Shown here: positions 1 to 64,000 of the stretch, in pieces
Numbering within the stretch: position 1 is the stretch's first letter
Layout of the letters: each line of letters starts with the position of its first letter
Assembly (NCBI RefSeq): GCF_056746865.1
Contig: NZ_CM163382.1
DNA length: 64,000 nucleotides
Direction: 5' to 3' (one strand)
Translations under genes and position numbers: made by a program
The notes under the pieces: model-generated
What the model saw: only the letters and a program-made list of their open reading frames with translations
Databases searched by the model: none
What the model was told of the DNA's origin: nothing

Positions 1-524
1 AAGTCGGCGTTCATCTGCGATGCCAGCAGCATTGGCGCTGGCCCCGGTACCAGGAACGCAGCCGCGGCCGCCACGCCTGCGAATAATGGGATTACCAGTT
101 TCACCAGGTTCGTACCGGTGTGGCGCGCCATTGAGAAAGCAACGCTAATCAGCAGAACAATCGCCACTTCAAAGAACAGCGGTAGCGCACAAACCAGCCC
201 CGCAAGGCCGATGGCATAATGTGCTCGGCTGTGACCGAAGGATTTGAGCATTTTGACGGCAATCTGATCGACTGCGCCAGTTTCATGTAAGATCTTGCCA
301 AACATAGCTCCCAGGGCGACAACCACCGCCAGGAAGCCGAGGGTGCCTCCCATCCCTTTTTCCATCGTCGCTGCGATTTTATCGAGCGGCATACCGGAAA
401 AAAGGCCAGCCCCCATGGACACCACCATCAAAGCCAGGAAAGCGTGCATACGCGCCTTCATGACTAAAAACAGCAGCAGTAAAACAGACCCTACTGCTGT
501 TAAAACAAGCGTTAATGTAGTCAC
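1..524 (-). CDS. gntU: Low-affinity gluconate:H+ symporter GntU, 5' portion only (gene continues beyond the window start)
   Basis: Minus-strand translation from a GTG at 524..522 reads MTTLTLVLTAVGSVLLLLFLVMKARMHAFLALMVV..., which matches GntU; it lies immediately downstream of gntK as in the gntRKU operon. The track shows no ORF because the frame has no stop inside the window. Confidence 0.85.
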   Translation of the reverse strand, partial: MTTLTLVLTAVGSVLLLLFLVMKARMHAFLALMVVSMGAGLFSGMPLDKIAATMEKGMGGTLGFLAVVVALGAMFGKILHETGAVDQIAVKMLKSFGHSRAHYAIGLAGLVCALPLFFEVAIVLLISVAFSMARHTGTNLVKLVIPLFAGVAAAAAFLVPGPAPMLLASQMNAD

Positions 525-527
525 TAC

Positions 528-1055
528 TTATTTGCCTTTTTTAATAACCTCAATGGTGCTTGCCACAACACCTTCCAGCGGTTGATCGATATCCACCACC
601 AGTACATCGGTTTCGTCCGCACCCGGCTCCTGCAGCGTTTCAAACTGCGTCACCAACATTTGGGTTTTAAAGAAATGGCCTTTGCGCGCTTTCAGGCGGC
701 TTTCAATCACATCAAAATCGCCTTTCAGGTAGATGAACGAGAGATTCGGATTACCTTCACGCAGCAAGTCGCGATAGTGTTTTTTCAGTGCAGAACAGAC
801 GATCAGCGACACTTTATTGGTGCGCTGCATAGCAAACGCGGCGTCGTTCAGCGCCTGCAACCACGGTTTGCGATCGTCGTCATTCAGCGGTTCACCAGAC
901 GCCATTTTTTCGATATTGCGCCTTGGATGGAGGAAATCGCCATCAAGAAACGCGGCATGAAGTTGATGCGCCACTTCACTGGCGACCGCAGATTTGCCGC
1001 TGCCCGATACGCCCATCAAGACGTAAATGTGGTGATCATGGTTAGTCGTGCTCAA
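528..1055 (-). CDS. gntK: Gluconokinase (thermoresistant), TTG start
   Basis: ORF 528..1076; the product reads STTNHDHHIYVLMGVSGSGKS with a P-loop, and a TTG at 1055..1053 gives the 175-aa GntK length. Confidence 0.9.
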   Translation of the reverse strand: MSTTNHDHHIYVLMGVSGSGKSAVASEVAHQLHAAFLDGDFLHPRRNIEKMASGEPLNDDDRKPWLQALNDAAFAMQRTNKVSLIVCSALKKHYRDLLREGNPNLSFIYLKGDFDVIESRLKARKGHFFKTQMLVTQFETLQEPGADETDVLVVDIDQPLEGVVASTIEVIKKGK

Positions 1056-1084
1056 AGTGGTGCCCCCACAATACAAGAAATAAA

Positions 1085-1115
1085 AATGTTACGGGTAACT
1101 GTTATCGGTAACATT
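1085..1115. promoter_or_regulatory. GntR operator-like palindrome in the gntK promoter region
   Basis: AATGTTACGGGTAACTGTTATCGGTAACATT is a near-perfect inverted repeat of ATGTTAC/GTAACAT half-sites, located between gntR and gntK. Confidence 0.55.
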
Positions 1116-1193
1116 GTCCGGCCGGACAATATCAGAAGCAATATCCATCCGTGCCTTAAGTGTATAAGTGTGAGCTACTTCAAATTTGTGGGC

Positions 1194-2189
1194 TTAAATA
1201 GATCCGCCCGGTGACAAGGTGAAACCTAAATCTAACATTTTCGGTGTCACAGATTCGCCACGAATACGCGCCAGCAGGCGTTCAGCGCCAATACTGCCCA
1301 TCCGCTCACGCGGCGTCAGTACGCTCGCCAACCGTGGTTCCATCACCTGACCAATGTCATGACCATGGAAACCGGCAATCGCCATATCGTCAGGAACTTT
1401 CAACCCCAGACGCTGGCATTCAAACGCCGCGCCGACCGCCAGGTCATCATTAGTACAGAACACGCCATCCAGCTGCGGATATTCCCGCCTCGCCTGGCGA
1501 ATCAGTTCAATACCGGAAGAGTAAGAAGAAGATTGCTCAACCATCACGCTATACGGCACCAGGCCTGCATCCAGCATCGCCTGTTCGTATCCCTTCTGTT
1601 TGATGATAGTACGTTCGTCGAGACGTGCGCCGAGATAGGCAATGTGGCGATGCCCGCGAGCAATAATGGCGGTGGTCATCTGGCGTGCCGCTTCAAAGTT
1701 ATCAAAACCGACGGCAATATCGAGGCACGGCGACTTGCTGTCCATCAACTCCACCACCGGAATCCCCGCCACTTCAATCATCTTTAAGGTGCGTGGCGTG
1801 TGGGTACGTTCGGTGAGGATCAGTCCATCGATATTCCATGAGAGCATTGATTCGAGGCGTTCTTGCTCCATTTCCGGTTTATAACCGTAGTGCGCCAGCA
1901 TAGTTTGATAACCGTGCGCGTCGGTGACGCTTTCGATTCCGCGTAATACTTCCGCGAAAACCTGGTTGGTGAGAGAAGGTAACAGGACGCCAATCGCCCG
2001 GCTGGTGGCATTAGAGAGGATATCGGGCGCGCGATTGGGAATATAACCCAGTTCATCAAGAGCGGCGGCAATCTTGCCGCGTAGAGCGACGGAAACCTGC
2101 TCCGGGTTGCGTAAAAAACGGCTGACCGTCATTTTGGTCACGCCTACACGGTCAGCCACATCCTGAAGTACGGGTCTTTTCTTTTTCAT
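1194..2189 (-). CDS. gntR: LacI-family gluconate repressor GntR
   Basis: 331-aa ORF with an N-terminal HTH (VTKMTVSRFLRN) and a periplasmic-binding-like core; sits in gntRKU order. Confidence 0.9.
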   Translation of the reverse strand: MKKKRPVLQDVADRVGVTKMTVSRFLRNPEQVSVALRGKIAAALDELGYIPNRAPDILSNATSRAIGVLLPSLTNQVFAEVLRGIESVTDAHGYQTMLAHYGYKPEMEQERLESMLSWNIDGLILTERTHTPRTLKMIEVAGIPVVELMDSKSPCLDIAVGFDNFEAARQMTTAIIARGHRHIAYLGARLDERTIIKQKGYEQAMLDAGLVPYSVMVEQSSSYSSGIELIRQARREYPQLDGVFCTNDDLAVGAAFECQRLGLKVPDDMAIAGFHGHDIGQVMEPRLASVLTPRERMGSIGAERLLARIRGESVTPKMLDLGFTLSPGGSI

Positions 2190-2412
2190 CGTCCTGAAGG
2201 TACAAAAGAGATAGATTCTCTTAGTTTAACACGGACGCATCAGAACCTTCCCGGGGAAAACAGTGCTTGTTTACAATTATTAGATATACACTAAATCAAT
2301 TGCATCGCATTGTGCTAACGACGCGGCAAAACCCCGGAAGCGTACATCAGCACGCGACCGGAGCGAGTGAGGAAGCCTGCAAAAAGGCAGGCTTCAAAGA
2401 TGCCGTTGAGTT

Positions 2413-3108
2413 TTAAACCGGCGGCAGATCGAACAGTAACACTTCGCTGTCGCTATCCGCATGAATGGAGATTGCCTGCTCATCCCAGATTGCCAGACCA
2501 TCGCTGGTCGAGGCTTTCACGCCGTTAATGGTGACATTGCCTTTCACCACCTGAATCCAGACGCGGCGTTCAGCGGCAATCTGATGCACCGACTGCTCAT
2601 CTTTTACCAGCGCCCAGCGGTACAGTTCCATATCCTGATACACTTTCAGCGAACCATCACGCGCATCCGGCGAGAGCACCAGCTGTTTGCCCTGTACGGC
2701 ATCGAAGCGACGCTGTTCATAACGCGGCGTAATACCGTTTTCTTCAGGCATGATCCAGATTTGATACAGATGCAGACGCTCGGTGCTGCTTGGGTTGTAC
2801 TCTGAGTGACGAATACCCGTACCCGCACTCATAATCTGGAACTCACCCGCCGGAACCTGCTCTTTATTGCCCATGCTGTCCTGATGCTCAACAGTACCTT
2901 CCAGCACGTAGGTCAAAATTTCCATATCTTTATGCGGGTGAGTGCCGAAGCCCTGCCCTGCTTCAATCACGTCGTCGTTAATCACGCGCAGCGCGGAGAA
3001 GCCCATAAAGTTCGGATCGTAATAGTTGGCAAAAGAGAAAGTATGCCAGGAGTCCAGCCAGCCATGATTTGCATGACCACGTTCATTTGCTTTGCGTAAG
3101 TAGATCAT
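2413..3108 (-). CDS. yhhW: Pirin-like quercetin 2,3-dioxygenase
   Basis: 231-aa ORF with a cupin/pirin signature (GFGTHPHKDMEILTYVLEG); position matches yhhW. Confidence 0.85.
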   Translation of the reverse strand: MIYLRKANERGHANHGWLDSWHTFSFANYYDPNFMGFSALRVINDDVIEAGQGFGTHPHKDMEILTYVLEGTVEHQDSMGNKEQVPAGEFQIMSAGTGIRHSEYNPSSTERLHLYQIWIMPEENGITPRYEQRRFDAVQGKQLVLSPDARDGSLKVYQDMELYRWALVKDEQSVHQIAAERRVWIQVVKGNVTINGVKASTSDGLAIWDEQAISIHADSDSEVLLFDLPPV

Positions 3109-3230
3109 TTTTATTCGCCCCCTGAATGATTTCGATGGGCTTAGTGTGGACCCGATCCGCCTGGGATGATAGAGGGTGAAAATTGACCCCTCTGTTCAAA
3201 AAAATTGAACTATTCGAGGGGCCATCAAAC

Positions 3231-4268
3231 TTACTTCGCGAGAGTCACTGTGGAGGGAGAGGCTTGCTCAAATCCTCGTTCAAGGATTTCCAGATTGGTA
3301 AGAACTTCAGATTCCTTGACGTAATTTGGCGCACCGTTGGTGATGGTTTGATACAACGCATCATAAACGCGCCCGTAATCGCCCATCTCCGGCTTCATCT
3401 CTTCTCTGACCGTCACACCCTCGTCATTGACATACTCCAGCACACCGACCGAATCATCCGCTGCGAATCCCGGTTCGCCCGGCATAATATTGGCCTTGAG
3501 GCTGGTTTCCTGCTGGTCGATACCGTATTTAATAAACGAACCTTTCTTACCGTGAACGATAAATTTCGGATAATCGATTTTCACCAGATGGCTGGTTTTG
3601 ACGATGGCTTTCAGGTCGCCATAAAACAGCTGCGCTTCAAAGGTGTCGTCAGGATTGGCTTTATTACGCAGGCTGCGGATGTCATAAGCGACGTGATCCG
3701 GGCGACCGAACAGAGAAATAATCTGGTCCATCGTATGCACACCAAGACCATAGAACGCGCCATCCTGCGGCAGCCCAGGTTTGGTTTCTGCCACCGGGCG
3801 GTAATAGTCAAAATGGCTTTCCACTTCGACAATCTCTCCAAGCTTGCCGCTTTCAATCGCTTTTTTCGCTGTCAGGAAGCAGGAATCAAAGCGACGATTC
3901 TGATACGGCGTGACGGTCAGCCCTTTGCTTTTCGCCAACGCAAACAGCTCCTTCGCCTGGGCAAGCGTCGGGGTGAACGGTTTTTCGACCAGCACATTTT
4001 TCCCGGCTTCCAGCGCGCGCTTCGCGTACTCGAAGTGGCTGTCTGCATGGGTGCAGACCACAACCAGCTTAACATCGGGATCGTTTAGTACTTCGTCGAG
4101 ATCGCTGGTGAAATGGATATGAGAGTAAATGGGGGCCTGTTCTTCCGGCTTCGCATGGCGGCGAAAAATATGCGCGACATGCCAGCTATCCTTGCGGTTA
4201 AGTACATACGGCAGATGGTAACGGGTGGTGCTTTTGCCGAAGCCAATAAAGGCGCAGTTAATGACCAT
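3231..4268 (-). CDS. yhhX: Gfo/Idh/MocA-family NAD(P)-dependent oxidoreductase
   Basis: 345-aa ORF with an N-terminal Rossmann motif (CAFIGFGKSTTRYH); position matches yhhX. Confidence 0.85.
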   Translation of the reverse strand: MVINCAFIGFGKSTTRYHLPYVLNRKDSWHVAHIFRRHAKPEEQAPIYSHIHFTSDLDEVLNDPDVKLVVVCTHADSHFEYAKRALEAGKNVLVEKPFTPTLAQAKELFALAKSKGLTVTPYQNRRFDSCFLTAKKAIESGKLGEIVEVESHFDYYRPVAETKPGLPQDGAFYGLGVHTMDQIISLFGRPDHVAYDIRSLRNKANPDDTFEAQLFYGDLKAIVKTSHLVKIDYPKFIVHGKKGSFIKYGIDQQETSLKANIMPGEPGFAADDSVGVLEYVNDEGVTVREEMKPEMGDYGRVYDALYQTITNGAPNYVKESEVLTNLEILERGFEQASPSTVTLAK

Positions 4269-4390
4269 GATTTCGTCCTTTTTAAGGGGGTTATTTACAC
4301 CTTAGCGCAAAGCGGACGTGGTTCCTACTGGAGTGCGCATAACGAACACAAGCACTTCCCGTGGATAAATTGAAAACGAAAGATCAAAAA

Positions 4391-4480
4391 AAAAGCCAGC
4401 ACCCGGCTGGCTAAGTAATACTGGAAGCAATGTGAGCAATGTCGTGCTTTCAGGTTCTCCGCGAGGGTCTTCCTGATCGC
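4391..4480 (-). ncRNA. ryhB: RyhB iron-responsive small RNA
   Basis: The reverse complement reads GCGATCAGGAAGACCCTCGCGGAGAACCTGAAAGCACGACATTGCTCACATTGCTTCCAGTATTACTTAGCCAGCCGGGTGCTGGCTTTT, which matches my memory of RyhB and ends in a GC hairpin plus U-run terminator. Track ORFs 4302..4487, 4325..4540 and 4450..4665 overlapping it are spurious. Confidence 0.9.
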
Positions 4481-4481
4481 G

Positions 4482-4500
4482 AGACAATAATAATCATTCT
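4482..4500 (-). promoter_or_regulatory. Fur box at the ryhB promoter
   Basis: GAGACAATAATAATCATTCTC lies immediately upstream of the RyhB 5' end and resembles the Fur consensus GATAATGATAATCATTATC. Confidence 0.6.
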
Positions 4501-4602
4501 CATTCGCACTTGTCCAACACTTTTTGCAAAAAAAATGCATTTGACTCGCATTTGAAAGTCAATGATGTTGAAAGGGACATTTACCCCAAAGAGGACAAAG
4601 GA

Positions 4603-5091
4603 ATGAGTGAGATAGTGATACGCCATGCTGAAACGCGGGACTACGAGGCCATCAGGCAGATTCACGCCCAGCCGGAGGTGTATTGCAACACGCTACAGGT
4701 GCCTCATCCCTCCGATCATATGTGGCAGGAGCGACTCGCCGATCGCCCCGGCATCAAGCAGTTAGTCGCCTGTATTGATGGAATCGTCGTAGGCCATCTC
4801 ACCATTGACGTGCAACAACGCCCACGCCGCAGTCATGTTGCCGATTTTGGTATCTGTGTCGACTCCCGTTGGAAGAATCGCGGTGTCGCCAGCGCCCTGA
4901 TGCGAGAGATGATTGAAATGTGCGACAACTGGTTGCGGGTAGATCGTATTGAGCTAACGGTGTTCGTCGATAACGCGCCAGCAATTAAGGTCTATAAAAA
5001 ATTTGGATTTGAGATTGAAGGGACTGGCAAGAAGTACGCATTACGTAATGGTGAATATGTCGATGCGTATTATATGGCGCGGGTGAAGTAA
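4603..5091 (+). CDS. yhhY: GNAT-family N-acetyltransferase
   Basis: Internal ATG at 4603 of ORF 4510..5091 gives a 162-aa product (MSEIVIRHAETRDYEAI...) with an acetyl-CoA-binding motif (RWKNRGVASALM). Confidence 0.85.
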   Translation: MSEIVIRHAETRDYEAIRQIHAQPEVYCNTLQVPHPSDHMWQERLADRPGIKQLVACIDGIVVGHLTIDVQQRPRRSHVADFGICVDSRWKNRGVASALMREMIEMCDNWLRVDRIELTVFVDNAPAIKVYKKFGFEIEGTGKKYALRNGEYVDAYYMARVK

Positions 5092-5097
5092 GATAGT

Positions 5098-5123
5098 GCC
5101 CTTTTTCTGAGATGGAAAAAGGG
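5098..5123 (+). terminator. Candidate hairpin terminator after yhhY
   Basis: GCCCTTTTTCTGAGATGGAAAAAGGG forms a perfect 8-bp stem (CCCTTTTT/AAAAAGGG). Confidence 0.35.
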
Positions 5124-5326
5124 TGTCATTCAAAATCGGCATACCTTCCTTTAAGGTATTTATTTTCCCAATAAATATATAAGATTTACCTCATAATTAC
5201 GTCCTAAAGTGTAATATTTTATTTTTTAATATATACGCCTACAATTTCCTGGAGTAAATAAATAACAATTAACAAGCATAATAGTGCCATTGATAAAATA
5301 GCATGCCATAAAAGGACTTTTCATGG

Positions 5327-6439
5327 ATGAGTAATATTGTTTACCTGACAGTAACGGGAGAACAACAAGGAAGCATCTCCGCAGGTTGTGGGACTTCTGA
5401 GTCTACAGGTAATCGCTGGCAGAGCGGGCATGAGGATGAAATATTTACATTCTCACTCTTAAATAGTATTACTAATACGGGGCTTGGTTCACAGTTCCAT
5501 GGTATAACATTTTGTAAATTAATTGATAAAAGCACTCCATTATTTATTAATTCCATTAACAATAATGAACAATTATTTATGGAATTTGACTTCTATCGAA
5601 TAAATAGATTTGGTAGATGGGAAAAGTATTATTATATACAACTAAGAGGCGCTTTTTTATCGGCTATTCATCATCAGATCATTGAAAATCAACTGGATAC
5701 AGAAACATTAACTGTTAGTTATGAATTTATCCTCTGTCAACATCTTATCGCAAATACCGAGTTCAGCTATTTGGCACTCCCTGAAAATTATAACTGTTTG
5801 TTTTTACCAAATTCAAAAAACCAAACAAATAATCGTTTCAAAACGTTAAACAGCAAAGCTATTGGCAGGCTACTTGCTGCTGGTGGCGTATACAATGGGA
5901 ACATTGAAGGATTCAGAGATACTGCGGAAAAACTGGGTGGAGATGCAATAAAAGGCTATGATCAAATACTAAATGAAAAAACAGCGGGCATAGCGATAGC
6001 AACAGCATCTATTCTTTTAACAAAGCGTTCTAATGTTGATACATATACAGAAATAAATAGTTACTTAGGCAAACTTAGAGGTCAACAAAAACTTCTTGAT
6101 GGTATAGACATAATAGAAATAATATACATTAAGAGACCTTCAAAAGACTTAGCTAACTTACGAAAGGAGTTTAATAAAACTGTAAGAAAAAATTTTCTTA
6201 TCAAACTTGCAAAAACCTCCGAAGCATCTGAAAGATTCAACGCCGAAGACCTTTTAAGAATGAGAAAGGGCAATGTTCCTCTAAATTATAATGTTCACCA
6301 TAAACTATCTCTAGATGATGGTGGTACTAATGATTTCGAAAATTTAGTATTAATCGAAAACGAACCATATCATAAAGTTTTTACTAACATGCAATCACGA
6401 ATAGCTAAGGGAGTATTAGTAGGTAGACTGGCCCCCTGA
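5327..6439 (+). CDS. yhhZ: Hcp-family (T6SS tube-like) protein fused to a C-terminal HNH nuclease domain; 3' end replaced by the IS2 insertion
   Basis: N-terminal Hcp-like region followed by an HNH motif (NYNVHHKLSLDDGGTNDFENLVLIENEPYHK). The reading frame runs into the IS2 left end at 6424 and terminates after 4 IS-encoded codons (RLAP). Confidence 0.8.
   Translation: MSNIVYLTVTGEQQGSISAGCGTSESTGNRWQSGHEDEIFTFSLLNSITNTGLGSQFHGITFCKLIDKSTPLFINSINNNEQLFMEFDFYRINRFGRWEKYYYIQLRGAFLSAIHHQIIENQLDTETLTVSYEFILCQHLIANTEFSYLALPENYNCLFLPNSKNQTNNRFKTLNSKAIGRLLAAGGVYNGNIEGFRDTAEKLGGDAIKGYDQILNEKTAGIAIATASILLTKRSNVDTYTEINSYLGKLRGQQKLLDGIDIIEIIYIKRPSKDLANLRKEFNKTVRKNFLIKLAKTSEASERFNAEDLLRMRKGNVPLNYNVHHKLSLDDGGTNDFENLVLIENEPYHKVFTNMQSRIAKGVLVGRLAP
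6419..6423. repeat. 5-bp target-site duplication (GTAGG), left copy
   Basis: GTAGG immediately precedes the IS2 left end and recurs at 7755..7759 immediately after the right end. Confidence 0.85.
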
Positions 6440-6514
6440 ATCTCCAGACAACCAATATCACTTAAATAAGTGATAGTCTTAATACTAGTTTTTAGACTAG
6501 TCATTGGAGAGCAG

Positions 6515-6880
6515 ATGATTGATGTCTTAGGACCGGAGAAACGCAGACGGCGTACTACACAGGAAAAGATCGCTATTGTTCAGCAGAGTTTTGAACCGGG
6601 AATGACGGTCTCCCTTGTTGCCCGGCAACACGGTGTGGCAGCCAGCCAGTTATTTCTCTGGCGCAAGCAATACCAGGAGGGAAGTCTTACTGCTGTGGCC
6701 GCAGGAGAGCAGGTCGTTCCTGCCTCTGAACTTGCTGCTGCCATGAAGCAGATTAAAGAACTCCAGCGCCTGCTCGGCAAAAAAACGATGGAAAATGAAC
6801 TCCTTAAAGAAGCCGTTGAATACGGGCGTGCAAAAAAGTGGATAGCGCACGCGCCCTTATTGCCCGGGGATGGGGAGTAA
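6515..6880 (+). CDS. insC: IS2 OrfA (InsC), HTH transposase subunit
   Basis: [53 protein letters not shown]..., 121 aa from the internal ATG of ORF 6470..6880. Confidence 0.9.
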
Positions 6881-7743
6881 GCTTAGTCAGCCGTTGTCTC
6901 CGGGTGTCGCGTGCGCAGTTGCACGTCATTCTCAGACGAACCGATGACTGGAAAGATGGTCGCCGCAGCCGTCACTCAGATGATACGGATGTGCTTCTCC
7001 GTATACACCATGTTATCGGAGAGCTGCCCACGTATGGTTATCGTCGGGTATGGGCGCTGCTTCGCAGACAGGCCGAACTTGATGGTATGCCTGCGATCAA
7101 TGCCAAACGTGTTTACCGGATCATGCGCCAGAATGCGCTGTTGCTTGAGCGAAAAACCGCTGTACCGCCATCGAAACGGGCACATACTGGCAAAGTGGCC
7201 GTGAAAGAAAGCAATCAACGATGGTGCTCTGACGGGTTCGAGTTCCGCTGTGATAACGGAGAAAAACTGCGAGTCACGTTCGCGCTGGACTGCTGTGACC
7301 GTGAGGCACTGCACTGGGCAGTCACTACGGGCGGCTTCGACAGTGAAACAGTACAGGACGTAATGCTGGGAGCGGTGGAACGCCGCTTCGGCAACGAGCT
7401 TCCGGCGTCTCCAGTAGAGTGGCTGACGGATAATGGTTCATGCTACCGGGCTAATGAAACACGGCAGTTTGCCCGGATGTTGGGGCTTGAACCGAAGAAC
7501 ACGGCGGTGCGGAGTCCGGAGAGTAACGGCATAGCAGAGAGCTTCGTGAAAACGATAAAGCGTGACTACATCAGTATCATGCCTAAACCAGACGGGTTAA
7601 CGGCAGCAAAGAACCTTGCAGAGGCGTTCGAGCATTATAACGAATGGCATCCGCATAGTGCACTGGGTTATCGCTCGCCACGGGAATATCTACGGCAGCG
7701 GGCCAGTAATGGGTTAAGTGATAACAGGTGTCTGGAAATATAG
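6838..7743 (+). CDS. insD: IS2 OrfB (InsD), DDE transposase catalytic subunit, expressed as an OrfAB fusion by -1 frameshift
   Basis: 301-aa ORF overlapping insC in the -1 frame, with an integrase-core-like sequence. Confidence 0.9.
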
Positions 7744-7754
7744 GGGCAAATCCA

Positions 7755-7759
7755 GTAGG
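7755..7759. repeat. 5-bp target-site duplication (GTAGG), right copy
   Basis: Identical to 6419..6423. Confidence 0.85.
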
Positions 7760-7841
7760 TGAAAGCAAAATCACTCCCTGGGCCATTCCATCTGGCTCAA
7801 TTTATCCTCCCATGAAAAATATTATGGAACCCACAAAATGA
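7755..7841 (+). pseudogene. yhhZ: Displaced 3' end of yhhZ (last ~26 codons, ESKITPWAIPSGSIYPPMKNIMEPTK)
   Basis: Joining 6423 to 7760 (removing IS2 and one duplication copy) restores a continuous frame that ends at the TGA at 7839..7841, giving a 392-aa product. Confidence 0.75.
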
Positions 7842-8332
7842 TGACTAAAACCCAAATAAATAAATTAAAAAAAATGATGAATGATTTAGACTATCCATTT
7901 GAAGCACCGCTCAAGGAATCATTTATTGAAAGTATAATCCAAATAGAATTTAATTCTAATTCAACTAATTGCCTGGAGAAATTATGTAATGAAGTTAGTA
8001 TTCTTTTTAATAATCAACCTGATTATCTTAATTTTTTAAGAGCAATGGATGGATTCGAAGTTAATGGATTACGATTATTTAGCCTCTCGATTCCAGAACC
8101 TTCAGTTAAAAACCTTTTTACCGTAAATGAATTTTATAGAAATAATGATGATTTCATAAACCCTGATCTACAAGAACGGTTAGTGATCGGGGATGATAGC
8201 ATTTCAATATTTACTTATGACATTAAAAGTAACTTTTTTGAAATTAGAGATAATATTGGCACCGAAAATATATTCAGTTCGTTTAGTGATTTCTCTTCAT
8301 TCTTAAACGAAATCATGGACAGTTGTTCATAA
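7838..8332 (+). CDS. yrhA: Putative immunity protein for the YhhZ nuclease (SUKH/Smi1-Knr4-like)
   Basis: 164-aa ORF whose ATG overlaps the reconstructed yhhZ stop (ATGA), indicating translational coupling; it carries an ...FLRAMDGFEVNGLRLFSL... motif reminiscent of SUKH immunity proteins. The name is assigned from position. Confidence 0.6.
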   Translation: MMTKTQINKLKKMMNDLDYPFEAPLKESFIESIIQIEFNSNSTNCLEKLCNEVSILFNNQPDYLNFLRAMDGFEVNGLRLFSLSIPEPSVKNLFTVNEFYRNNDDFINPDLQERLVIGDDSISIFTYDIKSNFFEIRDNIGTENIFSSFSDFSSFLNEIMDSCS

Positions 8333-8543
8333 TAATCAAAAGGTAACAAAAATCATTGTAAACCATGCCATCTTTTTAGAGATTACCAGCAGAAAATTCC
8401 TTGTTCGAAACTTAGCAATGCAAGCTATGGAAAAACTTACAACGGAACTACACTCCTTAAGTGAGATGGACCGAAGACATGTAATCTCTATTTTAGCCGA
8501 AATAGCTAATGGCTATGATGATTTTAGTGACATGTTGATTTAG
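8331..8543 (+). pseudogene. Start-less open frame / gene remnant (...LAMQAMEKLTTELHSLSEMDRRHVISILAEIANGYDDFSDMLI)
   Basis: About 70 sense codons are open with the first ATG only at 8418; the frame differs from yrhA and the region is AT-rich. Confidence 0.3.
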
Positions 8544-8566
8544 TTAGAACTTCACCCGAATCATAA

Positions 8567-8746
8567 GATTCTGATATCTTAAATAAGAAAATCCCGTTCG
8601 ACGTTCTGAAAAAGAAATCACAAAATATTAGCAGATACTTATTTCGTGACTGTATATTATCCGATGAACTTTTTTCAAAACCAGCATTTAATAATATATT
8701 TGACGAAGATGAACGCGTCTTTTCTCAAAGTATAACGCAAGAATAA
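8567..8746 (+). pseudogene. Start-less open frame / gene remnant (...FRDCILSDELFSKPAFNNIFDEDERVFSQSITQE)
   Basis: 59 open codons with no in-frame ATG, ending at the TAA at 8744..8746. Confidence 0.3.
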
Positions 8747-8781
8747 TAATATAACGATCAACAATAATATTTATTATAATT

Positions 8782-9066
8782 ATGATTACTTATCACGACG
8801 CATTCGCGAAAGCGAACCATTACCTTGATGATGCAGATCTCGCCGTCGTCATTACTCTACATGGACGCTTTAGCCAGGGCTGGTATTTCTGTTTCGAAGC
8901 ACGAGAATTTCTCGAAACTGGTGATGAGGCCGCGCGTTTATCCGGTAACGCACCTTTTATTATTGATAAAGACAGTGGTGAAATTCATTCCCTTGGAACG
9001 GCAAAGCCGCTGGAAGAATATCTACAGGATTATGAAATAAAAAAGGCTACCTTCGGCTTGCCCTGA
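8782..9066 (+). CDS. yrhB: Small YrhB-family protein
   Basis: 94-aa ORF (MITYHDAFAKANHYLDDADLAVVITLHGRFSQGWYFCFEAREF...) located upstream of ggt as in E. coli. Confidence 0.8.
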   Translation: MITYHDAFAKANHYLDDADLAVVITLHGRFSQGWYFCFEAREFLETGDEAARLSGNAPFIIDKDSGEIHSLGTAKPLEEYLQDYEIKKATFGLP

Positions 9067-9103
9067 CAATACGGCCCTCTTCCCACGAAGAGGGCCGCTA
9101 ACC

Positions 9104-10846
9104 TTAATACCCCGCCGTTAAATCATCCACCGAGCGCGGATCGGATGCACCGTACAGCTCACCGTCCGGCCCAACCATAATGCTTTGTGTACTGCCCATC
9201 GCCTCTTTCAGCGCCACTTTCTGACCTTTTGCTTCCAGCAGCTTGAGCGTATCCGGGCTAAACCCTTTTTCGACACGCAGCTCGTCCGGCAACCATTGAT
9301 GGTGGAAACGCGGTGCATTGGTCGCTTCAGCGACATTCATGCCATAATCGATGCTATTCACCACCATTTGCAGCACGGTGGTAATAATCCGACTCCCGCC
9401 AGGGCTACCGGTAACCAGCCAGGTTTTACCGTCTTTCACCACAATGGTTGGTGACATCGACGACAGCGGGCGTTTGTTCGGCCCGACCGCGTTGGCATCA
9501 CCGCCCACCAGCCCGTAAACGTTCGGTACGCCCGGTTTGGCGGAGAAATCATCCATCTGGTTATTAAGCAGAATACCGCTCTCGCCCGCGACAATGCCCG
9601 TACCGAAGGTGGTGTTCAGCGTATAGGTCACCGCCACCGCGTTGCCGTCTTTATCCACCACTGAGTAATGGGTAGTTTGATTACTCTCATAAGGCGCAAG
9701 CTTGCCGGGGCGAATTTCGCTGGATGGCTTCGCTTTATTGATATCAATTTGATCGGCAATAGATTTGGCATAGGCTTTATTGGTCAGCGCCTGCCACGGG
9801 ACTTTCACAAAATCCGGATCGCCAAGATATTCCGAGCGGTCGGCGTAGGCGTATTTCTCCGCTTCTGCCATGATTTGCATCGCATCGGCGCTGCCAAAGC
9901 CGTATTTCTGCATATCGAAGTTTTCCAGGATATTGAGGATCTGCACGATATGAATCCCACCGGAAGATGGCGGTGGCATCGAGTAAACCTGATACCCGCG
10001 ATATTCGCCGCTAATCGGTGTACGTTCGACCGCTTTATACGCCGCTAAATCTTCTTTAGTGATCAAGCCACCGTTTTTCTGCATCTCCTGAGCGATCTGC
10101 TCCGCTATTGTGCCTTTGTAGAATTCGTCCGGGCCGTTTTCGGCAATCATCTCCAGGCTCTTTGCCAGGTTCGCCTGCACCAGCTTGTCGCCCTTTTTCA
10201 GCGGCGCGCCCTCTTTCCAGAAGATAGCCTTGCTGTTTTCGTGATTCGGCAACACTTCGCTACCGTAGGTTTTGAGATCGTCAGCCAGCGCGTCATTAAC
10301 GATAAAACCATCGCGTGCCAGTTTAAACGCCGGCTGCACCACTTTATTTAACGGCATGGTGCCGTACTTCTCCAGCGCCAGCGAGAAACCTGCGACCGTA
10401 CCTGGCGTACCGGAGGCCAGATGCGAAGTGAGTGATTTTTTGCTGTCCGGGTTGCCCTGGTCATCGAGGAACATATCGCGGGTCGCTTTGGCGGGTGCCA
10501 TTTCGCGGAAATCGATAGCGGTGGTATTGCCATTTTTCGAGCGGATCAGCATAAAACCACCACCGCCCAGATTCCCTGCCTGCGGATGCGTTACCGCCAG
10601 CGCGTAGCCCACAGCCACGGCGGCATCAACGGCATTCCCGCCCTCCTTGAGGATATCCACCCCCACCTGAGTGGCAGTAGCATCTACAGACGCCACCATC
10701 CCCTGTTTCGCGCGTACCGGATGGAAGACATCTTCCTCCACGCCATAAGAAACAGGTGGCGGAGGAGGCGCGGCGGAGGCGCTAAAACAACTTCCTGAGA
10801 GCAGAGCAGCAATGGCCACCCGGCGTAAAAACGTCGGTTTTATCAT
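9104..10846 (-). CDS. ggt: Gamma-glutamyltranspeptidase (periplasmic)
   Basis: Internal start MIKPTFLRRVAIAALLSGSCFSA (signal peptide) gives 580 aa; the catalytic Thr motif (TTHYSVVD) is present. Confidence 0.92.
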   Translation of the reverse strand: MIKPTFLRRVAIAALLSGSCFSASAAPPPPPVSYGVEEDVFHPVRAKQGMVASVDATATQVGVDILKEGGNAVDAAVAVGYALAVTHPQAGNLGGGGFMLIRSKNGNTTAIDFREMAPAKATRDMFLDDQGNPDSKKSLTSHLASGTPGTVAGFSLALEKYGTMPLNKVVQPAFKLARDGFIVNDALADDLKTYGSEVLPNHENSKAIFWKEGAPLKKGDKLVQANLAKSLEMIAENGPDEFYKGTIAEQIAQEMQKNGGLITKEDLAAYKAVERTPISGEYRGYQVYSMPPPSSGGIHIVQILNILENFDMQKYGFGSADAMQIMAEAEKYAYADRSEYLGDPDFVKVPWQALTNKAYAKSIADQIDINKAKPSSEIRPGKLAPYESNQTTHYSVVDKDGNAVAVTYTLNTTFGTGIVAGESGILLNNQMDDFSAKPGVPNVYGLVGGDANAVGPNKRPLSSMSPTIVVKDGKTWLVTGSPGGSRIITTVLQMVVNSIDYGMNVAEATNAPRFHHQWLPDELRVEKGFSPDTLKLLEAKGQKVALKEAMGSTQSIMVGPDGELYGASDPRSVDDLTAGY

Positions 10847-10965
10847 CGTTATTCTCCAGAGATTAAGGGGCAACCCCAGCTAAGCCTGGTATATAACTCT
10901 GAATTAATCATCGTTTTGCCGGGAAGCGAGTAAACTTAAAGGATATCTTCAGAGGAGGATACGCG

Positions 10966-11406
10966 ATGAAACGACTTCTGATTCTTACGGCACTCCTGCC
11001 GTTTGTCGGCTTTGCACAGCCCATTAATACTCTGAACAACCCCAACCAGCCGGGATATCAGATCCCCAGCCAGCAGCGGATGCAAACCCAAATGCAAACG
11101 CAGCAAATCCAGCAAAAAGGGATGCTGAATCAGCAACTGAAAACGCAAACGCAGCTGCAACAACAGCATTTAGAAAACCAGATAAACAATAATTCTCAGC
11201 GGGTGTTGCAGTCACAGCCGGGGGAGCGAAATCCCGCCCGGCAGCAAATGCTGCCCAACACCAATGGCGGGATGTTAAACAGCAACCGTAATCCGGATAG
11301 TTCGTTGAATCAGCAGCATATGTTGCCGGAGAGGAGAAACGGCGACATGCTGAATCAGCCCGGCACGCCGCAGCCTGATATACCGTTGAAAACTATTGGG
11401 CCGTAA
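10966..11406 (+). CDS. yhhA: Secreted Q/N-rich protein YhhA (DUF2756)
   Basis: 146-aa ORF with a signal peptide and Gln-rich low-complexity sequence. Confidence 0.8.
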
Positions 11407-12136
11407 AGTTCGGACCAATCACATCAATCGCATCGGTACAGATGCAATCCACGCCCCAGCGCAGCAACTCTGCCGCGCGCTGGGGTTTATTGACGGTATA
11501 AACCAGAATCCGTAATCCGGCGTCTTTCAACTGCATCACTCGCGCTTTATCGAGCAACTTATGATTGAGATGAATAGAGACGCAGCCCAGCCGCGCGGTC
11601 AGTTCTCGCCAGTCGTCGCGCCACTCATCAAGCAATAAACCGCGCGGCAGTTCTGGTACTGCTTGTTGCGCGGCTTCTAAAGCATCAATCTCAAACGATG
11701 ACAGCAGCGGCGACGTCATACCAGCCCACAGTTCGCGTGCAGCCAGCGCCACCATTTTGCCCGTTAATGGCCCGGTGCCAGTGGTGGGCTTGATTTCGAT
11801 ATTCGCCATCATCCCGTGTTCACGACAGCGTTCCGCCACCTGCGAAAGCAACGGCAGCGGCTCACCTTTAAACGCTTTGCTGTACCAACTGCCCGCATCC
11901 ACGCGCAGTAAATCCTGCCAGTTCAGTTCACCCGCGACGCCCCAGCCGTTGCTGGTGCGTTCGAGATTGTCGTCATGGAGCAAGAAGATCTCGCCATCCT
12001 TCGATAACTTCGCGTCAAATTCGATCATCTTATGACCGTATTTTGCCCCCACGTCGATTGCCGCCAGGGTGTTCTCCGGGGCCAGTTTACCGCCGCCACG
12101 ATGGGCGACGATGCGGGGATAAGGCCAGTTACTCAT
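11393..12136 (-). CDS. ugpQ: Glycerophosphodiester phosphodiesterase (cytoplasmic)
   Basis: 247-aa ORF with the GDPD motif (IVAHRGGG...ENT); last gene of the ugp operon. Confidence 0.92.
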
Positions 12137-13203
12137 ACTCGTTGTCCTGTTTCACCATCAAAAAGATGCAGCTGATTTTCCGGCAGATGCAGCCACAGCG
12201 TGCTGCCTGCCGTCGGGCGCTCCTGATGCGCCAGTCGCACCACCAGCTTCTGTTCGCCCCAGCGTCCGTGCGCCAGGTTATCTGCGCCGAGGATCTCCAG
12301 CGTGTCCATCACCAGCGGCACGCCACCTTCAGCCTGCGAACGTAGCGTAATATGTTCCGGGCGAATGCCGAGAGTCATTTTACGTCCAGCATACTGACGG
12401 TAGCCACCGTTTAGCGGCAGCGCGATACCGCCGTCCAGTTCGAAATGCGTGCCTTCGTTATTCACACGCCCTGCCAGCAGATTCATCGCCGGGCTGCCGA
12501 TAAAACTCGCTACAAACAGGCTGGCGGGCTTTTCGTACACTTCAACTGGCGTGCCAATCTGTTCGGCAACGCCGCCGTTCATCACCATTACTCGCTGGGC
12601 GAGCGTCATCGCCTCAACCTGATCGTGGGTAACGTAGAGTGAAGTCGTTTTCAGGCGACGGTGCAACTGTTGCAGTTCAAGACGCATCTGCACGCGCAGC
12701 TTGGCATCGAGGTTAGAGAGCGGCTCATCAAACAAGAACACCGACGGATCGCGCACAATCGCGCGGCCCATCGCCACACGCTGGCGCTGACCGCCGGAAA
12801 GCTCGCGCGGGCGACGTTTGAGCAGACCGTCCAGCTCCAGAATGCGCGCCGCTTCTTTAACGCGCTCGGCAATTTGCTGCTTGCCCATGCCGCGAATTTT
12901 CAGCCCCCACGCCATGTTTTCTTCGACGCTCATATGCGGATAAAGCGCGTAGTTCTGGAACACCATCGCAATCCCGCGATCTTTCGGCTCCATTTCGGTC
13001 ACCCGCTGGTCGTTGATCCAGATATCGCCTTCCGTCACCCGCTCCAACCCGGCAACCATGCGCAGCAGCGTCGATTTCCCGCAGCCAGACGGCCCGACCA
13101 TCACGATAAATTCGCCATCCGCCACATCAAGGGTCAGCGGTTTAATCACCTGGGTTTTGCCATCCCAGCTTTTGGTTACTGCCTGTAATTTCAGTCCTGC
13201 CAT
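12133..13203 (-). CDS. ugpC: sn-glycerol-3-phosphate ABC transporter ATPase
   Basis: Internal start [13 protein letters not shown] gives 356 aa; Walker A (GPSGCGKST) and the LSGGQRQR signature are present. Confidence 0.92.
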
Positions 13204-13204
13204 C

Positions 13205-14050
13205 TTATTTCTCACTATCGACCAGGCCGCGCACGAAGGCACGCTGCATCACTAAAACAATCACTACTGGTGGGATCAGGGTTAACAACATCGCCGCCAT
13301 CACCGAGTTCCATTCCGTGGTGCCTTCGCCTGTGGCGATCATCCCTTTAATCCCTGCCACGGTGGTGCCTAGATCCACGTCGGTAATAATCAACAACGGC
13401 CACAAATACTGGTTCCAGCCGTAGATAAAGGTGATCACAAACAGCGCCGCCAGATTGGTTTTGGACAGCGGAAAAACGATGTCGCAAAAGAAACGCATTG
13501 GTGATGCGCCGTCGATCCGCGCGGCTTCCACCAGCTCATCCGGCAGCGTCATAAAGAACTGGCGGAACAGGAAGGTGGCGGTCGCCGAGGCCATCAGCGG
13601 CAGCGTTAAGCCGGCGTAGCTGTCGAGCATCTTCAGATTGGCGATGACTTCCACCGTCGGGAAAATACGCACTTCAACCGGCAACATCAGAGTAATAAAA
13701 ATCATCCAGAAGAAGAGGTTACGCAGCGGAAAACGAAACCAGACAATGGCAAATGCCGAGAGCATCGAGACGGTAATTTTGCCGAGCGTAATGCTAAACG
13801 CCATCACAAAGCTGTTAAGCAACATCCGCCAGAACGGCGCGCTATTCGTACCTACCCCGTTTACCCAGATGTTGTGGATATTTTCCAGCAGATGCGTGCC
13901 GGGGATGAGCGTCATCGGCGCGGCGTAGACGGCCTGTTTATCCAGCGTCGCCGCGACAAACGCCACGTACAGCGGGAAGAGGATCACCGCGATCCCGAGG
14001 ATCAGCATGGTATGGCTGAATATTGTCAGCCACGGACGGTTCTCAATCAT
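13205..14050 (-). CDS. ugpE: sn-glycerol-3-phosphate ABC transporter permease
   Basis: 281-aa polytopic membrane ORF in ugp order. Confidence 0.9.
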
Positions 14051-14934
14051 TGGTAACGCACCTTGCTTTCAACATAGCGGAACTGCACCACCGTCAGCAC
14101 GATGACGAGGAACATCAACACCACCGACTGCGCGGCAGACGAAGCCAGATCCAGTCCGGTAAAGCCTTCGCGGTAAATCTTATAAATCAGCGTCGTGGTG
14201 GCCTGAACCGGCCCGCCGGACGTGGCGGCGTCGATCACCGGGAAGGTGTCGAAGAAGGCGTATACCAGGTTCACCACCAGCAGGAAGAAACTCACCGGAG
14301 CGATAAGCGGCAGCGCAATCTTAAAGAAGCGGCGAATCGGGCCTGCACCGTCGATGGCTGCGGCTTCGATCAACGAACGGGGTATGGATTGCAGCGCGGC
14401 ATAGAAGAACAGGAAGTTGTAGCTAATTTGCTTCCACACCGAGGCAAACACCACCAGAAACATCGCCTGACCGCTGTTTTGCGCGTGGTTCCAGTCGTAG
14501 CCGAACTCAGCGAGAAAATGGGTGATCAGCCCGCGACCGGGGTTAAACAGGAAGATCCATAATACGGCGGCAACGGCGGGAGCCACGGCATACGGCAGCA
14601 GCATTAAGGTTTGATATAAACGGCTGCCGCGCACGATGTACTCCACCAGCGCTGCGAAGAACAGCGATACCAGCAAACCGCTGACGGTGACAAAGGTGCT
14701 GAATTTTATCGTCGTCCAGAAGGAGTCGAGATAGTAGCTGTCATGAAACAACGTGACGAAGTTATCCAGGCCGACAAACTGGCTGGAGAAACCAAACGGA
14801 TCGACGCTTTGTAGCGAGTACCACAACGCTTCGCCCGCAGGCCAGATAAAAAAGATAACGGTGATGATGAGCTGCGGCGCGACCAGCAAATAAGGCAGCC
14901 AGCGCGAGCGGAACACCGGACGGGATGATGACAT
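14047..14934 (-). CDS. ugpA: sn-glycerol-3-phosphate ABC transporter permease
   Basis: 295-aa polytopic membrane ORF; its stop overlaps the ugpE start. Confidence 0.9.
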
Positions 14935-14954
14935 TACGGTTAATTCCTGAACTG

Positions 14955-15022
14955 TGCCGGATGCGCTTCGCTTATCCGGCCTACACGCGATGCCAGGTCA
15001 GATAAGCGAAACGCATCCGACA
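14955..15022. repeat. REP/BIME element pair between ugpB and ugpA
   Basis: TGCCGGATGCGCTTCGCTTATCCGGCCTACA followed by an inverted REP-like copy. Confidence 0.7.
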
Positions 15023-15031
15023 TTACACTGA

Positions 15032-16348
15032 TTAAGACTTCGTCGATTTCTCAAAACGGCGCAGCAACTGATTTCCACGCTCAACGGCAGTATCCAGCGC
15101 CTGCTGTGGCGTCTTCTTACCGGTCCACACGCTCTCCAGCTCTTCATCCACAATCACGCGGATCTGCGGCATATTGCCCAGACGCAACCCTTTGGTGAAC
15201 GGCAACGGCGGCTTGTTCAGCATCTGACGCGTCGCGGTATCCGCCCCTGGGTTTTTCTCATAAAAGCCCTGCTCACGGGTCAGGTCATACGCCGCTTTGG
15301 TGATTGGCAGATAACCAGTTTTCTGATGCCACTCGGCAGCGTTTTCTGGCTTCGCGAGGAAGTCGAGGAACTTCGCCACACCCGTATAAGTTTCTTTATC
15401 TTTACCCTGCATTACCCACAGGCTGGCTCCACCGATAATGGCATTTTGCGGTGCATCTTTCGCATCGGCGTCGTAAGGCATCATGCCTACGCCGTAGTTA
15501 AATTTGGCGTACTCGCGAATGTTGGCAAGAGAACCGGAAGAGGCAGTGGTCATCGCGCAATCACCGTTATAGAACTTCTCAGTGGATTCATCCTTACGCC
15601 CGACGTAGCTGAAATCGCCCTTCTTGTTCATCTCTTCGAGCATAGTGATGTGTTTCACCTGCTCCGGCTTGTTGAACTCCAGCACCGCGTCTGTGCCGTC
15701 AAAGCCGTTGTTTTTGCTGGCAAACGGCAGACCGTTCCAGGCGCTAAAGTTTTCCAGTTGGATCCAGCCCTGCCAGCCGCTGGCGTAGCCGCACTTCATA
15801 CCGGAGGCTTTCAGTTTCGCGGCATAGTCCGCCAGATCCTGCCAGGTTTTCGGCGGCTGTTCCGGGTCTAAACCGGCTTTCTTGAAGGCGTCTTTGTTGT
15901 AATAGAGAACGGGAGTCGAGCTGTTGAACGGCTGGGAGAGTAAGTGGCCGGTTTTGCTGTCGGAGTAGTAACCTGAAACCGTCGGCACAAACTGCGACTC
16001 ATCGAACTGAATCCCCGCCTCTTTAAACACGTCATATACTGGTTTAATGGCTTTCGACGCCATCATGGTGGCGGTGCCAACTTCATAAACCTGCAAAATA
16101 GCAGGCGCGTTGCCGGTACGAAATGCGGCAATCCCCGCGCTTAAATTCTGTTCGTAGTTGCCTTTATAGGTCGGTACAATTTTGTAATCCGGGTTTTCGG
16201 CGTTAAAACGTTGGGCCAGAGAATCCACCTCTTTACCCAGTTCCCCTTCCATAGAATGCCAGAACGGAATGGTCGTCACTGCCTGTGCATTCCCCATTAA
16301 CGCCAGTCCGAGCGCCAGTGCTGAAGCTGTATAATGTAACGGTTTCAT
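15032..16348 (-). CDS. ugpB: Periplasmic sn-glycerol-3-phosphate-binding protein
   Basis: 438-aa ORF with a signal peptide ([23 protein letters not shown]). Confidence 0.92.
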
Positions 16349-16444
16349 CGTTTATCTCTCTTGTTGTACCGAATGCGCGAATTCACGCGTTTTATGCTCG
16401 CGGGGTAACATGACATGCTCGAATTACAGAAAAATAACTTTTTT

Positions 16445-16495
16445 GTTACATTTGTAAGATAGTAAGGTGTCAGAAAGATGACAAGGCGGTGACGG
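16445..16495 (-). promoter_or_regulatory. ugp promoter with candidate Pho boxes
   Basis: The minus strand reads CTTGTCATCTTTCTGACACCTTACTATCTTACAAATGTAACAAAA, containing TGTCA-type PhoB half-sites upstream of ugpB. Confidence 0.45.
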
Positions 16496-16585
16496 TACGG
16501 GTGAGGGAAAATGGGAGATGGGGCACGGATAAGCGGGAAAAATAGAAGGTCTGAATCAAACTCTACAGATTGCTCATCGTTTCAT

Positions 16586-16686
<101 letters not shown>

Positions 16687-16745
16687 TTTTACATTTGTAA
16701 CCTGTCTCAAAGGAGTCTTTTGACTCCTTATCAATCAACGTGTTA

Positions 16746-17459
16746 TTACCCGCCTAAATACGCACTTCTCACCGCTTCATTCGCCAGCAGCGCGTCGCCG
16801 GTATCGGAGAGCACTACATGACCGTTTTCCAGCACGTAGCCGCGATCCGCCAGCTTTAGCGCCTGGTTGGCGTTCTGCTCGACGAGGAAGATGGTCATCC
16901 CCTGCTCACGCAGCTGCTCGATGGTGTCGAAAATTTGCTGGATGATAATCGGCGCAAGACCGAGCGATGGCTCATCAAGCAACAATAAACGCGGGTTGCT
17001 CATCAGCGCGCGACCAATCGCCAGCATCTGCTGCTCACCGCCGGACATGGTGCCCGCCCGCTGAACACGGCGTTCATGGAGACGCGGAAACAGTTCATAC
17101 ACCCACTTTATGCGTTCCTGGAACTGGTCACGTTCAGCAAAAAAACCGCCCATCGCCAGGTTCTCTTCCACCGTCATCCGCGAGAAAACACGACGCCCTT
17201 CCGGGACAATCGCCACCGCTTCGCGCATGATTTTCGCCGTCTGCCAGTCGGTAATGTCTTTATCATCAAACACAATTCGCCCGCTGGTGGCGCGCGGGTC
17301 GCCGCATAATGTGCCGAGCAAGGTGGTTTTCCCCGCCCCGTTCGCGCCAATAAGGGTGACAATCTCGCCCTGATTGATATGCAGGCTCACCTCATGCAGC
17401 GCCTGGATTTTGCCGTAGTGGGCGCTGACTTTGTCAAAGGACAACATGACTTTTTCCAT
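16746..17459 (-). CDS. livF: Branched-chain amino acid ABC transporter ATPase
   Basis: Internal start MEKVMLSFDKVSAHYG gives 237 aa; Walker A (GANGAGKTT) present. Confidence 0.92.
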   Translation of the reverse strand: MEKVMLSFDKVSAHYGKIQALHEVSLHINQGEIVTLIGANGAGKTTLLGTLCGDPRATSGRIVFDDKDITDWQTAKIMREAVAIVPEGRRVFSRMTVEENLAMGGFFAERDQFQERIKWVYELFPRLHERRVQRAGTMSGGEQQMLAIGRALMSNPRLLLLDEPSLGLAPIIIQQIFDTIEQLREQGMTIFLVEQNANQALKLADRGYVLENGHVVLSDTGDALLANEAVRSAYLGG

Positions 17460-17460
17460 C

Positions 17461-18228
17461 TTATGCCTCACCTAAATAGGCACGGATCACGTCCGGGTTA
17501 TTACGGATTTGCTCCGGCGTACCGTTTGCCAGTGGCGTCCCCTGATTGACCACGTAAATTCGGTCCGAAATTCCCATCACCAGCTTCATATCGTGTTCAA
17601 TTAACAAGATAGTGGTGTTGTGATGATTGCGCAGTTCGGCAATCAGCTCATCCAGCTCTTTCGTCTCTTTCGGGTTAAGACCTGCCGCAGGTTCGTCGAG
17701 CATTAAAATCTCCGGCTGCGTCACCATGCAGCGGGCAATCTCCAGACGACGCTGGTCACCATAGGCCAGGTTACTCGCCTGACGGTTGGCATGTTCCAGC
17801 AAACCAATGCGCTCAAGCCAGGTAGCGGCGCGGTCGAGCGCTTCGCTCTGGGCGCGACGGAAAGAAGGCGTTTTCAAAAGGCCGGAGAACAGCCCGGTTT
17901 TCAGTTGCTGATGCTGTGCCACCAGCAGGTTTTCAATTACCGTCATTTCACGGAACAGACGCACATGCTGGAAGGTACGCACCACGCCCATGCGGGCAAT
18001 TTGCTGCCCCGGTAAACCTTCCAGATGCTGATCGCGCAGTAAAATAGTGCCGCCGGTGGGTTTATAGAATCCAGTCAGGCAGTTGAAGACCGTGGTTTTT
18101 CCGGCACCGTTAGGTCCGATTAACGAGACGATCTCCTGCGGGTACAGTTCAAGATTGACGTTGTTCACCGCCAGCAGGCCGCCGAAGCGCATCATCAGGC
18201 CGTTAACGGATAATAATGGCTGACTCAT
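17461..18228 (-). CDS. livG: Branched-chain amino acid ABC transporter ATPase
   Basis: 255-aa ORF with Walker A (GPNGAGKTT). Confidence 0.92.
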
Positions 18229-19502
18229 GCCTGCTCTCCTTTCGCTGCGCCGTTTTTCAGCTTCAGTTGCGGGCGCGTCATGGGCAGCAAGCCCTGCGGA
18301 CGCCAGATCATCATCAGCACCATCAAACCACCGAGCATTAACATGCTGTATTCGTTGAAATCACGCATCAATTCGCGCGACACCACCAGCAAAATTGCCG
18401 CCAGAATTACCGCAAATTGCGAGCCCATACCGCCAAGCACCACTATCGCCAGCACAAACGCCGATTCGGCAAAGGTGAAGGATTCCGGGCTGACAAAGCC
18501 CTGACGCGCAGCAAACAGCGTTCCGGCAAAACCGGCAAACGCAGCGCTAATGGTAAAGGCAGTCAGCTTGATACGACGCGGGCTTAAGCCCAGCGAACGG
18601 CAGGCGATCTCGTCTTCACGCAACGCTTCCCACGCACGGCCCAGCGGCATCCGCAGCAGGCGGTTAATGACAAACAGGCTTAATACCACCAGCAGCAACG
18701 CCACCAGGTACAGGAAGATAACGCGATCGGAGGGATCGTATTTCAGGCCAAAGAAATTACTGAACGTGTCCCAGCCGCCTTCGCGGGCGGTACGGCTGAA
18801 CTCGAGGCCGAAGAAAGTCGGTTTCGGGATCTGACTAATTCCGTTCGGGCCACCAGTGATTTCAGTGTTATTGAGCAGCAATATGCGCACAATTTCGCCG
18901 AAACCGAGGGTAACGATCGCCAGATAGTCACCGCGCAGACGCAGCACCGGAAAGCCGAGCAGGAAGCCCGCCGCCGCCGCCATTAACCCGGCAATCGGCA
19001 GACAGGTCCAGAAGCCCAGACCGTAATAGTGATTGAGCAGCGCAAAAGTGTAAGCGCCGATGGCGTAAAAGCCGCCGTACCCCAGCACCAGCAGACCAGA
19101 AAGACCTACCACCACGTTCAGCCCGAGGCCAAGGATAATGTAGATCATGGTCAGGGTGGCAATATCCACCGTCCCGCGTGAAACCATAAACGGCCACGCC
19201 ACCGCAAGCACCAACAGCGCCACGAGGAACAGTTTCTGTTTCACCGTGGAGCCATCAATCGCGGGCAGAATAAACTTCGGTCCGGAAACGCTTTTCAGCC
19301 CTTTCTGGAAAGCCGGTCGCAAAAGCTGGAAGAAAAAGACCACCGCCGTGCCGATAAACACCCACTGCCAACGGATGTCTGAAGCCGTGTCGACCACCAG
19401 TTTGGTGCCATCCAGCTCCAGTTGCACGCCCATAAAGACGCCAGCGAGGACAAAGAACATCGCGGCAGAGAGCAACGCCATTGCAATATGCATCGGTTTC
19501 AT
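18225..19502 (-). CDS. livM: Branched-chain amino acid ABC transporter permease
   Basis: 425-aa membrane ORF in liv order. Confidence 0.9.
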
Positions 19503-20425
19503 ACTTTCTCTACCTCCGGGCGACCCAGAATACCGGTCGGCATCACCAGCAACACAAGAATCAGCAGGGCGAATGAGACCACATCTTTATATTCCGTACT
19601 CAGATAGGCAGAAGAGAGCGCCTCCGCAATCCCCAGGATCAGCCCGCCAATCATCGCTCCCGGAATGCTGCCAATCCCACCGAGCACCGCAGCGGTAAAG
19701 GCTTTCATCCCGGCCATAAAGCCGATGTAGGGGTTAATGACGCCGTAGAACTGACCGAGTAGCACACCCGCCACCGCCGCCATCGCCGCGCCAATCACAA
19801 AGGTCAGCGCAATCACCCGATCGGTGTTGATGCCAAGCAGGCTCGCCATTTTCAGATCTTCCGCGCAGGCACGGCAGGCGCGCCCCATACGGGAATAGCG
19901 AATGAAAATCGTCAGCGCCAGCATGGCGAGGAAAGTAACAATCCATATCACCGCCTGCATGGTGGTAATAGAGGCAGAGAAGTTTTCGCTATGGCCCACC
20001 ACCCACTGACCGTTAAACAGACTGGGCAGCGCCACGTCGCGCGAACCTTCGGTCAGACTGACATAGTTTTGCAGGAAGATGGACATGCCGATTGCGGAAA
20101 TGAGCGCAATCAGGCGCTTAGAGTTACGCACCGGGCGATAGGCCACCCGTTCGATACTCCAGCCGTAGGCGCTGGCAATGACGATTGCGCCGACGAATCC
20201 CGCCGCCACCAGTAGCCAGCCGGTATCAATGCCCAGCATCATCAGTGCGGCGATGATCATAAAGGAGACATAGCTACCAATCATATAAACCTCGCCGTGG
20301 GCGAAGTTGATCATGCCGATAATGCCGTAAACCATGGTGTAGCCGATGGCTATCAGCGCGTAGGTACTGCCCAGCGTGACGCCGTTAAACATCTGCTGCA
20401 AGAAATACAAAAACTGCTCAGACAT
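19499..20425 (-). CDS. livH: Branched-chain amino acid ABC transporter permease
   Basis: 308-aa membrane ORF. Confidence 0.9.
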
Positions 20426-20472
20426 AAGGTAACCTTTCTAAACCCGCCCGTTTTTCACGGGCGGTGGGATGA

Positions 20473-21582
20473 TCACTTGGCTGCCGTGGATGAACCGTCG
20501 GCGTGCCACTGGAAGACACCAAAATCAAATCCCTTAAGATCGCCTTTTTCATCCCAGTTCAGCGGCCCAATCACGGTGTTCGCACCGTTAGCTTTTAAAT
20601 CTTTCACCAGTGCCAGCGGCTCATCGCTGCCGGTACGCTCAAGGGCAGTCGCCAGAGATTGCACCGCCGCGTAAGTGATCCAGACATAAGGCCCGGACGG
20701 ATCTTTCTTGTCTGCTTTCAACGCATCAACAATGCCCTGGTTTGCCGGATCCTGGTCATAGCGTTTTGGCATAGTGACCAACATGCCTTCGGCAGCATCG
20801 CCAGCAATATTCGACAACGACGCATTACCCACACCTTCCGGCCCCATAAACTGAGTTTTCAGGCCAACGGAACGGGCCTGGCGCAGCATCTGCCCCATTT
20901 CCGGGTAGTAACCGCCGTAGTAAACGAAGTCGATGTTTTCTTTTTTCAGGCGGGCGATCAGCGCGGAGAAATCTTTCTCCCCGGCGGTAATACCGTCGAA
21001 GAAAACGACGTTGGCATTGGCTGCTTTCAATCCGTCCTGCACCGAACGCGCCAGCCCTTCACCATACTGTTGTTTGTCGTGAATGATCGCGATGCGCTGG
21101 GGCTTCACCGTCTCAAGAATGTATTTTGCCGCCGTTGGCCCCTGGGAAGAGTCCAGCCCGGCAGTGCGCATGATGTGTTGATAACCGCGTTGGGTCAGCT
21201 CCGGGTTGGTCGCTCCCGGCGAGATCATCAGAATACCTTCGTCTTCGTAGATATCTGAAGCAGGCTGGGTAGAGGAGGAACACAGATGGCCGATGACGTA
21301 TTTAATGCCGTCGTTAACGATTTTGTTGGCGACCGCAACGGCTTGTTTCGGATCGCAGGCGTCGTCATATTCCACGCCCACCAGCTTATCGCCCTTAATT
21401 CCCCCTTTGGCATTAATGTCTTTAATGGCCTGACGCGCGCCGTTAAATTCCATATCGCCCCACTGAGCAATCGGACCGGACATCGCGCCGACAACGGCAA
21501 CTTTAATATCGTCGGCTAAAGCGGTGTGTGAAATTGCCAGTGCAATCATCCCTGCGATGATAGTTTTCGCATTCCGTTTCAT
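20473..21582 (-). CDS. livK: Leucine-specific periplasmic binding protein
   Basis: Internal start [23 protein letters not shown] gives 369 aa; paralogous to the downstream livJ. Confidence 0.9.
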
Positions 21583-22005
21583 AGTCAAAAATCCCCACTC
21601 GTAATGTTGTGTTGCTTTGTTTTTATGTGTTAACAAATCAGGCTGTTCTTTTTTTATACTGCGCTGTTTTTACCTGTCTGATTAAGGGTTTAGCGCAGTA
21701 TTTTGTGATAATAGCGATTAAAATCCCTATTTTTCAGTCGATTAAGAACAGATAATATTCTGAATTAATTGATAGATAAACAGAAAAAAGCACCGTTGTC
21801 AGCATAAAATAACGGAACAAAGGGCAGAATAATTCACTACCATTCAGGGGATTATGCTGGACATTTTTCATTCTCTAATGTTTTAACTTTGTAATTATTG
21901 CTGAAAAAAAATTAATCACCTGCCAAAAGAAATAAAAAAGAGAAAGCCTCCGATTAAATTATTTCGCTACACTGGTTCCTCTTTTGTGATTTACACGGGT
22001 TACCC

Positions 22006-22389
22006 ATGAAGCTGACCATCATTCGATTAGAAAACTTTAGCGACCAGGACCGGATTGACCTGCAAAAGATCTGGCCGGAGTATTCCCCTTCCTCTTTACA
22101 GGTTGACGATAACCACCGTATCTACGCCGCGCGTTTTAACGAGCGCCTCCTAGCGGCCGTGCGGGTAACCTTAAGCGGCACCGAGGGGGCACTGGATTCT
22201 CTACGTGTGCGGGAAGTCACCCGCCGTCGCGGTGTGGGGCAATATCTGCTGGAAGAGGTTTTGCGTACCAATCCTGGCGTTTTAGGCTGGTGGATGGCGG
22301 ATGCTGGCGTGGAAGATCGCGGTGTGATGACAGCGTTTATGCAGGCTCTGGGATTTACGGCACAACAGGGCGGCTGGGAGAAGCGTTAA
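22006..22389 (+). CDS. panM: PanD maturation factor (GNAT-like, CoA-binding)
   Basis: 127-aa ORF (MKLTIIRLENFSDQDRIDLQKIWPEY...) between livK and livJ. Confidence 0.85.
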   Translation: MKLTIIRLENFSDQDRIDLQKIWPEYSPSSLQVDDNHRIYAARFNERLLAAVRVTLSGTEGALDSLRVREVTRRRGVGQYLLEEVLRTNPGVLGWWMADAGVEDRGVMTAFMQALGFTAQQGGWEKR

Positions 22390-22430
22390 TCGTCAAGTTT
22401 GATTTCAAAAGTGACGACCAACGAGAAATT

Positions 22431-22530
22431 GCCTGATGCGCTACGCTTATCAGGCCTACAATGTGTGCTGCAATTTACTGATTTCTTTGGATCTTGTAGG
22501 CCGGATAAGGCGTATACGCCGCATCCGGCA
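22431..22530. repeat. REP/BIME element pair between panM and livJ
   Basis: GCCTGATGCGCTACGCTTATCAGGCCTACA and an inverted copy TGTAGGCCGGATAAGGCGTATACGCCGCATCCGGCA. Confidence 0.75.
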
Positions 22531-22588
22531 TGAAGCAACGTACTCGATATTAGCAATTTGGCGGCAACTCCAAGTTGCCGATTAATGA

Positions 22589-23692
22589 TTACTTCGCATC
22601 GGTCGCCGTGCCGTTGGCGTGCCAGTCAAATACGCCGAACTCAAAGCCTTTCAGATCGCCTTTCTCATCCCAGGTCAGCGGCCCCATCACCGTATCCACG
22701 GAGTTCGCTTTCAGGTATTTGGCGATTTCAGCCGGATCGTCAGACTGATTCAGACCCGCCTGCAAAGATTGCAGCGCGGCGTAGGTGGTCCAGACGAACG
22801 CGCCGCTTGGGTCCTGTTTCTTCGCTTTGATCGCGTCAACAATTGGTTTGTTCGCCGGAACCTGATCGTAGTTCTTCGGCTTGGTCACCAGCAGCCCTTC
22901 CGCTGATTCGCCCGCAATGTTAGACAGCGAGACGTTAGCCACGCCTTCCGGCCCCATAAACTGAGTTTTCAGCCCCGCCGCGCGTGCCTGACGCAGGATT
23001 TGCCCCATTTCCGGGTGATAACCGCCGTAGTAAACGAAGTCGATATTCTCTTTTTTCAGACGCGCCACCAGCGTAGAGAAATCTTTTTCCCCGGCGGTGA
23101 TGCCATCAAAGAACACCACGTTAGCATTGCCTTTCTTCAGGCCGTCCTGCACCGCACGCGCCAGACCTTCGCCGTATTGCTGTTTGTCGTGGACGATAGC
23201 AATACGCTGCGGTTTCACTTTATCAAGAATATATTTCGCCGCCGTCGGCCCCTGGTCGGAGTCCAGGCCGGTAGTGCGCAGGATCAGCTGATAGCCACGA
23301 GCGGTCAGCTCTGGCGCGGTTGCCGCTGGGGTGATCATTAAAATGCCTTCATCTTCATAGATGTCTGACGCTGGCTGCGTTGATGAAGAACAGAGGTGAC
23401 CAATCACATATTTAATGCCGTCGTTAACGACTTTGTTCGCCACCGCAACCGCCTGTTTCGGGTCACAGGCATCGTCATATTTCACGATTTGCAGTTTGTT
23501 GCCTTTGATACCACCTTTAGCATTGATATCCGCAACCGCCTGCTCAGCACCAGTAAACTCCTGGTCACCGTACTGGGCCACCGGACCGGACATTGCGCCC
23601 ACGACCGCGACTTTAATATCTTCTGCCAGAGCCATATTGCTGAATGCCAGCGCGATACATCCTGCCAGTAACGCTTTACCCTTTATATTCAT
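22589..23692 (-). CDS. livJ: Leu/Ile/Val-binding periplasmic protein
   Basis: Internal start [23 protein letters not shown] gives 367 aa. Confidence 0.9.
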
Positions 23693-23910
23693 CCTGAGAA
23701 TCCCCATTCTTCTGGTTATTACGTGTGTTGTGATGTTGTTGTTCAGCACTTTATTTCGTTTTATGCATGACTACCCGTGCTTTAGCAGCATACTCTGCTA
23801 AAACATACCCGATTTTTATGATATTGGAATAGCTATTTTGACAGTTTATTAACAATCTGCGTGGGGATTGGCGTTTTGCCGGAGGGGGAAACTGATTATT
23901 GCAGAGGCCC

Positions 23911-23944
23911 AAAAAACAAAAACCCCGGATTCTCATCCAGGGTT
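23911..23944 (-). terminator. Candidate intrinsic terminator of rpoH
   Basis: The minus strand reads AACCCTGGATGAGAATCCGGGGTTTTTGTTTTTT: a GC stem followed by a U-run, just downstream of the rpoH stop. Confidence 0.6.
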
Positions 23945-23963
23945 CTCTGCTTAATAGCGGAAA

Positions 23964-24818
23964 TTACGCTTCAATGGCAGCACGCAATTTTTTCATCGCG
24001 TTCTTTTCCAGCTGGCGCACACGCTCAGCGGAAACACCGTAACGGTCAGCCAGTTCCTGCAACGTGGACTTGTTGTCTTCGTCCAGCCAGCGCGCGCGGA
24101 TGATATCCTGGCTACGCTCGTCCAGACCTTGCATCGCGTCGGTCAGACGGTTTGCCGCCTGCTCTTCCCAGTTATCATCTTCAATGCCGTCAGCAAAGTT
24201 AGATGATTTATCCTGCAGATAGAGCACCGGAGCCATCGGCTGGCTGTCGGAATCGTCGTCGGAAGACAGGTCAAAGGTCATGTCCTGTGCCGCCATACGC
24301 GACTCCATCTCACGTACGTCTTTGCTGGTTACGCCCAGTTCACGGGCCACCATTTCAACTTCATCCTGGTTAAACCAGCCCAGACGCTGCTTGGTTTTAC
24401 GCAGGTTGAAGAACAGTTTGCGCTGCGCTTTGGTGGTCGCAACTTTGACGATACGCCAGTTACGCAGAACGTATTCGTGGATCTCTGCTTTGATCCAGTG
24501 GACGGCGAAGGAGACCAGGCGCACACCCACTTCCGGGTTAAAACGGCGCACTGCTTTCATCAGGCCGATGTTACCTTCCTGAATCAAATCCGCCTGTGGC
24601 AGGCCATAGCCCGCATAATTACGAGCAATATGAACAACAAACCGCAGGTGAGACAGGATCAGCGTTTTAGCTGCTTCCAGATCGCCATGGTAATGCAGCT
24701 TTTCAGCCAGCGCCCGCTCCTCGTCAGCCGACAACATCGGCCACGCGTTAGCTGCCCGGATGTAGGAATCCAGGTTGCCAACTGGGGCTAAAGCTAAACT
24801 TTGCATTTTGTCAGTCAT
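23964..24818 (-). CDS. rpoH: RNA polymerase heat-shock sigma factor sigma-32
   Basis: 284-aa ORF beginning [35 protein letters not shown], with sigma-70 regions 2 and 4. Confidence 0.95.
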
Positions 24819-24984
24819 TCAAATCCTCTCAATCGATATCTTCTGGCGCTTCAGTGGTAGCAACAACTGTGCCAGAGCTTAAGAGCAACGAGGTTATCAT
24901 TCACTGTTTTATCAGACCGTGATTTTATCCACAAGTTCAATGCAAGCTTGTGAATAAATTACGCACAAAATGTGACATAGAGAT

Positions 24985-25050
24985 GAAATACCGGGAAGAG
25001 ACAACGGGGTCTCTTTCCCTGCTACGGAACCCATTGCAGGGAAAGAGTAT
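24985..25050. promoter_or_regulatory. rpoH upstream regulatory region overlapping the ftsYEX terminator hairpins
   Basis: Perfect 10-bp inverted repeat CTTTCCCTGC...GCAGGGAAAG plus an overlapping alternative stem, between the ftsX stop and the rpoH promoters. Confidence 0.4.
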
Positions 25051-25062
25051 AACACGCTTTTA

Positions 25063-26121
25063 TTATTCAGGCGTAAAGTGGCGTAAATGTTGTACCGTGG
25101 CAAGCCACGCTGCCACCCAGCCAATCATCGAGCATACCAGCAGCAACAGCAGGCATTCATCGAACGATAAGCCATTGATATCAAACTTCGTTCCGAAAAC
25201 CTGTGCCACTTCTGCAACCGCCGATGACAAACGCAGTACCAGAATTTCTGACAAAATTAATGACAGCAATGCGCCAGAAAATCCCAGCAATGCGCCTCCG
25301 TACAGGAACGGGCGCAGGATGAAACCATCCGTCGCACCAATCAGTTTTTGTACGTTAATGGAGTCACGGCGAGCAAAGATGCTCAGACGCACACTGTTGC
25401 CGATGACGAGGAACACTGCTGCCACCATCAACACGCCGATCATCGCGGAAACGCGCCCGACCAGCCCGGTTAACGCCGCCAGACGGGCAAACCAGCTGTC
25501 ATCCATCCGCACTTCGTCAATGCCGTTGATCTGGGTGATACGATCACGCAGCGTATTCAGTGATTCCGTCCCCTGAAAATCGAGTTTCGGGATCACCACC
25601 GCCACTGCCGGAAGCGGGTTTTCTTCCAGCATATCCAGCGCACCACCAAAACCAGACCAGTTACGGAACTCGCCCAGCGCGTCTTCACGAGAAAGATAGT
25701 TCACTTTCTCCACGCCCTGCTCGGCCTGTAGCTGCGCCACCACGCCTGCTGCGGCATCATCGTCCAGCGTTTTTTGGAGATAAACGGTGATTTGCGGTGA
25801 CGGATAATACTGCGTCGCCGCCTGGTTAACGTTTTTGTAAACCATATAGCAGACGCTGGGCAGCGTCAGGGAGATGGCGATAACCATCACCGTTAAAAAC
25901 GTGGCGAACGGTTTGCTTTTCAGATCCTGCAATGCGCCGTGGAAGGCATAGCGCACCTGTTCGTTGAAAACGTTGGTTTTGCGATTTACCGGTTTTGGCG
26001 AGGATTTCGCGCGTTTCGGCGCGTTACGACCGCCGTCGCCAGAGCCACCGACCGATTTACGGAAGCGATCCAGACGCCCGCCAAACTGCCGAATATGATT
26101 GATTGCATCGCGCTTATTCAT
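25063..26121 (-). CDS. ftsX: Cell division ABC transporter permease-like protein
   Basis: Internal start [15 protein letters not shown] gives 352 aa; 4 predicted TM segments. Confidence 0.92.
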
Positions 26122-26782
26122 GGCCCACGCCTCCATGCAAGTGACCATCGCTCAGGGTGAGCATGCGATAGGAACGCCGCGAGATCAGGTTGATGTCGTG
26201 CGTTGCCATCAATACGGTTACCCCAACGCGGTTAAACTCTTCAAACAGACGTAGAATCCCTTCCGACAACGCGTCGTCCAGGTTACCAGTTGGTTCGTCC
26301 GCCAGCAGTACCGCGGGCTTGTTCACCACCGCGCGGGCAATGCCAACACGTTGTTGTTCACCGCCGGAAAGCTGAATAGGAAAGTTCTTCGCTTTGTCCA
26401 GTAGCCCGACTTTATCCAGTGCCGCCGACACCCGGCGACGAATATCGTCACCGCTGGCACCGGCGATAATCAGCGGGATCGCCACGTTATCGTAGACAGT
26501 ACGGTCCATCAGTAGATGGTGATCCTGGAAAATCATGCCAATCTGGCGGCGCAGAAACGGAACTTCACGGTTTTTCAGACGCGTGATGTCATGGCCGCTA
26601 AACCAGATTTTCCCGGCGCTGGGCCGCTCAATCCCACAGATCAGCTTCAGGAGGGTACTTTTCCCTGCGCCGGAATGACCGGTCAGAAACGCCATCTCAC
26701 CCGGCTGCATATGGAACGTAACGCCCTGCAGCGCCTGTCTCCCACCGAGATAAGCCTTGCTGACATGTTCAAAGCGAATCAT
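26114..26782 (-). CDS. ftsE: Cell division ATP-binding protein
   Basis: 222-aa ORF with Walker A (GHSGAGKST) and the LSGGEQQR signature. Confidence 0.95.
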
Positions 26783-26784
26783 TG

Positions 26785-28281
26785 TTAATCCTCTCGGGCA
26801 AAAAGTGCCTCTATAAAGTCGTCCGCCTTAAACGGACGCAAATCCTCAATACGTTCGCCGACACCAATGTAGCGGATAGGGATACCAAACTGGTCAGCCA
26901 CCGAGAAAATTACCCCGCCTTTCGCCGTGCCGTCCAGTTTCGTTAGCGTGATGCCGGTTAAGCCAACGGCTTCGTGAAACAGTTTGGCCTGGCTTACCGC
27001 GTTCTGCCCGGTGCTGGCATCAATAGTCAGCATAACCTCATGCGGCGCTTCAACGTCGAGTTTCTTCATCACGCGGACGATTTTCTTCAACTCTTCCATC
27101 AGGTGCGATTTGTTCTGCAGGCGTCCGGCGGTATCGGCAATCAGGACGTCGATATTACGCGCTTTAGCGGCCTGAATGGCGTCGAAGATAACAGAGGCGG
27201 AATCCGCACCGGTATGCTGGGCAATCACCGGAATATTGTTGCGCTGACCCCAGACCTGAAGCTGTTCAACCGCTGCCGCACGGAAAGTATCGCCCGCCGC
27301 CAGCATCACCGATTTACCCTGCTGCTCAAACTGACGCGCCAGCTTACCAATCGTCGTGGTTTTACCCACACCGTTGACGCCTACCATCAGGATCACGAAC
27401 GGCGTTTTACCTTCAACATTCAGCGGCTCATCGACTTTCGCCAGAATCTCGCCCATCTCTTCTTTCAGCAGGCCATAGAGCGCCTCGGCATCACGAAGCT
27501 GCTTGCGGGATGCGCCTTCCGTCAGATTGGTGATAATTTTACGTGTGGTTTCCACGCCCACATCGGCGATCAACAGCTGCTCTTCCAGCTCTTCAAACAG
27601 ATCATCGTCGATTTTTTTACCGCGGAACAGGCTGATAAATCCGGAACCGAGGTTTTCTTTGGTTTTTAACAGGCTGCGTTTCAGGCGCGCGAAGAAACCT
27701 TCTTTGGTCGGTTTTTCCTGCTCCTGAGCGATTTCTTCCACCGGCTGCTCTTCTTCTGCCGGAGGAACCACCATCACCGCCTCTTCTGCCGCTTCGGCAG
27801 CCAGCGCCTGTGCTTCCAGCTCTTCGTCGGTGATTTCTTCTTTAGCCGCTTCTTCTTCCGCCGCTTCGACAATCTCTACGGTTTCCGCTTCGGCCTGCCA
27901 CTCTTCTGGCGAAACCTCTTCGGCGTTGACGTCTTCCGGCAACGGCAGCTCTTCACGCTCGATAACCACTGGCTCCGGCGTTTCTTCTACGACCGGTTCC
28001 GGCTGTGCAACGACTTCCGCTTCAGGCTGCGCTTTTTCACTTTCAGCAACCTGTTCAGTGACTTCCACAACGTCGGCAGCAAAAGTTTCCGCCTCGGCTT
28101 CAGTATGCGCCTGCGGCTGCTCTTCAACGGCTTGTTCAGAAGCCTTCGCAGGCTCTTGCGCCGGAACGATTTCTTCTACAACCGGTTGTTCATTCTGAAC
28201 TTCTGTCTCTTTTTCCGGGGTCTGCTCTTTTTGACCAAAGCCCAGCCAGGAAAAAAAGCCACGTTTTTTTTCTTTCGCCAT
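26785..28281 (-). CDS. ftsY: Signal recognition particle receptor
   Basis: ORF with an acidic low-complexity N-terminal A-domain and a C-terminal SRP GTPase domain (GVNGVGKTTT, DTAGR). Confidence 0.95.
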   Translation of the reverse strand: MAKEKKRGFFSWLGFGQKEQTPEKETEVQNEQPVVEEIVPAQEPAKASEQAVEEQPQAHTEAEAETFAADVVEVTEQVAESEKAQPEAEVVAQPEPVVEETPEPVVIEREELPLPEDVNAEEVSPEEWQAEAETVEIVEAAEEEAAKEEITDEELEAQALAAEAAEEAVMVVPPAEEEQPVEEIAQEQEKPTKEGFFARLKRSLLKTKENLGSGFISLFRGKKIDDDLFEELEEQLLIADVGVETTRKIITNLTEGASRKQLRDAEALYGLLKEEMGEILAKVDEPLNVEGKTPFVILMVGVNGVGKTTTIGKLARQFEQQGKSVMLAAGDTFRAAAVEQLQVWGQRNNIPVIAQHTGADSASVIFDAIQAAKARNIDVLIADTAGRLQNKSHLMEELKKIVRVMKKLDVEAPHEVMLTIDASTGQNAVSQAKLFHEAVGLTGITLTKLDGTAKGGVIFSVADQFGIPIRYIGVGERIEDLRPFKADDFIEALFARED

Positions 28282-28430
28282 TTGCGACTACACTCCTCGC
28301 TGTTGCTTCATGGCACAGCGTTAACGCTATGTACATAGCAGCTAAAAAAATGATGAAATAGTCTATCACTTAACTTAATTCACATCACCGCCTGCAAGTA
28401 TGTGTTATCTGGCGGATTGAGCAATTTATC

Positions 28431-29027
28431 ATGAAAAAACCGAATCATTCCGGCAGCGGCCAGATCCGCATTATTGGCGGGCAGTGGCGAGGCCGTAAAC
28501 TCCCGGTTCCTGATAGCCCAGGTCTGCGCCCCACCACAGACCGCGTACGCGAAACGTTGTTTAACTGGCTGGCTCCGGTCATTGTTGACGCCCAATGTCT
28601 GGATTGCTTCGCCGGGAGCGGCGCGCTGGGGCTGGAAGCGTTATCGCGCTACGCTGCGGGGGCCACATTGATTGAAATGGATCGCGCGGTTTCTCAGCAG
28701 TTAATTAAGAATCTGGCGACACTAAAAGCAGGCAATGCACGCGTGGTGAACAGCAACGCGATGTCATTCCTGGCGCAAAAAGGCACACCGCATAATATCG
28801 TGTTTGTCGATCCACCGTTCCGCCGTGGCTTGTTAGAAGAGACGATAAATTTACTGGAAGATAACGGCTGGCTGGCTGACGAAGCCCTGATTTATGTCGA
28901 AAGCGAAGTCGAAAACGGTCTGCCCACTGTTCCGGCAAACTGGTCATTACATCGGGAAAAAGTGGCGGGTCAGGTGGCTTATCGGCTGTATCAACGCGAA
29001 GCACAAGGAGAAAGTGATGTTGATTAA
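28431..29027 (+). CDS. rsmD: 16S rRNA m2G966 methyltransferase
   Basis: 198-aa ORF with a SAM-binding motif (LDCFAGSGALGLEALSR) and DPPF. Confidence 0.9.
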   Translation: MKKPNHSGSGQIRIIGGQWRGRKLPVPDSPGLRPTTDRVRETLFNWLAPVIVDAQCLDCFAGSGALGLEALSRYAAGATLIEMDRAVSQQLIKNLATLKAGNARVVNSNAMSFLAQKGTPHNIVFVDPPFRRGLLEETINLLEDNGWLADEALIYVESEVENGLPTVPANWSLHREKVAGQVAYRLYQREAQGESDVD

Positions 29028-29286
29028 TATTGGACGTTTGTTAATGCTCTGCGTTTGGGGATTTTTAATCCTCAACCTGGTGCATCCCTTCCCGCGTCCG
29101 CTGAATATTTTCGTTAACGTGGCGCTGATTTTTACCGTGCTGATGCATGGTATGCAACTGGCGCTATTGAAATCCACTTTACCGAAAGATGGCCCGCAGA
29201 TGACCACCGCCGAAAAGGTGCGGATTTTCCTTTTCGGCGTGTTTGAACTGCTGGTCTGGCAGAAGAAATTTAAAGTTAAAAAATAA
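29017..29286 (+). CDS. yhhL: Small inner-membrane protein (DUF1145)
   Basis: Internal start MLINIGRLLMLCVWGFLILNL gives 89 aa. Confidence 0.75.
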   Translation: MLINIGRLLMLCVWGFLILNLVHPFPRPLNIFVNVALIFTVLMHGMQLALLKSTLPKDGPQMTTAEKVRIFLFGVFELLVWQKKFKVKK

Positions 29287-29288
29287 CC

Positions 29289-29648
29289 TTATTGTTCGCC
29301 AACAAAGCTGACAAAGCGCGTTCCTTTATAGCTCAGCGTACCTTTATCGCCCATTGTCAGGGCGTGGTACTGCTGGGCGTCGAGGCGAAACGTCTGCTCC
29401 ATTCCTCCGCTTTGCGGTTTGAAGCTTGCCTCATAGCGCATACTGGTGCCTGCCGGAGTCACTTCCTGCTGGCGCGAACGGCGATCGTTAATCGGTTTTT
29501 CCCGCTTGTTGCTCACCACCACCAGCTTTTGCTGGAGCGGTGCCATATCATTATCAGCTTTTTCCCGTCGTTGTTGCATAAAACGAAACGATGCGGCGAC
29601 GATGATTAAGCCAATGATAACAATAAAGAAAAGAGGTGGTTTGCTCAT
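29289..29648 (-). CDS. yhhM: DUF2500 membrane-anchored protein
   Basis: 119-aa ORF with an N-terminal TM helix. Confidence 0.8.
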   Translation of the reverse strand: MSKPPLFFIVIIGLIIVAASFRFMQQRREKADNDMAPLQQKLVVVSNKREKPINDRRSRQQEVTPAGTSMRYEASFKPQSGGMEQTFRLDAQQYHALTMGDKGTLSYKGTRFVSFVGEQ

Positions 29649-29788
29649 CTTTATCCCTCATCGGAAAATGCGGAATTAAGCATACCCTGCCAGTTATGGT
29701 GTTGTCATCCGTCCACCCTCGCCACTAAACTGGAAGCAAGACCGTAGGCATTCCGCTTACGAAAAAATAACGAATTCAAGGAACTAAG

Positions 29789-30415
29789 ATGCTTTGGTCG
29801 TTTATCGCTGTCTGTCTTTCCGCATGGCTATCTGTGGATGCATCGTATCGTGGGCCAACCTGGCAACGCTGGGTGTTTAAACCGTTAACCCTTCTTCTCC
29901 TGCTGTTACTGGCCTGGCAAGCGCCAATGTTCGACGCCATTAGCTATCTGGTGCTGGCGGGGCTGTGCGCCTCACTGCTGGGCGATGCGCTAACCCTGTT
30001 GCCACGTCAACGTCTGATGTACGCCATCGGCGCGTTTTTCCTCTCGCACCTGCTGTACACCATCTATTTCGCCAGTCAGATGACGCTCTCTTTCTTCTGG
30101 CCTCTGCCACTGGTGTTGCTGGTTCTGGGCGCGCTGTTACTGGCGATTATCTGGACGCGTCTGGAAGAGTATCGTTGGCCTATCTGCACGTTTATCGGCA
30201 TGACGCTGGTGATGGTGTGGCTGGCAGGTGAACTGTGGTTCTTCCGTCCGACCGCTCCGGCGCTCTCTGCGTTTGTCGGCGCTTCGTTGCTGTTTATCAG
30301 TAACTTTGTCTGGCTGGGTAGTCACTATCGCCGACGCTTCCGTGCGGACAACGCTATTGCTGCGGCCTGCTACTTTGCCAGTCATTTCCTCATCGTTCGC
30401 TCGCTGTATCTCTGA
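29789..30415 (+). CDS. yhhN: YhhN/TMEM86-family membrane protein (lysoplasmalogenase-like)
   Basis: 208-aa polytopic membrane ORF. Confidence 0.8.
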
Positions 30416-30421
30416 TAAAAC

Positions 30422-30453
30422 TTGACTCTGGAGTCGACTCCAGAGTGTATCCT
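30422..30453 (+). promoter_or_regulatory. zntA promoter with a ZntR (MerR-type) operator
   Basis: -35 TTGACT and -10 TATCCT are separated by a 20-bp spacer containing the palindrome ACTCTGGAGTCGACTCCAGAGT, the MerR-family architecture. Confidence 0.8.
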
Positions 30454-30488
30454 TCGGTTAATGAGAAAAAACTTAACCGGAGGATGCC

Positions 30489-32687
30489 ATGTCGACTCCT
30501 GACAATCACGGCAAGAAAGCCCCTCACTTTGCTGCGTTCAAACCGCTAACCACGGCACAGAACGCCAACGACTGTTGCTGCGACGGCGCATGTTCCAGCA
30601 CGCCAACGCTCTCTGAAAACGTCTCCGGCACCCGCTATAGCTGGAAAGTCAGCGGCATGGACTGCGCCGCCTGTGCGCGCAAGGTAGAAAATGCCGTGCG
30701 CCAGCTTGCAGGCGTGAATCAGGTGCAGGTGTTGTTCGCCACCGAAAAACTGGTGGTCGATGCCGACAATGACATCCGTGCCCAGGTTGAATCTGCGGTG
30801 CAAAAAGCGGGCTATTCCCTGCGCGATGAACAGGCCGCCGACGAACCGCAAGCATCACGCCTGAAAGAGAATTTGCCGCTGATTACGCTTATCGTGATGA
30901 TGGCGGTAAGTTGGGGACTGGAGCAGTTTAATCATCCGTTCGGGCAACTGGCGTTTATCGCGACCACGCTGGTTGGACTGTACCCGATTGCTCGTCAGGC
31001 ATTACGGCTGATCAAATCCGGCAGCTACTTCGCTATTGAAACCTTAATGAGCGTAGCCGCTATTGGTGCGCTGTTTATTGGCGCAACGGCTGAAGCTGCG
31101 ATGGTGTTGCTGCTGTTTTTGATTGGTGAACGACTGGAAGGCTGGGCCGCCAGCCGCGCGCGTCAGGGCGTTAGCGCGTTAATGGCACTGAAACCAGAAA
31201 CCGCCACGCGCCTGCGTAACGGTGAGCGTGAAGAGGTGGCGATTAACAGCCTGCGCCCTGGCGATGTGATTGAAGTTGCCGCAGGCGGGCGTTTGCCTGC
31301 CGACGGTAAACTGCTCTCACCGTTTGCCAGTTTTGATGAAAGCGCCCTGACCGGCGAATCCATTCCGGTGGAGCGCGCGACGGGTGATAAAGTTCCTGCA
31401 GGAGCCACCAGCGTAGACCGTCTGGTAACGCTGGAAGTGCTGTCAGAACCGGGTGCCAGCGCCATTGACCGGATTCTGAAACTGATCGAAGAAGCCGAAG
31501 AGCGTCGCGCACCCATTGAGCGGTTTATCGACCGTTTCAGCCGTATCTACACGCCCGCGATTATGGCCGTCGCCCTGCTGGTAACGCTGGTGCCGCCGCT
31601 GCTGTTTGCGGCCAGCTGGCAAGAGTGGATTTATAAAGGGCTGACGCTGCTGCTGATTGGTTGCCCGTGTGCGTTAGTTATCTCAACGCCTGCGGCGATA
31701 ACCTCCGGGCTGGCAGCAGCAGCGCGTCGTGGGGCGTTGATTAAAGGCGGTGCGGCGCTGGAACAACTAGGTCGTGTTACCCAGGTGGCGTTTGATAAAA
31801 CCGGTACGCTGACCGTCGGTAAACCGCGCGTTACCGCGATTCATCCGGCAACGGGTATTAGTGAATCTGAACTGCTGACACTGGCAGCGGCGGTCGAGCA
31901 AGGCGCGACGCATCCACTGGCGCAAGCCATCGTACGCGAAGCACAGGTTGCTGAACTCGCCATTCCCGCCGCCGAATCACAGCGGGCGCTGGTCGGGTCT
32001 GGCATTGAAGCGCAGGTTAACGGTGAGCGCGTGTTGATATGCGCTGCCGGAAAACATCCGGCTGTTGCATTTGCTGGTTTGATTAATGAACTGGAAAGCG
32101 CCGGGCAAACGGTAGTGCTGGTAGTGCGTAACGATGACGTGCTTGGCGTAATTGCATTGCAGGATACCCTGCGCGCCGATGCTGCAACTGCCATCAGTGA
32201 ACTGAACGCGCTGGGCGTCAAAGGGGTGATCCTCACCGGCGATAATCCACGCGCAGCGGCGGCAATTGCCGGGGAACTGGGGCTGGAGTTTAAAGCGGGC
32301 CTGTTGCCGGAAGATAAAGTCAAAGCGGTGACCGAGCTGAATCAACATGCGCCGCTGGCGATGGTCGGTGACGGTATTAACGACGCGCCAGCGATGAAAG
32401 CCGCCACCATTGGGATTGCAATGGGCAGTGGCACAGACGTGGCGCTGGAAACCGCCGATGCAGCATTAACCCATAACCACCTGCGCGGCCTGGTGCAAAT
32501 GATTGAACTGGCACGCGCCACTCACGCCAATATCCGCCAGAACATCACCATTGCGCTGGGGCTGAAAGGGATCTTCCTCGTCACCACGCTGTTAGGGATG
32601 ACCGGACTATGGCTGGCGGTGCTGGCAGATACGGGTGCGACGGTGCTGGTGACAGCGAATGCGTTAAGGCTGTTGCGCAGGAAGTAA
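30489..32687 (+). CDS. zntA: Zn/Cd/Pb-exporting P1B-type ATPase
   Basis: 732-aa ORF with an N-terminal metal-binding region (GMDCAACARKVE), a CPC transduction motif, DKTGTLT phosphorylation site and GDGINDAP. Confidence 0.95.
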   Translation: MSTPDNHGKKAPHFAAFKPLTTAQNANDCCCDGACSSTPTLSENVSGTRYSWKVSGMDCAACARKVENAVRQLAGVNQVQVLFATEKLVVDADNDIRAQVESAVQKAGYSLRDEQAADEPQASRLKENLPLITLIVMMAVSWGLEQFNHPFGQLAFIATTLVGLYPIARQALRLIKSGSYFAIETLMSVAAIGALFIGATAEAAMVLLLFLIGERLEGWAASRARQGVSALMALKPETATRLRNGEREEVAINSLRPGDVIEVAAGGRLPADGKLLSPFASFDESALTGESIPVERATGDKVPAGATSVDRLVTLEVLSEPGASAIDRILKLIEEAEERRAPIERFIDRFSRIYTPAIMAVALLVTLVPPLLFAASWQEWIYKGLTLLLIGCPCALVISTPAAITSGLAAAARRGALIKGGAALEQLGRVTQVAFDKTGTLTVGKPRVTAIHPATGISESELLTLAAAVEQGATHPLAQAIVREAQVAELAIPAAESQRALVGSGIEAQVNGERVLICAAGKHPAVAFAGLINELESAGQTVVLVVRNDDVLGVIALQDTLRADAATAISELNALGVKGVILTGDNPRAAAAIAGELGLEFKAGLLPEDKVKAVTELNQHAPLAMVGDGINDAPAMKAATIGIAMGSGTDVALETADAALTHNHLRGLVQMIELARATHANIRQNITIALGLKGIFLVTTLLGMTGLWLAVLADTGATVLVTANALRLLRRK

Positions 32688-32719
32688 AAGTGTTGCCTGA
32701 TAGCCTCTGGCTATCAGGC

Positions 32720-33028
32720 TTAGTGCTGAGGCGGGAACGGCGGCATAGTCAGGAAAGCATAATAAAGCGCTAACATCAGAATGACAGAGACAACACAGCA
32801 TGCAGCAACCAGGCGGGATGCTATAGATGGCCTTTTGAACATCAACCACAGGGCATAAGCAAGCCCGACACCGTTAAGTAAAGGTAAAAAAATCATTAGC
32901 CAGAGCCAACCCCAGGCAAGTACCCCCAGCCATCCCCCCACGACGATAAAAACAGGGATCAGCCAATTGGGGGTGAAGATCGCGAGTAATCCCAGCAATG
33001 CCAGACAAACTGGAATTAAATAATCCAT
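32720..33028 (-). CDS. Hypothetical small hydrophobic membrane protein (uncertain)
   Basis: 102-aa ORF that is Trp/Leu-rich with 2-3 predicted TM helices; no clear Shine-Dalgarno; lies between zntA and a REP cluster. Confidence 0.3.
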   Translation of the reverse strand: MDYLIPVCLALLGLLAIFTPNWLIPVFIVVGGWLGVLAWGWLWLMIFLPLLNGVGLAYALWLMFKRPSIASRLVAACCVVSVILMLALYYAFLTMPPFPPQH

Positions 33029-33052
33029 TTGTGCATTCCATTACACTTGCTT

Positions 33053-33190
33053 GCCGGATGCGGCGTAAACGCCTTATCCAGCCTACACAGGGCATCGAAC
33101 TCGTAGCCATGATAAAACGCGACAGCGTCGCATCAGGCATTGCGCACCGTATCGCCAGATGCAGCTTGAACGTTTTATCCGTCCTACAAA
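33053..33190. repeat. REP/BIME cluster between zntA and tusA
   Basis: GCCGGATGCGGCGTAAACGCCTTATCCAGCCTACA plus further REP-like palindromic units. Confidence 0.65.
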
Positions 33191-33242
33191 CCGGTTGCAA
33201 GCCGCAAAATTGAGCGCGATCGGTCCGCTAGCCTGATCCACC

Positions 33243-33488
33243 TTACCCCGATTTGCGAATCAAATAACGATAAGGCAGTTCATCCGTCTCTTTAGCAACC
33301 AGCTCATGTTCCATAAAGGTACAAAACCCAGGAATATCGCGGGTCGTCGCCGGATCGTCAGCAATAATCAGCAACGTTTCACCTGGCTGCATATTGCGCA
33401 CAGTTTTGCGCACCATCATTACTGGTTCCGGGCAGCGCAGGCCAAGCGCGTCGAGTGTGTGGTCAGGGCTGGAAAAGAGATCGGTCAT
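33243..33488 (-). CDS. tusA: Sulfur carrier protein TusA
   Basis: 81-aa ORF with the CPxP motif ([14 protein letters not shown]). Confidence 0.95.
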
Positions 33489-33708
33489 TTTCTTCTCATC
33501 ACATAAAAAAACGGCGCTAGTTTACGCCCTGTGAGTCCGTAAGCAAACCAGGTTAACGATTGCGTGAAAATTAACCATTGCATTGTCAACGTAAAGCAGT
33601 ATCATGCGGCGGCTCGAAAAAAGGGTCAGCACGTTATTATGTTAAGGTAACAGACGTGTCGTACGTATTGGGTTCCCTCACCCCAATGGTTAATCAAAAA
33701 GGTACAAT

Positions 33709-34374
33709 ATGAACGTTTTCTCGCAAACTCAACGCTATAAGGCGTTGTTCTGGTTATCGTTATTTCATCTTTTGGTGATCACCTCCAGTAACTATCTGGT
33801 TCAGCTTCCCGTCTCCATTTTTGGTTTCCATACCACCTGGGGCGCGTTTAGCTTTCCGTTTATTTTCCTTGCTACCGACCTGACCGTGCGTATTTTTGGC
33901 GCACCGCTGGCCCGTCGTATCATCTTTGCGGTGATGATCCCGGCGTTACTGATCTCCTACGTCATCTCGTCGCTGTTCTATATGGGTTCCTGGCAGGGAT
34001 TCGGCGCGCTCGCCCACTTCAACCTGTTTGTCGCCCGTATCGCCACCGCCAGTTTCATGGCCTACGCGCTGGGGCAAATCCTCGACGTGCACGTTTTTAA
34101 CCGCCTGCGTCAGAGTCGCCGCTGGTGGCTGGCACCGACGGCTTCCACACTGTTCGGTAACGTCAGCGACACGCTGGCCTTTTTCTTCATTGCCTTCTGG
34201 CGTAGCCCGGATGCCTTTATGGCTGAACACTGGATGGAAATCGCGCTGGTCGATTACTGTTTCAAAGTGTTAATCAGTATCGTTTTCTTCCTACCAATGT
34301 ATGGCGTATTACTCAATATGCTGTTGAAAAGACTGGCAGATAAATCCGAAATCAACGCTTTGCAGGCGAGTTAA
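33709..34374 (+). CDS. yhhQ: Queuosine precursor transporter
   Basis: 221-aa polytopic membrane ORF in tusA-yhhQ-dcrB order. Confidence 0.88.
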   Translation: MNVFSQTQRYKALFWLSLFHLLVITSSNYLVQLPVSIFGFHTTWGAFSFPFIFLATDLTVRIFGAPLARRIIFAVMIPALLISYVISSLFYMGSWQGFGALAHFNLFVARIATASFMAYALGQILDVHVFNRLRQSRRWWLAPTASTLFGNVSDTLAFFFIAFWRSPDAFMAEHWMEIALVDYCFKVLISIVFFLPMYGVLLNMLLKRLADKSEINALQAS

Positions 34375-34446
34375 AGGTTCGTTATCAGAGTTGTGATAAG
34401 ATGGATGAATGAGCCGTTATGGCCGTTTATCGAAAGGAAGAAGTCA

Positions 34447-35004
34447 ATGCGCAATCTGGTTAAATATGTCGGAATTGGCCTGCTGGTTATGGGGCTTGCG
34501 GCCTGTGATGATAAAGACACTAACGCTACGGCGCAGGGTTCGGTCGCGGAAAGTAACGCTACCGGGAATCCCGTCAACCTGCTTGATGGCAAGTTAAGTT
34601 TCTCGCTGCCAGCGGATATGACCGACCAGAGCGGTAAGCTGGGAACGCAGGCTAATAACATGCATGTCTGGTCCGACGCCACCGGGCAAAAAGCAGTCAT
34701 CGTCATCATGGGCGATGATCCGAAAGAAGATCTGGCGGTGCTGGCGAAGCGCCTGGAAGATCAGCAACGTAGCCGCGATCCGCAGCTGCAAGTGGTAACC
34801 AATAAAGCCATTGAGCTGAAAGGTCACAAAATGCAGCAGTTAGACAGCATTATCTCCGCGAAAGGCCAGACGGCGTACTCTTCCGTTATTCTGGGTAACG
34901 TGGGTAATCAACTGCTGACCATGCAAATTACGCTGCCAGCTGACGATCAGCAAAAAGCACAGACCACCGCAGAAAACATCATTAATACGCTGGTTATTCA
35001 GTAA
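34447..35004 (+). CDS. dcrB: Periplasmic lipoprotein DcrB
   Basis: Internal start [20 protein letters not shown] (lipobox) gives 185 aa. Confidence 0.88.
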
Positions 35005-35007
35005 GTT

Positions 35008-36225
35008 TTAAGATGATGAGATGGCCTCAGGAACTTCCACCGGAGGCCGTTTTTTTAATCGCCACGTCAGTAATAACGCGATTGCGACCAGTCCCGCCGC
35101 CGCCAGATAAATCACCGGGACGCCCGCCCAGCTCATCACCAGCCCAGCCAGTGGTCCGGTCACGCCAAGCGATAAATCCATAAATACGGTGTAAGTTGCC
35201 AGCGCCGCCCCCTGATTTTGCTGCGGAACCGCTTTTACCGCCACTACGCCCAATGCCGGGAACACCAGTGAAAACCCGGCCCCCGCCAGCAAGACGCCGA
35301 TTTTCGCCATCCACGGCATAGTCGCCACGCCAACCAGTAGCAGGCCGATTATCTCAACGCTAAAGCAAATCATCGCTACGTTTAAGCCGCCGATACGGTT
35401 AATGCCGTTAGGGAATAACAAACGCGTACCGACAAACGCACAGCTAAACAGCGTCAGCGCGAAAGCCGCACCGTCCCAACCTTTAGCGTCATAAAACAGC
35501 GTGATAAAGGTGGCAATAACGCCAAATCCGGCGGAAGCCAGTGCCAGCGCCATACCGTACAGCCAGACGCGCCCAAGCACCGCGCGAAACGGCAGCGGTT
35601 TGCCTTTACTGGCTTTTACCGTCGGACGCGGGATCGCCAACAAAATGGCCACCAGCGCCACGCCCATAATGATTAACGCTAACGCCTGCAAGCCGCCCCA
35701 GTGATAAAACACGACACCTAACGGCGCACCCATCGCCATCGCCCCGTAAGTGACAATGCCGTTCCACGAAATCACCCGTCCGATATGCAGCGAGCCAACC
35801 ACGCCAACGCCCCACAGGGTCGATCCCGTTCCGGCAAAACTTTGCCCAATCCCAAGGATGACGCGCCCCAGGCAAAGTAATAACAGGCTGATGACGGGCA
35901 GACTGGCGGTTAATCCTGCCGTCAGATACCCCAGACCGCTCAAAAAGCAGCCGCACAAACCGAAGACGACAATCTTTTTGGGCCCCAGCAAATCGGCGTA
36001 ACGTCCGGCATGAGGACGGCTCAGCAAGGTGGCGAAATATTGCAGGCTGATAACCAATCCTGCCCAGAAAGCGCTAAAGCCCATCACATCATGGACATAG
36101 CCCGGTAATACAGCGAGCGGTAACCCGATGGTGAGGTAGCTGGCGAAGTTAAACATGACTATAGAGACAATGCGCAAATTCAGGCGCAATCCGTTTAGCG
36201 CGGGTTCGGCTACGGGTTCGGGCAT
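35008..36225 (-). CDS. yhhS: MFS-family transporter
   Basis: About 405 aa with 12 predicted TM segments; start assigned at MPEPVAEPALNG. Confidence 0.85.
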   Translation of the reverse strand: MPEPVAEPALNGLRLNLRIVSIVMFNFASYLTIGLPLAVLPGYVHDVMGFSAFWAGLVISLQYFATLLSRPHAGRYADLLGPKKIVVFGLCGCFLSGLGYLTAGLTASLPVISLLLLCLGRVILGIGQSFAGTGSTLWGVGVVGSLHIGRVISWNGIVTYGAMAMGAPLGVVFYHWGGLQALALIIMGVALVAILLAIPRPTVKASKGKPLPFRAVLGRVWLYGMALALASAGFGVIATFITLFYDAKGWDGAAFALTLFSCAFVGTRLLFPNGINRIGGLNVAMICFSVEIIGLLLVGVATMPWMAKIGVLLAGAGFSLVFPALGVVAVKAVPQQNQGAALATYTVFMDLSLGVTGPLAGLVMSWAGVPVIYLAAAGLVAIALLLTWRLKKRPPVEVPEAISSS

Positions 36226-36356
36226 GAGGATCACCACATTTTTACAACAGTGTTTCATTTTTACCACGTGCTGACGTGAAAATCAGCAGTAAGAATCAGA
36301 ATATTGCTGGCGTGACTCCCGCTACACTTAATACAAAAAGTCACAAGGAAGCCCCA

Positions 36357-37406
36357 ATGGAAACCCCTCAACCCGATAAAACGGGCATGCACATTCTGCT
36401 CAAGCTGGCCTCGCTGGTAGTGATCCTCGCGGGCATTCACGCAGCGGCAGATATCATTGTGCAGCTGTTACTGGCGCTGTTTTTTGCCATCGTCCTCAAC
36501 CCGCTCGTCACCTGGTTTATTCGTCGGGGAGTACAACGCCCCGTTGCCATTACGATTGTGGTGGTGGTGATGCTGATCGCACTAACTGCGCTGGTCGGCG
36601 TACTGGCGGCATCGTTTAACGAATTTATCTCTATGCTGCCGAAGTTTAATAAGGAGCTAACGCGCAAACTTTTTAAATTGCAGGAGATGTTGCCTTTTCT
36701 TAATTTGCATATGTCACCGGAGCGAATGCTGCAGCGGATGGACTCGGAAAAAGTGGTTACCTTCACCACGGCGCTAATGACCGGGCTTTCCGGGGCAATG
36801 GCGAGCGTGCTTTTGCTGGTGATGACCGTAGTTTTCATGCTGTTTGAAGTGCGCCACGTCCCTTACAAAATGCGTTTTGCGTTGAATAATCCACAGATTC
36901 ACATCGCCGGACTACACCGCGCCTTAAAAGGTGTTTCGCATTATCTGGCGTTAAAGACGCTGCTAAGTTTATGGACAGGCGTAATCGTCTGGCTGGGGCT
37001 GGCGCTAATGGGCGTACAGTTTGCGCTGATGTGGGCAGTACTGGCGTTTTTGCTCAACTACGTGCCCAATATCGGCGCGGTAATTTCCGCCGTACCGCCA
37101 ATGATTCAGGTGCTGCTGTTTAATGGCGTTTACGAATGTATTCTGGTCGGCGCATTGTTTTTAGTGGTCCATATGGTCATCGGCAATATTTTAGAACCAC
37201 GGATGATGGGCCATCGCCTGGGGATGTCCACCATGGTGGTATTTCTTTCATTGTTAATTTGGGGATGGCTGCTCGGCCCGGTAGGGATGCTACTTTCGGT
37301 ACCATTAACCAGCGTGTGTAAAATCTGGATGGAAACCACCAAAGGCGGTAGCAAACTGGCGATTTTACTGGGACCGGGCAGACCGAAAAGTCGATTACCG
37401 GGTTAA
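36357..37406 (+). CDS. yhhT: AI-2E-family (PerM-like) transporter
   Basis: Internal start METPQPDKTGMHILLKLASLVV gives 349 aa. Confidence 0.85.
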   Translation: METPQPDKTGMHILLKLASLVVILAGIHAAADIIVQLLLALFFAIVLNPLVTWFIRRGVQRPVAITIVVVVMLIALTALVGVLAASFNEFISMLPKFNKELTRKLFKLQEMLPFLNLHMSPERMLQRMDSEKVVTFTTALMTGLSGAMASVLLLVMTVVFMLFEVRHVPYKMRFALNNPQIHIAGLHRALKGVSHYLALKTLLSLWTGVIVWLGLALMGVQFALMWAVLAFLLNYVPNIGAVISAVPPMIQVLLFNGVYECILVGALFLVVHMVIGNILEPRMMGHRLGMSTMVVFLSLLIWGWLLGPVGMLLSVPLTSVCKIWMETTKGGSKLAILLGPGRPKSRLPG

Positions 37407-37425
37407 TAGCACCTCCTGAGCAGGC

Positions 37426-37462
37426 AATGGCCACCGTTTATCTAACAGTGGCCATTTGATTT
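37426..37462 (+). terminator. Candidate terminator after yhhT
   Basis: AATGGCCACCGTTTATCTAACAGTGGCCATT forms a perfect 9-bp stem, followed by TGATTTG. Confidence 0.45.
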
Positions 37463-37785
37463 GAGGAAATGAAGAAACATTATTCAGACAATTAATTTAT
37501 AAAAACCATTCCTTAAGTCAAATATATATAAACGCCGAATAGCGATTAAATCCTTCTCAAAGAATGCACTGATAACATTGTGTTATTTTTATTGCCTCAT
37601 TTTTCTCACTCACTTATAGTTGGTCCCCGCTGGCAGTAATTTAGTCATTTCAGAAATTTTTACTCTGATGTGCACTTACTGACTTATCTCACAAGTAATT
37701 TTTTCGCTAAATAAAGAATAGTGATGCCAGCAATTACAGTTAAATCTTGCTTTACTCGTAAAAACAATACTTTAATGGGGTTCTA

Positions 37786-38175
37786 ATGAGACATTACATG
37801 AAATGGTTTGCGGCTATTGCTGTTGTGGGTGCTTTAGCGGGTTGCGCGCGTACTGCGCCAATTGATCAGGTTCACTCAACCGTCAGCGCTGGTCATACCC
37901 AGGAACAAGTGAAAAAAGCGATTCTGAAAGCTGGCGTTGAACGCAAATGGATTATGTCCGAAGCCGGACAAGGCGTAATTAAAGCACGTCAACAGTCACG
38001 CGATCATTCAGCCGAAATTCGCATTAACTACACGGCATCCAGCTACGATATCAATTATGAAAATAGCCAGAACCTACAAGCGTCAGGCGGACAAATTCAT
38101 AAAAACTACAATCGCTGGGTCCGCAATCTCGACAAAGATATTCAACTGAATTTGTCAGCGGGCGCAGATTTATAA
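37786..38175 (+). CDS. Small lipoprotein, first gene of the accessory cluster
   Basis: 129-aa ORF with a lipobox (LAGC); follows ~330 bp of AT-rich sequence and may correspond to the first ape gene (position only). Confidence 0.55.
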   Translation: MRHYMKWFAAIAVVGALAGCARTAPIDQVHSTVSAGHTQEQVKKAILKAGVERKWIMSEAGQGVIKARQQSRDHSAEIRINYTASSYDINYENSQNLQASGGQIHKNYNRWVRNLDKDIQLNLSAGADL

Positions 38176-38234
38176 TTCTTCCTAAAGTCGGGCCGCTGCG
38201 GTCCGATAATAATTTAATTCCCTCTTAACAGGTT

Positions 38235-39302
38235 GTGCCCAACATGTACGAACAGGATTCTCTTAGCGCACTGGATGCGATTACCGAAGCTCAACGCATT
38301 GCCTTTGCCCCTATGCTTTTTCAAACAGCACTCTGCCTACGTAATGCGGGTGTACTTTCATATCTGGATCGGCAAGGCAAACATGGCGCAACGCTGGCTG
38401 ATATCACCGAACATAGCCATATCAACGAATATGCGGCCAGCGTTCTGTTAGATATGGGCTTAAGCGGGCGAATTATTACCTGTAAAGAGGGAATGTATTA
38501 CCTGGCGAAAATCGGTCATTACCTCCTGCATGACACTATGACTCGCGTGAATATGGATTTCACCCAGGATGTCTGTTACCAGGGGCTCTTCTTCCTCGCC
38601 GATTCACTCAATGAAGGAAAACCGTCCGGGTTAAAAGTATTTGGCGACTGGTCGACGATATATCCGGCACTTTCACAATTACCAGACGCCGCTCGTGAAA
38701 GCTGGTTTGCGTTTGATCATTACTATTCAGATGGCGCATTTAACGCCGCACTGCCTTATGTATTCGCCAACAACCCCACAACATTGTACGATGTAGGCGG
38801 CAATACGGGTAAGTGGGCTTTGCGTTGCTGCAAATACAATGAAAACATAGCCGTGACGTTATTAGATCTGCCACAACAAATCGTACTAGCGAAAGAAAAT
38901 ATCGCGAATGCAGGTTTTTCTGATCGCATAGATTTCCATGCGGTGGATATGCTAAGCGATGCCCCATTACCGGGCGAGGCTGATATCTGGTGGATGAGCC
39001 AATTTTTAGACTGTTTTTCACCCGAACAAATAATTAGCATACTCAGCAAAATCGCCAGCGTAATGAAGCCTGGCGCAAAAGTTTGCATCATGGAGTTGTT
39101 CTGGGATGCGCAGCGGTTTGAAGCAGCATCATTTAGCCTGAACGCGTCCTCACTTTATTTTACCTGCATGGCAAACGGTAACAGCCGTTTCTATAGTGCA
39201 GAGAAATTTTACGACTATCTGAATAAAGCAGGATTCCAGGTAGCAGAGCGCCACGATAATTTAGGCGTTGGGCATACACTTTTGATATGCCAAAAGAAAT
39301 AA
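38235..39302 (+). CDS. Class I SAM-dependent methyltransferase (ApeB-like)
   Basis: 355-aa ORF with a glycine-rich SAM-binding motif (LYDVGGNTGKWA) and an acidic-loop motif (LLDLPQ). Confidence 0.75.
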   Translation: MPNMYEQDSLSALDAITEAQRIAFAPMLFQTALCLRNAGVLSYLDRQGKHGATLADITEHSHINEYAASVLLDMGLSGRIITCKEGMYYLAKIGHYLLHDTMTRVNMDFTQDVCYQGLFFLADSLNEGKPSGLKVFGDWSTIYPALSQLPDAARESWFAFDHYYSDGAFNAALPYVFANNPTTLYDVGGNTGKWALRCCKYNENIAVTLLDLPQQIVLAKENIANAGFSDRIDFHAVDMLSDAPLPGEADIWWMSQFLDCFSPEQIISILSKIASVMKPGAKVCIMELFWDAQRFEAASFSLNASSLYFTCMANGNSRFYSAEKFYDYLNKAGFQVAERHDNLGVGHTLLICQKK

Positions 39303-39342
39303 TCGTCACTTAATAATTTTGGTTTACCGCGGGCGCGCGTTG

Positions 39343-40065
39343 ATGAAATTTACATTAAATATTACCGACTGGCAGGCACTGGCGCCTGGACTTAGCGAAG
39401 CGCAGCAATGGCAAGCATGGTCGCGCCAGCCGTGGGCGATTGACCCTGCCGCGCCGTTGGCAAAATTAAGTGAACTGCCAATGATGACCGCCCGCCGCCT
39501 TAGTTCAGGCAGCAAACTGGCTGTTGAATGCGGTCTGGCAATGCTACGCCGCCATCAGCCAGACGCCGTTTTGTATACCAGTCGTCATGGCGAACTGGAG
39601 CGCAATTACCGCATTGTTCATGCACTGGCAACCGAACAGGCGCTTTCTCCGACCGACTTCGCGCTCTCCGTACACAACTCTTCCGTGGGTAACCTGACCA
39701 TTGCGGCCAAACAGCCGATAGTTTCGTCATCGCTTTCTGCTGGTCGCGACACTTTCCAGCAAGGTTTGTGTGAAGTGCTTAGCCTGTTACAAGCGGGATA
39801 CCAGCGCGTGTTGATGGTCGATTTTGACGGTTTTCTGCCCGAGTTTTATCACCCACAACTGCCATCAGAAATGCCGACCTGGCCGTACGCCGTCGCGCTG
39901 GTGATTGAATCTGGCGATGACTGGCAATGTGAAACGCAGTCAGCCATTGCGGGCAATGAAACATCACTGCCGCAAAGCATGTTGTTTTTACAGCATTATT
40001 TACAAAATGCAGACGCATTTTCACTGCCTGGCGAGCGCGTGCAATGGCGCTGGAGCCGCAGATGA
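39343..40065 (+). CDS. Ketosynthase-like protein lacking the active-site Cys (chain-length-factor-like, ApeC-like)
   Basis: About 240 aa resembling the N-terminal half of a KS; the position equivalent to the catalytic Cys reads HNSS rather than CSSS. Confidence 0.65.
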   Translation: MKFTLNITDWQALAPGLSEAQQWQAWSRQPWAIDPAAPLAKLSELPMMTARRLSSGSKLAVECGLAMLRRHQPDAVLYTSRHGELERNYRIVHALATEQALSPTDFALSVHNSSVGNLTIAAKQPIVSSSLSAGRDTFQQGLCEVLSLLQAGYQRVLMVDFDGFLPEFYHPQLPSEMPTWPYAVALVIESGDDWQCETQSAIAGNETSLPQSMLFLQHYLQNADAFSLPGERVQWRWSRR

Positions 40066-40883
40066 GTAAGCTGATGTCACGTCTGGAGTGGACCTGGCGA
40101 CTGGTCATGACCGGGTTATGTTTTGCCCTGTTTGGTCTCGGCGGCCTGCTGCTTTCTGTCGTGTGGTTTAACATATTGTTAGTTTTGGTGTGGGATACTT
40201 CCCGCCGCCGTCGTTTGGCGCGTCGCAGCATTGCCGCCAGTTTTCGCCTGTTTTTAACTGTCGCGAAAGGGCTTGGCGTGCTGGATTATCGTATTGATGG
40301 CGCTGAAATTTTACGTCAGGAACGCGGTTGCCTCGTCGTAGCCAATCATCCCACGCTGATCGATTACGTGCTGCTGGCGTCAGTCATGCCAGAAACTGAC
40401 TGCCTGGTGAAAAGCGCGCTGTTAAAAAATCCTTTTCTTGGCGGCGTCGTGCGGGCGGCAGATTATTTAATCAACAGCGAAGCTGAAACCCTGTTACCCC
40501 GCTGCCAACAGCGACTGGCACAGGGTGACACTATCCTGATTTTCCCCGAAGGCACGCGAACGAAGCCCGGTGAAAAAATGACGCTGCAGCGCGGGGCGGC
40601 GAATATTGCCGTGCGCTGTGCCAGCGATTTACGCATCGTGACGATCGGCTGTAGCGAGCATCTGCTGGATAAACAAAGTAAATGGTATGACGTTCCACCT
40701 GACCGGCCGTTTTTTACGGTTGAAGTCCATGGTCGGGTTGAAATCAATAAATTTTACGATGCAACTTCACAAGAACCGGCGCTGGCAGCAAGGCAGTTAA
40801 ACCGGCATCTTTTGCTTCTATTACAACAAGGTTGTTTACCTCTCTCAGGAATAAATAATGCAAGCGCTTTATCTGGAAATTAA
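40062..40883 (+). CDS. Lysophospholipid (PlsC-family) acyltransferase (ApeD-like)
   Basis: HX4D acyltransferase motif (VANHPTLIDY) plus FPEGTR; N-terminal TM helix; ATGA overlap with the upstream gene. Confidence 0.75.
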   Translation: MSKLMSRLEWTWRLVMTGLCFALFGLGGLLLSVVWFNILLVLVWDTSRRRRLARRSIAASFRLFLTVAKGLGVLDYRIDGAEILRQERGCLVVANHPTLIDYVLLASVMPETDCLVKSALLKNPFLGGVVRAADYLINSEAETLLPRCQQRLAQGDTILIFPEGTRTKPGEKMTLQRGAANIAVRCASDLRIVTIGCSEHLLDKQSKWYDVPPDRPFFTVEVHGRVEINKFYDATSQEPALAARQLNRHLLLLLQQGCLPLSGINNASALSGN

Positions 40884-41115
40884 AAACCTCATCATCAGCA
40901 CCCTCAATCTGGACGAGTTGACTCCTGATGATATCGAGACCGATGCGCCGCTGTTCGGCGACGGTTTAGGACTGGATTCCATCGATGCCCTGGAACTGGG
41001 ACTGGCAGTAAAAAATGAGTACGGCGTGGTGCTCTCAGCCGAAAGCGAAGAGATGCGTCAGCACTTTTTCTCCGTCGCCACTCTGGCCTCTTTCATTGCT
41101 GCGCAACGCGCCTGA
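40858..41115 (+). CDS. Acyl carrier protein 1
   Basis: 85-aa acidic protein with the phosphopantetheine-attachment motif GLGLDSIDALEL. Confidence 0.85.
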   Translation: MQALYLEIKNLIISTLNLDELTPDDIETDAPLFGDGLGLDSIDALELGLAVKNEYGVVLSAESEEMRQHFFSVATLASFIAAQRA

Positions 41116-41126
41116 GGAAAGCCATC

Positions 41127-41378
41127 ATGACAGAACAACAAACCGTCTATCAGGAAGTCTCAGCCCTGCTGGTTAAGCTGTTTGAAATCGATCCGCAGGA
41201 CATCAAACCTGAAGCGCGCCTGTACGAAGATCTGGAACTGGACAGCATCGACGCCGTTGACATGATTGTGCACCTGCAAAAGAAAACCGGTAAGAAAATC
41301 AAGCCGGAAGAGTTTAAAGCAGTGCGCACAGTTCAGGATGTCGTAGAGGCTGTAGAACGCCTGCTACAAGAAGCCTGA
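41127..41378 (+). CDS. Acyl carrier protein 2
   Basis: 83-aa acidic protein with the motif DLELDSIDAVDM. Confidence 0.85.
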   Translation: MTEQQTVYQEVSALLVKLFEIDPQDIKPEARLYEDLELDSIDAVDMIVHLQKKTGKKIKPEEFKAVRTVQDVVEAVERLLQEA

Positions 41379-41382
41379 TCTG

Positions 41383-41964
41383 ATGTCGGGCATTCGCTCG
41401 CTACCGATGATTAAGCTGCTGACTGGATTATTGCTGCTCGCCTGGCCGTTTGTGATTTGGTTTGGCCTGGCGCATAACGGCCTGCACTGGTTGTTGCCGC
41501 TAATAGCGTTGCTGCTATTGTTGCGCCTGCGCCAGACCCGTCGCCGGGCGGGGCCGCTACAAGCCGTCACACAAATCGTCGCTGTCGTGGGCATCGCATT
41601 GTGTGTCGCCAGCTTTCTGTTGAAAACGCACCAGCTACTGCTGTTTTACCCGGTAGTGGTTAACGCGATCATGCTGGCGGTTTTTGGCGGTTCGCTGTGG
41701 TCGACAATGCCGATAGTTGAGCGGCTGGCACGTTTGCAGGAGCCAGACCTCCCGGAAAAGGGCGTGCGCTATACCCGCCGTGTCACGCAAATCTGGTGCG
41801 GCTTTTTCATCATTAACGGCGGAATTGCCCTCTTTACCGCGCTTTATGGCGATATGTCGTTATGGACCGCCTGGAACGGCATGATTGCTTATTTTTTGAT
41901 GGGAACGTTAATGGCAGGTGAATGGCTGGTGCGCCGTCAGGTGATAAAAAGAGATCGCTCATGA
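41383..41964 (+). CDS. Integral membrane protein of unknown function (ApeG-like)
   Basis: 193-aa ORF with about 4 hydrophobic helices. Confidence 0.6.
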   Translation: MSGIRSLPMIKLLTGLLLLAWPFVIWFGLAHNGLHWLLPLIALLLLLRLRQTRRRAGPLQAVTQIVAVVGIALCVASFLLKTHQLLLFYPVVVNAIMLAVFGGSLWSTMPIVERLARLQEPDLPEKGVRYTRRVTQIWCGFFIINGGIALFTALYGDMSLWTAWNGMIAYFLMGTLMAGEWLVRRQVIKRDRS

Positions 41965-43322
41965 AGCAGACCTTACCGCTTGCACGCTGGCTGACTGCGC
42001 CACGCCCTGATGACACGCCCATTGCGTGGCTGGACGAAAGCTCGTGGACACTGGGCGATTTGCGTCACGATGTCGCGCAACTTATCTGCCGCTTGCAGCA
42101 ACAGCCGGGTGAACGCTGGGCGCTGTGCTTTGAGAACAGTTATTTGTTTATCGTTGCCCTGCTTGCCACGCTACACGCCGGAAAAACGCCGGTGCTTCCG
42201 GGGCATAACCGTGTCATCCAGCTTAATGAACAACGTGAACTGTTCGATGGTGTACTTAGCGACAGCGATCTTAACTGGCAAGGTTCATTGCTGTTGGTAG
42301 CAAGTTCCCCACAAGTCGCGACACAATCATTCACCTTTGCCGCTATAGCGCCAGACGCTTATATCGAGCTATTTACCTCCGGTTCTACGGGGCAGCCAAA
42401 GCGGGTAATTAAACCTGTTCATTTGCTGGACCGTGAAGCAGAACTGCTGGCTGAACGATTAGGCGCACGTCTTGCCGGATGTCGTGTCGTCGGTTCCGTA
42501 TTGCCGCAGCATCTGTACGGCCTGACTTTTCGCGTTTTCCTGCCAATGGCGCTGGGATTACCGCTGCACGCCGCCATGCTCTGGTATGTCGAACAGTTTG
42601 CCGCATTGAGTCACCAGCATCGCTATATCTTCATCAGCAGCCCGGCATTTTTGAAACGGCTGGATACCCAGCTTTCTCCGCCGCCCGTTCAGGTGCTTCT
42701 CTCTGCTGGCGGTGAGCTGCCGTGGCAGGACGTAAAACACACCGCGAGCTGGCTGCGCGTCTGGCCTGATGAAATCTACGGCAGCACGGAAACCGGCGTC
42801 ATTGCCTGGCGTTACCGCGAACAAGAGCAACGCCGCTGGCTGCCCTTTCCAGGTATGCACTTCCAGGCCGAAGGTGAAGCATTTCGTCTCTTTTCACCGC
42901 TGATAGCGGAAGATAACGGCCTGTTACTCGATGATCTCTTGCAGTTTAGCCAGGACGGTCAGTTCCATCTGATGGGGCGTCGTGGGCGCATCGTTAAGAT
43001 TGAAGAAAAACGTATTTCTCTGCAGGAAGTAGAACAACGTCTGCTGGCGCTGGACGGCATTCGCGAGGCGGCGGCAGTTCCCGTTACGCGCGGCGGGCGT
43101 CAGAGCATCGGCGTTTTGCTGGTGCTGGATGACGAAGCTCGCCTGCAATGGCAGAACGGCGGCGGGCATAGCCAGGAAATGACCTGGCGGCGATTACTGC
43201 GCCCGACGCTGGAGCCAGTTGCTATTCCGCGTTACTGGCGCGTTATTGATGAAATGCCAGTAAACAGTATGAACAAGCGTGTCTATGCGCAATTACAGGA
43301 GTTATTTCATGAAGCCCCATGA
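41961..43322 (+). CDS. Acyl-CoA/acyl-ACP synthetase (adenylate-forming ligase, ApeH-like)
   Basis: AMP-binding motif YIELFTSGSTGQPKRV; ATG at 41961 overlaps the upstream stop. Confidence 0.8.
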   Translation: MKQTLPLARWLTAPRPDDTPIAWLDESSWTLGDLRHDVAQLICRLQQQPGERWALCFENSYLFIVALLATLHAGKTPVLPGHNRVIQLNEQRELFDGVLSDSDLNWQGSLLLVASSPQVATQSFTFAAIAPDAYIELFTSGSTGQPKRVIKPVHLLDREAELLAERLGARLAGCRVVGSVLPQHLYGLTFRVFLPMALGLPLHAAMLWYVEQFAALSHQHRYIFISSPAFLKRLDTQLSPPPVQVLLSAGGELPWQDVKHTASWLRVWPDEIYGSTETGVIAWRYREQEQRRWLPFPGMHFQAEGEAFRLFSPLIAEDNGLLLDDLLQFSQDGQFHLMGRRGRIVKIEEKRISLQEVEQRLLALDGIREAAAVPVTRGGRQSIGVLLVLDDEARLQWQNGGGHSQEMTWRRLLRPTLEPVAIPRYWRVIDEMPVNSMNKRVYAQLQELFHEAP

Positions 43323-43662
43323 AATCGAGCGCCATCAGGCACAAGCGAATCACCTTGAGATTGTTTTGCATCTCAGGGCAGATCTGTTCTGGTTTCGCGG
43401 CCATTTTGCCGTGCAGCCGTTACTCCCAGGAGTTGCACAAATCGACTGGGCGATGAGCTACGCGCTCACTCTGCTCGCGCCTGGCTGGCGTTTTCACTCT
43501 ATTCAGAACATCAAATTCCAGTCCCCGTTGCTGCCGGACAACCGCGTCACGCTCACGCTTAACTGGCAGGAAGAACGCCAGATTCTGAGCTTTAGCTATC
43601 AGCGTCACGACGGTGACGCCCGCCACACCGCCAGTAGCGGGAAGATCCGCCTATGTCGGTAA
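43309..43662 (+). CDS. Hotdog-fold 3-hydroxyacyl-ACP dehydratase (FabZ/FabA-like)
   Basis: About 117 aa with FRGHFAVQPLLPGVAQID, a typical dehydratase motif. Confidence 0.7.
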   Translation: MKPHEIERHQAQANHLEIVLHLRADLFWFRGHFAVQPLLPGVAQIDWAMSYALTLLAPGWRFHSIQNIKFQSPLLPDNRVTLTLNWQEERQILSFSYQRHDGDARHTASSGKIRLCR

Positions 43663-45329
43663 ACTTTTCTCCCTGCGTGTTGATCCCCTGCTACAACCAC
43701 GGCGCGATGATGCCGGGCGTGCTGGCGCGTCTTAAGCCATTTAATCTGCCCTGTATTGTAGTGGATGACGGCAGCGATGCCGCCACGCAACAGCAACTGG
43801 ATAATCTGGTTGCCGAACAGCCTGGCGTGACCTTAATTCGCCTGGCAGAAAACGCAGGCAAAGGCGCGGCAGTGATGCGTGGCTTACAGGCAGCGGCAGA
43901 CGCGGGCTTCAGCCATGCGGTGCAGGTGGATGCTGACGGTCAGCACGCGATTGAAGACATCCCTAAACTGCTGGCACTCGCTGAACAGCAGCCTGCGGCG
44001 CTGATCTCCGGCCAGCCGATTTACGATGACTCCATCCCCCGCTCACGGCTGTACGGGCGCTGGGTCACCCACGTGTGGGTATGGATCGAAACGCTCTCCC
44101 TGCAACTGAAAGACAGTATGTGCGGCTTTCGCGTTTATCCGGTTGCGCCAACGCTGCAACTGGCAAAATACGCTACCATCGGCAAGCGGATGGATTTTGA
44201 CACCGAAGTGATGGTGCGCCTCTACTGGCAGGGAAATACCAGTTATTTCGTGCCGACCCGCGTCACCTATCCGCTGGACGGGCTTTCGCATTTTGATGCC
44301 CTGAAAGATAACGTCCGCATCTCGCTGATGCACACACGTCTGTTTTTCGGCATGTTGCCGCGTATTCCTTCACTGCTGATGCGCCACTCTTCCAGCCACT
44401 GGGCGCGGCAGAGCGAAGTGAAAGGGTTATGGGGAATGCGCCTGATGCTGCTGGTCTGGCGTCTGCTGGGAAGAACTGCGTTTACCGCGCTGCTTTACCC
44501 GGTGGTGGGCGTCTACTGGCTCACCGCTGCTCGTGCACGTAAAGCGTCGCAAGACTGGCTCGCCCGTGTGCGCCAACAACAACCACAGGCAGCAAAACTC
44601 AACAGCTATCAGCATTTTCTACGTTTCGGCAACGCCATGCTCGACAAAATCGCCAGCTGGCGCGGCGAGCTGCAACTCGGGCGTGATGTGCTGTTTGCAC
44701 CAGGCGCAGAAGCGGCACTTAACGTCAGCGATCCGCGCGGCAAATTGCTGCTGGCCTCGCATCTTGGCGATGTGGAAGTGTGCCGGGCGCTGGCAAAAAT
44801 TCAGGGCTACAAAACCATTAACGCGCTGGTGTTTAGCGAAAACGCCCAACGCTTTAAACAGATAATGCAGGAGATGGCCCCGCAGGCAGGCATCAACCTG
44901 CTCCCGGTAACAGATATCGGCCCGGAAACCGCCATCCTGCTGAAAGAGAAGCTGGATAACGGCGAATGGGTGGCGATTGTCGGTGACCGCATCGCCGTCA
45001 ACCCGCAACGCGGCGGCGACTGGCGCGTCTGCTGGAGTCCGTTTATGGGCCAGCCTGCGCCTTTCCCACAGGGGCCGTTTATTCTTGCGTCTATTTTGCG
45101 CTGCCCGGTGAATCTGATTTTCGCCCTGCGCCAGCACGGCAAGCTGCATATTCACTGCGAAACCTTTGCCGACCCGCTGCTGTTGCCGCGTGGCGAACGC
45201 CAGCAGGCGCTGCAAAACGCTATCGATCATTACGCCGCGCGTCTGGAACATTACGCGCTCCAGTCGCCCCTCGACTGGTTTAATTTTTTCGATTTCTGGC
45301 AACTGCCGGAAGTCCAGGACAAGGAGTAA
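43653..45329 (+). CDS. Bifunctional protein: N-terminal GT2 glycosyltransferase fused to a C-terminal LpxL/HtrB-like lipid acyltransferase domain (ApeJ-like)
   Basis: 558-aa ORF; N-terminus CVLIPCYNHG...VVDDGSDA (GT-A fold); C-terminal half has LASHLGDVEV and IVGDR motifs resembling lipid A late acyltransferases. Confidence 0.7.
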   Translation: MSVNFSPCVLIPCYNHGAMMPGVLARLKPFNLPCIVVDDGSDAATQQQLDNLVAEQPGVTLIRLAENAGKGAAVMRGLQAAADAGFSHAVQVDADGQHAIEDIPKLLALAEQQPAALISGQPIYDDSIPRSRLYGRWVTHVWVWIETLSLQLKDSMCGFRVYPVAPTLQLAKYATIGKRMDFDTEVMVRLYWQGNTSYFVPTRVTYPLDGLSHFDALKDNVRISLMHTRLFFGMLPRIPSLLMRHSSSHWARQSEVKGLWGMRLMLLVWRLLGRTAFTALLYPVVGVYWLTAARARKASQDWLARVRQQQPQAAKLNSYQHFLRFGNAMLDKIASWRGELQLGRDVLFAPGAEAALNVSDPRGKLLLASHLGDVEVCRALAKIQGYKTINALVFSENAQRFKQIMQEMAPQAGINLLPVTDIGPETAILLKEKLDNGEWVAIVGDRIAVNPQRGGDWRVCWSPFMGQPAPFPQGPFILASILRCPVNLIFALRQHGKLHIHCETFADPLLLPRGERQQALQNAIDHYAARLEHYALQSPLDWFNFFDFWQLPEVQDKE

Positions 45330-45332
45330 AGG

Positions 45333-45755
45333 GTGCTTAACGATCCCCGATTTACCGCTGAAGTCGAGCTGACCATTCCCTTTCACGACGTCGATATGAT
45401 GGGCGTGGCCTGGCACGGTAACTATTTTCGCTACTTTGAAGTGGCCCGCGAGGCGCTGCTCAACCAGTTCAATTACGGCTATCGGCAGATGAAAGAGTCC
45501 GGTTATTTGTGGCCAGTGGTCGATGCGCGGGTGAAATATCGCCACGCCCTCACCTTTGAGCAACGCATCCGCGTGCGTGCACATATCGAAGAGTTCGAAA
45601 ACCGTCTGCGGATTGGCTATCAGATTTTCGATGCCGAAACGGGCAAACGCGCCACCACCGGATACACCATTCAGGTCGCGGTCGACGAGCAAAGCCGCGA
45701 ACTGTGCTTTGTCAGCCCCGATATTTTGTTTGAACGCATGGGAGTCAAACCATGA
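45333..45755 (+). CDS. 4HBT/YbgC-like hotdog thioesterase
   Basis: 140-aa ORF with a GTG start and the motif FHDVDMMGVAWHGNYFRYFE. Confidence 0.75.
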   Translation: MLNDPRFTAEVELTIPFHDVDMMGVAWHGNYFRYFEVAREALLNQFNYGYRQMKESGYLWPVVDARVKYRHALTFEQRIRVRAHIEEFENRLRIGYQIFDAETGKRATTGYTIQVAVDEQSRELCFVSPDILFERMGVKP

Positions 45756-46357
45756 AATTTTTACCACTGCTGGCGCTGCTGATTAGCCCGTTTGTGAGCG
45801 CCCTGAACCTGGACGATCTTCAGCAACGCTTTACCGAACAGCCGGTGATCCGCGCTCATTTCGATCAAACCCGGACGATTAAAGATCTGCCGCAGCCGCT
45901 ACGATCTCAGGGCCAGATGTTGATCGCCCGCGACCAGGGGCTGTTGTGGGATCAAACCTCACCATTTCCCATGCAACTATTGCTGGACGATAAACGCATG
46001 GTGCAGGTGATCAACGGTCAGCCGCCGCAAATCATCACGGCAGAAAATAACCCGCAGATGTTCCAGTTTAACCACCTGCTGCGCGCGCTGTTCCAGGCCG
46101 ATCGCAAAGTGCTGGAACAAAATTTCCGCGTCGAATTTGCTGACAAAGGCGAAGGCCGCTGGACACTGCGCCTGACGCCGACCACCACGCCGCTGGATAA
46201 AATTTTCAACACCATCGATCTCGCCGGGCAAACCTATCTGGAGAGCATTCAGCTTAATGATAAACAGGGCGATCGCACCGATATCGCTCTTACCCAACAT
46301 CAACTGACGCCAGCGCAACTGACCGATGACGAACGCCAACGTTTTGCCGCCCAGTAA
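45752..46357 (+). CDS. LolA-like outer-membrane lipoprotein carrier protein
   Basis: 201-aa ORF with a signal peptide (MKFLPLLALLISPFVSA); LolA-like length and composition. Confidence 0.65.
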   Translation: MKFLPLLALLISPFVSALNLDDLQQRFTEQPVIRAHFDQTRTIKDLPQPLRSQGQMLIARDQGLLWDQTSPFPMQLLLDDKRMVQVINGQPPQIITAENNPQMFQFNHLLRALFQADRKVLEQNFRVEFADKGEGRWTLRLTPTTTPLDKIFNTIDLAGQTYLESIQLNDKQGDRTDIALTQHQLTPAQLTDDERQRFAAQ

Positions 46358-48644
46358 ACGCCCGGCGCTGTTATGGGGGATCGTCTGCCTGGTCATGGCG
46401 GCGGCGTTGCTGATCCTGTTGCCGCAATCACGACTGAACAGTAGCGTGCTGGCTATGTTACCCAAACAGGCGATGGGCGATATTCCTCCAGCGCTGAATG
46501 ACGGCTTTATGCAGCGTCTGGACCGCCAACTGGTGTGGCTGGTCAGCCCCGGTAAAGAGGCTAATCCCAGGGTGGCTCAGGAGTGGCTGACGCTGCTGCA
46601 AAAATCCGCTGCGCTCGGCGACGTTAAAGGGCCAATGGATGCCGCCAGCCAGCAGGCGTGGGGAGCGTTTTTCTGGCAGCACCGCAACGGCCTGGTTGAC
46701 CCCGACACCCGCGCGCGCCTGCAAAACGGCGGCGAAGCGCAGGCGCAGTGGATCCTCTCCCAGCTTTATTCTGCGTTCTCCGGGGTAAGCGGTAAGGAGC
46801 TGCAAAACGATCCGCTGATGTTAATGCGTGGCTCGCAGCTGGCGATGGCGAAAAACGGCCAGCGTTTGCGGCTGATGGACGGCTGGCTGGTGACGCAGGA
46901 TCCCCAGGGCAACTACTGGTATCTGCTGCACGGCGAACTGGCGGGATCGTCGTTTGATATGCAGCAAACCCACCAGCTCATCACGACCCTGAATACGCTG
47001 GAAAAGGATCTGAAAACGCGTTACCCGCAGGCGCAGTTGCTCTCGCGCGGCACGGTGTTTTACAGCGATTACGCCAGCCAACAGGCGAAGCAGGATATCT
47101 CCAACCTGGGCGTGGCAACGCTGCTGGGGGTGATATTACTGATTGTGGCGGTGTTCCGCTCTTTACGCCCATTGCTGCTTTGCGTGATTTCCATCGGCAT
47201 CGGCGCGCTGGCGGGAACGGTCGCCACCTTGTTGATTTTCGGCGAATTACACCTGATGACGCTGGTGATGAGCATGAGCGTTATCGGCATTTCCGCTGAC
47301 TACACGCTCTATTACCTCACCGAGCGGATGGTGCACGGCAATGACGTTTCGCCGTGGCAAAGCCTGGCGAAAGTGCGCAATGCCCTGCTGCTGGCGCTGC
47401 TCACCACCGTGGCGGCGTATCTGATTATGATGCTCGCCCCCTTCCCCGGCATTCGCCAGATGGCGATTTTTGCCGCCGTCGGGTTGAGCGCCTCCTGTCT
47501 GACCGTCCTGTTCTGGCATCCGTGGCTGTGCCGTGGCCTGCCGGTGCGTCCGGTTCCGGCGATGGCGCTGATGCTGCGCTGGCTGGCTGCGTGGCGGCGT
47601 AATAAAAAACTGTCGCTGGGTCTGCCCGTCGCGCTGGCGCTGTTTTCGCTGGCGGGGATGTCAATGCTGCGCGTCGACGACGATATCTCGCAGTTACAGG
47701 CGCTACCGCAGCATATTCTGGCCCAGGAGAAAGCCATTACCGCCCTGACCGGACAAAGCGTCGATCAAAAATGGTTTGTAGTTTACGGCGACTCTCCACA
47801 GCAAACATTGCGGCGGCTGGAGAAATTTACCGCCTCGCTGGAGAATGCGAAAAAAGAGGGGCTTATCAGCAACTACCGCACCATTCCGCTGAACTCCCTG
47901 GCGCGGCAGGAGGAAGATTTACATCTGCTGAAAACGGCTGCCCCGACAGTAACAAAAGCACTGCAAAATGCCGGGCTGGCGGCAGTGAATCCGGATCTCA
48001 ACGCCATGCCAGTGAAGGTCGATGAATGGCTGGCAAGCCCCGCCAGTGAAGGCTGGCGTCTGCTGTGGCTGACGCTGAAAAACGGCGAAAGCGGCGTACT
48101 GGTGCCGGTTGAAGGGGTTAAAAGTAGCGCGTTGTTGCAGGAAATCGCCAGCGATTACCCTGGCGGCATTGCCTGGGTTGATCGCAAAAGCACCTTTGAT
48201 GAGTTGTTCGCACTTTACCGCTACGTCTTAACCGGTTTGTTGCTGGTGGCGCTGGCGGTGATTGCCTGCGGCGCAGTGGCCCGCCTCGGCTGGCGCAAAG
48301 GGCTTATCAGCCTGGTGCCTTCGGTACTTTCGCTGGGCTGCGGTCTGGCAGTGCTGGCGATGAGCGGGCAGGCGGTGAATCTCTTTTCGCTACTGGCGCT
48401 GGTGCTGGTGCTTGGCATCGGCATCAATTACACGCTGTTTTTCAGTAATCCGCGCGGTACACCGTTAACTTCCCTACTGGCGATCACGCTGGCAATGCTC
48501 ACCACCTTGCTGGCGCTGGGAATGCTGGTATTCAGCGCCACCCAGGCCATCAGCAGTTTTGGCATTGTGCTGGTGAGCGGTATTTTCACCGCCTTCCTGC
48601 TTTCGCCGCTGGCTATGCCCGATAAAAAGAGAACAAAAAAATGA
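46326..48644 (+). CDS. MMPL/RND-superfamily exporter (start codon uncertain)
   Basis: 772-aa ORF with two blocks of about 6 TM helices separated by soluble domains. Confidence 0.75.
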   Translation: MTNANVLPPSKRPALLWGIVCLVMAAALLILLPQSRLNSSVLAMLPKQAMGDIPPALNDGFMQRLDRQLVWLVSPGKEANPRVAQEWLTLLQKSAALGDVKGPMDAASQQAWGAFFWQHRNGLVDPDTRARLQNGGEAQAQWILSQLYSAFSGVSGKELQNDPLMLMRGSQLAMAKNGQRLRLMDGWLVTQDPQGNYWYLLHGELAGSSFDMQQTHQLITTLNTLEKDLKTRYPQAQLLSRGTVFYSDYASQQAKQDISNLGVATLLGVILLIVAVFRSLRPLLLCVISIGIGALAGTVATLLIFGELHLMTLVMSMSVIGISADYTLYYLTERMVHGNDVSPWQSLAKVRNALLLALLTTVAAYLIMMLAPFPGIRQMAIFAAVGLSASCLTVLFWHPWLCRGLPVRPVPAMALMLRWLAAWRRNKKLSLGLPVALALFSLAGMSMLRVDDDISQLQALPQHILAQEKAITALTGQSVDQKWFVVYGDSPQQTLRRLEKFTASLENAKKEGLISNYRTIPLNSLARQEEDLHLLKTAAPTVTKALQNAGLAAVNPDLNAMPVKVDEWLASPASEGWRLLWLTLKNGESGVLVPVEGVKSSALLQEIASDYPGGIAWVDRKSTFDELFALYRYVLTGLLLVALAVIACGAVARLGWRKGLISLVPSVLSLGCGLAVLAMSGQAVNLFSLLALVLVLGIGINYTLFFSNPRGTPLTSLLAITLAMLTTLLALGMLVFSATQAISSFGIVLVSGIFTAFLLSPLAMPDKKRTKK

Positions 48645-49225
48645 TCAAACCCACATTCTGGCGAGCGTTCGCCCTGACCGCTACGCTTATCCTCACCGGC
48701 TGTAGCCACTCGCAACCGGAACAGGAAGGTCGCCCACAGGCGTGGCTGCAACCTGGCACGCGCATCACGCTGCCGGCACCAGGGATTTCGCCCGCCGTTA
48801 ATTCCCAGCAACTATTGAGCGGCAGCTTCAACGGCAAAACCCAGTCTCTGCTAGTGATGCTTAACGCCGACGACCAGAAAATCACCCTTGCCGGGCTGTC
48901 GTCGGTCGGCATTCGTCTGTTTCTGGTGACCTACGATGCGCAAGGGCTACGCGCCGAGCAATCCATCGTCGTCCCACAGTTGCCGCCCGCAAGTCAGGTG
49001 CTGGCTGACGTGATGCTTAGCCACTGGCCGATTAGCGCCTGGCAACCGCAACTCCCCGCTGGATGGACGCTTCGCGACAACGGTGACAAACGCGAACTGC
49101 GTAACGCCAGCGGCAAACTGGTCACGGAAATCACCTATCTGAATCGCCAGGGAAAACGCGTGCCAATCAGCATTGAACAGCATGTCTTTAAATACCACAT
49201 CACCATTCAATATTTAGGTGACTGA
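48641..49225 (+). CDS. Lipoprotein (DUF3261-like, possibly LolB-like)
   Basis: 194-aa ORF with a lipobox (LTGC). Confidence 0.65.
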   Translation: MIKPTFWRAFALTATLILTGCSHSQPEQEGRPQAWLQPGTRITLPAPGISPAVNSQQLLSGSFNGKTQSLLVMLNADDQKITLAGLSSVGIRLFLVTYDAQGLRAEQSIVVPQLPPASQVLADVMLSHWPISAWQPQLPAGWTLRDNGDKRELRNASGKLVTEITYLNRQGKRVPISIEQHVFKYHITIQYLGD

Positions 49226-50396
49226 TATGATTTACATTTCCGCCGTCGGCATGATCAACGCCCTGGGAAATAACCTTGACGATATCGCAGCCAACCTGAC
49301 TCGCGGTGTCGCTCCCGGCATGCGCCCGCGCGCAGGCTGGTTGCAGGGGCATCCGCAGGCGGTCCTGGCTGGCGTGGATGGCGAGCTTCCGGTTATCCCG
49401 GAAAAATTCGCTGCGCACCGCTCGCGCAACAATCAGATCCTGCTGGCGGCGCTGGCGCAGATCCAGCCGCAGGTTGATGACGCTATTGCGAAATATGGCC
49501 GCGAGCGCATCGCGATTGTGCTTGGCACCAGCACCTCCGGCCTGCATGAAGGCGACACGCACGTTAACCTGCGCACCCACGGGCAGCCGAGCACCACGTG
49601 GCACTATGCACAACAAGAGCTCGGCGATCCGTCGCGTTTTCTCAGCCACTGGCTGGCGCTCGACGGCCCAGCTTATACCCTTTCAACCGCCTGCTCCTCC
49701 AGTGCCAGAGCGATGATCAGCGGGCGCAGGCTTATCGAGGCGGGGCTGGTCGATGCCGCCATTGTGGGTGGTGCAGACACCCTGAGCCGAATGCCGATTA
49801 ACGGTTTTCACAGCCTCGAATCGCTCTCGCCAACCTTATGTCAGCCGTTTGGTCGTGACCGCGCGGGCATCACCATTGGCGAAGGTGCGGGGCTGATGCT
49901 GTTGACCCGCGAACCGCAGCCCATCGCCTTGCTGGGCGTCGGTGAATCGAGCGACGCTTATCATATTTCGGCCCCGCATCCACAGGGCGAAGGCGCAATT
50001 CGCGCCATTAACCAGGCGCTGGCTGATGCGCAGCTTACGCCGGATGAGGTGGGCTATATCAACCTGCACGGCACCGCCACACAACTCAACGACCAGATTG
50101 AATCGATGGTGGTAAACGCCCTGTTTGGCGAACGCGTACCGTGCAGCTCCACCAAACATTTGACCGGACACACGCTGGGCGCAGCGGGCATTACCGAAGC
50201 GGCAATCAGTATGTTGATCTTAGAGCGTGATTTACCGCTGCCCGCTCAGGACTTCAGCCTGTCGCCGCGCGATCCCACGCTGCCACCGTGCGGCATTATC
50301 GAACAACCACAGCCGCTGGCACGTCCGGTGATCCTGTCCAATTCCTTCGCCTTTGGCGGCAATAACGCCAGCATTCTGCTCGGGAGGGTTTCGTGA
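49218..50396 (+). CDS. Beta-ketoacyl-ACP synthase (KS, ApeO-like)
   Basis: Active-site Cys (LSTACSSSARAM), HGTAT, and NSFAFGGNNASIL. Confidence 0.85.
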   Translation: MTDMIYISAVGMINALGNNLDDIAANLTRGVAPGMRPRAGWLQGHPQAVLAGVDGELPVIPEKFAAHRSRNNQILLAALAQIQPQVDDAIAKYGRERIAIVLGTSTSGLHEGDTHVNLRTHGQPSTTWHYAQQELGDPSRFLSHWLALDGPAYTLSTACSSSARAMISGRRLIEAGLVDAAIVGGADTLSRMPINGFHSLESLSPTLCQPFGRDRAGITIGEGAGLMLLTREPQPIALLGVGESSDAYHISAPHPQGEGAIRAINQALADAQLTPDEVGYINLHGTATQLNDQIESMVVNALFGERVPCSSTKHLTGHTLGAAGITEAAISMLILERDLPLPAQDFSLSPRDPTLPPCGIIEQPQPLARPVILSNSFAFGGNNASILLGRVS

Positions 50397-50857
50397 GCCA
50401 CTATTTATCCCCCGGCGCTTATCTGCCCCACGACGCGCCCATGTTACTGCTGGAAGAAGTGGTGAGCGTCAGCGATGACAGCGCGGTGTGCCGTGTAACG
50501 GTCTCGCCCAGTGGCGTACTGGCACCGTTTCTCGACCCGGACGGCAATCTCCCTGGCTGGTTTGCCCTTGAATTGATGGCGCAAACCGTCGGCGTCTGGT
50601 CTGGCTGGCATCGCCACCAGCAGGGCAAAAACAGTATTGAGTTAGGGATGGTACTGGGCGCACGTGAATTGCTTTGCGCCGCTGGCATTCTGCCCGCAGG
50701 CCAGACGCTGACCATTACCGTCAAACTCCTGATGCAAGACGATCGCTTCGGCAGTTTTGAGTGCAGCATCAACAACGGCACGGCAACGGGCCGCATTAAC
50801 ACCTTCCAGCCGACCGCGGAAGAACTTACCACCCTGTTTCAACAAGGAGCGTCCTGA
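50393..50857 (+). CDS. Hotdog-fold dehydratase (FabA/FabZ-like, ApeP-like)
   Basis: 154-aa ORF overlapping the neighbouring genes; hotdog-like length and motif spacing. Confidence 0.6.
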   Translation: MSHYLSPGAYLPHDAPMLLLEEVVSVSDDSAVCRVTVSPSGVLAPFLDPDGNLPGWFALELMAQTVGVWSGWHRHQQGKNSIELGMVLGARELLCAAGILPAGQTLTITVKLLMQDDRFGSFECSINNGTATGRINTFQPTAEELTTLFQQGAS

Positions 50858-51588
50858 TGAGTCGTTCAGTTCTGGTTACTGGTGCCAGCAAAGGCATTGG
50901 TCGCGCCATCGCCTGCCAACTGGCGGCAGACGGCTTTAATATTGGCGTTCACTATCACCGTGACGCCACAGGCGCTCAGGAAACGCTAAATGCCATTGTC
51001 GCCAACGGGGGTAACGGGCGTTTGCTCAGTTTCGACGTCGCAAACCGCGAACAGTGTCGGGAAGTGCTGGAGCACGAAATCGCGCAAAACGGTGCCTGGT
51101 ACGGCGTGGTTAGTAACGCCGGGATCGCCCGCGATGCCGCTTTTCCGGCTTTAAGCGATGACGACTGGGATGCGGTGATCCACACCAATCTCGACAGTTT
51201 CTACAACGTTATTCAGCCGTGCATTATGCCGATGATCGGCACACGCCAGGGTGGACGCATCATCACGCTGTCCTCGGTTTCCGGCGTGATGGGCAATCGC
51301 GGACAGGTGAACTACAGCGCTGCCAAAGCCGGAATTATCGGCGCAACAAAAGCACTGGCTATCGAACTCGCGAAGCGCAAAATCACCGTCAACTGCATCG
51401 CGCCGGGGCTTATTGATACCGGGATGATCGAAATGGAAGAGAGCGCCCTGAAAGAGGCAATGTCGATGATCCCCATGAAACGCATGGGCCAGGCGGAAGA
51501 AGTTGCCGGGCTTGCCAGCTATTTAATGTCTGATATTGCGGGTTACGTCACCCGCCAGGTTATTTCCATCAACGGAGGGATGTTATGA
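50857..51588 (+). CDS. 3-oxoacyl-ACP reductase (SDR, FabG-like)
   Basis: VLVTGASKGIGRAIA Rossmann motif and YSAAKAG catalytic motif. Confidence 0.88.
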   Translation: MSRSVLVTGASKGIGRAIACQLAADGFNIGVHYHRDATGAQETLNAIVANGGNGRLLSFDVANREQCREVLEHEIAQNGAWYGVVSNAGIARDAAFPALSDDDWDAVIHTNLDSFYNVIQPCIMPMIGTRQGGRIITLSSVSGVMGNRGQVNYSAAKAGIIGATKALAIELAKRKITVNCIAPGLIDTGMIEMEESALKEAMSMIPMKRMGQAEEVAGLASYLMSDIAGYVTRQVISINGGML

Positions 51589-52814
51589 CACGTCGCGTAG
51601 TGATTACAGGAATGGGCGGCGTGACTGCCTTTGGTGAAAACTGGCAGGACGTTTCCGCGCGTCTGCTGGCGTATGAGAATGCAGTGCGCAAAATGCCGGA
51701 GTGGCAGGTCTACGATGGTCTGCACACCCTGCTTGGCGCGCCTGTTGATGATTTCACGCTACCGGAGCACTACACCCGCAAGCGTATCCGTGCGATGGGC
51801 CGCGTGTCGCAAATGTCGACCCGTGCCAGCGAGCTGGCGTTAGAGCAGGCAGGATTGATTGGCGATCCGATATTAACCAGCGGCGAAACGGGCATTGCGT
51901 ACGGTTCATCGACCGGCAGTACCGGTCCGGTGAGCGAATTTGCCACCATGCTGACGGAAAAGCACACCAATAACATCACCGGCACCACCTATGTACAGAT
52001 GATGCCGCACACCACCGCCGTTAATACCGGTCTGTTTTTCGGCCTGCGCGGGCGGGTGATCCCGACCTCCAGCGCCTGTACCTCCGGCAGCCAGGCGATC
52101 GGTTATGCGTGGGAAGCCATTCGCCACGGTTATCAAACGGTGATGGTTGCTGGTGGTGCCGAAGAGTTATGCCCTTCAGAAGCAGCGGTATTTGATACAC
52201 TTTTCGCCACCAGCCAGCACAATGATGCGCCGAAAACCACACCTTCACCGTTCGATGAAAACCGCGACGGGCTGGTGATTGGTGAAGGCGCAGGTACGCT
52301 GATTCTTGAAGAACTGGAGCACGCCAAAGCGCGCGGCGCGACCATTTACGGTGAAATCGTCGGCTTTGCGACTAACTGCGACGCGGCACATATTACCCAG
52401 CCTCAGCGTGAGACCATGCAATATTGTATGGAAAAATCGTTAAAAATCGCCGGGTTAAGTGCAAGTGATATCGGCTATATTTCGGCGCATGGTACGGCGA
52501 CCGATCGTGGTGATATGGCAGAAAGTCTGGCGACAGCAACCATTTACGGTGATAATGTGCCGCTCTCCTCGCTGAAAAGTTATTTTGGTCATACGCTTGG
52601 TGCCTGTGGCGCGCTCGAAGCCTGGATGAGTCTGCAAATGATGCGCGAAGGTTGGTTTGCGCCTACGCTAAACCTGAATAAACCAGACCCGAACTGTGGC
52701 GCGCTGGATTACATCATGCATGAAGCCCGCAAGGTTGATTGTGAGTTTTTGCAGAGTAACAACTTTGCCTTTGGCGGCATTAATACATCCATCATCATTA
52801 AACGTTGGCCCTGA
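51585..52814 (+). CDS. Beta-ketoacyl-ACP synthase (KS, ApeR-like)
   Basis: Active-site Cys (SSACTSGSQAIG), HGTAT and GHTLGACG. Confidence 0.88.
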   Translation: MTRRVVITGMGGVTAFGENWQDVSARLLAYENAVRKMPEWQVYDGLHTLLGAPVDDFTLPEHYTRKRIRAMGRVSQMSTRASELALEQAGLIGDPILTSGETGIAYGSSTGSTGPVSEFATMLTEKHTNNITGTTYVQMMPHTTAVNTGLFFGLRGRVIPTSSACTSGSQAIGYAWEAIRHGYQTVMVAGGAEELCPSEAAVFDTLFATSQHNDAPKTTPSPFDENRDGLVIGEGAGTLILEELEHAKARGATIYGEIVGFATNCDAAHITQPQRETMQYCMEKSLKIAGLSASDIGYISAHGTATDRGDMAESLATATIYGDNVPLSSLKSYFGHTLGACGALEAWMSLQMMREGWFAPTLNLNKPDPNCGALDYIMHEARKVDCEFLQSNNFAFGGINTSIIIKRWP

Positions 52815-52815
52815 T

Positions 52816-53403
52816 ATGTATCGGATAGTTCTGGGGAAAGTTTCGACCTTAAGCGCAGCTCCACTGCCACCGGCTTTACGCGATCAAGCACCGCAAGGTC
52901 CACGACGCGAACGCTGGCTGGCGGGGCGTGCATTACTTTCGCACACGCTTTCCCCGCTACCGGAGATCATCTATGGCGAACAAGGCAAACCGGCATTCGC
53001 GCCGGAAACGCCGCTATGGTTCAACTTAAGCCATAGCGGTGACGATATCGCCCTGCTGTTGAGCGATGAAGGCGAAGTCGGCTGCGATATCGAAGTGATT
53101 CGCCCGCGCGCCAACTGGCGCTGGCTGGCGAACGCCGTGTTCAGCCTCGGGGAACACGCTGAGATGGACGCCGTGCATCCCGATCAGCAACTGGAAATGT
53201 TCTGGCGCATCTGGACGCGCAAAGAAGCCATCGTTAAACAGCGTGGCGGCAGCGCCTGGCAAATCGTCAGCGTAGACAGCACCTATCACTCATCACTGTC
53301 AGTCAGCCATTGTCAGCTAGAAAATTTAAGCCTGGCGATCTGCACCCCTACCCCCTTTACGCTCTCCGCCGACAGTGTGCAATGGATCGATTCAGTTAAC
53401 TGA
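52816..53403 (+). CDS. acpT: 4'-phosphopantetheinyl transferase (holo-ACP synthase 2)
   Basis: Internal start MYRIVLGKVSTLSAAPLPPALRD gives 195 aa; the ATG lies 1 bp after the stop of the upstream KS gene. Confidence 0.88.
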   Translation: MYRIVLGKVSTLSAAPLPPALRDQAPQGPRRERWLAGRALLSHTLSPLPEIIYGEQGKPAFAPETPLWFNLSHSGDDIALLLSDEGEVGCDIEVIRPRANWRWLANAVFSLGEHAEMDAVHPDQQLEMFWRIWTRKEAIVKQRGGSAWQIVSVDSTYHSSLSVSHCQLENLSLAICTPTPFTLSADSVQWIDSVN

Positions 53404-53448
53404 TCCGCCCACCCGACTGCCCATCTATTGATCCAGAACAGGTAATCA

Positions 53449-53476
53449 GTATGACGAATACTTAAAATCGTCATAC
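53449..53476 (+). promoter_or_regulatory. NikR operator in the nikA promoter
   Basis: GTATGA-N16-TCATAC dyad, 38 bp upstream of the nikA ATG. Confidence 0.85.
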
Positions 53477-53513
53477 TTATTTCCGCCATCTATTTTAATC
53501 CATTGGGGTTACC

Positions 53514-55088
53514 ATGTTCTCTACACTCCGCCGCACTCTATTTGCGCTGCTGGCTTGTGCGTCTTTTATCGTCCATGCCGCTGCACCAGATGAAATCACC
53601 ACCGCCTGGCCGGTGAATGTCGGGCCACTAAACCCGCACCTTTACACGCCTAACCAGATGTTCGCCCAGAGCATGGTTTATGAACCATTGGTGAAATATC
53701 AGGCAGACGGTTCGGTGATCCCGTGGCTGGCAAAAAGCTGGACTCATTCTGAAGATGGCAAAACCTGGACCTTCACCCTGCGTGATGACGTGAAATTCTC
53801 CAACGGCGAACCGTTTGATGCAGAGGCGGCGGCAGAAAACTTCCGCGCAGTGCTCGATAACCGTCAACGTCACGCCTGGCTGGAGCTGGCAAACCAGATT
53901 GTTGATGTCAAAGCACTCAGTAAAAACGAGCTGCAAATCACCCTGAAAAGCGCCTACTATCCTTTCCTGCAAGAACTGGCCCTGCCCCGTCCTTTCCGTT
54001 TTATCGCACCCTCGCAGTTTAAAAACCACGAAACCATGAACGGAATTAAAGCGCCGATTGGCACCGGGCCGTGGGTTTTACAGGAATCGAAACTGAATCA
54101 GTACGATGTCTTCGTCCGTAACGAAAACTACTGGGGCGAAAAGCCAGCGATTAAAAAGATCACCTTTAACGTGATCCCGGACCCGACTACCCGCGCGGTG
54201 GCGTTTGAAACTGGCGATATCGACCTGCTGTACGGAAACGAAGGGTTATTACCGCTCGATACCTTCGCCCGCTTTAGCCAGAACCCGGCTTACCACACCC
54301 AACTGTCACAGCCGATCGAAACCGTGATGCTGGCGCTCAATACCGCCAAAGCCCCCACCAACGAGCTGGCCGTACGTGAAGCTCTTAATTACGCGGTAAA
54401 CAAAAAATCGCTGATTGATAACGCGTTGTATGGCACCCAGCAGGTCGCCGACACCCTGTTTGCTCCTTCTGTACCCTACGCCAACCTCGGCCTGAAACCG
54501 CGCCAGTACGATCCGCAGAAAGCGAAAGCGTTGCTGGAAAAAGCCGGTTGGACGTTGCCTGCGGGCAAAGACATCCGCGAGAAAAATGGTCAGCCGCTGC
54601 GCATTGAACTGTCGTTCATCGGCACCGATGCGTTAAGTAAATCGATGGCGGAAATCATTCAGGCTGATATGCGCCAGGTTGGCGCAGATGTCTCGCTGAT
54701 TGGCGAAGAAGAGAGCAGTATCTATGCTCGTCAGCGCGACGGTCGTTTTGGCATGATTTTCCACCGCACCTGGGGCGCGCCATACGATCCACACGCCTTC
54801 CTGAGTTCAATGCGCGTACCGTCGCACGCTGATTTCCAGGCACAGCAAGGATTAGCCGACAAGCCGCTGATTGATAAAGAGATCGGCGAAGTGCTGGCAA
54901 CCCATGACGAAACGCAACGTCAGGCGCTGTATCGCGACATTCTGACCCGTCTGCATGACGAGGCGGTTTATCTGCCTATCAGTTACATCTCAATGATGGT
55001 GGTATCAAAACCGGAGCTGGGTAACATCCCCTACGCGCCGATCGCCACCGAAATTCCGTTCGAACAGATTAAACCGGTGAAACCTTAA
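53514..55088 (+). CDS. nikA: Periplasmic nickel-binding protein
   Basis: 524-aa ORF with a signal peptide. Confidence 0.93.
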
Positions 55089-56028
55089 TGTTGCGTTACG
55101 TATTACGCCGCTTTCTGCTGCTGATCCCGATGGTGCTCGCCGCCTCGGTGATCATTTTTTTGATGCTGCGCCTCGGCACCGGCGACCCGGCGCTTGATTA
55201 TTTGCGTTTATCTAACCTGCCGCCGACGCCGGAGATGCTGACCTCTACCCGCACCATGCTGGGGCTGGATCAGCCGCTGTACGTGCAATACGGCACCTGG
55301 CTATGGAAGGCGCTGCATCTTGATTTCGGTATCTCATTCGCCAGCCAACGCCCGGTGCTGGACGATATGCTGAACTTCCTGCCCGCCACGCTGGAACTGG
55401 CGGGTGCGGCGCTGGTATTAATTCTGCTCACCTCCGTGCCGCTCGGTATCTGGGCTGCACGCCACCGCGATCGCTTGCCCGATTTCGCCGTCCGTTTCAT
55501 CGCGTTTCTCGGCGTGTCGATGCCCAACTTCTGGCTGGCGTTTTTGCTGGTGATGGCGTTTTCGGTATATCTGCAATGGCTACCCGCGATGGGCTACGGC
55601 GGCTGGCAGCACATCATTTTGCCTGCGGTTTCCATTGCCTTTATGTCGCTGGCGATTAACGCGCGGCTGCTGCGCGCCAGTATGCTGGACGTCGCCGGTC
55701 AGCGTCACGTCACCTGGGCGCGGCTACGCGGCCTGAATGACAAACAGACCGAGCGTCGTCATATTCTGCGCAATGCCTCGCTGCCGATGATCACCGCCGT
55801 GGGGATGCACATTGGCGAACTGATTGGCGGGACGATGATTATCGAAAACATCTTTGCCTGGCCGGGCGTCGGGCGCTATGCGGTGTCGGCGATTTTTAAC
55901 CGTGACTATCCGGTGATCCAGTGCTTTACGCTGATGATGGTGGTGGTTTTTGTGGTCTGTAATTTGATTGTCGATTTGCTCAACGCCGCGCTGGACCCGC
56001 GCATTCGTCGTCATGAAGGAGCCCACGC

Positions 56029-56032
<4 letters not shown>
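55088..56032 (+). CDS. nikB: Nickel ABC transporter permease
   Basis: 314-aa membrane ORF. Confidence 0.93.
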
Positions 56033-58835
<2,803 letters not shown>

Positions 58836-59024
58836 CACCTCCCAACGCGCCGTTATTTCCTGACGGCGCAGTAGACTTCTGCCAAATATCGACTCACGTC
58901 ACATTTTTTTGATCACGATTTAGTCCCCTAAAATGTGAGACGCTTCGATCCTCTTTTTCGCCTGTTCACCTACTATACGCTTGAAGTTGTCCATGATTGT
59001 CCATAGACAACTGTAAATGTTCAG

Positions 59025-59779
59025 GTGCGCGCCATGAAATCATTGAGTAAGTCGTCACAAATACCGCTCTATCAACAAGTGGTGGAGTGGATAAGAGAAA
59101 ATATTTATACCGGGGATCTGGTGGAAGACGATCGCATTCCTTCGGAATACCAGATTATGGATATGCTGGAAGTGAGTCGGGGAACCGTTAAAAAAGCTGT
59201 CGCCCAACTGGTAAAACAAGGCGTGTTGATTCAGGTCCAGGGGAAGGGAACATTTGTCAAAAAAGAGAACGTGGCATATCCGTTAGGTGAAGGATTATTG
59301 TCATTCGCGGAATCGCTGGAAAGCCAGAAAATACACTTTACCACTGAAGTTATTACGTCACGGATTGAACCGGCTAATCGTTATGTGGCAGAGAAATTAA
59401 GAATAACGCCCGGTCAGGATATTCTTTACCTTGAGCGTTTACGTTCAATTGGTGATGAAAAAGCGATGCTGATAGAGAACCGTATCAATATTGAGCTATG
59501 CCCCGGCATCGTGGAAATCGATTTTAATCAACACAATTTATTTCCAACAATAGAAAGTTTGTCGAAAAGAAAAATTCGTTACTCGGAAAGTCGCTATGCC
59601 GCGCGATTAATTGGTAATGAACGCGGTCATTTTTAGATATCTGTGAAGATGTACCCGTTTTGCATCTGGAGCAATTAGTCTTTTTCTCCCGAGAGTTACC
59701 CGTTGAGTTTGGCAACGTCTGGTTAAAAGGAAATAAATATTATCTGGGCACCGTGCTGCAACGGCGGGAATTGAGTTAA
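59025..59779 (+). pseudogene. GntR/HutC-family transcriptional regulator, frameshifted in a T5 run (about 59630..59634)
   Basis: N-terminal winged HTH (IPSEYQIMDMLEVSRGTVKKAV) and a UTRA-like C-terminal domain; the frame stops at 59634..59636, but the +1 frame continues DICEDVPVLHLEQLVFFSRELPVEFGNVWLKGNKYYLGTVLQRRELS to 59779. Confidence 0.65.
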
Positions 59780-59803
59780 ATACACTTTTTTATGAGGAAT
59801 AAA

Positions 59804-60277
59804 ATGCAAGGCATACAGTTTCAGGAAAATTATATTCAACGACTTCCGGCAGGGTTAAGCGTTGAACAGATCATCCGTCAGTTAGCGCAACCGTTGGTTG
59901 CTGCTGAGCTGGTGGTCCCTGATTTTGCCGATCACGTACTGAAACGTGAGGCGACGTACCCAACGGGGCTGCCTACCGAACCACCGTGCGTCGCCATTCC
60001 GCACACGGACCATAAATATGTCAGGCACAATGCAATTGCCGTCGGCATCCTTCCGGAACCGGTAGAGTTTGCCGATATGGGCGGCGATCCTGACCCCGTA
60101 CATGTCAGGGTGATTTTTTTGCTCGCCTTAAGTGAAAGTAATAAACAATTAAATGCCCTGGGCTGGATTATGGAGATGATTCAGGATACGCCCTTTATGC
60201 GCGCCCTGCTTACGATGGAAACAACAGAAATACACACAGTAATCTTAAACAAAATGAAAGAACGAGGTGAAATATGA
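59804..60277 (+). CDS. PTS EIIA component (galactitol-family)
   Basis: Phosphorylation-site His motif VAIPHTDHKYV, GatA-like; GAGGA ribosome-binding site upstream of the ATG at 59804. Confidence 0.75.
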   Translation: MQGIQFQENYIQRLPAGLSVEQIIRQLAQPLVAAELVVPDFADHVLKREATYPTGLPTEPPCVAIPHTDHKYVRHNAIAVGILPEPVEFADMGGDPDPVHVRVIFLLALSESNKQLNALGWIMEMIQDTPFMRALLTMETTEIHTVILNKMKERGEI

Positions 60278-60555
60278 GTCAAACCATTTTATTTGTCTGC
60301 GCCACGGGTATTGCCACATCCACGGCGGTAACAGAAAAAGTCATGGAATATTGTAAAGAGCACGGTCTTAACGTCAATTATTCCCAAACCAACGTTGCCT
60401 CTTTACCTGGAAATACTGACGGCGTAGCACTGGTAGTCTCAACGACTAAAGTGCCTTATGAACTCGACGTCCCGGTGGTTAACGGCTTGCCGATTATTAC
60501 CGGTATTGGCGAAGAGAAAGTACTGGCGCAAATTGTTTCGATCCTTAAAAAGTAA
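60274..60555 (+). CDS. PTS EIIB component (galactitol-family)
   Basis: 93-aa ORF with the active-site Cys motif ILFVCATGIATS. Confidence 0.8.
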   Translation: MSQTILFVCATGIATSTAVTEKVMEYCKEHGLNVNYSQTNVASLPGNTDGVALVVSTTKVPYELDVPVVNGLPIITGIGEEKVLAQIVSILKK

Positions 60556-60631
60556 TTAATAATAATTAATTTCAACCCACTCCATCAGGCGCTAACGCGA
60601 GGTGCGCTCTCGCCTGAAAAAGAGGTTTATT

Positions 60632-61990
60632 ATGAACGATATCGCGCATACCCTCTATAATATTGTGCAATATATATTGGGATTTGGTCCCACGGTAATG
60701 TTGCCGTTGGTGTTATTTATTCTTGCTCTCTTTTTTAAAGTAAAACCCGCTAAAGCCTTACGTTCGTCATTAACGGTCGGCATTGGTTTTGTCGGTATTT
60801 ATGCCATTTTCGATATTCTTACCAGCAATGTCGGGCCAGCGGCCCAGGCGATGGTTGAACGCACCGGAATTAATTTACCGGTGGTGGATTTAGGCTGGCC
60901 GCCGCTTTCCGCTATTACATGGGGTTCGCCAATTGCCCCGTTTGTTATTCCCCTGACTATTCTGATTAACGTGGCGATGCTGGCGTTAAATAAAACCCGC
61001 ACCGTTGACGTAGATATGTGGAACTACTGGCATTTTGCCCTTGCCGGTACGCTGGTTTATTACAGCACCGGCAGCCTGTTCTTTGGTTTGCTGGCAGCGG
61101 CGATTGCTGCGGTGGTAGTACTTAAACTCGCCGACTGGTCTGCGCCACTGGTACAAAAATACTTTGGCCTGGAAGGGATCTCTTTGCCGACGCTCTCTTC
61201 GGTGGTGTTCTTTCCGGTCGGTCTGTTGGTCGACAAAATCATCGACCATATCCCCGGCCTCAATCGTATTCATATCGATCCGGAAACCGTACAGAAAAAG
61301 TTTGGCATATTCGGCGAACCGATGATGGTTGGTACTATTCTGGGCATTCTGCTCGGCGTAATTGCCGGATACGATTTCAAAAAAGTCTTGCTGCTTGGCA
61401 TCAGCATTGGCGGTGTGATGTTCATCCTGCCACGCATGGTTCGCATTCTGATGGAAGGTTTATTACCGCTGTCTGAAGCCATTAAAAAGTATCTCAATGC
61501 CAAATACCCTGACCGTGACGATCTCTATATCGGCCTGGATATCGCCGTTGCCGTAGGTAACCCAGCGATTATCTCCACCGCCCTGCTGCTGACGCCAATC
61601 TCGGTCTTTATCGCGTTTGTCCTTCCGGGTAATGAAGTCCTGCCGCTTGGCGACCTTGCCAACCTGGCGGTAATGGCGTCGATGATTGCTTTAGCCAGCC
61701 GTGGCAACATTTTCCGCACCGTTCTGGCGGCGATTCCGGTGATTATTGCCGATCTGTGGATTGCGACTAAAATCGCGCCGTTTATTACCGGAATGGCGAA
61801 AGACGTTAATTTCAAATTTGCCGAAGGCTCCAGCGGCCAGGTCTCCAGTTTCCTTGATGGCGGTAACCCGTTCCGCTTCTGGCTGCTGGAAATCTTCAAC
61901 GGCAATCTCATCGCCATTGGTCTGGTGCCGGTTATCGCCCTGGTACTGTATGGTATTTTCCGAATGACGCGGAGCACGGTTTATGCCTGA
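60632..61990 (+). CDS. PTS EIIC permease (GatC-like)
   Basis: About 452 aa; LGFGPTVMLP and GPAAQAMVERTGINLPVVDLGWP resemble GatC. Confidence 0.8.
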   Translation: MNDIAHTLYNIVQYILGFGPTVMLPLVLFILALFFKVKPAKALRSSLTVGIGFVGIYAIFDILTSNVGPAAQAMVERTGINLPVVDLGWPPLSAITWGSPIAPFVIPLTILINVAMLALNKTRTVDVDMWNYWHFALAGTLVYYSTGSLFFGLLAAAIAAVVVLKLADWSAPLVQKYFGLEGISLPTLSSVVFFPVGLLVDKIIDHIPGLNRIHIDPETVQKKFGIFGEPMMVGTILGILLGVIAGYDFKKVLLLGISIGGVMFILPRMVRILMEGLLPLSEAIKKYLNAKYPDRDDLYIGLDIAVAVGNPAIISTALLLTPISVFIAFVLPGNEVLPLGDLANLAVMASMIALASRGNIFRTVLAAIPVIIADLWIATKIAPFITGMAKDVNFKFAEGSSGQVSSFLDGGNPFRFWLLEIFNGNLIAIGLVPVIALVLYGIFRMTRSTVYA

Positions 61991-63491
61991 TAACAGCGCA
62001 GCTATCGTTATCGATATTGGCACCACCAATTGCAAAGTCACCTGCTTTTCCTGCCTGGACGCAACGACGTTGGGCGCGCATAAATTCGTGACGGCAAAAC
62101 AGATCTCCCCACAGGGCAATGTCGATTTCGATATCGACGCCCTCTGGCAGGAGGTCCGCCAGGCGATAGCGCAACTGAACGCCGCTTCGCCGCTGCCAGT
62201 CAGGCGGATAAGCATTGCCAGTTTTGGCGAGTCAGGCGTGTTCCTTGACGAGCATGGCGAGATCCTGACGCCAATGCTGGCATGGTATGACCGTCGCGGT
62301 GAAGAGTATCTGGCTACACTTAGCGAGGCAGACAGTGCGGCACTTTATGACATTTGCGGGTTACCGCTGCACAGCAATTACTCTGCCTTCAAAATGCGTT
62401 GGTTGCTGGAACATTACCCACTGCGTAATCGCCGCGGCCTGCGTTGGCTACATGCGCCGGAAGTACTGCTCTGGCGGCTGACCGGCGAACAGCGCACGGA
62501 TATCACCTTAGCCAGCCGCACGCTGTGTCTTGACGTGCGCAAAGGCGAATGGTCAGCGAAAGCGGCGGCGTTGTTACACGTTCCCTGTTCAGCATTTGCG
62601 CCATTGGTGCAGCCAGGCGAACACGCCGGATGGGTCAGCGAGTCGCTCTGCAAAACGGTTGGGTTCTCGCAACCGGTCAGCGTGACGCTGGCCGGACATG
62701 ACCATATGGTGGGTGCGCGAGCGTTGCAGATGATGCCGGGCGATATCCTTAACTCGACGGGGACCACAGAAGGCATTCTGCAACTGGATACACAACCGAC
62801 GCTGGATGAACAGGCCAAACGTGACAAGCTGGCAAACGGCTGTTATTCGCTTGCAAACCAGTTCACCCTGTTTGCGTCGCTGCCCGTGGGCGGTTTCGCT
62901 CTGGAGTGGCTGCGTAACACGTTCCGGCTAACCGATGAGGAGATCGCCGCATCACTTACTCGCGGACATGCGGATTACCTGGCGGGGAACTGGTCGCTCG
63001 ATGACATTCCCCTCTTTATTCCACATCTTCGCGGTTCGGGTTCGCCCTATAAAAATCGCCATACTCGTGGATTATTTTATGGGCTTGGCGATACGTTAAA
63101 TATCGACATGTTAATTGCCAGCGTCTCACTGGGATTAACCATGGAATTTGCCAACTGCTTCGCCTGTTTTAATGTGCCTGGCACCAGCGCGTTAAAAGTG
63201 ATAGGTCCGGCAACCCAAAATCCCCTTTGGCTGCAATTAAAAGCGGATATTTTACAGCGTCCGGTTGAAGCAATTGCATTTAACGAGGCGGTTTCTGTCG
63301 GAGCATTATTAACTGCCGCACCGGATATTCCACCGCCGCAAGTTACCATAGCCCAACGTTTGTTACCGAATCGGGCGAGATACCATCAATTACAGCGTTA
63401 TCAGCACAAATGGAAAAGCTGGTATCAGTTGAAATTACAGCAAGAAGGCGTGATGCCATTACACCATCGGGAGGAGCACTATGTTGAGTAA
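61983..63491 (+). CDS. FGGY-family carbohydrate kinase
   Basis: 502-aa ORF whose N-terminus AIVIDIGTTNCKV is a sugar-kinase/actin-fold phosphate-1 motif. Confidence 0.75.
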   Translation: MPDNSAAIVIDIGTTNCKVTCFSCLDATTLGAHKFVTAKQISPQGNVDFDIDALWQEVRQAIAQLNAASPLPVRRISIASFGESGVFLDEHGEILTPMLAWYDRRGEEYLATLSEADSAALYDICGLPLHSNYSAFKMRWLLEHYPLRNRRGLRWLHAPEVLLWRLTGEQRTDITLASRTLCLDVRKGEWSAKAAALLHVPCSAFAPLVQPGEHAGWVSESLCKTVGFSQPVSVTLAGHDHMVGARALQMMPGDILNSTGTTEGILQLDTQPTLDEQAKRDKLANGCYSLANQFTLFASLPVGGFALEWLRNTFRLTDEEIAASLTRGHADYLAGNWSLDDIPLFIPHLRGSGSPYKNRHTRGLFYGLGDTLNIDMLIASVSLGLTMEFANCFACFNVPGTSALKVIGPATQNPLWLQLKADILQRPVEAIAFNEAVSVGALLTAAPDIPPPQVTIAQRLLPNRARYHQLQRYQHKWKSWYQLKLQQEGVMPLHHREEHYVE

Positions 63492-63750
63492 AACCGTGGA
63501 GGTCAGAAACAGTACTGGCCTGCATGCACGTCCGGCGGCGTGTCTGGTGAAAGCCGCCAAAAAGTTTAGCTGTAAAGTGACGCTGCATTATGAGGGTAAT
63601 GATATTAATGCCACCAGCATGATGAATATTATGCGCGCCGGAATAAAAGGCGGCAAAACGGTGGAAATACGCTGCGAAGGCGATGATGAAAATGAGGCAA
63701 TACAAACTCTCACCACCTTATTTCGTGACCGCTTCGGTGAAGCTGAATAA
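63481..63750 (+). CDS. HPr-like phosphocarrier protein
   Basis: 89-aa ORF with the active-site His motif NSTGLHARPAA. Confidence 0.8.
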   Translation: MLSKTVEVRNSTGLHARPAACLVKAAKKFSCKVTLHYEGNDINATSMMNIMRAGIKGGKTVEIRCEGDDENEAIQTLTTLFRDRFGEAE

Positions 63751-63780
63751 TTAACTGATATTAAAAGATGAGGTTTTCAA

Positions 63781-64000
63781 ATGCCATTAGTTAATGGACG
63801 GATACTGCTCGACCGCATTCAGGAAAAACGGGTATTAGCGGGCGCGTTTAATACCACCAATCTGGAGACGACAATTTCAATTTTAAACGCTATTGAGCGT
63901 TCGGGATTGCCTAACTTCATTCAGATTGCGCCCACCAATGCACAACTCTCGGGATACGATTACATTTATGAAATCGTGAAACGTCACGCCGATAAAATGG
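63781..64000 (+). CDS. Class II ketose-bisphosphate aldolase (GatY/KbaY-like), N-terminal fragment; continues beyond the window end
   Basis: MPLVNGRILLDRIQEKRVLAGAFNTTNLETTISILNAIERSGLPNFIQIAP... resembles class II aldolase N-termini. Confidence 0.7.
   Translation, partial: MPLVNGRILLDRIQEKRVLAGAFNTTNLETTISILNAIERSGLPNFIQIAPTNAQLSGYDYIYEIVKRHADKM

Follow-up and report, generated by a model that had tools for sequence, protein, structure and literature searches.

The sequencing of the Escherichia coli genes for LIV-BP (livJ) and LS-BP (livK) is credited in PMC2374795 to Landick and Oxender (1985, J Biol Chem 260:8257). Their locus is the one studied here: the homology of the two genes was recognised when they were first sequenced, and the two binding proteins share the LivHMGF transporter. 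New relative to that work are a dating of the duplication, a test for gene conversion, and a survey for fusion alleles. As a comparison class for such alleles, we used the fusions made by unequal crossover between paralogs, namely, hemoglobin Lepore (δβ-globin), CYP11B1/CYP11B2, and CYP21A1P/A2 (PMC4041002, PMC8750845, and PMC3161346). In these, as in the livJ/livK fusions, an in-frame joint links the 5′ portion of the upstream paralog to the 3′ portion of the downstream paralog, the DNA between the two disappears, and the junctions lie in the most similar stretch. However, the globin and CYP pairs exceed 90% identity and undergo meiotic recombination, whereas livJ and livK are 74% identical, reside in a bacterial host, share identical blocks of at most 34 nt, and lose an unrelated gene (panM) in the deletion.

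Two further comparisons come from bacteria. Nearly identical to each other, the tuf genes lie far apart in inverted orientation and are kept homogeneous by conversion; Abdulkarim and Hughes reportedly described gene conversion between tufA and tufB in Salmonella and E. coli in 1996. Like tufA and tufB, livJ and livK are two paralogs of one enterobacterial chromosome that are able to exchange by homologous recombination, but unlike them, they are not homogenised in E. coli. The rrn operons, IS elements, and Rhs are kilobase-long, nearly identical repeats that rearrange frequently. What livJ and livK have in common with these is that repeats in direct orientation favor the deletion or duplication of whatever lies between them; the livJ/livK homology, in contrast, is marginal, and events are estimated at about 1 in 10,000 genomes.

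In our window (the whole 64,000-nt stretch analyzed, from contig NZ_CM163382.1 of assembly GCF_056746865.1), livK occupies positions 20473 to 21582 on the minus strand. This open reading frame of 369 codons plus stop encodes the leucine-specific periplasmic binding protein and is the first gene of livKHMGF. The Leu/Ile/Val periplasmic binding protein is encoded by the monocistronic livJ (positions 22589 to 23692, minus strand; 367 codons plus stop). Between the paralogs, on the opposite (plus) strand, lies panM (panZ/yhhK; positions 22006 to 22389), which encodes the activator of PanD autocleavage and whose knockout (yhhK) is a β-alanine auxotroph (PMC3496974). The earlier note had described livK and livJ as paralogs in direct orientation around panM, about 2 kb apart. 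The open reading frames, RefSeq names, and NCBIfam scores agree with this description, and the copies lie in register on the same (minus) strand at a measured distance of 2,110 nt. Both binding-protein genes match NCBIfam NF011933 over their full length (699 bits for livK and 697 bits for livJ; cutoff, 477), and residues 1 to 126 of the panM product score 188 bits against the PanM equivalog NF033213 (cutoff, 68). The names livK, panM, and livJ stand in the RefSeq annotation of a 100%-identical record (E. coli 118UI). Open reading frames for livH and livM immediately follow livK in the window, and livHMGF is annotated in two of the loci compared (L001 and L002). This is the familiar livJ–panM–livKHMGF locus, intact and ordinary in this strain.

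The divergent livK–panM intergenic region (positions 21583 to 22005; 423 nt), on the promoter/leader side of livK, has the same length in K-12, and a three-way alignment revealed no meaningful similarity between it and the region upstream of livJ. In the panM–livJ spacer (positions 22390 to 22588), REP-like palindromes occupy positions 22446 to 22529 (inverted repeats I1 and I3), and it was because of this spacer that the genome survey returned extra matches per genome (median, 19 places). Three loci (L001, L002, and L007) carry ataT/ataR between panM and livJ, and the ataRT toxin-antitoxin pair is inserted there in many other strains. When promoters and terminators were scanned for, the rpoH terminator alone exceeded the shuffled expectation. 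We also considered the divergence of livK, panM, and livJ from K-12 (3.2 to 4.7%) as a locus-specific signal and rejected it; livH diverges by 3.7% as well, and the values therefore reflect strain background. Nothing in the window departs from the classical locus, and the locus and the mechanism were both already known. For the window itself, the analysis has little significance, as it re-describes a classical paralog pair.

A pairwise alignment of the two genes, one of two checks proposed in the earlier note, gave 812 identical positions out of 1,104 (73.6%) with one 6-nt indel. LivJ and LivK are 77% identical in amino acid sequence; third codon positions are near saturation (48.5% identity), and the fraction of identical codons is 0.51. 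Identical runs between the genes are real, but calling them long was an overstatement: at this overall identity, the longest measure 29 nt (gene positions 721 to 749; livK 20834 to 20862 and livJ 22944 to 22972), 26 nt (gene positions 649 to 674; livK 20909 to 20934 and livJ 23019 to 23044), 22 nt (gene positions 263 to 284; livK 21299 to 21320 and livJ 23409 to 23430), and 16 nt (gene positions 677 to 692; livK 20891 to 20906 and livJ 23001 to 23016), all on the minus strand. Both strings quoted earlier as examples exist, slightly displaced from the positions given for them (20851 and 22941 for one and 21299 and 23409 for the other): CGGCCCCATAAACTGAGTTTTCAG is found at 20839 to 20862 and 22949 to 22972, within the 29-nt run, and ATTTAATGCCGTCGTTAACGA is found at 21300 to 21320 and 23410 to 23430, within the 22-nt run. 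Each occurs exactly twice in the window and not once in 100 shuffles. The 26-nt run was absent from those examples.

The 26-, 16-, and 29-nt blocks all fall in the most similar segment of the genes, gene positions 646 to 754 (20829 to 20937 in livK and 22939 to 23047 in livJ, minus strand), to which the natural fusion junctions described below map. The best 100-nt window, starting at gene position 650, is identical at 88 of 100 positions, and the best 50-nt window is identical at 46 of 50. Exact runs vary by strain, with 26, 25, and 16 nt in K-12 and 22, 20, 17, and 16 nt in UTI89; an identical block of 34 nt occurs in some other E. coli lineages. Gene positions 600 to 750 are the most conserved, even between paralogs of different genera (0.82 to 0.87), and paralog identity there is about as high as ortholog identity, as might be expected if the runs were a nucleotide-level functional element (an RNA structure or a regulatory site) residing in both coding regions. 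We regard such an element as very unlikely, given that the exact runs are not kept among E. coli strains (K-12 and UTI89 differ), that synonymous identity in this part does not exceed the gene-wide rate in run tests, and that Rfam gave no match within positions 19500 to 25000. Moreover, an identity of about 0.8 is predicted from full amino acid conservation and saturated third positions alone.

The phylogenetic distribution of the genes points instead to an old duplication. About 50 species of Enterobacteriaceae carry livJ–panM(reverse)–livK; compared with the window proteins, LivJ orthologs are 85 to 99% identical and LivK orthologs 85 to 100% identical, against 74 to 79% across paralogs. In about 24 loci of other Enterobacterales (Yersinia, Serratia, Pectobacterium, Dickeya, Hafnia, Pantoea, and others), there is only one copy, in the order rpoH–panM–livK-like. 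Neighbor-joining trees recover the K genes, the J genes, and the single-copy genes each as a monophyletic clade. Judged from gene order and these trees, livJ and livK trace back to a single duplication that took place in the ancestor of Enterobacteriaceae, and panM adjoined the single ancestral gene already before the duplication. This duplication put an additional binding-protein gene between rpoH and panM, and livJ and livK have diverged independently since, to 74% nucleotide identity. Runs of up to 29 nt (34 nt in some E. coli) are leftovers of conserved protein segments combined with shared codon preference, not traces of recent exchange. When livK of one genus was compared with livJ of another, the longest exact run had a median of 23 nt and reached at least 29 nt in 21% of 2,622 pairs. 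The livK/livJ runs are far above chance for unrelated DNA and within expectation for old, synonymously saturated paralogs. For such paralogs, the comparison provides a baseline, exact runs of 20 to 35 nt without conversion, that helps to judge similar first-pass findings. It is very likely, in our judgment, that the locus is the classical livJ–panM–livKHMGF arrangement from an old duplication, with identical runs that are leftovers and with occasional homology-guided deletions that yield rare, nonspreading alleles.

The same stretches could have been kept, or recently made, by livJ–livK conversion that is ongoing in E. coli, a concerted evolution of the tufA/tufB kind. The clustering of identical runs at gene positions 649 to 749 would fit this, as would three neighboring synonymous variants in the window livK (561, 564, and 567) that match livJ. 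We rejected the latter as a micro-conversion, as the diagnostic bases at 559, 560, and 563 stay livK type and break up the cluster. The within-genome livK–livJ distance in E. coli (0.262 to 0.274) equals the cross-genus distance (0.25 to 0.29), both gene-wide and within each 60-nt window; none of the sliding windows had excess within-genome identity. Identical synonymous codons are unclustered in the window (longest run, 8 codons; permutation P = 0.44) and in six Escherichia livK/livJ pairs (P = 0.29 to 0.72), and the polymorphisms of E. coli alleles include no paralog-matching tract. Among complete E. coli genomes, all livJ alleles except the EFF60 fusion (see below) are at least 95% identical to the window livJ. 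The reciprocal monophyly of the K and J clades and the frequency with which cross-genus pairs reach a 29-nt run also speak against conversion. No gene conversion between livJ and livK was seen in E. coli, and we hold its ongoing action there to be extremely improbable. The process is real in Mangrovibacter plantisponsor, where livK and livJ share an identical tract of 81 nt (27 identical codons; P < 0.001), and 9 of 52 species had P < 0.05 in the codon-run test, compared with about 2.6 expected by chance. The conversion between paralogs that the earlier note proposed is thus clear in the Mangrovibacter tract but not seen in E. coli.

With the runs read as leftovers of an old duplication, it can still be asked whether they suffice for recombination. 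The identity needed in E. coli has been put at about 23 to 90 bp depending on the pathway (PMC3758752) and at about 30 bp at most (PMC8918686). The window blocks of 29 and 26 nt are only at the lower limit of this need, in genes with an overall divergence of 26%.

The other proposed check, a survey of E. coli for livJ/livK chimeras or panM loss, yielded one livJ/livK fusion without panM among 5,426 complete genomes. panM is full length in 5,424 of these genomes, and livK and livJ are each present in 5,425; four complete genomes carry two panM copies. The single genome found with a junction-specific query is that of strain EFF60 (GCF_023373585.1), in which one gene is left between livH and rpoH. 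It has 132 livJ-type diagnostic sites followed by 111 livK-type sites, with the switch point within the 16-nt identical block at gene positions 677 to 692; panM is gone, and a 23-nt frameshift deletion has turned the fusion into a pseudogene. At least five draft isolate assemblies (L090, L091, and L111 to L113) have the corresponding layout, ftsYEX–rpoH–fusion–livHMGF, as do many metagenome/Logan contigs. About 50 distinct chimeric livJ/livK proteins are present in public assemblies, and the public data include examples from Klebsiella and Enterobacter.

Fusion junctions fell into the intervals 646 to 674, 677 to 692, 703 to 707, and 721 to 754, and most lie at gene positions 646 to 754, the most similar stretch. 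The same junction interval is shared by fusions of distinct allelic origin, which differ from one another at up to 34 nucleotides. In the protein survey, no clean E. coli-type fusion junction was found in the 22-nt block at gene positions 263 to 284. The junction interval of one draft isolate (L112) is only 5 nt, and on a 1.0-Mb contig (L111), livJ position 893 is joined out of register to livK position 820. Deletion of the panM region, which the earlier note had anticipated, does occur, although very rarely. The duplication that it also anticipated was not found: a query for the reciprocal livK5′/livJ3′ chimera, which covered crossovers between about positions 180 and 925, gave 0 of 5,424 complete genomes. 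As a whole, the earlier interpretation (deletion, duplication, and gene conversion) is partly supported. Low-coverage matches that looked like deletions in the first genome survey (H26 to H29) were rejected: the appearance arose from how matching pieces were joined, and an intact livK–panM–ataT–ataR–livJ is present. In the literature library searched, no paper on livJ/livK fusion alleles, chimeras, or conversion was found.

Were the locus recombinationally inert, the public chimeras would be artifacts of assembly or library preparation, arising by de Bruijn loop skipping at shared k-mers or from chimeric molecules. A livJ5′–livK3′ fusion is the exact product that loop skipping would yield. The chimeric contigs are mostly short, with low coverage (1.3 to 3.1), and most junctions lie in 646 to 674 (at most 29 nt) and 721 to 754 (at most 34 nt), both of which exceed a k of 21; the latter block can even exceed the k of 31 used by Logan. 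In many metagenome and Logan chimeras, the junction block is no shorter than the smallest k of the assembler. One contig (L088) has Nextera adapters at both ends, and another (L089) is full of frameshifts. EFF60, however, is a complete genome with a 16-nt junction block, below any assembler's k, and an independent 23-nt deletion. The 5-nt interval of L112, the out-of-register junction on the 1.0-Mb contig, and isolate contigs of 39 to 171 kb with intact neighboring genes are likewise at odds with an artifact, and the frequency in complete genomes (1/5,426) is of the same order as a rough guess for drafts. In one Logan contig (L095), the junction lies in the block that measures at most 29 nt; since k is 31 in Logan and once-seen k-mers are discarded, this junction must exist in the reads. 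As a general proof against k-mer artifacts, we rejected this argument: it is good only for that shorter block, given the 34-nt block of some E. coli lineages. We consider it unlikely that artifacts account for the public chimeras, though some of those in metagenomes may be assembly artifacts. A practical warning follows, as low-coverage short-read assemblies can fabricate the same livJ/livK fusion product.

The direct repeats, 2.1 kb apart, can occasionally support homology-guided deletion in their most similar stretch (gene positions 646 to 754). The product places the livJ promoter and the 5′ part of livJ in front of the 3′ part of livK and livHMGF and lacks panM. Such fusion alleles occur in nature at roughly 1 in 10,000 genomes, without spreading. 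Their rarity presumably reflects the need for panM in β-alanine/pantothenate prototrophy and the differing specificities of the binding proteins. RecA-dependent exchange and slippage/annealing are the candidate routes of the deletion. Simple RecA-type exchange at a block of minimal homology leaves some junctions unexplained, namely, those with no more than 5 or 16 nt of identity and those out of register; they suggest that some deletion events may be RecA independent.

We think it likely that livJ/livK is a recurrent natural deletion hotspot in Enterobacteriaceae despite its 74% identity, with events that arose independently in E. coli, and probably also in Klebsiella and Enterobacter, within the approximately 110-nt stretch from 646 to 754. 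These events would usually give an in-frame hybrid under the livJ promoter and, with the loss of panM, an expected need for β-alanine or pantothenate. A hotspot of this kind would offer a natural readout, in wild populations, of how diverged sequences recombine when their homology is no greater than the classical minimum. The wider interest of the pair lies in a duplication dating to the base of Enterobacteriaceae and in the predicted fusion with panM loss, which was found in nature.

The two binding-protein genes lie in direct orientation on the minus strand, livK at 20473-21582 (369 codons) and livJ at 22589-23692 (367 codons), and flank panM on the plus strand (22006-22389); among the window's open reading frames (ORFs), livK is followed downstream by livH and livM, and livJ has rpoH upstream. 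The arrangement reported in the earlier note is borne out by this layout, by the RefSeq record of E. coli strain 118UI (100% identical to the window), which labels the genes livK, panM, and livJ, and by NCBIfam scores. Both binding proteins match NF011933 (livK, 699 bits; livJ, 697 bits; cutoff, 477), and the protein encoded between them matches NF033213, the PanM equivalog (188 bits versus a cutoff of 68). The livJ/livK homology was recognised at first sequencing (Landick and Oxender 1985, as cited in PMC2374795), and the livK–panM–livJ feature of the window is a known and ordinary one. Between K-12 and window positions 18225-24818, livH, livK, panM, and livJ differ by 3.2 to 4.7%, nearly all at synonymous sites, and rpoH, adjoining livJ, by only 1.8%. 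The panM–livJ spacer of the window (22390-22588) is without ataT/ataR and holds REP-like palindromes at 22446-22529. Many E. coli strains carry this toxin–antitoxin pair between panM and livJ (at 5051-5851, 7914-8714, and 2914-3714 in comparison loci L001, L002, and L007); there, ataT overlaps the 3′ end of panM by 4 nt and the paralogs lie about 750 nt farther apart. In UTI89 (locus L004, 4209-5208), there is no rpoH within 1 kb upstream of livJ and a PTS IIA gene starts at 5143 instead, suggesting that DNA has been inserted between rpoH and livJ in that lineage.

The earlier note had quoted two strings as examples of long identical stretches. Each occurs exactly twice in the window and never in shuffled sequence, at positions slightly off those first reported (20839/22949, not 20851/22941; 21300/23410, not 21299/23409). 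"Long" was generous, because the longest exact runs are 29, 26, 22, and 16 nt (gene positions 721-749, 649-674, 263-284, and 677-692) at an overall nucleotide identity of 73.6% (812/1104, with a single 6-nt indel in the global alignment). Over the best 100 nt, identity reaches 88%; amino acid identity is 77%, and identity at third codon positions is 48.5%. The runs differ by strain (26, 25, and 16 nt in K-12; 22, 20, 17, and 16 nt in UTI89), and a 34-nt block spans 721-754 in three other E. coli strains. When livK and livJ are compared across genera, the longest exact run has a median of 23 nt and reaches at least 29 nt in 21% of 2,622 pairs. Among codons for conserved amino acids, 51% are identical between the two window genes, with a longest run of 8 codons (permutation P = 0.44); P lay between 0.29 and 0.72 in all six Escherichia pairs tested.

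The proposed gene conversion is wrong for E. coli: none was found in distances, 60-nt windows, codon runs, or alleles. The livK–livJ distance within E. coli genomes (0.262 to 0.274) equals that between E. coli livK and livJ of other genera (0.25 to 0.29), and no 60-nt window showed excess identity within genomes relative to the cross-genus comparison. Eight alleles of each gene differed almost entirely at third positions, with no tract matching the paralog. A cluster of three sites in the window livK (561, 564, and 567), considered as a conversion, was rejected, because bases diagnostic of livK break it up. In 5,425 complete genomes, every livJ shares at least 95% identity with that of the window, the sole exception being one fusion allele, and livK identity goes down to about 95%. 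Because the distance, sliding-window, longest-run, codon-clustering, and strain-variation results agree, the identical runs are residues of conserved protein segments and of saturated, codon-biased third positions, with no mark of recent exchange. The pair behaves unlike tufA/tufB. Outside E. coli, conversion does occur in this pair. In both Mangrovibacter species (L052 and L070), livK and livJ are 90 to 100% identical in codon-alignment columns 488-660 and have derived amino acids in common there (…GLATSVRDGLKKAGA…). In M. plantisponsor, they share an 81-nt identical tract (27 codons; P < 0.001), where the M. plantisponsor livJ most resembles the livK of the sister species; this is a genuine gene-conversion tract. 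Identical codons were clustered at P < 0.05 in 9 of 52 species (about 2.6 expected).

Scanning a single genome from each species yielded 78 related loci. The livJ–panM(reverse)–livK arrangement occurs in about 50 Enterobacteriaceae species, in which orthologous proteins are 85 to 100% identical and paralogs only 74 to 79%. Other Enterobacterales families contribute about 24 loci (L060 to L086), from genera including Yersinia, Serratia, Pectobacterium, Dickeya, Hafnia, and Pantoea, that have a single livK-like copy in the order rpoH–panM(reverse)–livK–livH, and neighbor-joining trees resolved the K, J, and single-copy groups as each monophyletic. This distribution, the steady cross-paralog identity, and the monophyly place the duplication at the base of Enterobacteriaceae, with the new copy put on the far side of panM and no whole-gene homogenisation since. 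Since single-copy Enterobacterales already have panM next to livK, that adjacency is older than the duplication that created livJ. In Citrobacter amalonaticus S646 (L013, 1-3700), livJ is absent within 4.5 kb upstream of panM and a 744-amino-acid ORF on the opposite strand fills the space, reflecting either an insertion that displaced livJ or livJ loss.

The E. coli locus is highly stable. Of 5,426 complete genomes, 5,424 carry a full-length panM, 5,425 carry livK, and 5,425 carry livJ. One complete genome is without all three genes. To detect deletions, we used a junction query joining livH and the livK 3′ end to the livJ 5′ end and rpoH, which aligns as a single place only when the interval is deleted. 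It had exactly one match among complete genomes, strain EFF60 from swine-manure effluent, whose one gene between livH and rpoH is annotated as "livK, frameshifted." This gene has 132 livJ-type diagnostic sites followed by 111 livK-type sites, with the switch between positions 676 and 693, within the 16-nt identical block and beside the 26-nt block; its livJ part has an additional CGC-flanked 23-nt deletion. The deletion predicted from the repeats was right in kind but rare, with EFF60 the sole complete-genome case and further fusions in drafts. The predicted duplication is unsupported: the reciprocal livK5′/livJ3′ tandem junction was found in 0 of 5,424 complete genomes. In four complete genomes panM is present twice, and place counts of the junction queries suggest larger segmental duplications.

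A DNA pattern combining livJ-specific bases 624-648 with livK-specific bases 745-761 matched only EFF60 among the comparison loci (the window did not match) and three metagenome contigs. All three are clean fusions with a single switch, joined in either the 26-nt or the 29-nt block; as far as each contig reaches, they lie between rpoH upstream and livH downstream. A fusion-protein search returned about 50 distinct proteins 90 to 100% identical to the query (normal LivK, 89%; LivJ, 87%), each with a single J-to-K switch in diagnostic residues. Every fusion context examined reads ftsYEX–rpoH–fusion–livHMGF, with panM absent.

The survey rests on assembled sequence, and many chimeric contigs are short, with coverage of 1.3 to 3×. 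Metagenome contig L088 starts with P5/i5(TAGATCGC)/Nextera sequence (1-46) and ends with a Nextera/i7 adapter (1198-1238), its insert stopping exactly at the fusion-gene stop codon; the contig is either an untrimmed library molecule or an amplicon and is untrustworthy as an assembly. Direct repeats sharing a block of at least k can form a de Bruijn loop, and skipping that loop at low coverage gives exactly a livJ5′–livK3′ fusion. SPAdes and MEGAHIT have a smallest k of 21. Logan uses a k of 31 and discards singleton k-mers (PMC12424806), and its matches at the 721-754 block are indecisive because the 34-nt block exists in some E. coli lineages. Independent of the loop-skipping caveat are EFF60, a complete genome joined within 16 nt (677-692 in livK), the isolate draft GCA_902847985.1 (5 nt; 703-707), and Logan contig L095, whose junction block is at most 29 nt. 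So are isolate contigs of 39 to 171 kb with intact neighboring genes, and the isolate draft GCA_026135125.1, where a 1.0-Mb contig has an out-of-register junction (livJ 893 to livK 820; 393-amino-acid product). In this last assembly (L111), rpoH at 2875-3727 is seemingly frameshifted near codon 40, probably a long-read indel error, and we therefore place less confidence in its base-level accuracy. The other isolate drafts among the more reliable records have junctions at livK positions 646-674 (GCA_022666735.2 and GCA_002972555.1) and 721-754 (GCA_014888435.2). Fusions joined in the same interval show up to 34 nucleotide differences outside it and therefore arose more than once. The same kind of fusion directly precedes livH in one Klebsiella contig and one Enterobacter hormaechei contig.

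The locus combines direct repeats with identity blocks of marginal length, and natural deletion products with a single switch cluster in the 110 nt where the paralogs are most alike. Recombination in E. coli requires about 23 to 90 bp of uninterrupted identity, depending on the pathway, and exchange between diverged sequences is aborted by mismatch repair (PMC3758752, PMC8918686). A rare exchange, or slippage/annealing, starting in the 646-754 stretch would delete panM and leave the livJ promoter driving a hybrid gene together with livHMGF. A yhhK/panZ knockout requires β-alanine (PMC3496974); losing both panM and one of the binding specificities may keep fusion alleles at their low frequency of about 1 in 5,400 complete genomes. 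A literature search for livJ/livK chimeras or conversion found no description of the fusion alleles, a small by-product of this check that is apparently unreported. Lepore-type fusion genes have a bacterial counterpart in this deletion product.

Follow-up and report, generated by a model that had tools for sequence, protein, structure and literature searches.

An AT-rich intergenic region separates yhhT from an accessory gene cluster

The window, by which we mean the whole stretch of 64,000 nucleotides analyzed here (one strand of contig NZ_CM163382.1), covers an E. coli region in which yhhS and yhhT are followed by a 15-kb accessory cluster, acpT, and nikABCDE-nikR. The left flank of the cluster is formed by the core gene yhhT (36357–37406, + strand), which is annotated in the K-12 and O157 records as an AI-2E family transporter of 349 aa, ends with the stop codon TAA at 37404–37406, and occurs in 5425 of the 5426 E. 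coli genomes surveyed. Between yhhT and the first gene of the cluster lies an AT-rich, ORF-free intergenic region (37407–37785, + strand), the existence of which was confirmed by G+C content, ORF scan, and genome survey. Its G+C content is 0.338, compared to 0.528 for the whole window, and 2.8% of the 379-nt segments within the 64-kb window show values as low as this. A scan of every frame revealed no ORF longer than 27 aa between 37407 and 37785, and an Rfam search at E ≤ 1 returned zero matches within the same interval; a single snoRNA hit in 37200–38000 lies inside yhhT and was put down to chance. The distance from the end of a hairpin at 37456 to the first ATG of the cluster at 37786 is 329 nt, in agreement with an earlier note on this DNA, which had described about 330 bp of AT-rich DNA devoid of ORFs between these two features. 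The end of the region at 37785 is likewise correct, as the first gene has its conserved start at ATG 37786. This spacer is the sole long noncoding stretch ahead of the cluster genes.

Elsewhere in the window, further stretches of low G+C content (minimum 28%) occur in the yhhX-ggt region (4900–9000), which also harbors yhhY, yrhA, yrhB, and an orphan tssD/Hcp gene. An IS2-like element (IS3 family) is located at about 6420–7755, and the whole 5.5 kb was matched in only 1 of the 5426 genomes.

The hairpin 3′ of yhhT (37426–37456, + strand), identified as an inverted repeat and by folding, consists of two 13-nt arms (37426–37438 and 37444–37456) with one mismatch and a 5-nt loop, the stem-loop being G+C-rich. 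Folding of 37420–37466 yielded −17.7 kcal/mol (z = −3.3), a stability that was reached by 2 of 200 shuffled sequences. The stem is followed by TTTGATTTG, and a strict terminator scan did not call the hairpin, since the rule of 5 T in 8 failed with the full stem and a canonical T-tract is lacking; we therefore consider it a plausible but not canonical intrinsic terminator. The hairpin is kept in Escherichia sp. E1V33, judging from 2 substitutions that create one G-U pair and repair the mismatch, which amounts to a compensating change (dG −22.6, z −6.6). It probably ends yhhT transcription as a weak, island-specific terminator. Other cluster-bearing genera with the lipoprotein gene carry a small yhhT terminator hairpin at the start of the spacer (CTACC…GGTAG TTTT), which differs from the Escherichia hairpin.

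The cluster is of the aryl-polyene type

The first cluster gene (37786–38175, + strand, ORF prediction) encodes a small lipoprotein of 129 aa with the lipobox LAGC, for which no Pfam or NCBIfam family was found. In O157 and other strains, RefSeq places the start of this gene at the second ATG (37798, 125 aa). However, ATG 37786 and its Shine-Dalgarno sequence are kept across genera, while the second Met is replaced by Ile or Val in other species, which indicates that the true start is 37786. At the opposite end, the last cluster gene, KS2 (51585–52814, + strand; NCBIfam NF006587, 777 bits), encodes a beta-ketoacyl-ACP synthase, and its stop codon lies one base before the ATG of acpT (TGA-T-ATG). 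The latter gene (52816–53403, + strand; NCBIfam NF007676, 395 bits) encodes a 4′-phosphopantetheinyl transferase and forms the right flank.

According to RefSeq and Pfam annotation of orthologous loci, the cluster codes for a methyltransferase, a chain-length factor, an acyltransferase, 2 ACPs, an AMP-ligase, a glycosyltransferase, and a thioesterase, as well as LolA-like, MMPL, and DUF3261 proteins, 2 ketosynthases, a ketoreductase, and dehydratases of the ApeI-like (PF22818) and ApeP-like (PF22817) families. The match of the methyltransferase to the FlxJ family reaches 474 bits, which is under the 560-bit cut-off. The gene set that is characteristic of aryl polyene (APE) clusters, i.e., dehydratases, a pair of chain-length factor and ketosynthase, 2 ACPs, and LolA-like and MMPL export components, is present, and, judged by this gene set, the cluster is an aryl-polyene-type fatty-acid/polyketide cluster. 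Production of an aryl polyene pigment has been demonstrated only for the cluster of strain CFT073 (PMC8253772). A passage of the same publication, citing De Lay & Cronan 2006, describes AcpT as modifying the 2 carrier proteins of the island, and acpT is functionally tied to the cluster.

Both ends of the variable segment can be placed to the base

A base-by-base comparison of the window with the K-12 record, together with megablast, placed the left breakpoint at 37402/37403, where homology to K-12-type genomes ends. In yhhT, the final Gly codon has a different third base and the stop codon differs as well (GGT TAA in the window, GGA TGA in K-12), with 2 differences in the four bases following 37402, and among the megablast matches listed, those from cluster-less genomes all end at query position 1003, corresponding to 37402 of the window. 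Homology to K-12 resumes at 52796, so that the right breakpoint (52795/52796) lies inside the last cluster gene and 20 bp 5′ of the acpT ATG at 52816; K-12-type genomes thereby retain 19 nt of KS2 (52796–52814, + strand; CATTAAACGTTGGCCCTGA). The segment that is missing from K-12-type genomes (37403–52795, + strand) comprises 15,393 bp and consists of the spacer and the 19 cluster genes minus the final 19 nt of the last one, which makes it the counterpart of O-island 138. In its place, K-12-type genomes carry 38 nt (ATGAGGCGACAAGTGATACGATACGCACTTTCATTTTC), for which the best ungapped match within the window covers 22 of 39 positions.

As the left breakpoint falls on the stop codon of yhhT, both the hairpin and the entire AT-rich stretch are island DNA that is absent from K-12. 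The earlier note had taken the AT-rich stretch behind the yhhT terminator hairpin as one endpoint of an insertion/deletion. The stretch does represent the left end of the variable segment, but the break itself is found at the stop codon rather than inside AT-rich DNA, and the hairpin, although present at 37426–37456, is part of what K-12 lacks. The expectation that the other endpoint would be close to the start of acpT was accurate, whereas short direct repeats, which the note had proposed to look for at the breakpoints, were not found, with the 6-mer TTAATA being the longest word common to both ends. No repeat or microhomology of at least 7 nt is shared; among random 100-nt pairs, 45% share a 7-mer. 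Thus, the edge of a strain-variable segment was recognized correctly, but it is not a clean boundary, as 38 nt are substituted in K-12, and the direction of the event is that of a deletion (see below).

Within the 64-kb window, ARAGORN detected neither tRNA nor tmRNA genes. Integrase, transposase, or recombinase genes are absent from the edges of the segment, and the 19 genes between yhhT and acpT are all biosynthetic, export-related, or of unknown function.

In order to determine the distribution of both states, 5426 complete E. coli genomes were searched. The K-12 junction was found in 4856 of them (about 90%), in every case with at least 98.3% identity over a 361-nt probe across the junction, while 569 contained the left junction with the cluster and a single genome showed neither state. 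A low-stringency search with the 383-nt spacer identified it once in each of the 569 cluster carriers (97.7–100% identity), which include O157:H7 and O145:H28 strains, and nowhere outside of them. The spacer is identical to that of the window in strains such as 118UI and shares 99% identity with PCN033 and 98.2% with O157 strains. The reading of the stretch as a boundary, which the earlier note had made dependent on K-12 not containing the same roughly 330 bp, therefore stands, with 0 of 4856 K-12-type genomes and 569 of 569 carriers having this DNA.

IS elements were encountered at the locus sporadically and in single strains only. An IS1 copy is inserted between the yhhT stop and the hairpin in NZ_AP045800.1 (corresponding to 37418–37426 of the window), where the 9 bp GAGCAGGCA would be the duplicated target; the lipoprotein gene (inside 37786–38175) is interrupted by another IS1 in NZ_CM176495.1, a strain that is otherwise 100% identical to the window; and an IS5 is located in the methyltransferase/chain-length-factor region of NZ_OZ546993.1.

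The spacer contains a candidate promoter and a conserved leader

As the cluster genes are all encoded on the + strand and mostly overlap, abut, or are closely spaced, the spacer ahead of them is the candidate location of a cluster promoter. The best candidate for a sigma-70 promoter (37592–37620, + strand) consists of TTGCCT (37592–37597) and TATAGT (37615–37620) separated by 17 nt, which would place the transcription start near 37627 and result in a leader of about 160 nt. This was the only promoter-like element on the + strand in a consensus scan; its score of 9/12 is reached with no lower frequency in shuffled sequence. It aligns, however, with TTGATA-17-TATACT, a conserved element located about 200 nt 5′ of the start codon in Citrobacter and Klebsiella. 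Furthermore, the 65 nt that hold the candidate (37575–37639) are identical in Escherichia sp. E1V33, in which the remainder of the spacer shows about 10% divergence; by a rough estimate, an invariant run of this length would arise by chance with p near 0.06.

Among cluster-bearing species with the lipoprotein gene, the spacer measures 290–710 nt and has a G+C content of 30–42% (mostly 30–38%). Across genera, the spacer as a whole is not alignable outside of conserved blocks. When Escherichia, Citrobacter, and Klebsiella were aligned as a subset, 4 such blocks emerged on the + strand: the promoter-like block (TTATTTTTATTGCCT-N17-TATAGT in the window, TTATTTCCATTGATA-N17-TATACT in the others), GCTAAATAAA at 37706–37715, a leader block CGTAAAAACAATAC at 37757–37770, and the ribosome-binding site with the ATG. 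The part from the leader block through the Shine-Dalgarno sequence GGGG (37777–37780) up to the start codon (37757–37785) comprises the most conserved columns across genera. The promoter role that had been proposed for the stretch is thus backed circumstantially by a conserved promoter-like block, although the consensus match is no better than chance; we consider it probable that the spacer holds the promoter of the cluster and infer its position from this block.

A CRP-like palindrome ACTGACTTATCTCACA (37678–37693, + strand; 8 of 10 consensus bases) is a weak lead, which we did not retain as a CRP site, given its 2 mismatches and the 17 such matches in the window compared to 22 expected by chance. 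A perfect TGTGA-N6-TCACA was observed in Citrobacter sp. MGH106 at about the same relative position, though in different alignment columns.

H-NS favors AT-rich DNA. From its composition, the spacer is a plausible target of H-NS, as had been supposed earlier; a literature search on aryl polyenes and H-NS returned no binding or hns-mutant data on the yhhT-acpT locus. In a microarray study of EDL933, 7 island genes rose together 2- to 6-fold in an rpoS mutant in stationary phase, and island genes gave mid-range signals (log2 3–10) in LB (PMC2907692). These data fit a single active unit of the sigma-70 type.

The K-12 state is a deletion scar

For a survey across species, YhhT was used to scan one genome per species, resulting in 80 loci that were classified by tblastn with the proteins of the window. 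Among these 80 species, about 33, belonging to more than 10 enterobacterial genera, have the cluster directly 3′ of yhhT; the carriers include Citrobacter, Klebsiella, Lelliottia, Leclercia, Enterobacter, Silvania, Huaxiibacter, Atlantibacter, Kosakonia, Pluralibacter, and Escherichia sp. E1V33. In E. albertii, E. whittamii, the Citrobacter freundii complex, another Citrobacter group, Salmonella enterica subsp. arizonae and diarizonae, and the Enterobacter cloacae complex, acpT comes directly after yhhT, with no cluster in between.

These empty sites contain remnants of KS2. They comprise at least 19 nt in Escherichia, Salmonella, and Citrobacter, with K-12 retaining the gene's final 19 nt, and about 35–110 nt, with different breakpoints, in Enterobacter cloacae (about 110 nt) and an Enterobacter MAG. 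When the C-terminus of KS2 (…NNFAFGGINTSIIIKRWP) is aligned with a ketosynthase of known structure, PDB 4ewg, the match extends to residue 407 of 409, and the same C-terminus is encoded by the second cluster copy found in E. coli, which does not adjoin acpT. The terminal codons are therefore native ketosynthase sequence, and their retention in K-12 identifies the remnant as a deletion scar. Together with the lack of mobile-element hallmarks, the gene remnants show that the polymorphism is a deletion in K-12-type lineages rather than an insertion, with the carrier state being ancestral. These comparisons establish where the two breakpoints lie, that spacer and cluster strictly co-occur, and in which direction the event went.

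The empty-site spacers of Escherichia, Salmonella, and both Citrobacter groups are 54–57 nt long and can be aligned over their whole length, and the 57-nt scar is homologous among E. coli, E. albertii, E. whittamii, S. enterica arizonae and diarizonae, and 2 Citrobacter groups (e.g., 17 of 22 bases match between TGAGGCGACAAGTGATACGATA of K-12 and TGAGGCGACAGATGCTACAATC of Salmonella). Judging from this homology, the scar is older than E. coli, while the Enterobacter junctions are other, independent ones. When yhhT sequences are placed in a neighbor-joining tree, carriers do not separate from non-carriers but are interspersed with them in Escherichia, Citrobacter, Enterobacter, Klebsiella, and Kosakonia. 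The same scar in Escherichia, Salmonella, and Citrobacter amid interleaved carriers implies that the history of the locus in E. coli may include re-acquisition of the cluster by homologous recombination instead of mere retention. In its flanks, the carrier O157 differs from K-12 by 1.1–1.5% and from the window by 2.2–2.3%. Within the cluster, the divergence between the window and O157 is 3.4%, compared to 2.2% in the flanks, which points to a long residence of the cluster in E. coli. The divergence from O157 is about 1.5% over 37403–39400 (spacer, lipoprotein, and methyltransferase genes) and about 4% over 39400–52795, suggesting a recombination tract that would end near 39400.

Several origins were considered for the 38-nt filler. 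A derivation from elsewhere in the window was rejected, given the best ungapped match of 22/39 and a best gapped match at an unrelated place. The same applies to the motif GCGACAA..TGTACGAT, which is conserved ahead of the chain-length-factor gene in those clusters of Enterobacter and Silvania that lack the first 2 genes: the alignment score of the filler was no better than against unrelated sequence. In shuffle tests against the 3′ end of KS2 from cluster-bearing Citrobacter or from Enterobacter remnants, the fillers of the Citrobacter and Salmonella scars gave p = 0.009–0.09, while the K-12 version was not significant (p = 0.09–0.6). These values lend weak support to the simplest idea, a filler that would be a decayed further part of the KS2 3′ end, which we regard as likely.

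The K-12 yhhT-acpT spacer (K-12 record 3504–3561) contains neither promoter-like nor terminator-like sites and does not fold into a stable structure (z = +1.5); in K-12-type strains, acpT is therefore probably read through from yhhT. This spacer contains TGATACGAT, which resembles an extended −10 element, and TGCTACAAT is found in the Salmonella spacer.

Additional rearrangements were observed at individual loci. Leclercia sp. 29361 has neither the lipoprotein gene nor the spacer, its methyltransferase gene starting 8 nt after yhhT. The clusters of Enterobacter mori, Enterobacter genomosp. O, and Silvania are devoid of the lipoprotein and methyltransferase genes, and in E. asburiae, an internal deletion joins the region of the first ACP gene to acpT. 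Escherichia sp. MOD1-EC7003 (locus 11690–11915) has about 112 extra bases between acpT and nikA in comparison to other Escherichia loci.

A second copy of the cluster lacks the AT-rich spacer

In 255 further E. coli genomes, a second copy of the cluster was found next to cdiBA, with about 7 genomes having both copies. In NZ_CP128912.1, where this copy is located at 852029–866247 (see also locus 842500–848500), the homology extends exactly from the ATG of the lipoprotein gene to the stop codon of KS2, without acpT, and the identity to the cluster described here rises from 89% at the 5′ end to 96% at the 3′ end. The 515-nt spacer upstream of the second copy (37% G+C) shows no similarity to the spacer at yhhT beyond the bases touching the ATG. 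Therefore, the AT-rich spacer is DNA of the yhhT locus and not part of a portable cassette. We infer that the second copy corresponds to the CFT073 cluster. Its thioesterase and last ketosynthase share their accessions with those of the O157 island (WP_000930891.1 and WP_000198472.1), which suggests gene conversion between the 2 cluster loci.

The stretch is probably an ancestral spacer that was deleted along with the cluster

Taken together, we consider it very likely that the stretch is the ancestral spacer and probable promoter region of the cluster, which was deleted in K-12-type E. coli. According to this explanation, the order yhhT, spacer, cluster, and acpT would be the old syntenic state in Enterobacteriaceae, from which an ancestor of K-12-type E. 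coli would have lost everything from the yhhT stop to within 20–60 nt of the end of the last gene. The spacer would have been taken along by this deletion, leaving acpT directly behind yhhT. In carriers, the stretch would serve as the yhhT-cluster intergenic region, comprising the probable hairpin end of yhhT, about 330 nt with the probable promoter, and the ribosome-binding site of the first gene.

The opposite direction, in which a horizontally acquired island was inserted into a yhhT-acpT spacer like that of K-12, with the AT-rich stretch forming the end of the foreign insert, appears highly improbable to us. While the stretch is AT-rich and strain-variable, as the ends of islands often are, the cluster is missing from about 90% of E. 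coli genomes, and the second copy next to cdiBA in 255 genomes looks mobile, the locus shows no tRNA, integrase, or flanking direct repeats, and the cluster is found 3′ of yhhT in many genera. Furthermore, empty sites keep between 19 and about 110 nt of KS2, in codons that are native to the ketosynthase, and the second copy shares nothing with the spacer, so that the latter is local rather than cassette DNA. It is also rather improbable, though less so, that the spacer has no promoter of its own, with the cluster being read through from yhhT and the AT-richness reflecting neutral drift in noncoding DNA. This would agree with a hairpin that is not a canonical terminator, a promoter match no better than chance, a spacer that is mostly unalignable between genera, and the Leclercia sp. 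29361 arrangement, in which the methyltransferase gene follows yhhT after 8 nt without a spacer. However, the spacer retains its length and composition from genus to genus, the promoter-like block is conserved with identical spacing in 3 genera, the 65-nt stretch is invariant, and the hairpin is maintained with a compensating change.

A more serious, albeit still doubtful, alternative is that the deletion is far older than E. coli and that the carrier allele re-entered or moved among Escherichia by homologous recombination via yhhT and acpT/nik. The homology of the 57-nt scar across Escherichia, Salmonella, and 2 Citrobacter groups and the interleaving of carriers and non-carriers on the yhhT tree in 5 genera are in line with such an exchange, as are the O157 flanks, which are nearer to K-12 than to the window and thus decoupled from the indel, and the first 2 kb of the island, which, at 1.5% compared to about 4% for the rest, resemble a recombination tract. 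On the other hand, yhhT and acpT of carriers have no mosaic or foreign signature (about 2% from K-12), the divergence of the cluster between the 2 carrier lineages exceeds that of the flanks, as would be the case under long vertical residence, and the sample outside of E. coli consists of one genome per species. It is conceivable, although we would not favor it at present, that the scar goes back to one deletion predating the split of Escherichia, Salmonella, and Citrobacter, with both alleles having persisted or having been swapped repeatedly via the flanks in several genera. If true, this would constitute a trans-genus presence/absence polymorphism of an aryl-polyene cluster and would point to long-term balancing or fluctuating selection on the pigment.

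The main value of this analysis lies in annotation: the exact ends of a well-known variable segment are fixed, the start codon of the first cluster gene is corrected, and a promoter candidate (37592–37620) is provided for a cluster whose regulation appears unstudied. Moreover, what has been named an island is ancestral, with K-12 representing the deletion form. The scar that is common to Escherichia, Salmonella, and Citrobacter while carriers persist would, if confirmed, offer a suitable case for studying how a costly envelope-lipid pathway stays polymorphic over very long periods.

Comparison with known systems

The island has been described before, as has the orphaning of acpT. De Lay and Cronan (in Molecular Microbiology 61:232, 2006) are said to have described a rearrangement that orphaned AcpT of K-12. 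This work on the "orphaned" AcpT is cited in passages of PMC8253772 and PMC4103896. The island of O157:H7 at this locus has been named O-island 138 (PMC3893438, PMC2907692), which corresponds to Z4849–Z4867 in E. coli O157:H7 EDL933. Judging from the alignment, the variable segment of the window is the equivalent of O-island 138: it occupies the same locus from yhhT to acpT, with the same gene order and the same island length (identical offset at both ends), and in both cases the spacer, which is 98.2% identical, adjoins yhhT and is absent from K-12. The window differs in that it comes from a non-O157 lineage, being 3.4% diverged from O157 inside the cluster.

APE clusters provide a second point of reference, e.g., APE_Ec of uropathogenic E. 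coli CFT073 (c1186–c1204; PMC8253772), the gene set of which is the same as that of the cluster described here. The resemblance to H-NS-silenced AT-rich promoters consists in the 66% A+T over about 380 nt 5′ of an accessory operon, whereas the body of the cluster is, in contrast to typical xenogeneic H-NS targets, G+C-rich (about 55–60%). With classical tRNA-linked genomic or pathogenicity islands, the locus shares a strain-variable accessory block with an AT-rich edge, but it has no tRNA, integrase, insertion-sequence border, or direct repeats. Unlike such islands, the cluster is syntenic across genera, and its variable state arose by deletion.

Follow-up and report, generated by a model that had tools for sequence, protein, structure and literature searches.

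The 64,000-nt window analysed here very probably contains the known chromosomal aryl-polyene (APE) lipid operon of E. coli in its 'O-island 138' form, along with AcpT as the cognate phosphopantetheinyl transferase, and the genes point to functions in biosynthesis, attachment and export. The cluster is real and intact, but ordinary: it is the already described E. coli APE cluster (yellow outer-membrane lipid pigment), and the analysis established which genes it holds and in what order, that they are intact, what catalytic motifs and orthologues they have, and the cluster's place in the genome, its spread across the population and its evolutionary polarity. According to both the ORF listing and the annotation that RefSeq gives for genomes with 100% identity, 18 co-oriented, mostly overlapping and intact genes occupy positions 37786-52814 (RefSeq start 37798) of the plus strand, on which all features described below also lie. 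Overlaps occur at 11 of the 18 junctions, the remaining ones being gaps of 1-68 nt, and a gene-by-gene check revealed no internal stops. The initial annotation had described an 18-gene cluster between the flanking genes yhhT and acpT. This count and placement hold for the 18 genes, whereas the end coordinate given for them, 53403, takes in acpT itself (52816-53403; NF007676 equivalog, 395 bits against a cutoff of 174), which encodes a 4'-phosphopantetheinyl transferase. As seen in the junction sequence, the acpT ATG sits one nucleotide beyond the apeR stop codon that ends the cluster, and acpT would therefore functionally be the 19th gene of the unit; the two genes are likewise coupled by a 1-nt spacer in Citrobacter. 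According to De Lay and Cronan (2006; cited in PMC8253772), the ApeE and ApeF homologues of O157 are activated by AcpT. At the other end, the AT-rich region between yhhT and apeA (37407-37785, GC 0.43-0.44) presumably serves as promoter or regulatory region; it holds one sigma-70-like match (37592-37620), a number no higher than expected by chance.

For the ketosynthases, the closest solved structures are those of APE enzymes themselves (ApeO-ApeC, 6QSP and 7F28; ApeR, 7F27 and 4EWG). The elongating ketosynthase ApeO (49227-50396; NF006618, 558 bits against a cutoff of 407) carries the motifs TACSSS, HGTAT and GHTLGAAG and matches 6qsp_A with E=2e-176. It pairs with ApeC (39343-40065; PF13723, Ketoacyl-synt_2, E=4e-67), a chain-length-factor partner that lacks the active-site Cys and matches the X. 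doucetiae ApeC (6qsp_B) over its full length (E=6e-93). ApeR (51585-52814; NF006587, 777 bits against 470) is a FabB-like homodimeric ketosynthase with Cys165; in its alignment to 7f27_A (E=7e-158) the aryl-stacking pair, whose roles are described in PMC8358021, is kept as Tyr136/Phe203, equivalent to Tyr135/Phe202 of AbApeR. The ketoreductase ApeQ (50857-51588) is of the FabG2 type with a Ser-Tyr-Lys triad (TIGR01831, 474 bits against 339). ApeI (43309-43662), one of the alleles that diverge from the CFT073 copy, is a dehydratase subunit that resembles FabZ and carries an HFxxxPxxPG motif, and ApeP (50393-50857), with weak FabZ matches, is the second hotdog dehydratase subunit; their Citrobacter orthologues match the Pfam families ApeI-like PF22818 and ApeP-like PF22817, respectively, and RefSeq names apeP in strain 11 an 'ApeP family dehydratase'. 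The remaining synthesis genes encode a SAM-dependent methyltransferase for the aryl head group (apeB, 38244-39302; NF053543 FlxJ-family, 475 bits; DVGGNTG motif), two tandem acyl carrier proteins with a DSI serine in each (apeE, 40858-41115, GLDSID, NF006617, 90 bits against 70; apeF, 41127-41378, ELDSID, NF003757, 146 bits against 65), an adenylate-forming enzyme that loads the aryl starter onto the carrier protein (apeH, 41961-43322, again a divergent allele), and a YbgC/4HBT-type thioesterase (apeK, 45333-45755).

Attachment and export are represented by seven genes. ApeD (40062-40883; TIGR00530 domain, E=4e-15) is a lysophospholipid acyltransferase of the PlsC type, in which HX4D and FPEGTR motifs are present, and the 558-aa ApeJ (43653-45329) begins with a GT2 glycosyltransferase domain (PF00535, E=9e-20, residues 8-130). 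Its C-terminal half, putatively an acyltransferase, had no match in the Pfam search, one marginal NCBIfam match (NF005919, PatA-type acyltransferase, E=0.001, 18 bits) and an HX4E-like motif, HLGDVE. ApeL (45752-46357) is a LolA-like periplasmic carrier (TIGR00547, E=1.5e-16; flexirubin LolA2, E=6.5e-15), ApeM (46326-48644) an RND/MMPL (HAE3-like) transporter with TIGR00921 and HpnN matches that RefSeq calls 'MMPL family transporter', and ApeN (48641-49225) a DUF3261 lipoprotein described as LolB-like (PF11659, E=8e-39; lipobox LTGC). ApeG (41383-41964) belongs, by its RefSeq name, to the COG4648 family and is a polytopic membrane protein, and apeA (37786-38175, a divergent allele) encodes a small lipoprotein with the lipobox LAGC; Pfam and NCBIfam searches found no family for either protein. 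A stem-loop directly 3' of the apeA stop codon (38187-38207) is conserved in four divergent loci by alignment and folds, and in ESL0689 a G-C pair has become A-U through a compensatory change. Nearly all of the parts named in the initial annotation were thus recovered: the methyltransferase, the Cys-less ketosynthase-like partner, two active ketosynthases (TACSSS and SSACTSG, both with Cys-His-His), the FabG-like reductase, two hotdog dehydratases, tandem carrier proteins, an adenylating ligase, the thioesterase, the PlsC-like acyltransferase and the LolA-like/MMPL/lipoprotein export set. Of the proposed fusion of a GT2 domain to an LpxL-like acyltransferase, the GT2 half stands, while the LpxL-like half is weakly supported and not confirmed by sequence.

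The pathway steps are inferred from orthologous systems in CFT073, Xenorhabdus and Acinetobacter (PMC8253772; 10.1101/2020.12.19.423268; PMC8358021), as are the product, its expression and its physiological role in this strain. AcpT would convert ApeE and ApeF to their holo forms, and ApeH would adenylate UbiC-derived 4-hydroxybenzoate, the starter loaded in vitro by the Xenorhabdus enzyme among the studied homologues (as cited in PMC8253772), and load it onto ApeE without a CoA intermediate. The ApeO-ApeC ketosynthase/chain-length-factor heterodimer, aided by ApeR, would then add malonyl units to the starter, each addition being followed by reduction through ApeQ and dehydration through ApeI/ApeP, with no enoyl reduction, to give a conjugated hexaene. 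ApeB probably methylates the phenol ring, and ApeK may edit or release intermediates. ApeD and bifunctional ApeJ, in the roles taken from 10.1101/2020.12.19.423268, would attach the chromophore to a glycerol-phosphate-sugar lipid anchor, and ApeG, ApeM, ApeL, ApeN and the lipoprotein ApeA may move the product to the outer membrane. These export steps are conjecture, because ApeG and ApeA have no recognisable family; deletion of apeA is reported to leave the pigment in place and the APE lipid incomplete (PMC8253772). In the outer membrane the product would quench reactive oxygen species and promote biofilm formation. Under laboratory conditions, native APE clusters show weak expression or stay silent.

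An experimentally characterised relative is the CFT073 cluster APE_Ec (c1204-c1186, apeA-R; MIBiG BGC0000836), the only E. coli cluster with a solved product, which yields an aryl polyene upon heterologous expression (PMC8253772). Content and order had been predicted to match the ape family, and indeed the window has the same 18 genes and overlaps in exactly the apeA-apeR order of CFT073 (PMC8253772 table and CFT073 record), with 14 of the 18 proteins 94-100% identical to their counterparts (ApeK 100%). As a comparator CFT073 offers the same cluster, but its copy lies at another site, in an integrase-bearing island adjoining cdiBA remnants and without an adjacent phosphopantetheinyl transferase, its apeA upstream region is unrelated to that of the window (~30% alignment identity), and ApeA (65% protein identity), ApeH (67%), ApeI (72%) and ApeG (82%) are divergent. 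The divergence is confined to two sharply bounded blocks with 54-75% nucleotide identity and saturated dS, one comprising apeA and the 5' end of apeB, the other the 3' end of apeG with apeH and apeI, whereas the cluster elsewhere is ~96% identical. In apeB, dS is 2.3 over codons 1-85 and 0.13 over the remainder; in apeG it is 0.29 over codons 1-140 and 3.0 from codon 141 to the end. Judged by their sequences, the two blocks are anciently divergent alleles relative to CFT073. In every backbone gene dN is far below dS which, together with the conservation of the ApeH alleles described below, indicates purifying selection.

Because ApeH, ApeI, the N-terminal third of ApeB and ApeA/ApeG are so anciently divergent, the yhhT-acpT allele could have the same architecture and yet make a product chemically unlike that of CFT073, in starter, methylation or chain length. 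The sharp blocks within an otherwise near-identical cluster, the discrete allele classes in the population (566 versus 259 genomes) and the fact that starter selection is the ApeH step (PMC8253772) fit such a difference. We nevertheless consider it unlikely: of the 176 columns at least 95% conserved among 118 Enterobacterales ApeH homologues, the two alleles keep 174 and 171, and of the 150 differences between them only 7 lie in these columns. Since both keep nearly all family-conserved residues, the two ApeH alleles likely share the same chemistry. Moreover, 67-77% identity between alleles is the usual ortholog distance between enterobacterial genera, the aryl pocket residues of ApeR are unchanged, and the more distant Xenorhabdus is reported to make the same 4-hydroxy-3-methylphenyl hexaene chromophore as CFT073. 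The X. doucetiae cluster has the same gene set (apeA/B-R), and its ApeO and ApeC in 6QSP match the window proteins full-length, although it belongs to another genus and shows much lower identity; it is the only system in which the full APEL lipid (GalNAc-phosphate-glycerol plus a conjugated C26:5 acyl chain) has been solved. That the same cluster also makes this conjugated non-aryl chain, proposed to be on ApeF (10.1101/2020.12.19.423268), lends something to the pre-2014 reading of O-island 138 as a dedicated FAS-like system that would modify membrane lipids or lipid A with an unusual acyl chain of its own making, one without an aryl group, as do the core enzymes, all FAS II paralogues (ketosynthases, FabG-like reductase, FabZ-like dehydratases and ACPs), and the PlsC-type and possibly LpxL-type acyltransferases. 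We give this reading hardly any credence, in view of the aryl polyene obtained from the closely similar CFT073 cluster, the aryl-acid-type adenylating enzyme and the ApeR aryl-stacking residues. Unlike type II FAS, the window cluster is without FabD, FabH and enoyl reductase, so that its products must stay polyunsaturated, and it has a chain-length factor, an aryl-acid loader, a methyltransferase, lipid attachment enzymes and a dedicated export set. Flexirubin and xanthomonadin clusters share KS/CLF, KR, DH, ACP, methyltransferase and LolA-like parts with the window and are unlike it in gene order and attachment chemistry, and the window proteins score below the flexirubin equivalog cutoffs (FlxJ 475/560, FlxB 266/340, LolA2 55/125); the cluster is related to these subfamilies without belonging to them.

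The APE operon of the window is a strain-variable accessory locus, as had been proposed: among 5,426 complete E. coli genomes, 820 have the cluster at one site or another and ~577 (~11%) have it at the yhhT-acpT site. Exact-match genomes carry a cluster with 100% identity to the window allele, and the class with at least 99% identity comprises 138 genomes. O-island 138 of O157:H7 (Sakai ECs_4324-4341 plus AcpT) has the same 18 genes, site and allele type and aligns to the whole window cluster in one piece with 96.5% nucleotide identity, leaving only ~3.5% allelic differences. The Sakai genes have already been labelled as APE cluster BGC0000836 by antiSMASH (PMC9205054), in line with the earlier view that the family is not new. 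Likewise as anticipated, the cluster is absent from K-12, where only 54 nt separate yhhT and acpT (left breakpoint after 37402). The initial annotation had, however, the polarity of this difference wrong in calling the cluster inserted. That some E. coli acquired a genomic island horizontally at the yhhT-acpT site would fit the patchy distribution, the GC content of the cluster (55.5% versus 51.9% in the rest of the window, with a GC gradient and an AT-rich 5' end) and the second, clearly island-borne copy in CFT073-like strains. This is nonetheless very unlikely, as a Citrobacter contig has the identical dcrB-yhhT-apeA..R-acpT arrangement, and cluster and flanks show the same dS to Citrobacter (ape genes 0.76-2.2, flanking genes 1.2-1.3). 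In addition, a 19-nt remnant of the apeR 3' end survives in K-12 immediately before acpT, and its codons are those of the conserved ApeR C-terminus, even in CFT073 with its different downstream context. No integrase, IS element, tRNA, other mobility gene or flanking direct repeat was found at the locus.

Together, the Citrobacter synteny, the equal dS, the apeR remnant and the lack of mobility genes and repeats argue for loss by deletion, as De Lay and Cronan (2006) proposed for the locus. The evidence thus favours a cluster that was ancestral to the Escherichia-Citrobacter lineage at yhhT-acpT and that ~89% of sequenced E. coli, including K-12, appear to have deleted. In K-12 and most other strains, this deletion would have orphaned acpT.

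The region between the end of yhhT (37406) and the start of nikA (53514) holds 19 consecutive plus-strand ORFs with no internal stop codons, and the RefSeq annotation of genomes that are 100% identical gives the same gene layout. Eighteen of these, by both the ORF listing and RefSeq, are the ape genes, apeA to apeR, which run from 37786/37798 to 52814 on the plus strand. The nineteenth, at 52816–53403 on the same strand, is acpT, which scores 395 bits with the NCBIfam AcpT equivalog model (cutoff 174). Neighboring genes overlap at 11 of 18 junctions, the widest gaps being 68 nt (apeA-apeB) and 40 nt (apeB-apeC), and a single base separates the apeR stop codon from the acpT ATG, an arrangement common to the window and a Citrobacter contig. 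The initial annotation had placed an aryl-polyene-like cluster of 18 genes at 37786–53403, between yhhT and acpT; the location stands, but these coordinates take in acpT itself.

The locus is a known aryl-polyene (APE) cluster of the O-island 138 type. Gene order is identical to that of c1204–c1186 in E. coli CFT073 (apeA-apeR table, PMC8253772), the window proteins have the same lengths as those of CFT073 except for ApeH (453 against 452 aa), and 14 of the 18 are 94–100% identical to their CFT073 counterparts. O157:H7 carries the identical 18-gene set between yhhT and acpT, aligning in a single piece at 96.5% identity, and the Sakai homologue, ECs_4324–4341, has already been assigned to APE cluster BGC0000836 (PMC9205054). 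Order, identity and matches to APE structures thus support the initial reading as an ape cluster, and the Sakai assignment bears out the remark that it is not new as a family; the family, this E. coli locus and its partnership with AcpT had all been described before. The possibility that K-12 has the same genes at this position was checked as well: K-12 lacks the ape locus, with only 54 nt separating yhhT and acpT. We rejected a canonical type II fatty acid synthesis (fab) or lipid A locus, as, the FabG2-specific model aside, every protein falls short of the fab and lpx equivalog cutoffs, and K-12 is without the locus.

Profile searches and motifs reproduced the list of functions first read from the DNA, with weak support for the "LpxL-like" half of the GT2 fusion. 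ApeO and ApeR are ketosynthases with Cys-His-His active sites (NF006618/PRK09185, 558 bits, and NF006587/PRK09116, 777 bits, both above cutoff); the motifs TACSSS and SSACTSG are present, together with both His residues in each enzyme. Their closest PDB matches are 6qsp_A, 7f28_B, 7f27_A and 4ewg_A, where the entries for APE enzymes were identified from PMC8358021. Over their full length, ApeO and ApeC align with the heterodimer 6QSP from Xenorhabdus doucetiae (E = 2e-176 and 6e-93), and ApeR matches A. baumannii ApeR (7F27) and a Paraburkholderia homologue (4EWG). The proposed aryl-stacking pair of AbApeR, Tyr135 and Phe202, is conserved as Tyr136 and Phe203 in the window protein. ApeC (240 aa) is a chain-length factor without the catalytic Cys (PF13723 Ketoacyl-synt_2, E = 4e-67; 6qsp_B, E = 6e-93 over residues 1–239), and its RefSeq name is likewise "chain length factor". 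The tandem acyl carrier proteins ApeE and ApeF both exceed curated cutoffs and each have a DSI serine, and the ketoreductase ApeQ scores 474 bits with the FabG2 model (cutoff 339). ApeI and ApeP form a hotdog dehydratase pair, both with weak FabZ matches, and the Pfam ApeI-like and ApeP-like families match their syntenic Citrobacter orthologues.

Among the proteins related to lipid assembly and export, profile and Pfam searches identify ApeL as LolA-like, ApeM as an RND/MMPL (HAE3) transporter and ApeN as a DUF3261 lipoprotein of 194 aa; the ApeM profile matches lie below equivalog cutoffs, and the family-level call agrees with RefSeq. The profile searches also give a FlxJ-family methyltransferase, a PlsC-type acyltransferase, an adenylate-forming enzyme, a GT2 domain and a YbgC-type thioesterase, and further motifs were seen in the acyltransferase (HX4D/FPEGTR), the methyltransferase (DVGGNTG) and the first and fourteenth proteins (lipoboxes). 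ApeH belongs to the adenylate-forming family by profile search, and alignment shows that it keeps nearly all of the positions conserved in the family. The C-terminal half of ApeJ, a protein called a glycosyl/acyltransferase in the literature (PMC8253772; 10.1101/2020.12.19.423268), gave a marginal PatA-type match (NF005919, E = 0.001, 18 bits against a cutoff of 209) and has an HX4E-like motif, HLGDVE; it had no Pfam match, and a PDB sequence search of it returned DARPin noise only. Pfam and NCBIfam searches yielded nothing usable for ApeG and ApeA.

From orthology and the literature, a pathway can be proposed for the window cluster. AcpT activates the O157:H7 homologues of ApeE and ApeF (De Lay and Cronan, 2006, as cited in PMC8253772), and by analogy AcpT would phosphopantetheinylate ApeE and ApeF here. 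ApeH would then load 4-hydroxybenzoate directly onto the ACP (after PMC8253772), and ApeO-ApeC would elongate the chain, with ApeR raising throughput (after PMC8358021). Reduction by ApeQ and dehydration by ApeI/ApeP, with no enoyl reductase, would leave a conjugated hexaene, the ring of which may be methylated by ApeB. The lipid would be built by ApeD and ApeJ; the APE lipid of Xenorhabdus is a GalNAc-phosphate-glycerol that bears the APE chromophore and two acyl chains, one conjugated (C26:5) and one saturated (10.1101/2020.12.19.423268). Export to the outer membrane is proposed to involve ApeG, ApeM, ApeL, ApeN and ApeA (PMC8253772; 10.1101/2020.12.19.423268). By analogy, the product of the window cluster is most likely a cell-bound yellow aryl-polyene lipid. 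The APE product shields uropathogenic E. coli CFT073 from oxidative stress and favors its biofilm formation; ape expression in CFT073 increases modestly with H2O2 and at 37°C.

The cluster had initially been described as "inserted" between yhhT and acpT. This was not borne out, given the synteny with Citrobacter, the matching dS, a remnant of apeR in K-12 and the lack of mobility features; the evidence instead favors a locus that is ancestral at this position and was lost in K-12. A Citrobacter amalonaticus-type contig carries dcrB-yhhT-apeA..R-acpT, and dS between it and the window is 1.2–1.3 in yhhT, dcrB and acpT and 0.76–2.2 in the ape genes, a similarity of flanks and cluster that is consistent with joint vertical descent. 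On the right side, K-12 retains CATTAAACGTTGGCCCTGA, the final 19 nt of apeR; these nucleotides encode the conserved ApeR C-terminus, which even CFT073 has, where other sequence comes next. On the left, the breakpoint relative to K-12 lies beyond 37402 in the window, and the yhhT stop codon is not the same in both. With up to three mismatches allowed, the 34 nt of filler between yhhT and the apeR remnant in the K-12 locus (L002:2908-2941) matched nothing in the window, and a 16-nt core of it had no exact match in any other fetched locus. In every empty-site genome sampled across the ranking, the junction spans 2,644–2,646 bp. The evidence thus favors a deletion that left a 19-nt apeR scar as the origin of the "orphan" acpT of K-12.

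We also considered whether the window copy is a mobile genomic island. This was rejected, as no integrase, IS element, transposase, tRNA target or flanking direct repeats were found in or beside the locus, the repeat scan giving short chance matches only. In contrast, the island bearing the CFT073 copy has a tyrosine integrase. Of 5,426 complete E. coli genomes, 820 have at least 80% of the cluster; approximately 577 of the 5,426 carry it at yhhT-acpT, and about 250 hold a copy of 90–95% identity at another site, which in CFT073, Nissle 1917, clone D i14 and strain 11 adjoins cdiBA genes or their remnants. A few genomes (e.g., the matches H40 and H58) show two cluster matches, apparently one at yhhT-acpT and one on the island; if so, recombination between the two would be possible. 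In the canine urinary isolate Eco_23-3511, which is otherwise 100% identical to the window, IS1B interrupts apeA (L001:3299-4453, in the locus of that strain) and the rest of the cluster is intact.

Sliding identity against CFT073 revealed a mosaic, with two sharply bounded blocks at 54–75% and approximately 96% elsewhere. The first block, at 37750–38500, covers apeA and codons 1–85 of apeB, and the second, at approximately 41800–43600, covers the 3' end of apeG, apeH and apeI. At the protein level, identity to CFT073 is 65% for ApeA, 82% for ApeG, 67% for ApeH and 72% for ApeI, and dS is 0.03–0.23 in the backbone genes outside the blocks and saturated within them. The sequences upstream of apeA are unrelated in the window and CFT073, and the apeH-apeI alleles fall into two discrete classes in E. 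coli (566 against 259 genomes). Within the blocks, the window groups with Citrobacter and CFT073 with "Enterobacteriaceae bacterium ESL0689": for window ApeA and ApeH, the syntenic orthologues of Citrobacter (84 and 77%) are closer relatives than the CFT073 proteins, and the CFT073 alleles are close to those of ESL0689 (ApeA 89%, ApeH 87%, ApeI 84%, ApeJ 92%, ApeO 95%), whose cluster is CFT073-like over its full length. A mosaic of the reverse polarity, in which the window cluster would be the recombinant and CFT073 the coherent one, draws on this uniform relationship of the CFT073-type cluster to ESL0689 (84–95%) and keeps some residual plausibility; however, the window cluster for its part relates uniformly to its syntenic counterpart in Citrobacter, with dS at the level seen in the flanking genes. 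The evidence favors the yhhT-acpT copy as the ancestral form, with its cognate PPTase still coupled as the 19th gene.

Judging from the alignments, the mosaic probably does not change the chemistry. Across 118 other ApeH homologues, 176 alignment columns reach at least 95% conservation; the window allele matches 174 of these and the CFT073 allele 171, and just 7 of the 150 differences between the two fall on conserved columns. Identities of 67–77% are ordinary for ApeH between enterobacterial genera, and the more distant Xenorhabdus cluster yields the same chromophore as CFT073. We therefore regard a different product as highly improbable. E. coli keeps ancient APE cassettes (the lipoprotein ApeA with the ApeB N-terminus; the ApeG C-terminus with ApeH and ApeI) in two allelic forms, one belonging to the ancestral yhhT-acpT locus and the other to a mobile island. 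We consider it very unlikely that the two forms specify different products or surface properties, for example in the aryl starter or the ApeA surface; if they did, findings made in CFT073 would not hold for O157:H7-type strains.

The 5' end of the cluster holds two features of possible structure. Directly 3' of the apeA stop codon, a GC-rich stem-loop (38187–38207) is kept in the window, CFT073, Citrobacter and ESL0689 despite divergence around it, with a compensatory G-C to A-U change in ESL0689, and could act in the apeA-apeB gap as an attenuator or an mRNA-stabilizing hairpin. A 17-nt inverted repeat (16/17 complementary) that at first seemed non-random has its arms at 38217–38233 and 38478–38494, 244 nt apart and bracketing the apeB start; the edge of the first divergent block falls at the right arm. 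We rejected it as a conserved RNA structure, as conservation of the left arm does not extend to CFT073, Citrobacter or ESL0689. The repeat is probably specific to the lineage or due to chance. Upstream of apeA, promoter-like matches were no more frequent than in shuffled sequence, and we therefore claim no promoter there. Antisense to apeJ/apeK, a minus-strand ORF of 382 aa (44619–45767) most likely arises from the high GC3 (0.65–0.67) of these genes and is not a real gene.

Elsewhere in the window, a second strain-variable block lies downstream of nikR, at approximately 59034–64000 as mapped from NZ_CP053662.1, a collinear record. Its genes are for a GntR regulator, galactitol-like PTS IIA/IIB/IIC components, an FGGY kinase, HPr and a class II aldolase. 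Of 5,426 complete E. coli genomes, 1,637 have this block, UTI89 and O157:H7 among them. The small RNA RyhB (4387–4451, minus strand; Rfam RF00057, 83 bits) is at its usual E. coli core-genome location, and a hypothetical protein of 102 aa (WP_000385056.1) maps, from the same record, to approximately 32720–33028 on the minus strand, between tusA and zntA.

APE clusters have been described as the most broadly distributed family of biosynthetic gene clusters in bacteria. The window locus adds no new kind of system to this family, and its mosaic is a minor practical caveat, not a discovery. E. coli APE genetics and chemistry to date all come from the CFT073 island copy, which has a different, anciently diverged loading module and a different presumed promoter region than the O157:H7/window copy, and extrapolating regulation or product structure between the CFT073 and yhhT-acpT copies therefore calls for checking first.

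Follow-up and report, generated by a model that had tools for sequence, protein, structure and literature searches.

A half-size, cysteine-less ketosynthase paralogue in an aryl polyene gene cluster of Escherichia coli

Aryl polyene (APE) clusters have been described as the most widespread of the biosynthetic gene cluster families in bacteria, and they code for an uncommon type II PKS in which FAS-like and PKS-like parts are combined (PMC8253772, PMC9006962). Within it, the ketosynthase (KS) ApeO and the chain-length factor (CLF) ApeC have been crystallised as a KS:CLF heterodimer (6QSP and 7F28; PMC8358021). The starter is 4-hydroxybenzoate, which comes from UbiC and ubiquinone metabolism. 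ApeH adenylates it and loads it onto ApeE, and the cluster itself has no gene dedicated to an aryl starter. The X. doucetiae pathway has been reconstituted (Grammbitter et al. 2019), and an ApeI-ApeP heterocomplex is reported for this species; the cluster of E. coli CFT073 (c1204-c1186) has been dissected genetically (PMC8253772). E. coli APEs protect against oxidative stress and promote biofilms (PMC8253772, PMC12871727).

The window analysed here, a stretch of 64,000 nucleotides, is E. coli chromosome, and we have very little doubt that positions 37798..52814 on the plus strand, between yhhT and acpT/nikA, are an 18-gene APE cluster, apeA-apeR, for a yellow membrane pigment (Table 1). All 18 open reading frames are intact, a single nucleotide separates the cluster from that of RefSeq strain 2017C-4173W12, and 824 of the 5426 complete E. 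coli genomes carry it. It combines an ApeO-type KS and a PF13723 half-size CLF of the ApeC type with ApeR, two tandem free-standing ACPs, a FabG2-type reductase, the two FabZ-like dehydratases ApeI and ApeP, the AMP-binding ligase ApeH, acyltransferases and a LolA/MMPL/DUF3261 export set, in synteny with the characterised clusters; family-model matches bear out the discrete ACPs, reductase and dehydratases listed by a first-pass annotation made from the sequence without tools. The best NCBIfam matches of ApeH are adenylate-forming ligases, every one under its cut-off. There is no enoyl reductase-family gene among the 18 annotated cluster genes, and the cluster lacks a cyclase or aromatase.

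The yhhT-acpT locus is O-island 138 of O157:H7, whose genes were first annotated as a second ordinary type II FAS. K-12 is without the cluster, and the final ~19 nt of apeR remain there, upstream of acpT.

Table 1. Genes of the cluster and the adjoining acpT, with window coordinates, assigned or predicted functions and the basis of each assignment.
Gene	Product and predicted role	Coordinates	Strand	Basis
apeA	Small lipoprotein, 125 aa	37798..38175	+	RefSeq CDS; first in CFT073 ape gene order; 64% identity to CFT073 ApeA
apeB	SAM-dependent methyltransferase (aryl head group)	38244..39302	+	RefSeq 'methyltransferase'; X. doucetiae ortholog PF00891; role PMC8253772
apeC	Half-size Cys-less chain-length factor, predicted ApeO partner, 240 aa	39343..40065	+	6QSP_B; PF13723; AlphaFold
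apeD	Lysophospholipid acyltransferase family (APE to lipid anchor)	40062..40883	+	RefSeq; role PMC8253772
apeE	ACP1, 4-hydroxybenzoyl starter carrier, DSI motif	40858..41115	+	NCBIfam NF006617, 90 bits vs cut-off 70; role PMC8253772, PMC12624758
apeF	ACP2, presumed malonyl carrier	41127..41378	+	NCBIfam NF003757, 146 bits vs cut-off 65; role from literature
apeG	Membrane protein (COG4648)	41383..41964	+	RefSeq
apeH	AMP-binding acyl-ACP synthetase, aryl starter activation	41961..43322	+	RefSeq 'AMP-binding protein'; role PMC8253772
apeI	Hot-dog dehydratase subunit, predicted ApeP partner	43309..43662	+	Weak FabZ matches; ortholog PF22818 ApeI-like
apeJ	Glycosyltransferase family 2 / acyltransferase	43653..45329	+	RefSeq; PMC8253772 table
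apeK	4HBT-type thioesterase	45333..45755	+	TIGR00051 YbgC/FadM, 61 bits, slightly under cut-off 68.7; RefSeq acyl-CoA thioesterase
apeL	LolA-like carrier	45752..46357	+	RefSeq; PMC8253772
apeM	MMPL/RND exporter	46326..48644	+	RefSeq
apeN	DUF3261 LolB-like lipoprotein	48641..49225	+	RefSeq
apeO	Catalytic elongating ketosynthase, predicted KS-alpha of ApeO:ApeC	49227..50396	+	6QSP_A; NF006618
apeP	Hot-dog dehydratase	50393..50857	+	RefSeq 'ApeP family dehydratase'; weak FabZ matches
apeQ	3-ketoacyl-ACP reductase FabG2	50857..51588	+	TIGR01831, 474 bits vs cut-off 339
apeR	FabB/FabF-like ketosynthase, predicted homodimer, early elongation or initiation phase	51585..52814	+	7F27; 4EWG; NF006587
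acpT	4'-phosphopantetheinyl transferase, predicted to activate ApeE and ApeF	52816..53403	+	RefSeq; start 2 nt past apeR stop

The CFT073 cluster matches this one in all 18 genes and in their order, and most of its proteins are 94-100% identical to those encoded here, including ApeC (95%), ApeO (98%) and ApeR (99%); identities are lower, in a mosaic segment, for ApeH (67%), ApeI (72%), ApeG (82%) and ApeA (64%). The CFT073 locus is an integrase/IS island, whereas here the cluster lies between yhhT and acpT, with acpT immediately downstream. X. doucetiae shares the apeA-apeO order, and its ApeC is 59-60% identical to ours over the full length, with the SVHN motif and R51/R52 common to both, although its biochemically characterised ApeH is only 49% identical; it is another species, and the structure and assays are of its proteins. 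A. baumannii has the same KS:CLF pair plus homodimeric KS architecture (7F28, 7F27; PMC8358021), but its ApeC, at 204 aa, is without the first ~20 residues and shows ~25% identity to ApeC here.

The first-pass annotation had picked out apeC as coding for a KS-like protein, and the ATG open reading frame, the RefSeq gene call, the Pfam match and the structural model all agree with it; in strain 2017C-4173W12 RefSeq labels the gene, at identical coordinates, "beta-ketoacyl synthase chain length factor". ApeC matches X. doucetiae ApeC (6QSP chain B) over its full length (E 5.9e-93) and covers HMM positions 1-223 of 223 in PF13723, Ketoacyl-synt_2 (E 4e-67), a family with 2108 representative-cluster matches whose invariant residues R51, R52, S102, P103, F106, V110 and N112 are present here. 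Its AlphaFold model (pLDDT 96.6) superposes on 6qsp_B with a TM score of 0.95 and an rmsd of 1.4 A and also matches other KS and CLF structures. The protein corresponds to the N-terminal thiolase half only; the C-terminal, His-bearing half is absent (compare PMC8358021). By analogy with 6QSP and 7F28, ApeC probably forms a heterodimer with ApeO.

ApeC was also said to carry HNSS (H111-S114) in place of the catalytic Cys. We established the register by MAFFT L-INS-i, by hhalign comparison of a KS alignment with an ApeC family of 119 sequences, and by an ungapped profile-profile offset scan, and all three methods put the Cys-equivalent at G134/R135 in "SAGRDT", ~23 residues downstream of HNSS. 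FabF Cys163 pairs with Arg135 in 'SLSAGRDTF' in all three, and the segment S102-P103...H111-N112...G116...I120 aligns to the FabF helix that precedes the active-site strand. In the offset scan the register +29 scores z ~ +5, and the HNSS registers +52 and +53 score z ~ +1 and -0.6. The AlphaFold model agrees with the alignments, with the strand-to-helix elbow at E127-131/H134-150 (strand/helix) and H111 and N112 in an inter-helix loop, and we therefore rejected HNSS as the active-site position. None of the 119 ApeC relatives has a Cys at position 135 or near the equivalent site; the position is variable (E in 19, A in 19, K in 10, R in nine, Q in nine, and others). ApeC is therefore Cys-less, as first described, and it is the residues that were wrongly named. 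H111 and N112 are invariant across the family within SVHN, a separate motif apart from the Cys-equivalent site, for which we found no assigned function in the literature consulted. The corrected register is a small addition rather than a discovery.

Outside the APE systems, the next-best structural match of ApeC is ishigamide Iga11-Iga12 (6KXF; E 9e-9), also a type II PKS that is highly reducing and forms a polyene, but Iga12 is a full-length CLF of ~360 aa from an actinomycete system without an aryl starter. The model also matches 1tqy_B (E 3e-7) from actinorhodin KS-alpha/KS-beta (1TQY), where a catalytic KS is likewise paired with a paralogue that has no Cys and delimits the substrate tunnel. 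Classical CLFs, at ~400 aa, span both thiolase halves and have Gln where the Cys would be; their genes adjoin those of the KS and are usually translationally coupled to them (PMC9006962). ApeC differs on each count, having 240 aa of the N-terminal half, Arg135 at a variable position, and a gene that ends at 40065, upstream of the apeO start at 49227 by 9.2 kb and 11 genes; being half-size, without Gln and apart from its KS, it resembles classical KS-beta only loosely.

The two full-length ketosynthases retain the active-site Cys, as first noted. When aligned with FabF and FabB of E. coli, ApeO and ApeR both keep the Cys-His-His triad, the active-site Lys and the gating Phe, as in elongating ketosynthases of the CHH class (FabB/FabF-type). 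These are C159/H284/K313/H318/F379 in ApeO, counted from a GTG at 49218 (numbers are 3 lower from the RefSeq start), and C165/H302/K331/H336/F396 in ApeR. ApeO matches 6QSP chain A (E 1.3e-176) and NF006618 (558 bits, cut-off 407), and ApeR matches A. baumannii ApeR 7F27 (E 7.4e-158), 4EWG (E 9e-165) and NF006587 (777 bits, cut-off 470). The suggestion that the second ketosynthase initiates synthesis is contested: as summarised in PMC8253772, Grammbitter et al. 2019 found ApeR to be required for initiation, but ApeO-ApeC from A. baumannii produces full-length polyene by itself, with ApeR only raising throughput (PMC8358021), and CFT073 with an apeR deletion is still pigmented (PMC8253772).

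By orthology with the reconstituted systems, we infer the following pathway. Both ACPs would be phosphopantetheinylated by AcpT, the role given to it by De Lay & Cronan 2006 as cited in PMC8253772. UbiC would convert chorismate to 4-hydroxybenzoate, to be adenylated by ApeH and loaded onto ApeE, and malonyl units would be mainly ApeF-borne, with housekeeping FabD. Decarboxylative Claisen condensations are predicted for the ApeR homodimer and the ApeO:ApeC heterodimer, with ApeR probably most efficient on short intermediates and ApeO:ApeC extending the chain to full length. ApeQ would reduce the beta-keto group in each cycle and ApeI:ApeP would dehydrate the product, so that without an enoyl reductase a conjugated polyene would grow. 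ApeB would methylate the head group, ApeD and ApeJ would join the product to a lipid anchor, and ApeL/M/N would export it to the outer membrane. ApeC, as a non-catalytic half-size KS paralogue, would stand in for the second KS subunit and close one side of the substrate tunnel, probably controlling chain length as in the orthologous systems, with R51 and R52 as likely ACP-docking arginines. The predicted product of this allele is a 4-hydroxyphenyl polyene pigment, by analogy with the pigment of the CFT073 ortholog (PMC8253772); the starter specificity is extrapolated, because ApeH and ApeI diverge from the genetically characterised CFT073 proteins, and ApeH also from the X. doucetiae enzyme.

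We give almost no credence to the cluster being a second ordinary type II FAS for saturated or unsaturated acyl chains with ApeC as a decayed KS fragment. ApeR, ApeQ and the ACPs do score well on FabF/FabB, FabG and ACP models, and the lack of a cyclase or aromatase fits a FAS, but ApeC is a member of a conserved family with invariant motifs and has been crystallised as a stable ApeO partner. Moreover, the lack of an enoyl reductase and the presence of an aryl-acid-type ligase, a methyltransferase and a Lol/MMPL export set are at odds with it, as is the highly similar CFT073 ortholog, which makes pigment and upon whose expression an aryl polyene, and not fatty acids, was already detected. Classical CLFs and KSQ domains with Gln for Cys can reportedly decarboxylate malonyl-ACP (Bisang et al. 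1999), and ApeC might likewise prime synthesis through a pseudo-active site, whether at HNSS or at another position. The invariance of H111 and N112 would suit such a role, but these residues lie away from the nucleophile elbow, Gln is found in only nine of the 119 sequences at position 135, and ApeC lacks the thiolase half bearing both His needed for decarboxylation (PMC8358021). Since ApeH loads an aryl acid starter, decarboxylative priming is also unnecessary, and we consider this role highly improbable.

The preferred reading of ApeC, as a non-catalytic partner of ApeO, places the cluster with type II PKSs rather than ordinary FAS, as the first-pass annotation proposed, and this KS:CLF logic is already known from orthologous clusters; as ApeC is a published chain-length factor, the proposal was right but not new. 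Its starter from primary metabolism, delivered by the ligase, likewise matches the published route. As a calibration, a reader without tools had deduced the KS:CLF logic, an early-phase second KS and the origin of the starter, and had named the wrong residues.

The cluster could also be a silent relic in this strain, with intact genes and no product in any natural condition, which we regard as improbable. Native ape expression in E. coli is reportedly low and stress-induced, wild-type CFT073 expresses its cluster weakly and is pigmented mainly upon ectopic expression, and K-12 lost the cluster without obvious cost; however, every gene is intact here, identity of 95-100% is conserved over the 824 complete genomes, and ape transcripts in CFT073 rise under oxidative stress.

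The starter-activating module falls into two E. coli allele classes: 569 complete genomes have the type of the window and O157:H7, and 256 have the CFT073 type. The two types differ by ~33% in ApeH and ~28% in ApeI, against 94-100% identity over the remainder of the cluster. This apeG-apeH-apeI mosaic between the two cluster types is a small addition, not a discovery. It is unlikely that the yhhT-acpT type selects another aryl starter than the CFT073 cluster or treats early intermediates in another way; if it did, it would make a distinct aryl polyene.

The window is part of an E. coli chromosome. Its aryl polyene (APE) cluster comprises 18 genes that all run in the + direction and often overlap, lying between yhhT (which ends at 37406) and acpT (which starts at 52816). 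Gene names were mapped over from the RefSeq annotation of strain 2017C-4173W12, which differs from window positions 37700..53500 by one nucleotide, at position 38849. The order apeA-apeR matches the E. coli CFT073 APE table (PMC8253772) and is the same as in the X. doucetiae APE cluster. The KS-type feature noted in the first pass is real, far beyond chance. Upstream are gntU through livJ, rpoH, ftsYEX, zntA, tusA, yhhQ, dcrB, yhhS, and yhhT, and downstream are acpT, nikABCDER, and then a PTS/kinase/aldolase block. The start of acpT lies 2 nt past the apeR stop codon, and this gene is probably transcribed together with the cluster. Mechanical ORF calls place the apeC start at a TTG (39319) versus the annotated ATG at 39343, and the apeO start at a GTG (49218) versus the annotated 49227; the annotated apeC start is supported by the crystallised X. 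doucetiae ApeC, whose sequence opens with the residue corresponding to 39343.

Genes of the APE cluster, with RefSeq products and NCBIfam matches
Gene	Coordinates	Strand	RefSeq product	NCBIfam
apeA			hypothetical lipoprotein	
apeB			methyltransferase	
apeC	39343..40065	+	'beta-ketoacyl synthase chain length factor'	
apeD			lysophospholipid acyltransferase	
apeE, apeF			two carrier proteins	carrier-protein models, above cut-offs
apeG			membrane protein	
apeH			AMP-binding protein	adenylate-forming ligase matches, below cut-offs
apeI			FabZ-family dehydratase	weak FabZ-like matches
apeJ			GT2	
apeK			thioesterase	
apeL			LolA-family	
apeM			MMPL transporter	
apeN			DUF3261	
apeO	49227..50396	+	KS	NF006618, 558 bits
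apeP			'ApeP family dehydratase'	weak FabZ-like matches
apeQ			FabG2	TIGR01831 FabG2, 474 bits
apeR	51585..52814	+	KS	NF006587, 777 bits

APE clusters are present in 824 of the 5426 complete E. coli genomes, chromosomal in all, and O157:H7 strains carry theirs at the same kind of locus with about 96.6% identity. K-12 lacks the cluster; homology to the window ends at 37402 (the end of yhhT) and picks up again at 52796, which leaves K-12 with the last ~19 nt of apeR before acpT. The sequence comparison is consistent with the cluster having been deleted in the K-12 lineage rather than inserted here, and the title of the De Lay & Cronan paper implies a K-12-lineage deletion. Elsewhere in the window, the zntA-tusA gap is about 570 nt (32683-33251) versus about 115 nt in K-12, the extra sequence coding for a 102-aa 'hypothetical protein' (WP_000385056.1; ORF 32720..33028, - strand). 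Positions 4000-10000 have a low GC content (0.43-0.46 versus about 0.53 around) and contain yhhY, tssD ('Hcp1 family type VI secretion system effector', at the yhhZ position), yrhA, a yrhD fragment, and yrhB.

A second APE version, found in CFT073 and other strains, lies within an integrase/IS/cdiBA island. Outside two segments, its DNA is 94-99% identical to that of the window version. The exceptions are ~41,500-43,700 of the window (the 3′ end of apeG and all of apeH and apeI; 63-77% identity to the CFT073 type) and 37,800-38,400 (apeA and the 5′ end of apeB; ~68-70%), which make the cluster a mosaic. Protein identities between the window and CFT073 are 67% for ApeH, 72% for ApeI, 82% for ApeG, and 64% for ApeA, with the others at 94-100%. 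The window-type apeH-apeI segment is found in 569 complete genomes and the ~68% type in 256; the biochemically characterised X. doucetiae ApeH is 49% identical to both E. coli ApeH alleles, so that neither stands closer to it and the comparison gives no guide to specificity. In strain 04-00955 (locus L007, 1-14000) the APE genes adjoin the cdiBA contact-dependent inhibition system and IS remnants, and in CFT073 (locus L011, 17700-33500) they adjoin a tyrosine integrase, IS1/IS66 fragments, and several pseudogenes.

Of the three KS-type proteins, the 240-aa ApeC matches PDB 6QSP chain B (X. doucetiae ApeC; E 5.9e-93) over residues 1-239, with A. baumannii ApeC (7F28_A) a further match. Pfam identifies it as a full PF13723 domain (E 4e-67); the NCBIfam search gave no model match for ApeC. 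An AlphaFold model built from 118 diverse relatives (pLDDT 96.6) superimposes on 6qsp_B with a TM score of 0.95 and an rmsd of 1.4 Å, and the next structural matches are 7f28_A, the ishigamide CLF Iga12, FabF proteins, and the actinorhodin CLF 1tqy_B. ApeO matches 6QSP_A (E 1.3e-176), and ApeR matches A. baumannii ApeR 7F27 (E 7.4e-158) as well as 4EWG. When aligned with FabF and FabB of E. coli K-12, ApeO presents C159/H284/K313/H318/F379 and ApeR presents C165/H302/K331/H336/F396, and both therefore have the full catalytic set of an elongating KS, bearing out the first-pass annotation that the two full-length ketosynthases retain the catalytic Cys. ApeC lacks the entire C-terminal thiolase half, which bears the two catalytic His residues, in agreement with the crystallographic account of ApeC as having 'only one thiolase fold domain' (PMC8358021).

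The same annotation had put the ApeC motif HNSS (H111-S114) where the catalytic Cys would be, and this placement does not hold. BLASTP of ApeC against ApeO, ApeR, FabF, and FabB gave insignificant local matches only (best E 0.17), too little to set the register, and profile methods took its place. MAFFT L-INS-i alignment of three ApeC proteins with ApeO, ApeR, FabF, and FabB sets ApeC 'SPTDFALSVHNSSVGNLTI' opposite a 19-residue FabF segment, with FabF Cys163 facing R135 in 'SLSAGRDTF'. Using hhalign, a 119-sequence ApeC family (from a search of 50%-identity representatives) aligned ungapped to a six-sequence KS alignment in the same register (ApeC 100-152 to FabF 129-181; pairwise E 0.007), with a probability of 5% that is low because the KS profile holds only six sequences. 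Given this weak score, we added an ungapped profile-profile offset scan and the AlphaFold secondary structure. Scanning ApeC 98-160 over all offsets gave a maximum at +29 (score -0.9; mean -51.3, sd 10.1), and restricting the scan to ApeC 125-160 gave 3.2 at +29 and -9.8 for the next-best offset. In the AlphaFold model, the strand-to-helix elbow of the thiolase nucleophile site is formed by strand E127-131 and helix H134-150; H111 and N112 lie in a loop that connects helix 103-107 to helix 113-122, without a preceding strand. Because these four tests agree, the predicted Cys-equivalent in ApeC is G134/R135, give or take one residue. The registers with H111 or N112 opposite the Cys (offsets +53 and +52) were rejected, as they score -56.9 and -40.4 as compared with -0.9 at +29.

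The broader claim that the small partner is Cys-less and non-catalytic stands, as the His-bearing half is absent and position 135 is Cys in none of the 119 family sequences (E in 19, A in 19, K in 10, R in 9, Q in 9, plus others). A conserved Cys nearby was also considered and rejected: A. baumannii ApeC has one in 'SLSCSW', but in the family Cys occurs in only 2-3 of 119 sequences at positions 132-134. Family diversity comes from the representative-cluster search; the 120 matches listed in the homologue search were close relatives only (≥72% identity).

R51, R52, S102, P103, F106, V110, and N112 are invariant in the ApeC family, and H111 is nearly so. Set against the variable Cys-equivalent, the invariance around SVHN marks it, as judged from conservation, as a family signature and not an active-site relic. 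A second strongly conserved motif is 'SRHGEL' (residues 80-85), S80 being present in ≥90% of sequences. Opposite this motif in FabF is the 106-113 loop, which includes Ile108, a residue that lines the bottom of the acyl pocket; BLASTP gives the motif a weak pairing (E 0.17) with the 'xHGTxT' His motif in the C-terminal half of the KS. The counterparts of R51 and R52 in A. baumannii ApeC are Arg30/Arg31, the ACP-docking site proposed by Lee et al. (PMC8358021).

By orthology, and as PMC8253772 relays Grammbitter et al. 2019, 4-hydroxybenzoate (4-HBA) supplied by UbiC of ubiquinone biosynthesis is adenylated by ApeH and loaded directly on ACP, ApeO elongates in a heterocomplex with the chain-length factor ApeC, ApeQ and ApeI/ApeP perform reduction and dehydration, and ApeR was reported to be needed for initiation. 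The O157:H7 ApeE/ApeF homologues are activated by AcpT (De Lay & Cronan 2006, via PMC8253772). The 18 annotated cluster genes include no ammonia lyase, chorismatase, or chorismate lyase, in agreement with the earlier remark that no aryl-starter biosynthetic gene is visible, and the suggestion that the starter comes from primary metabolism via the adenylating ligase fits the reported UbiC and ApeH roles. The proposal that the second KS is an initiation enzyme coincides with one published view, the reported ApeR requirement, but this view is debated, since A. baumannii ApeO-ApeC alone make full-length polyene, with ApeR, whose own products are shorter, raising throughput (Lee et al., PMC8358021), and a CFT073 apeR deletion is still pigmented (PMC8253772).

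The APE system and classical type II PKSs have in common a catalytic KS and a Cys-less paralogue bounding the tunnel, and to this extent the proposed KS-CLF heterodimer logic is sound. The likeness stops at three defining features of the classical KS-beta: ApeC is half the size, lacks Gln where the Cys would be, and has its gene 11 genes (9.2 kb) upstream of apeO, whereas the classical pair is adjacent and translationally coupled (PMC9006962). The first-pass interpretation was right in substance, the position of the lost nucleophile being the sole correction; all of it was already published between 2014 and 2021, and the RefSeq product name of ApeC says the same. By orthology, ApeC would work like a CLF while belonging to the ApeC/PF13723 family, outside the classical CLF family.
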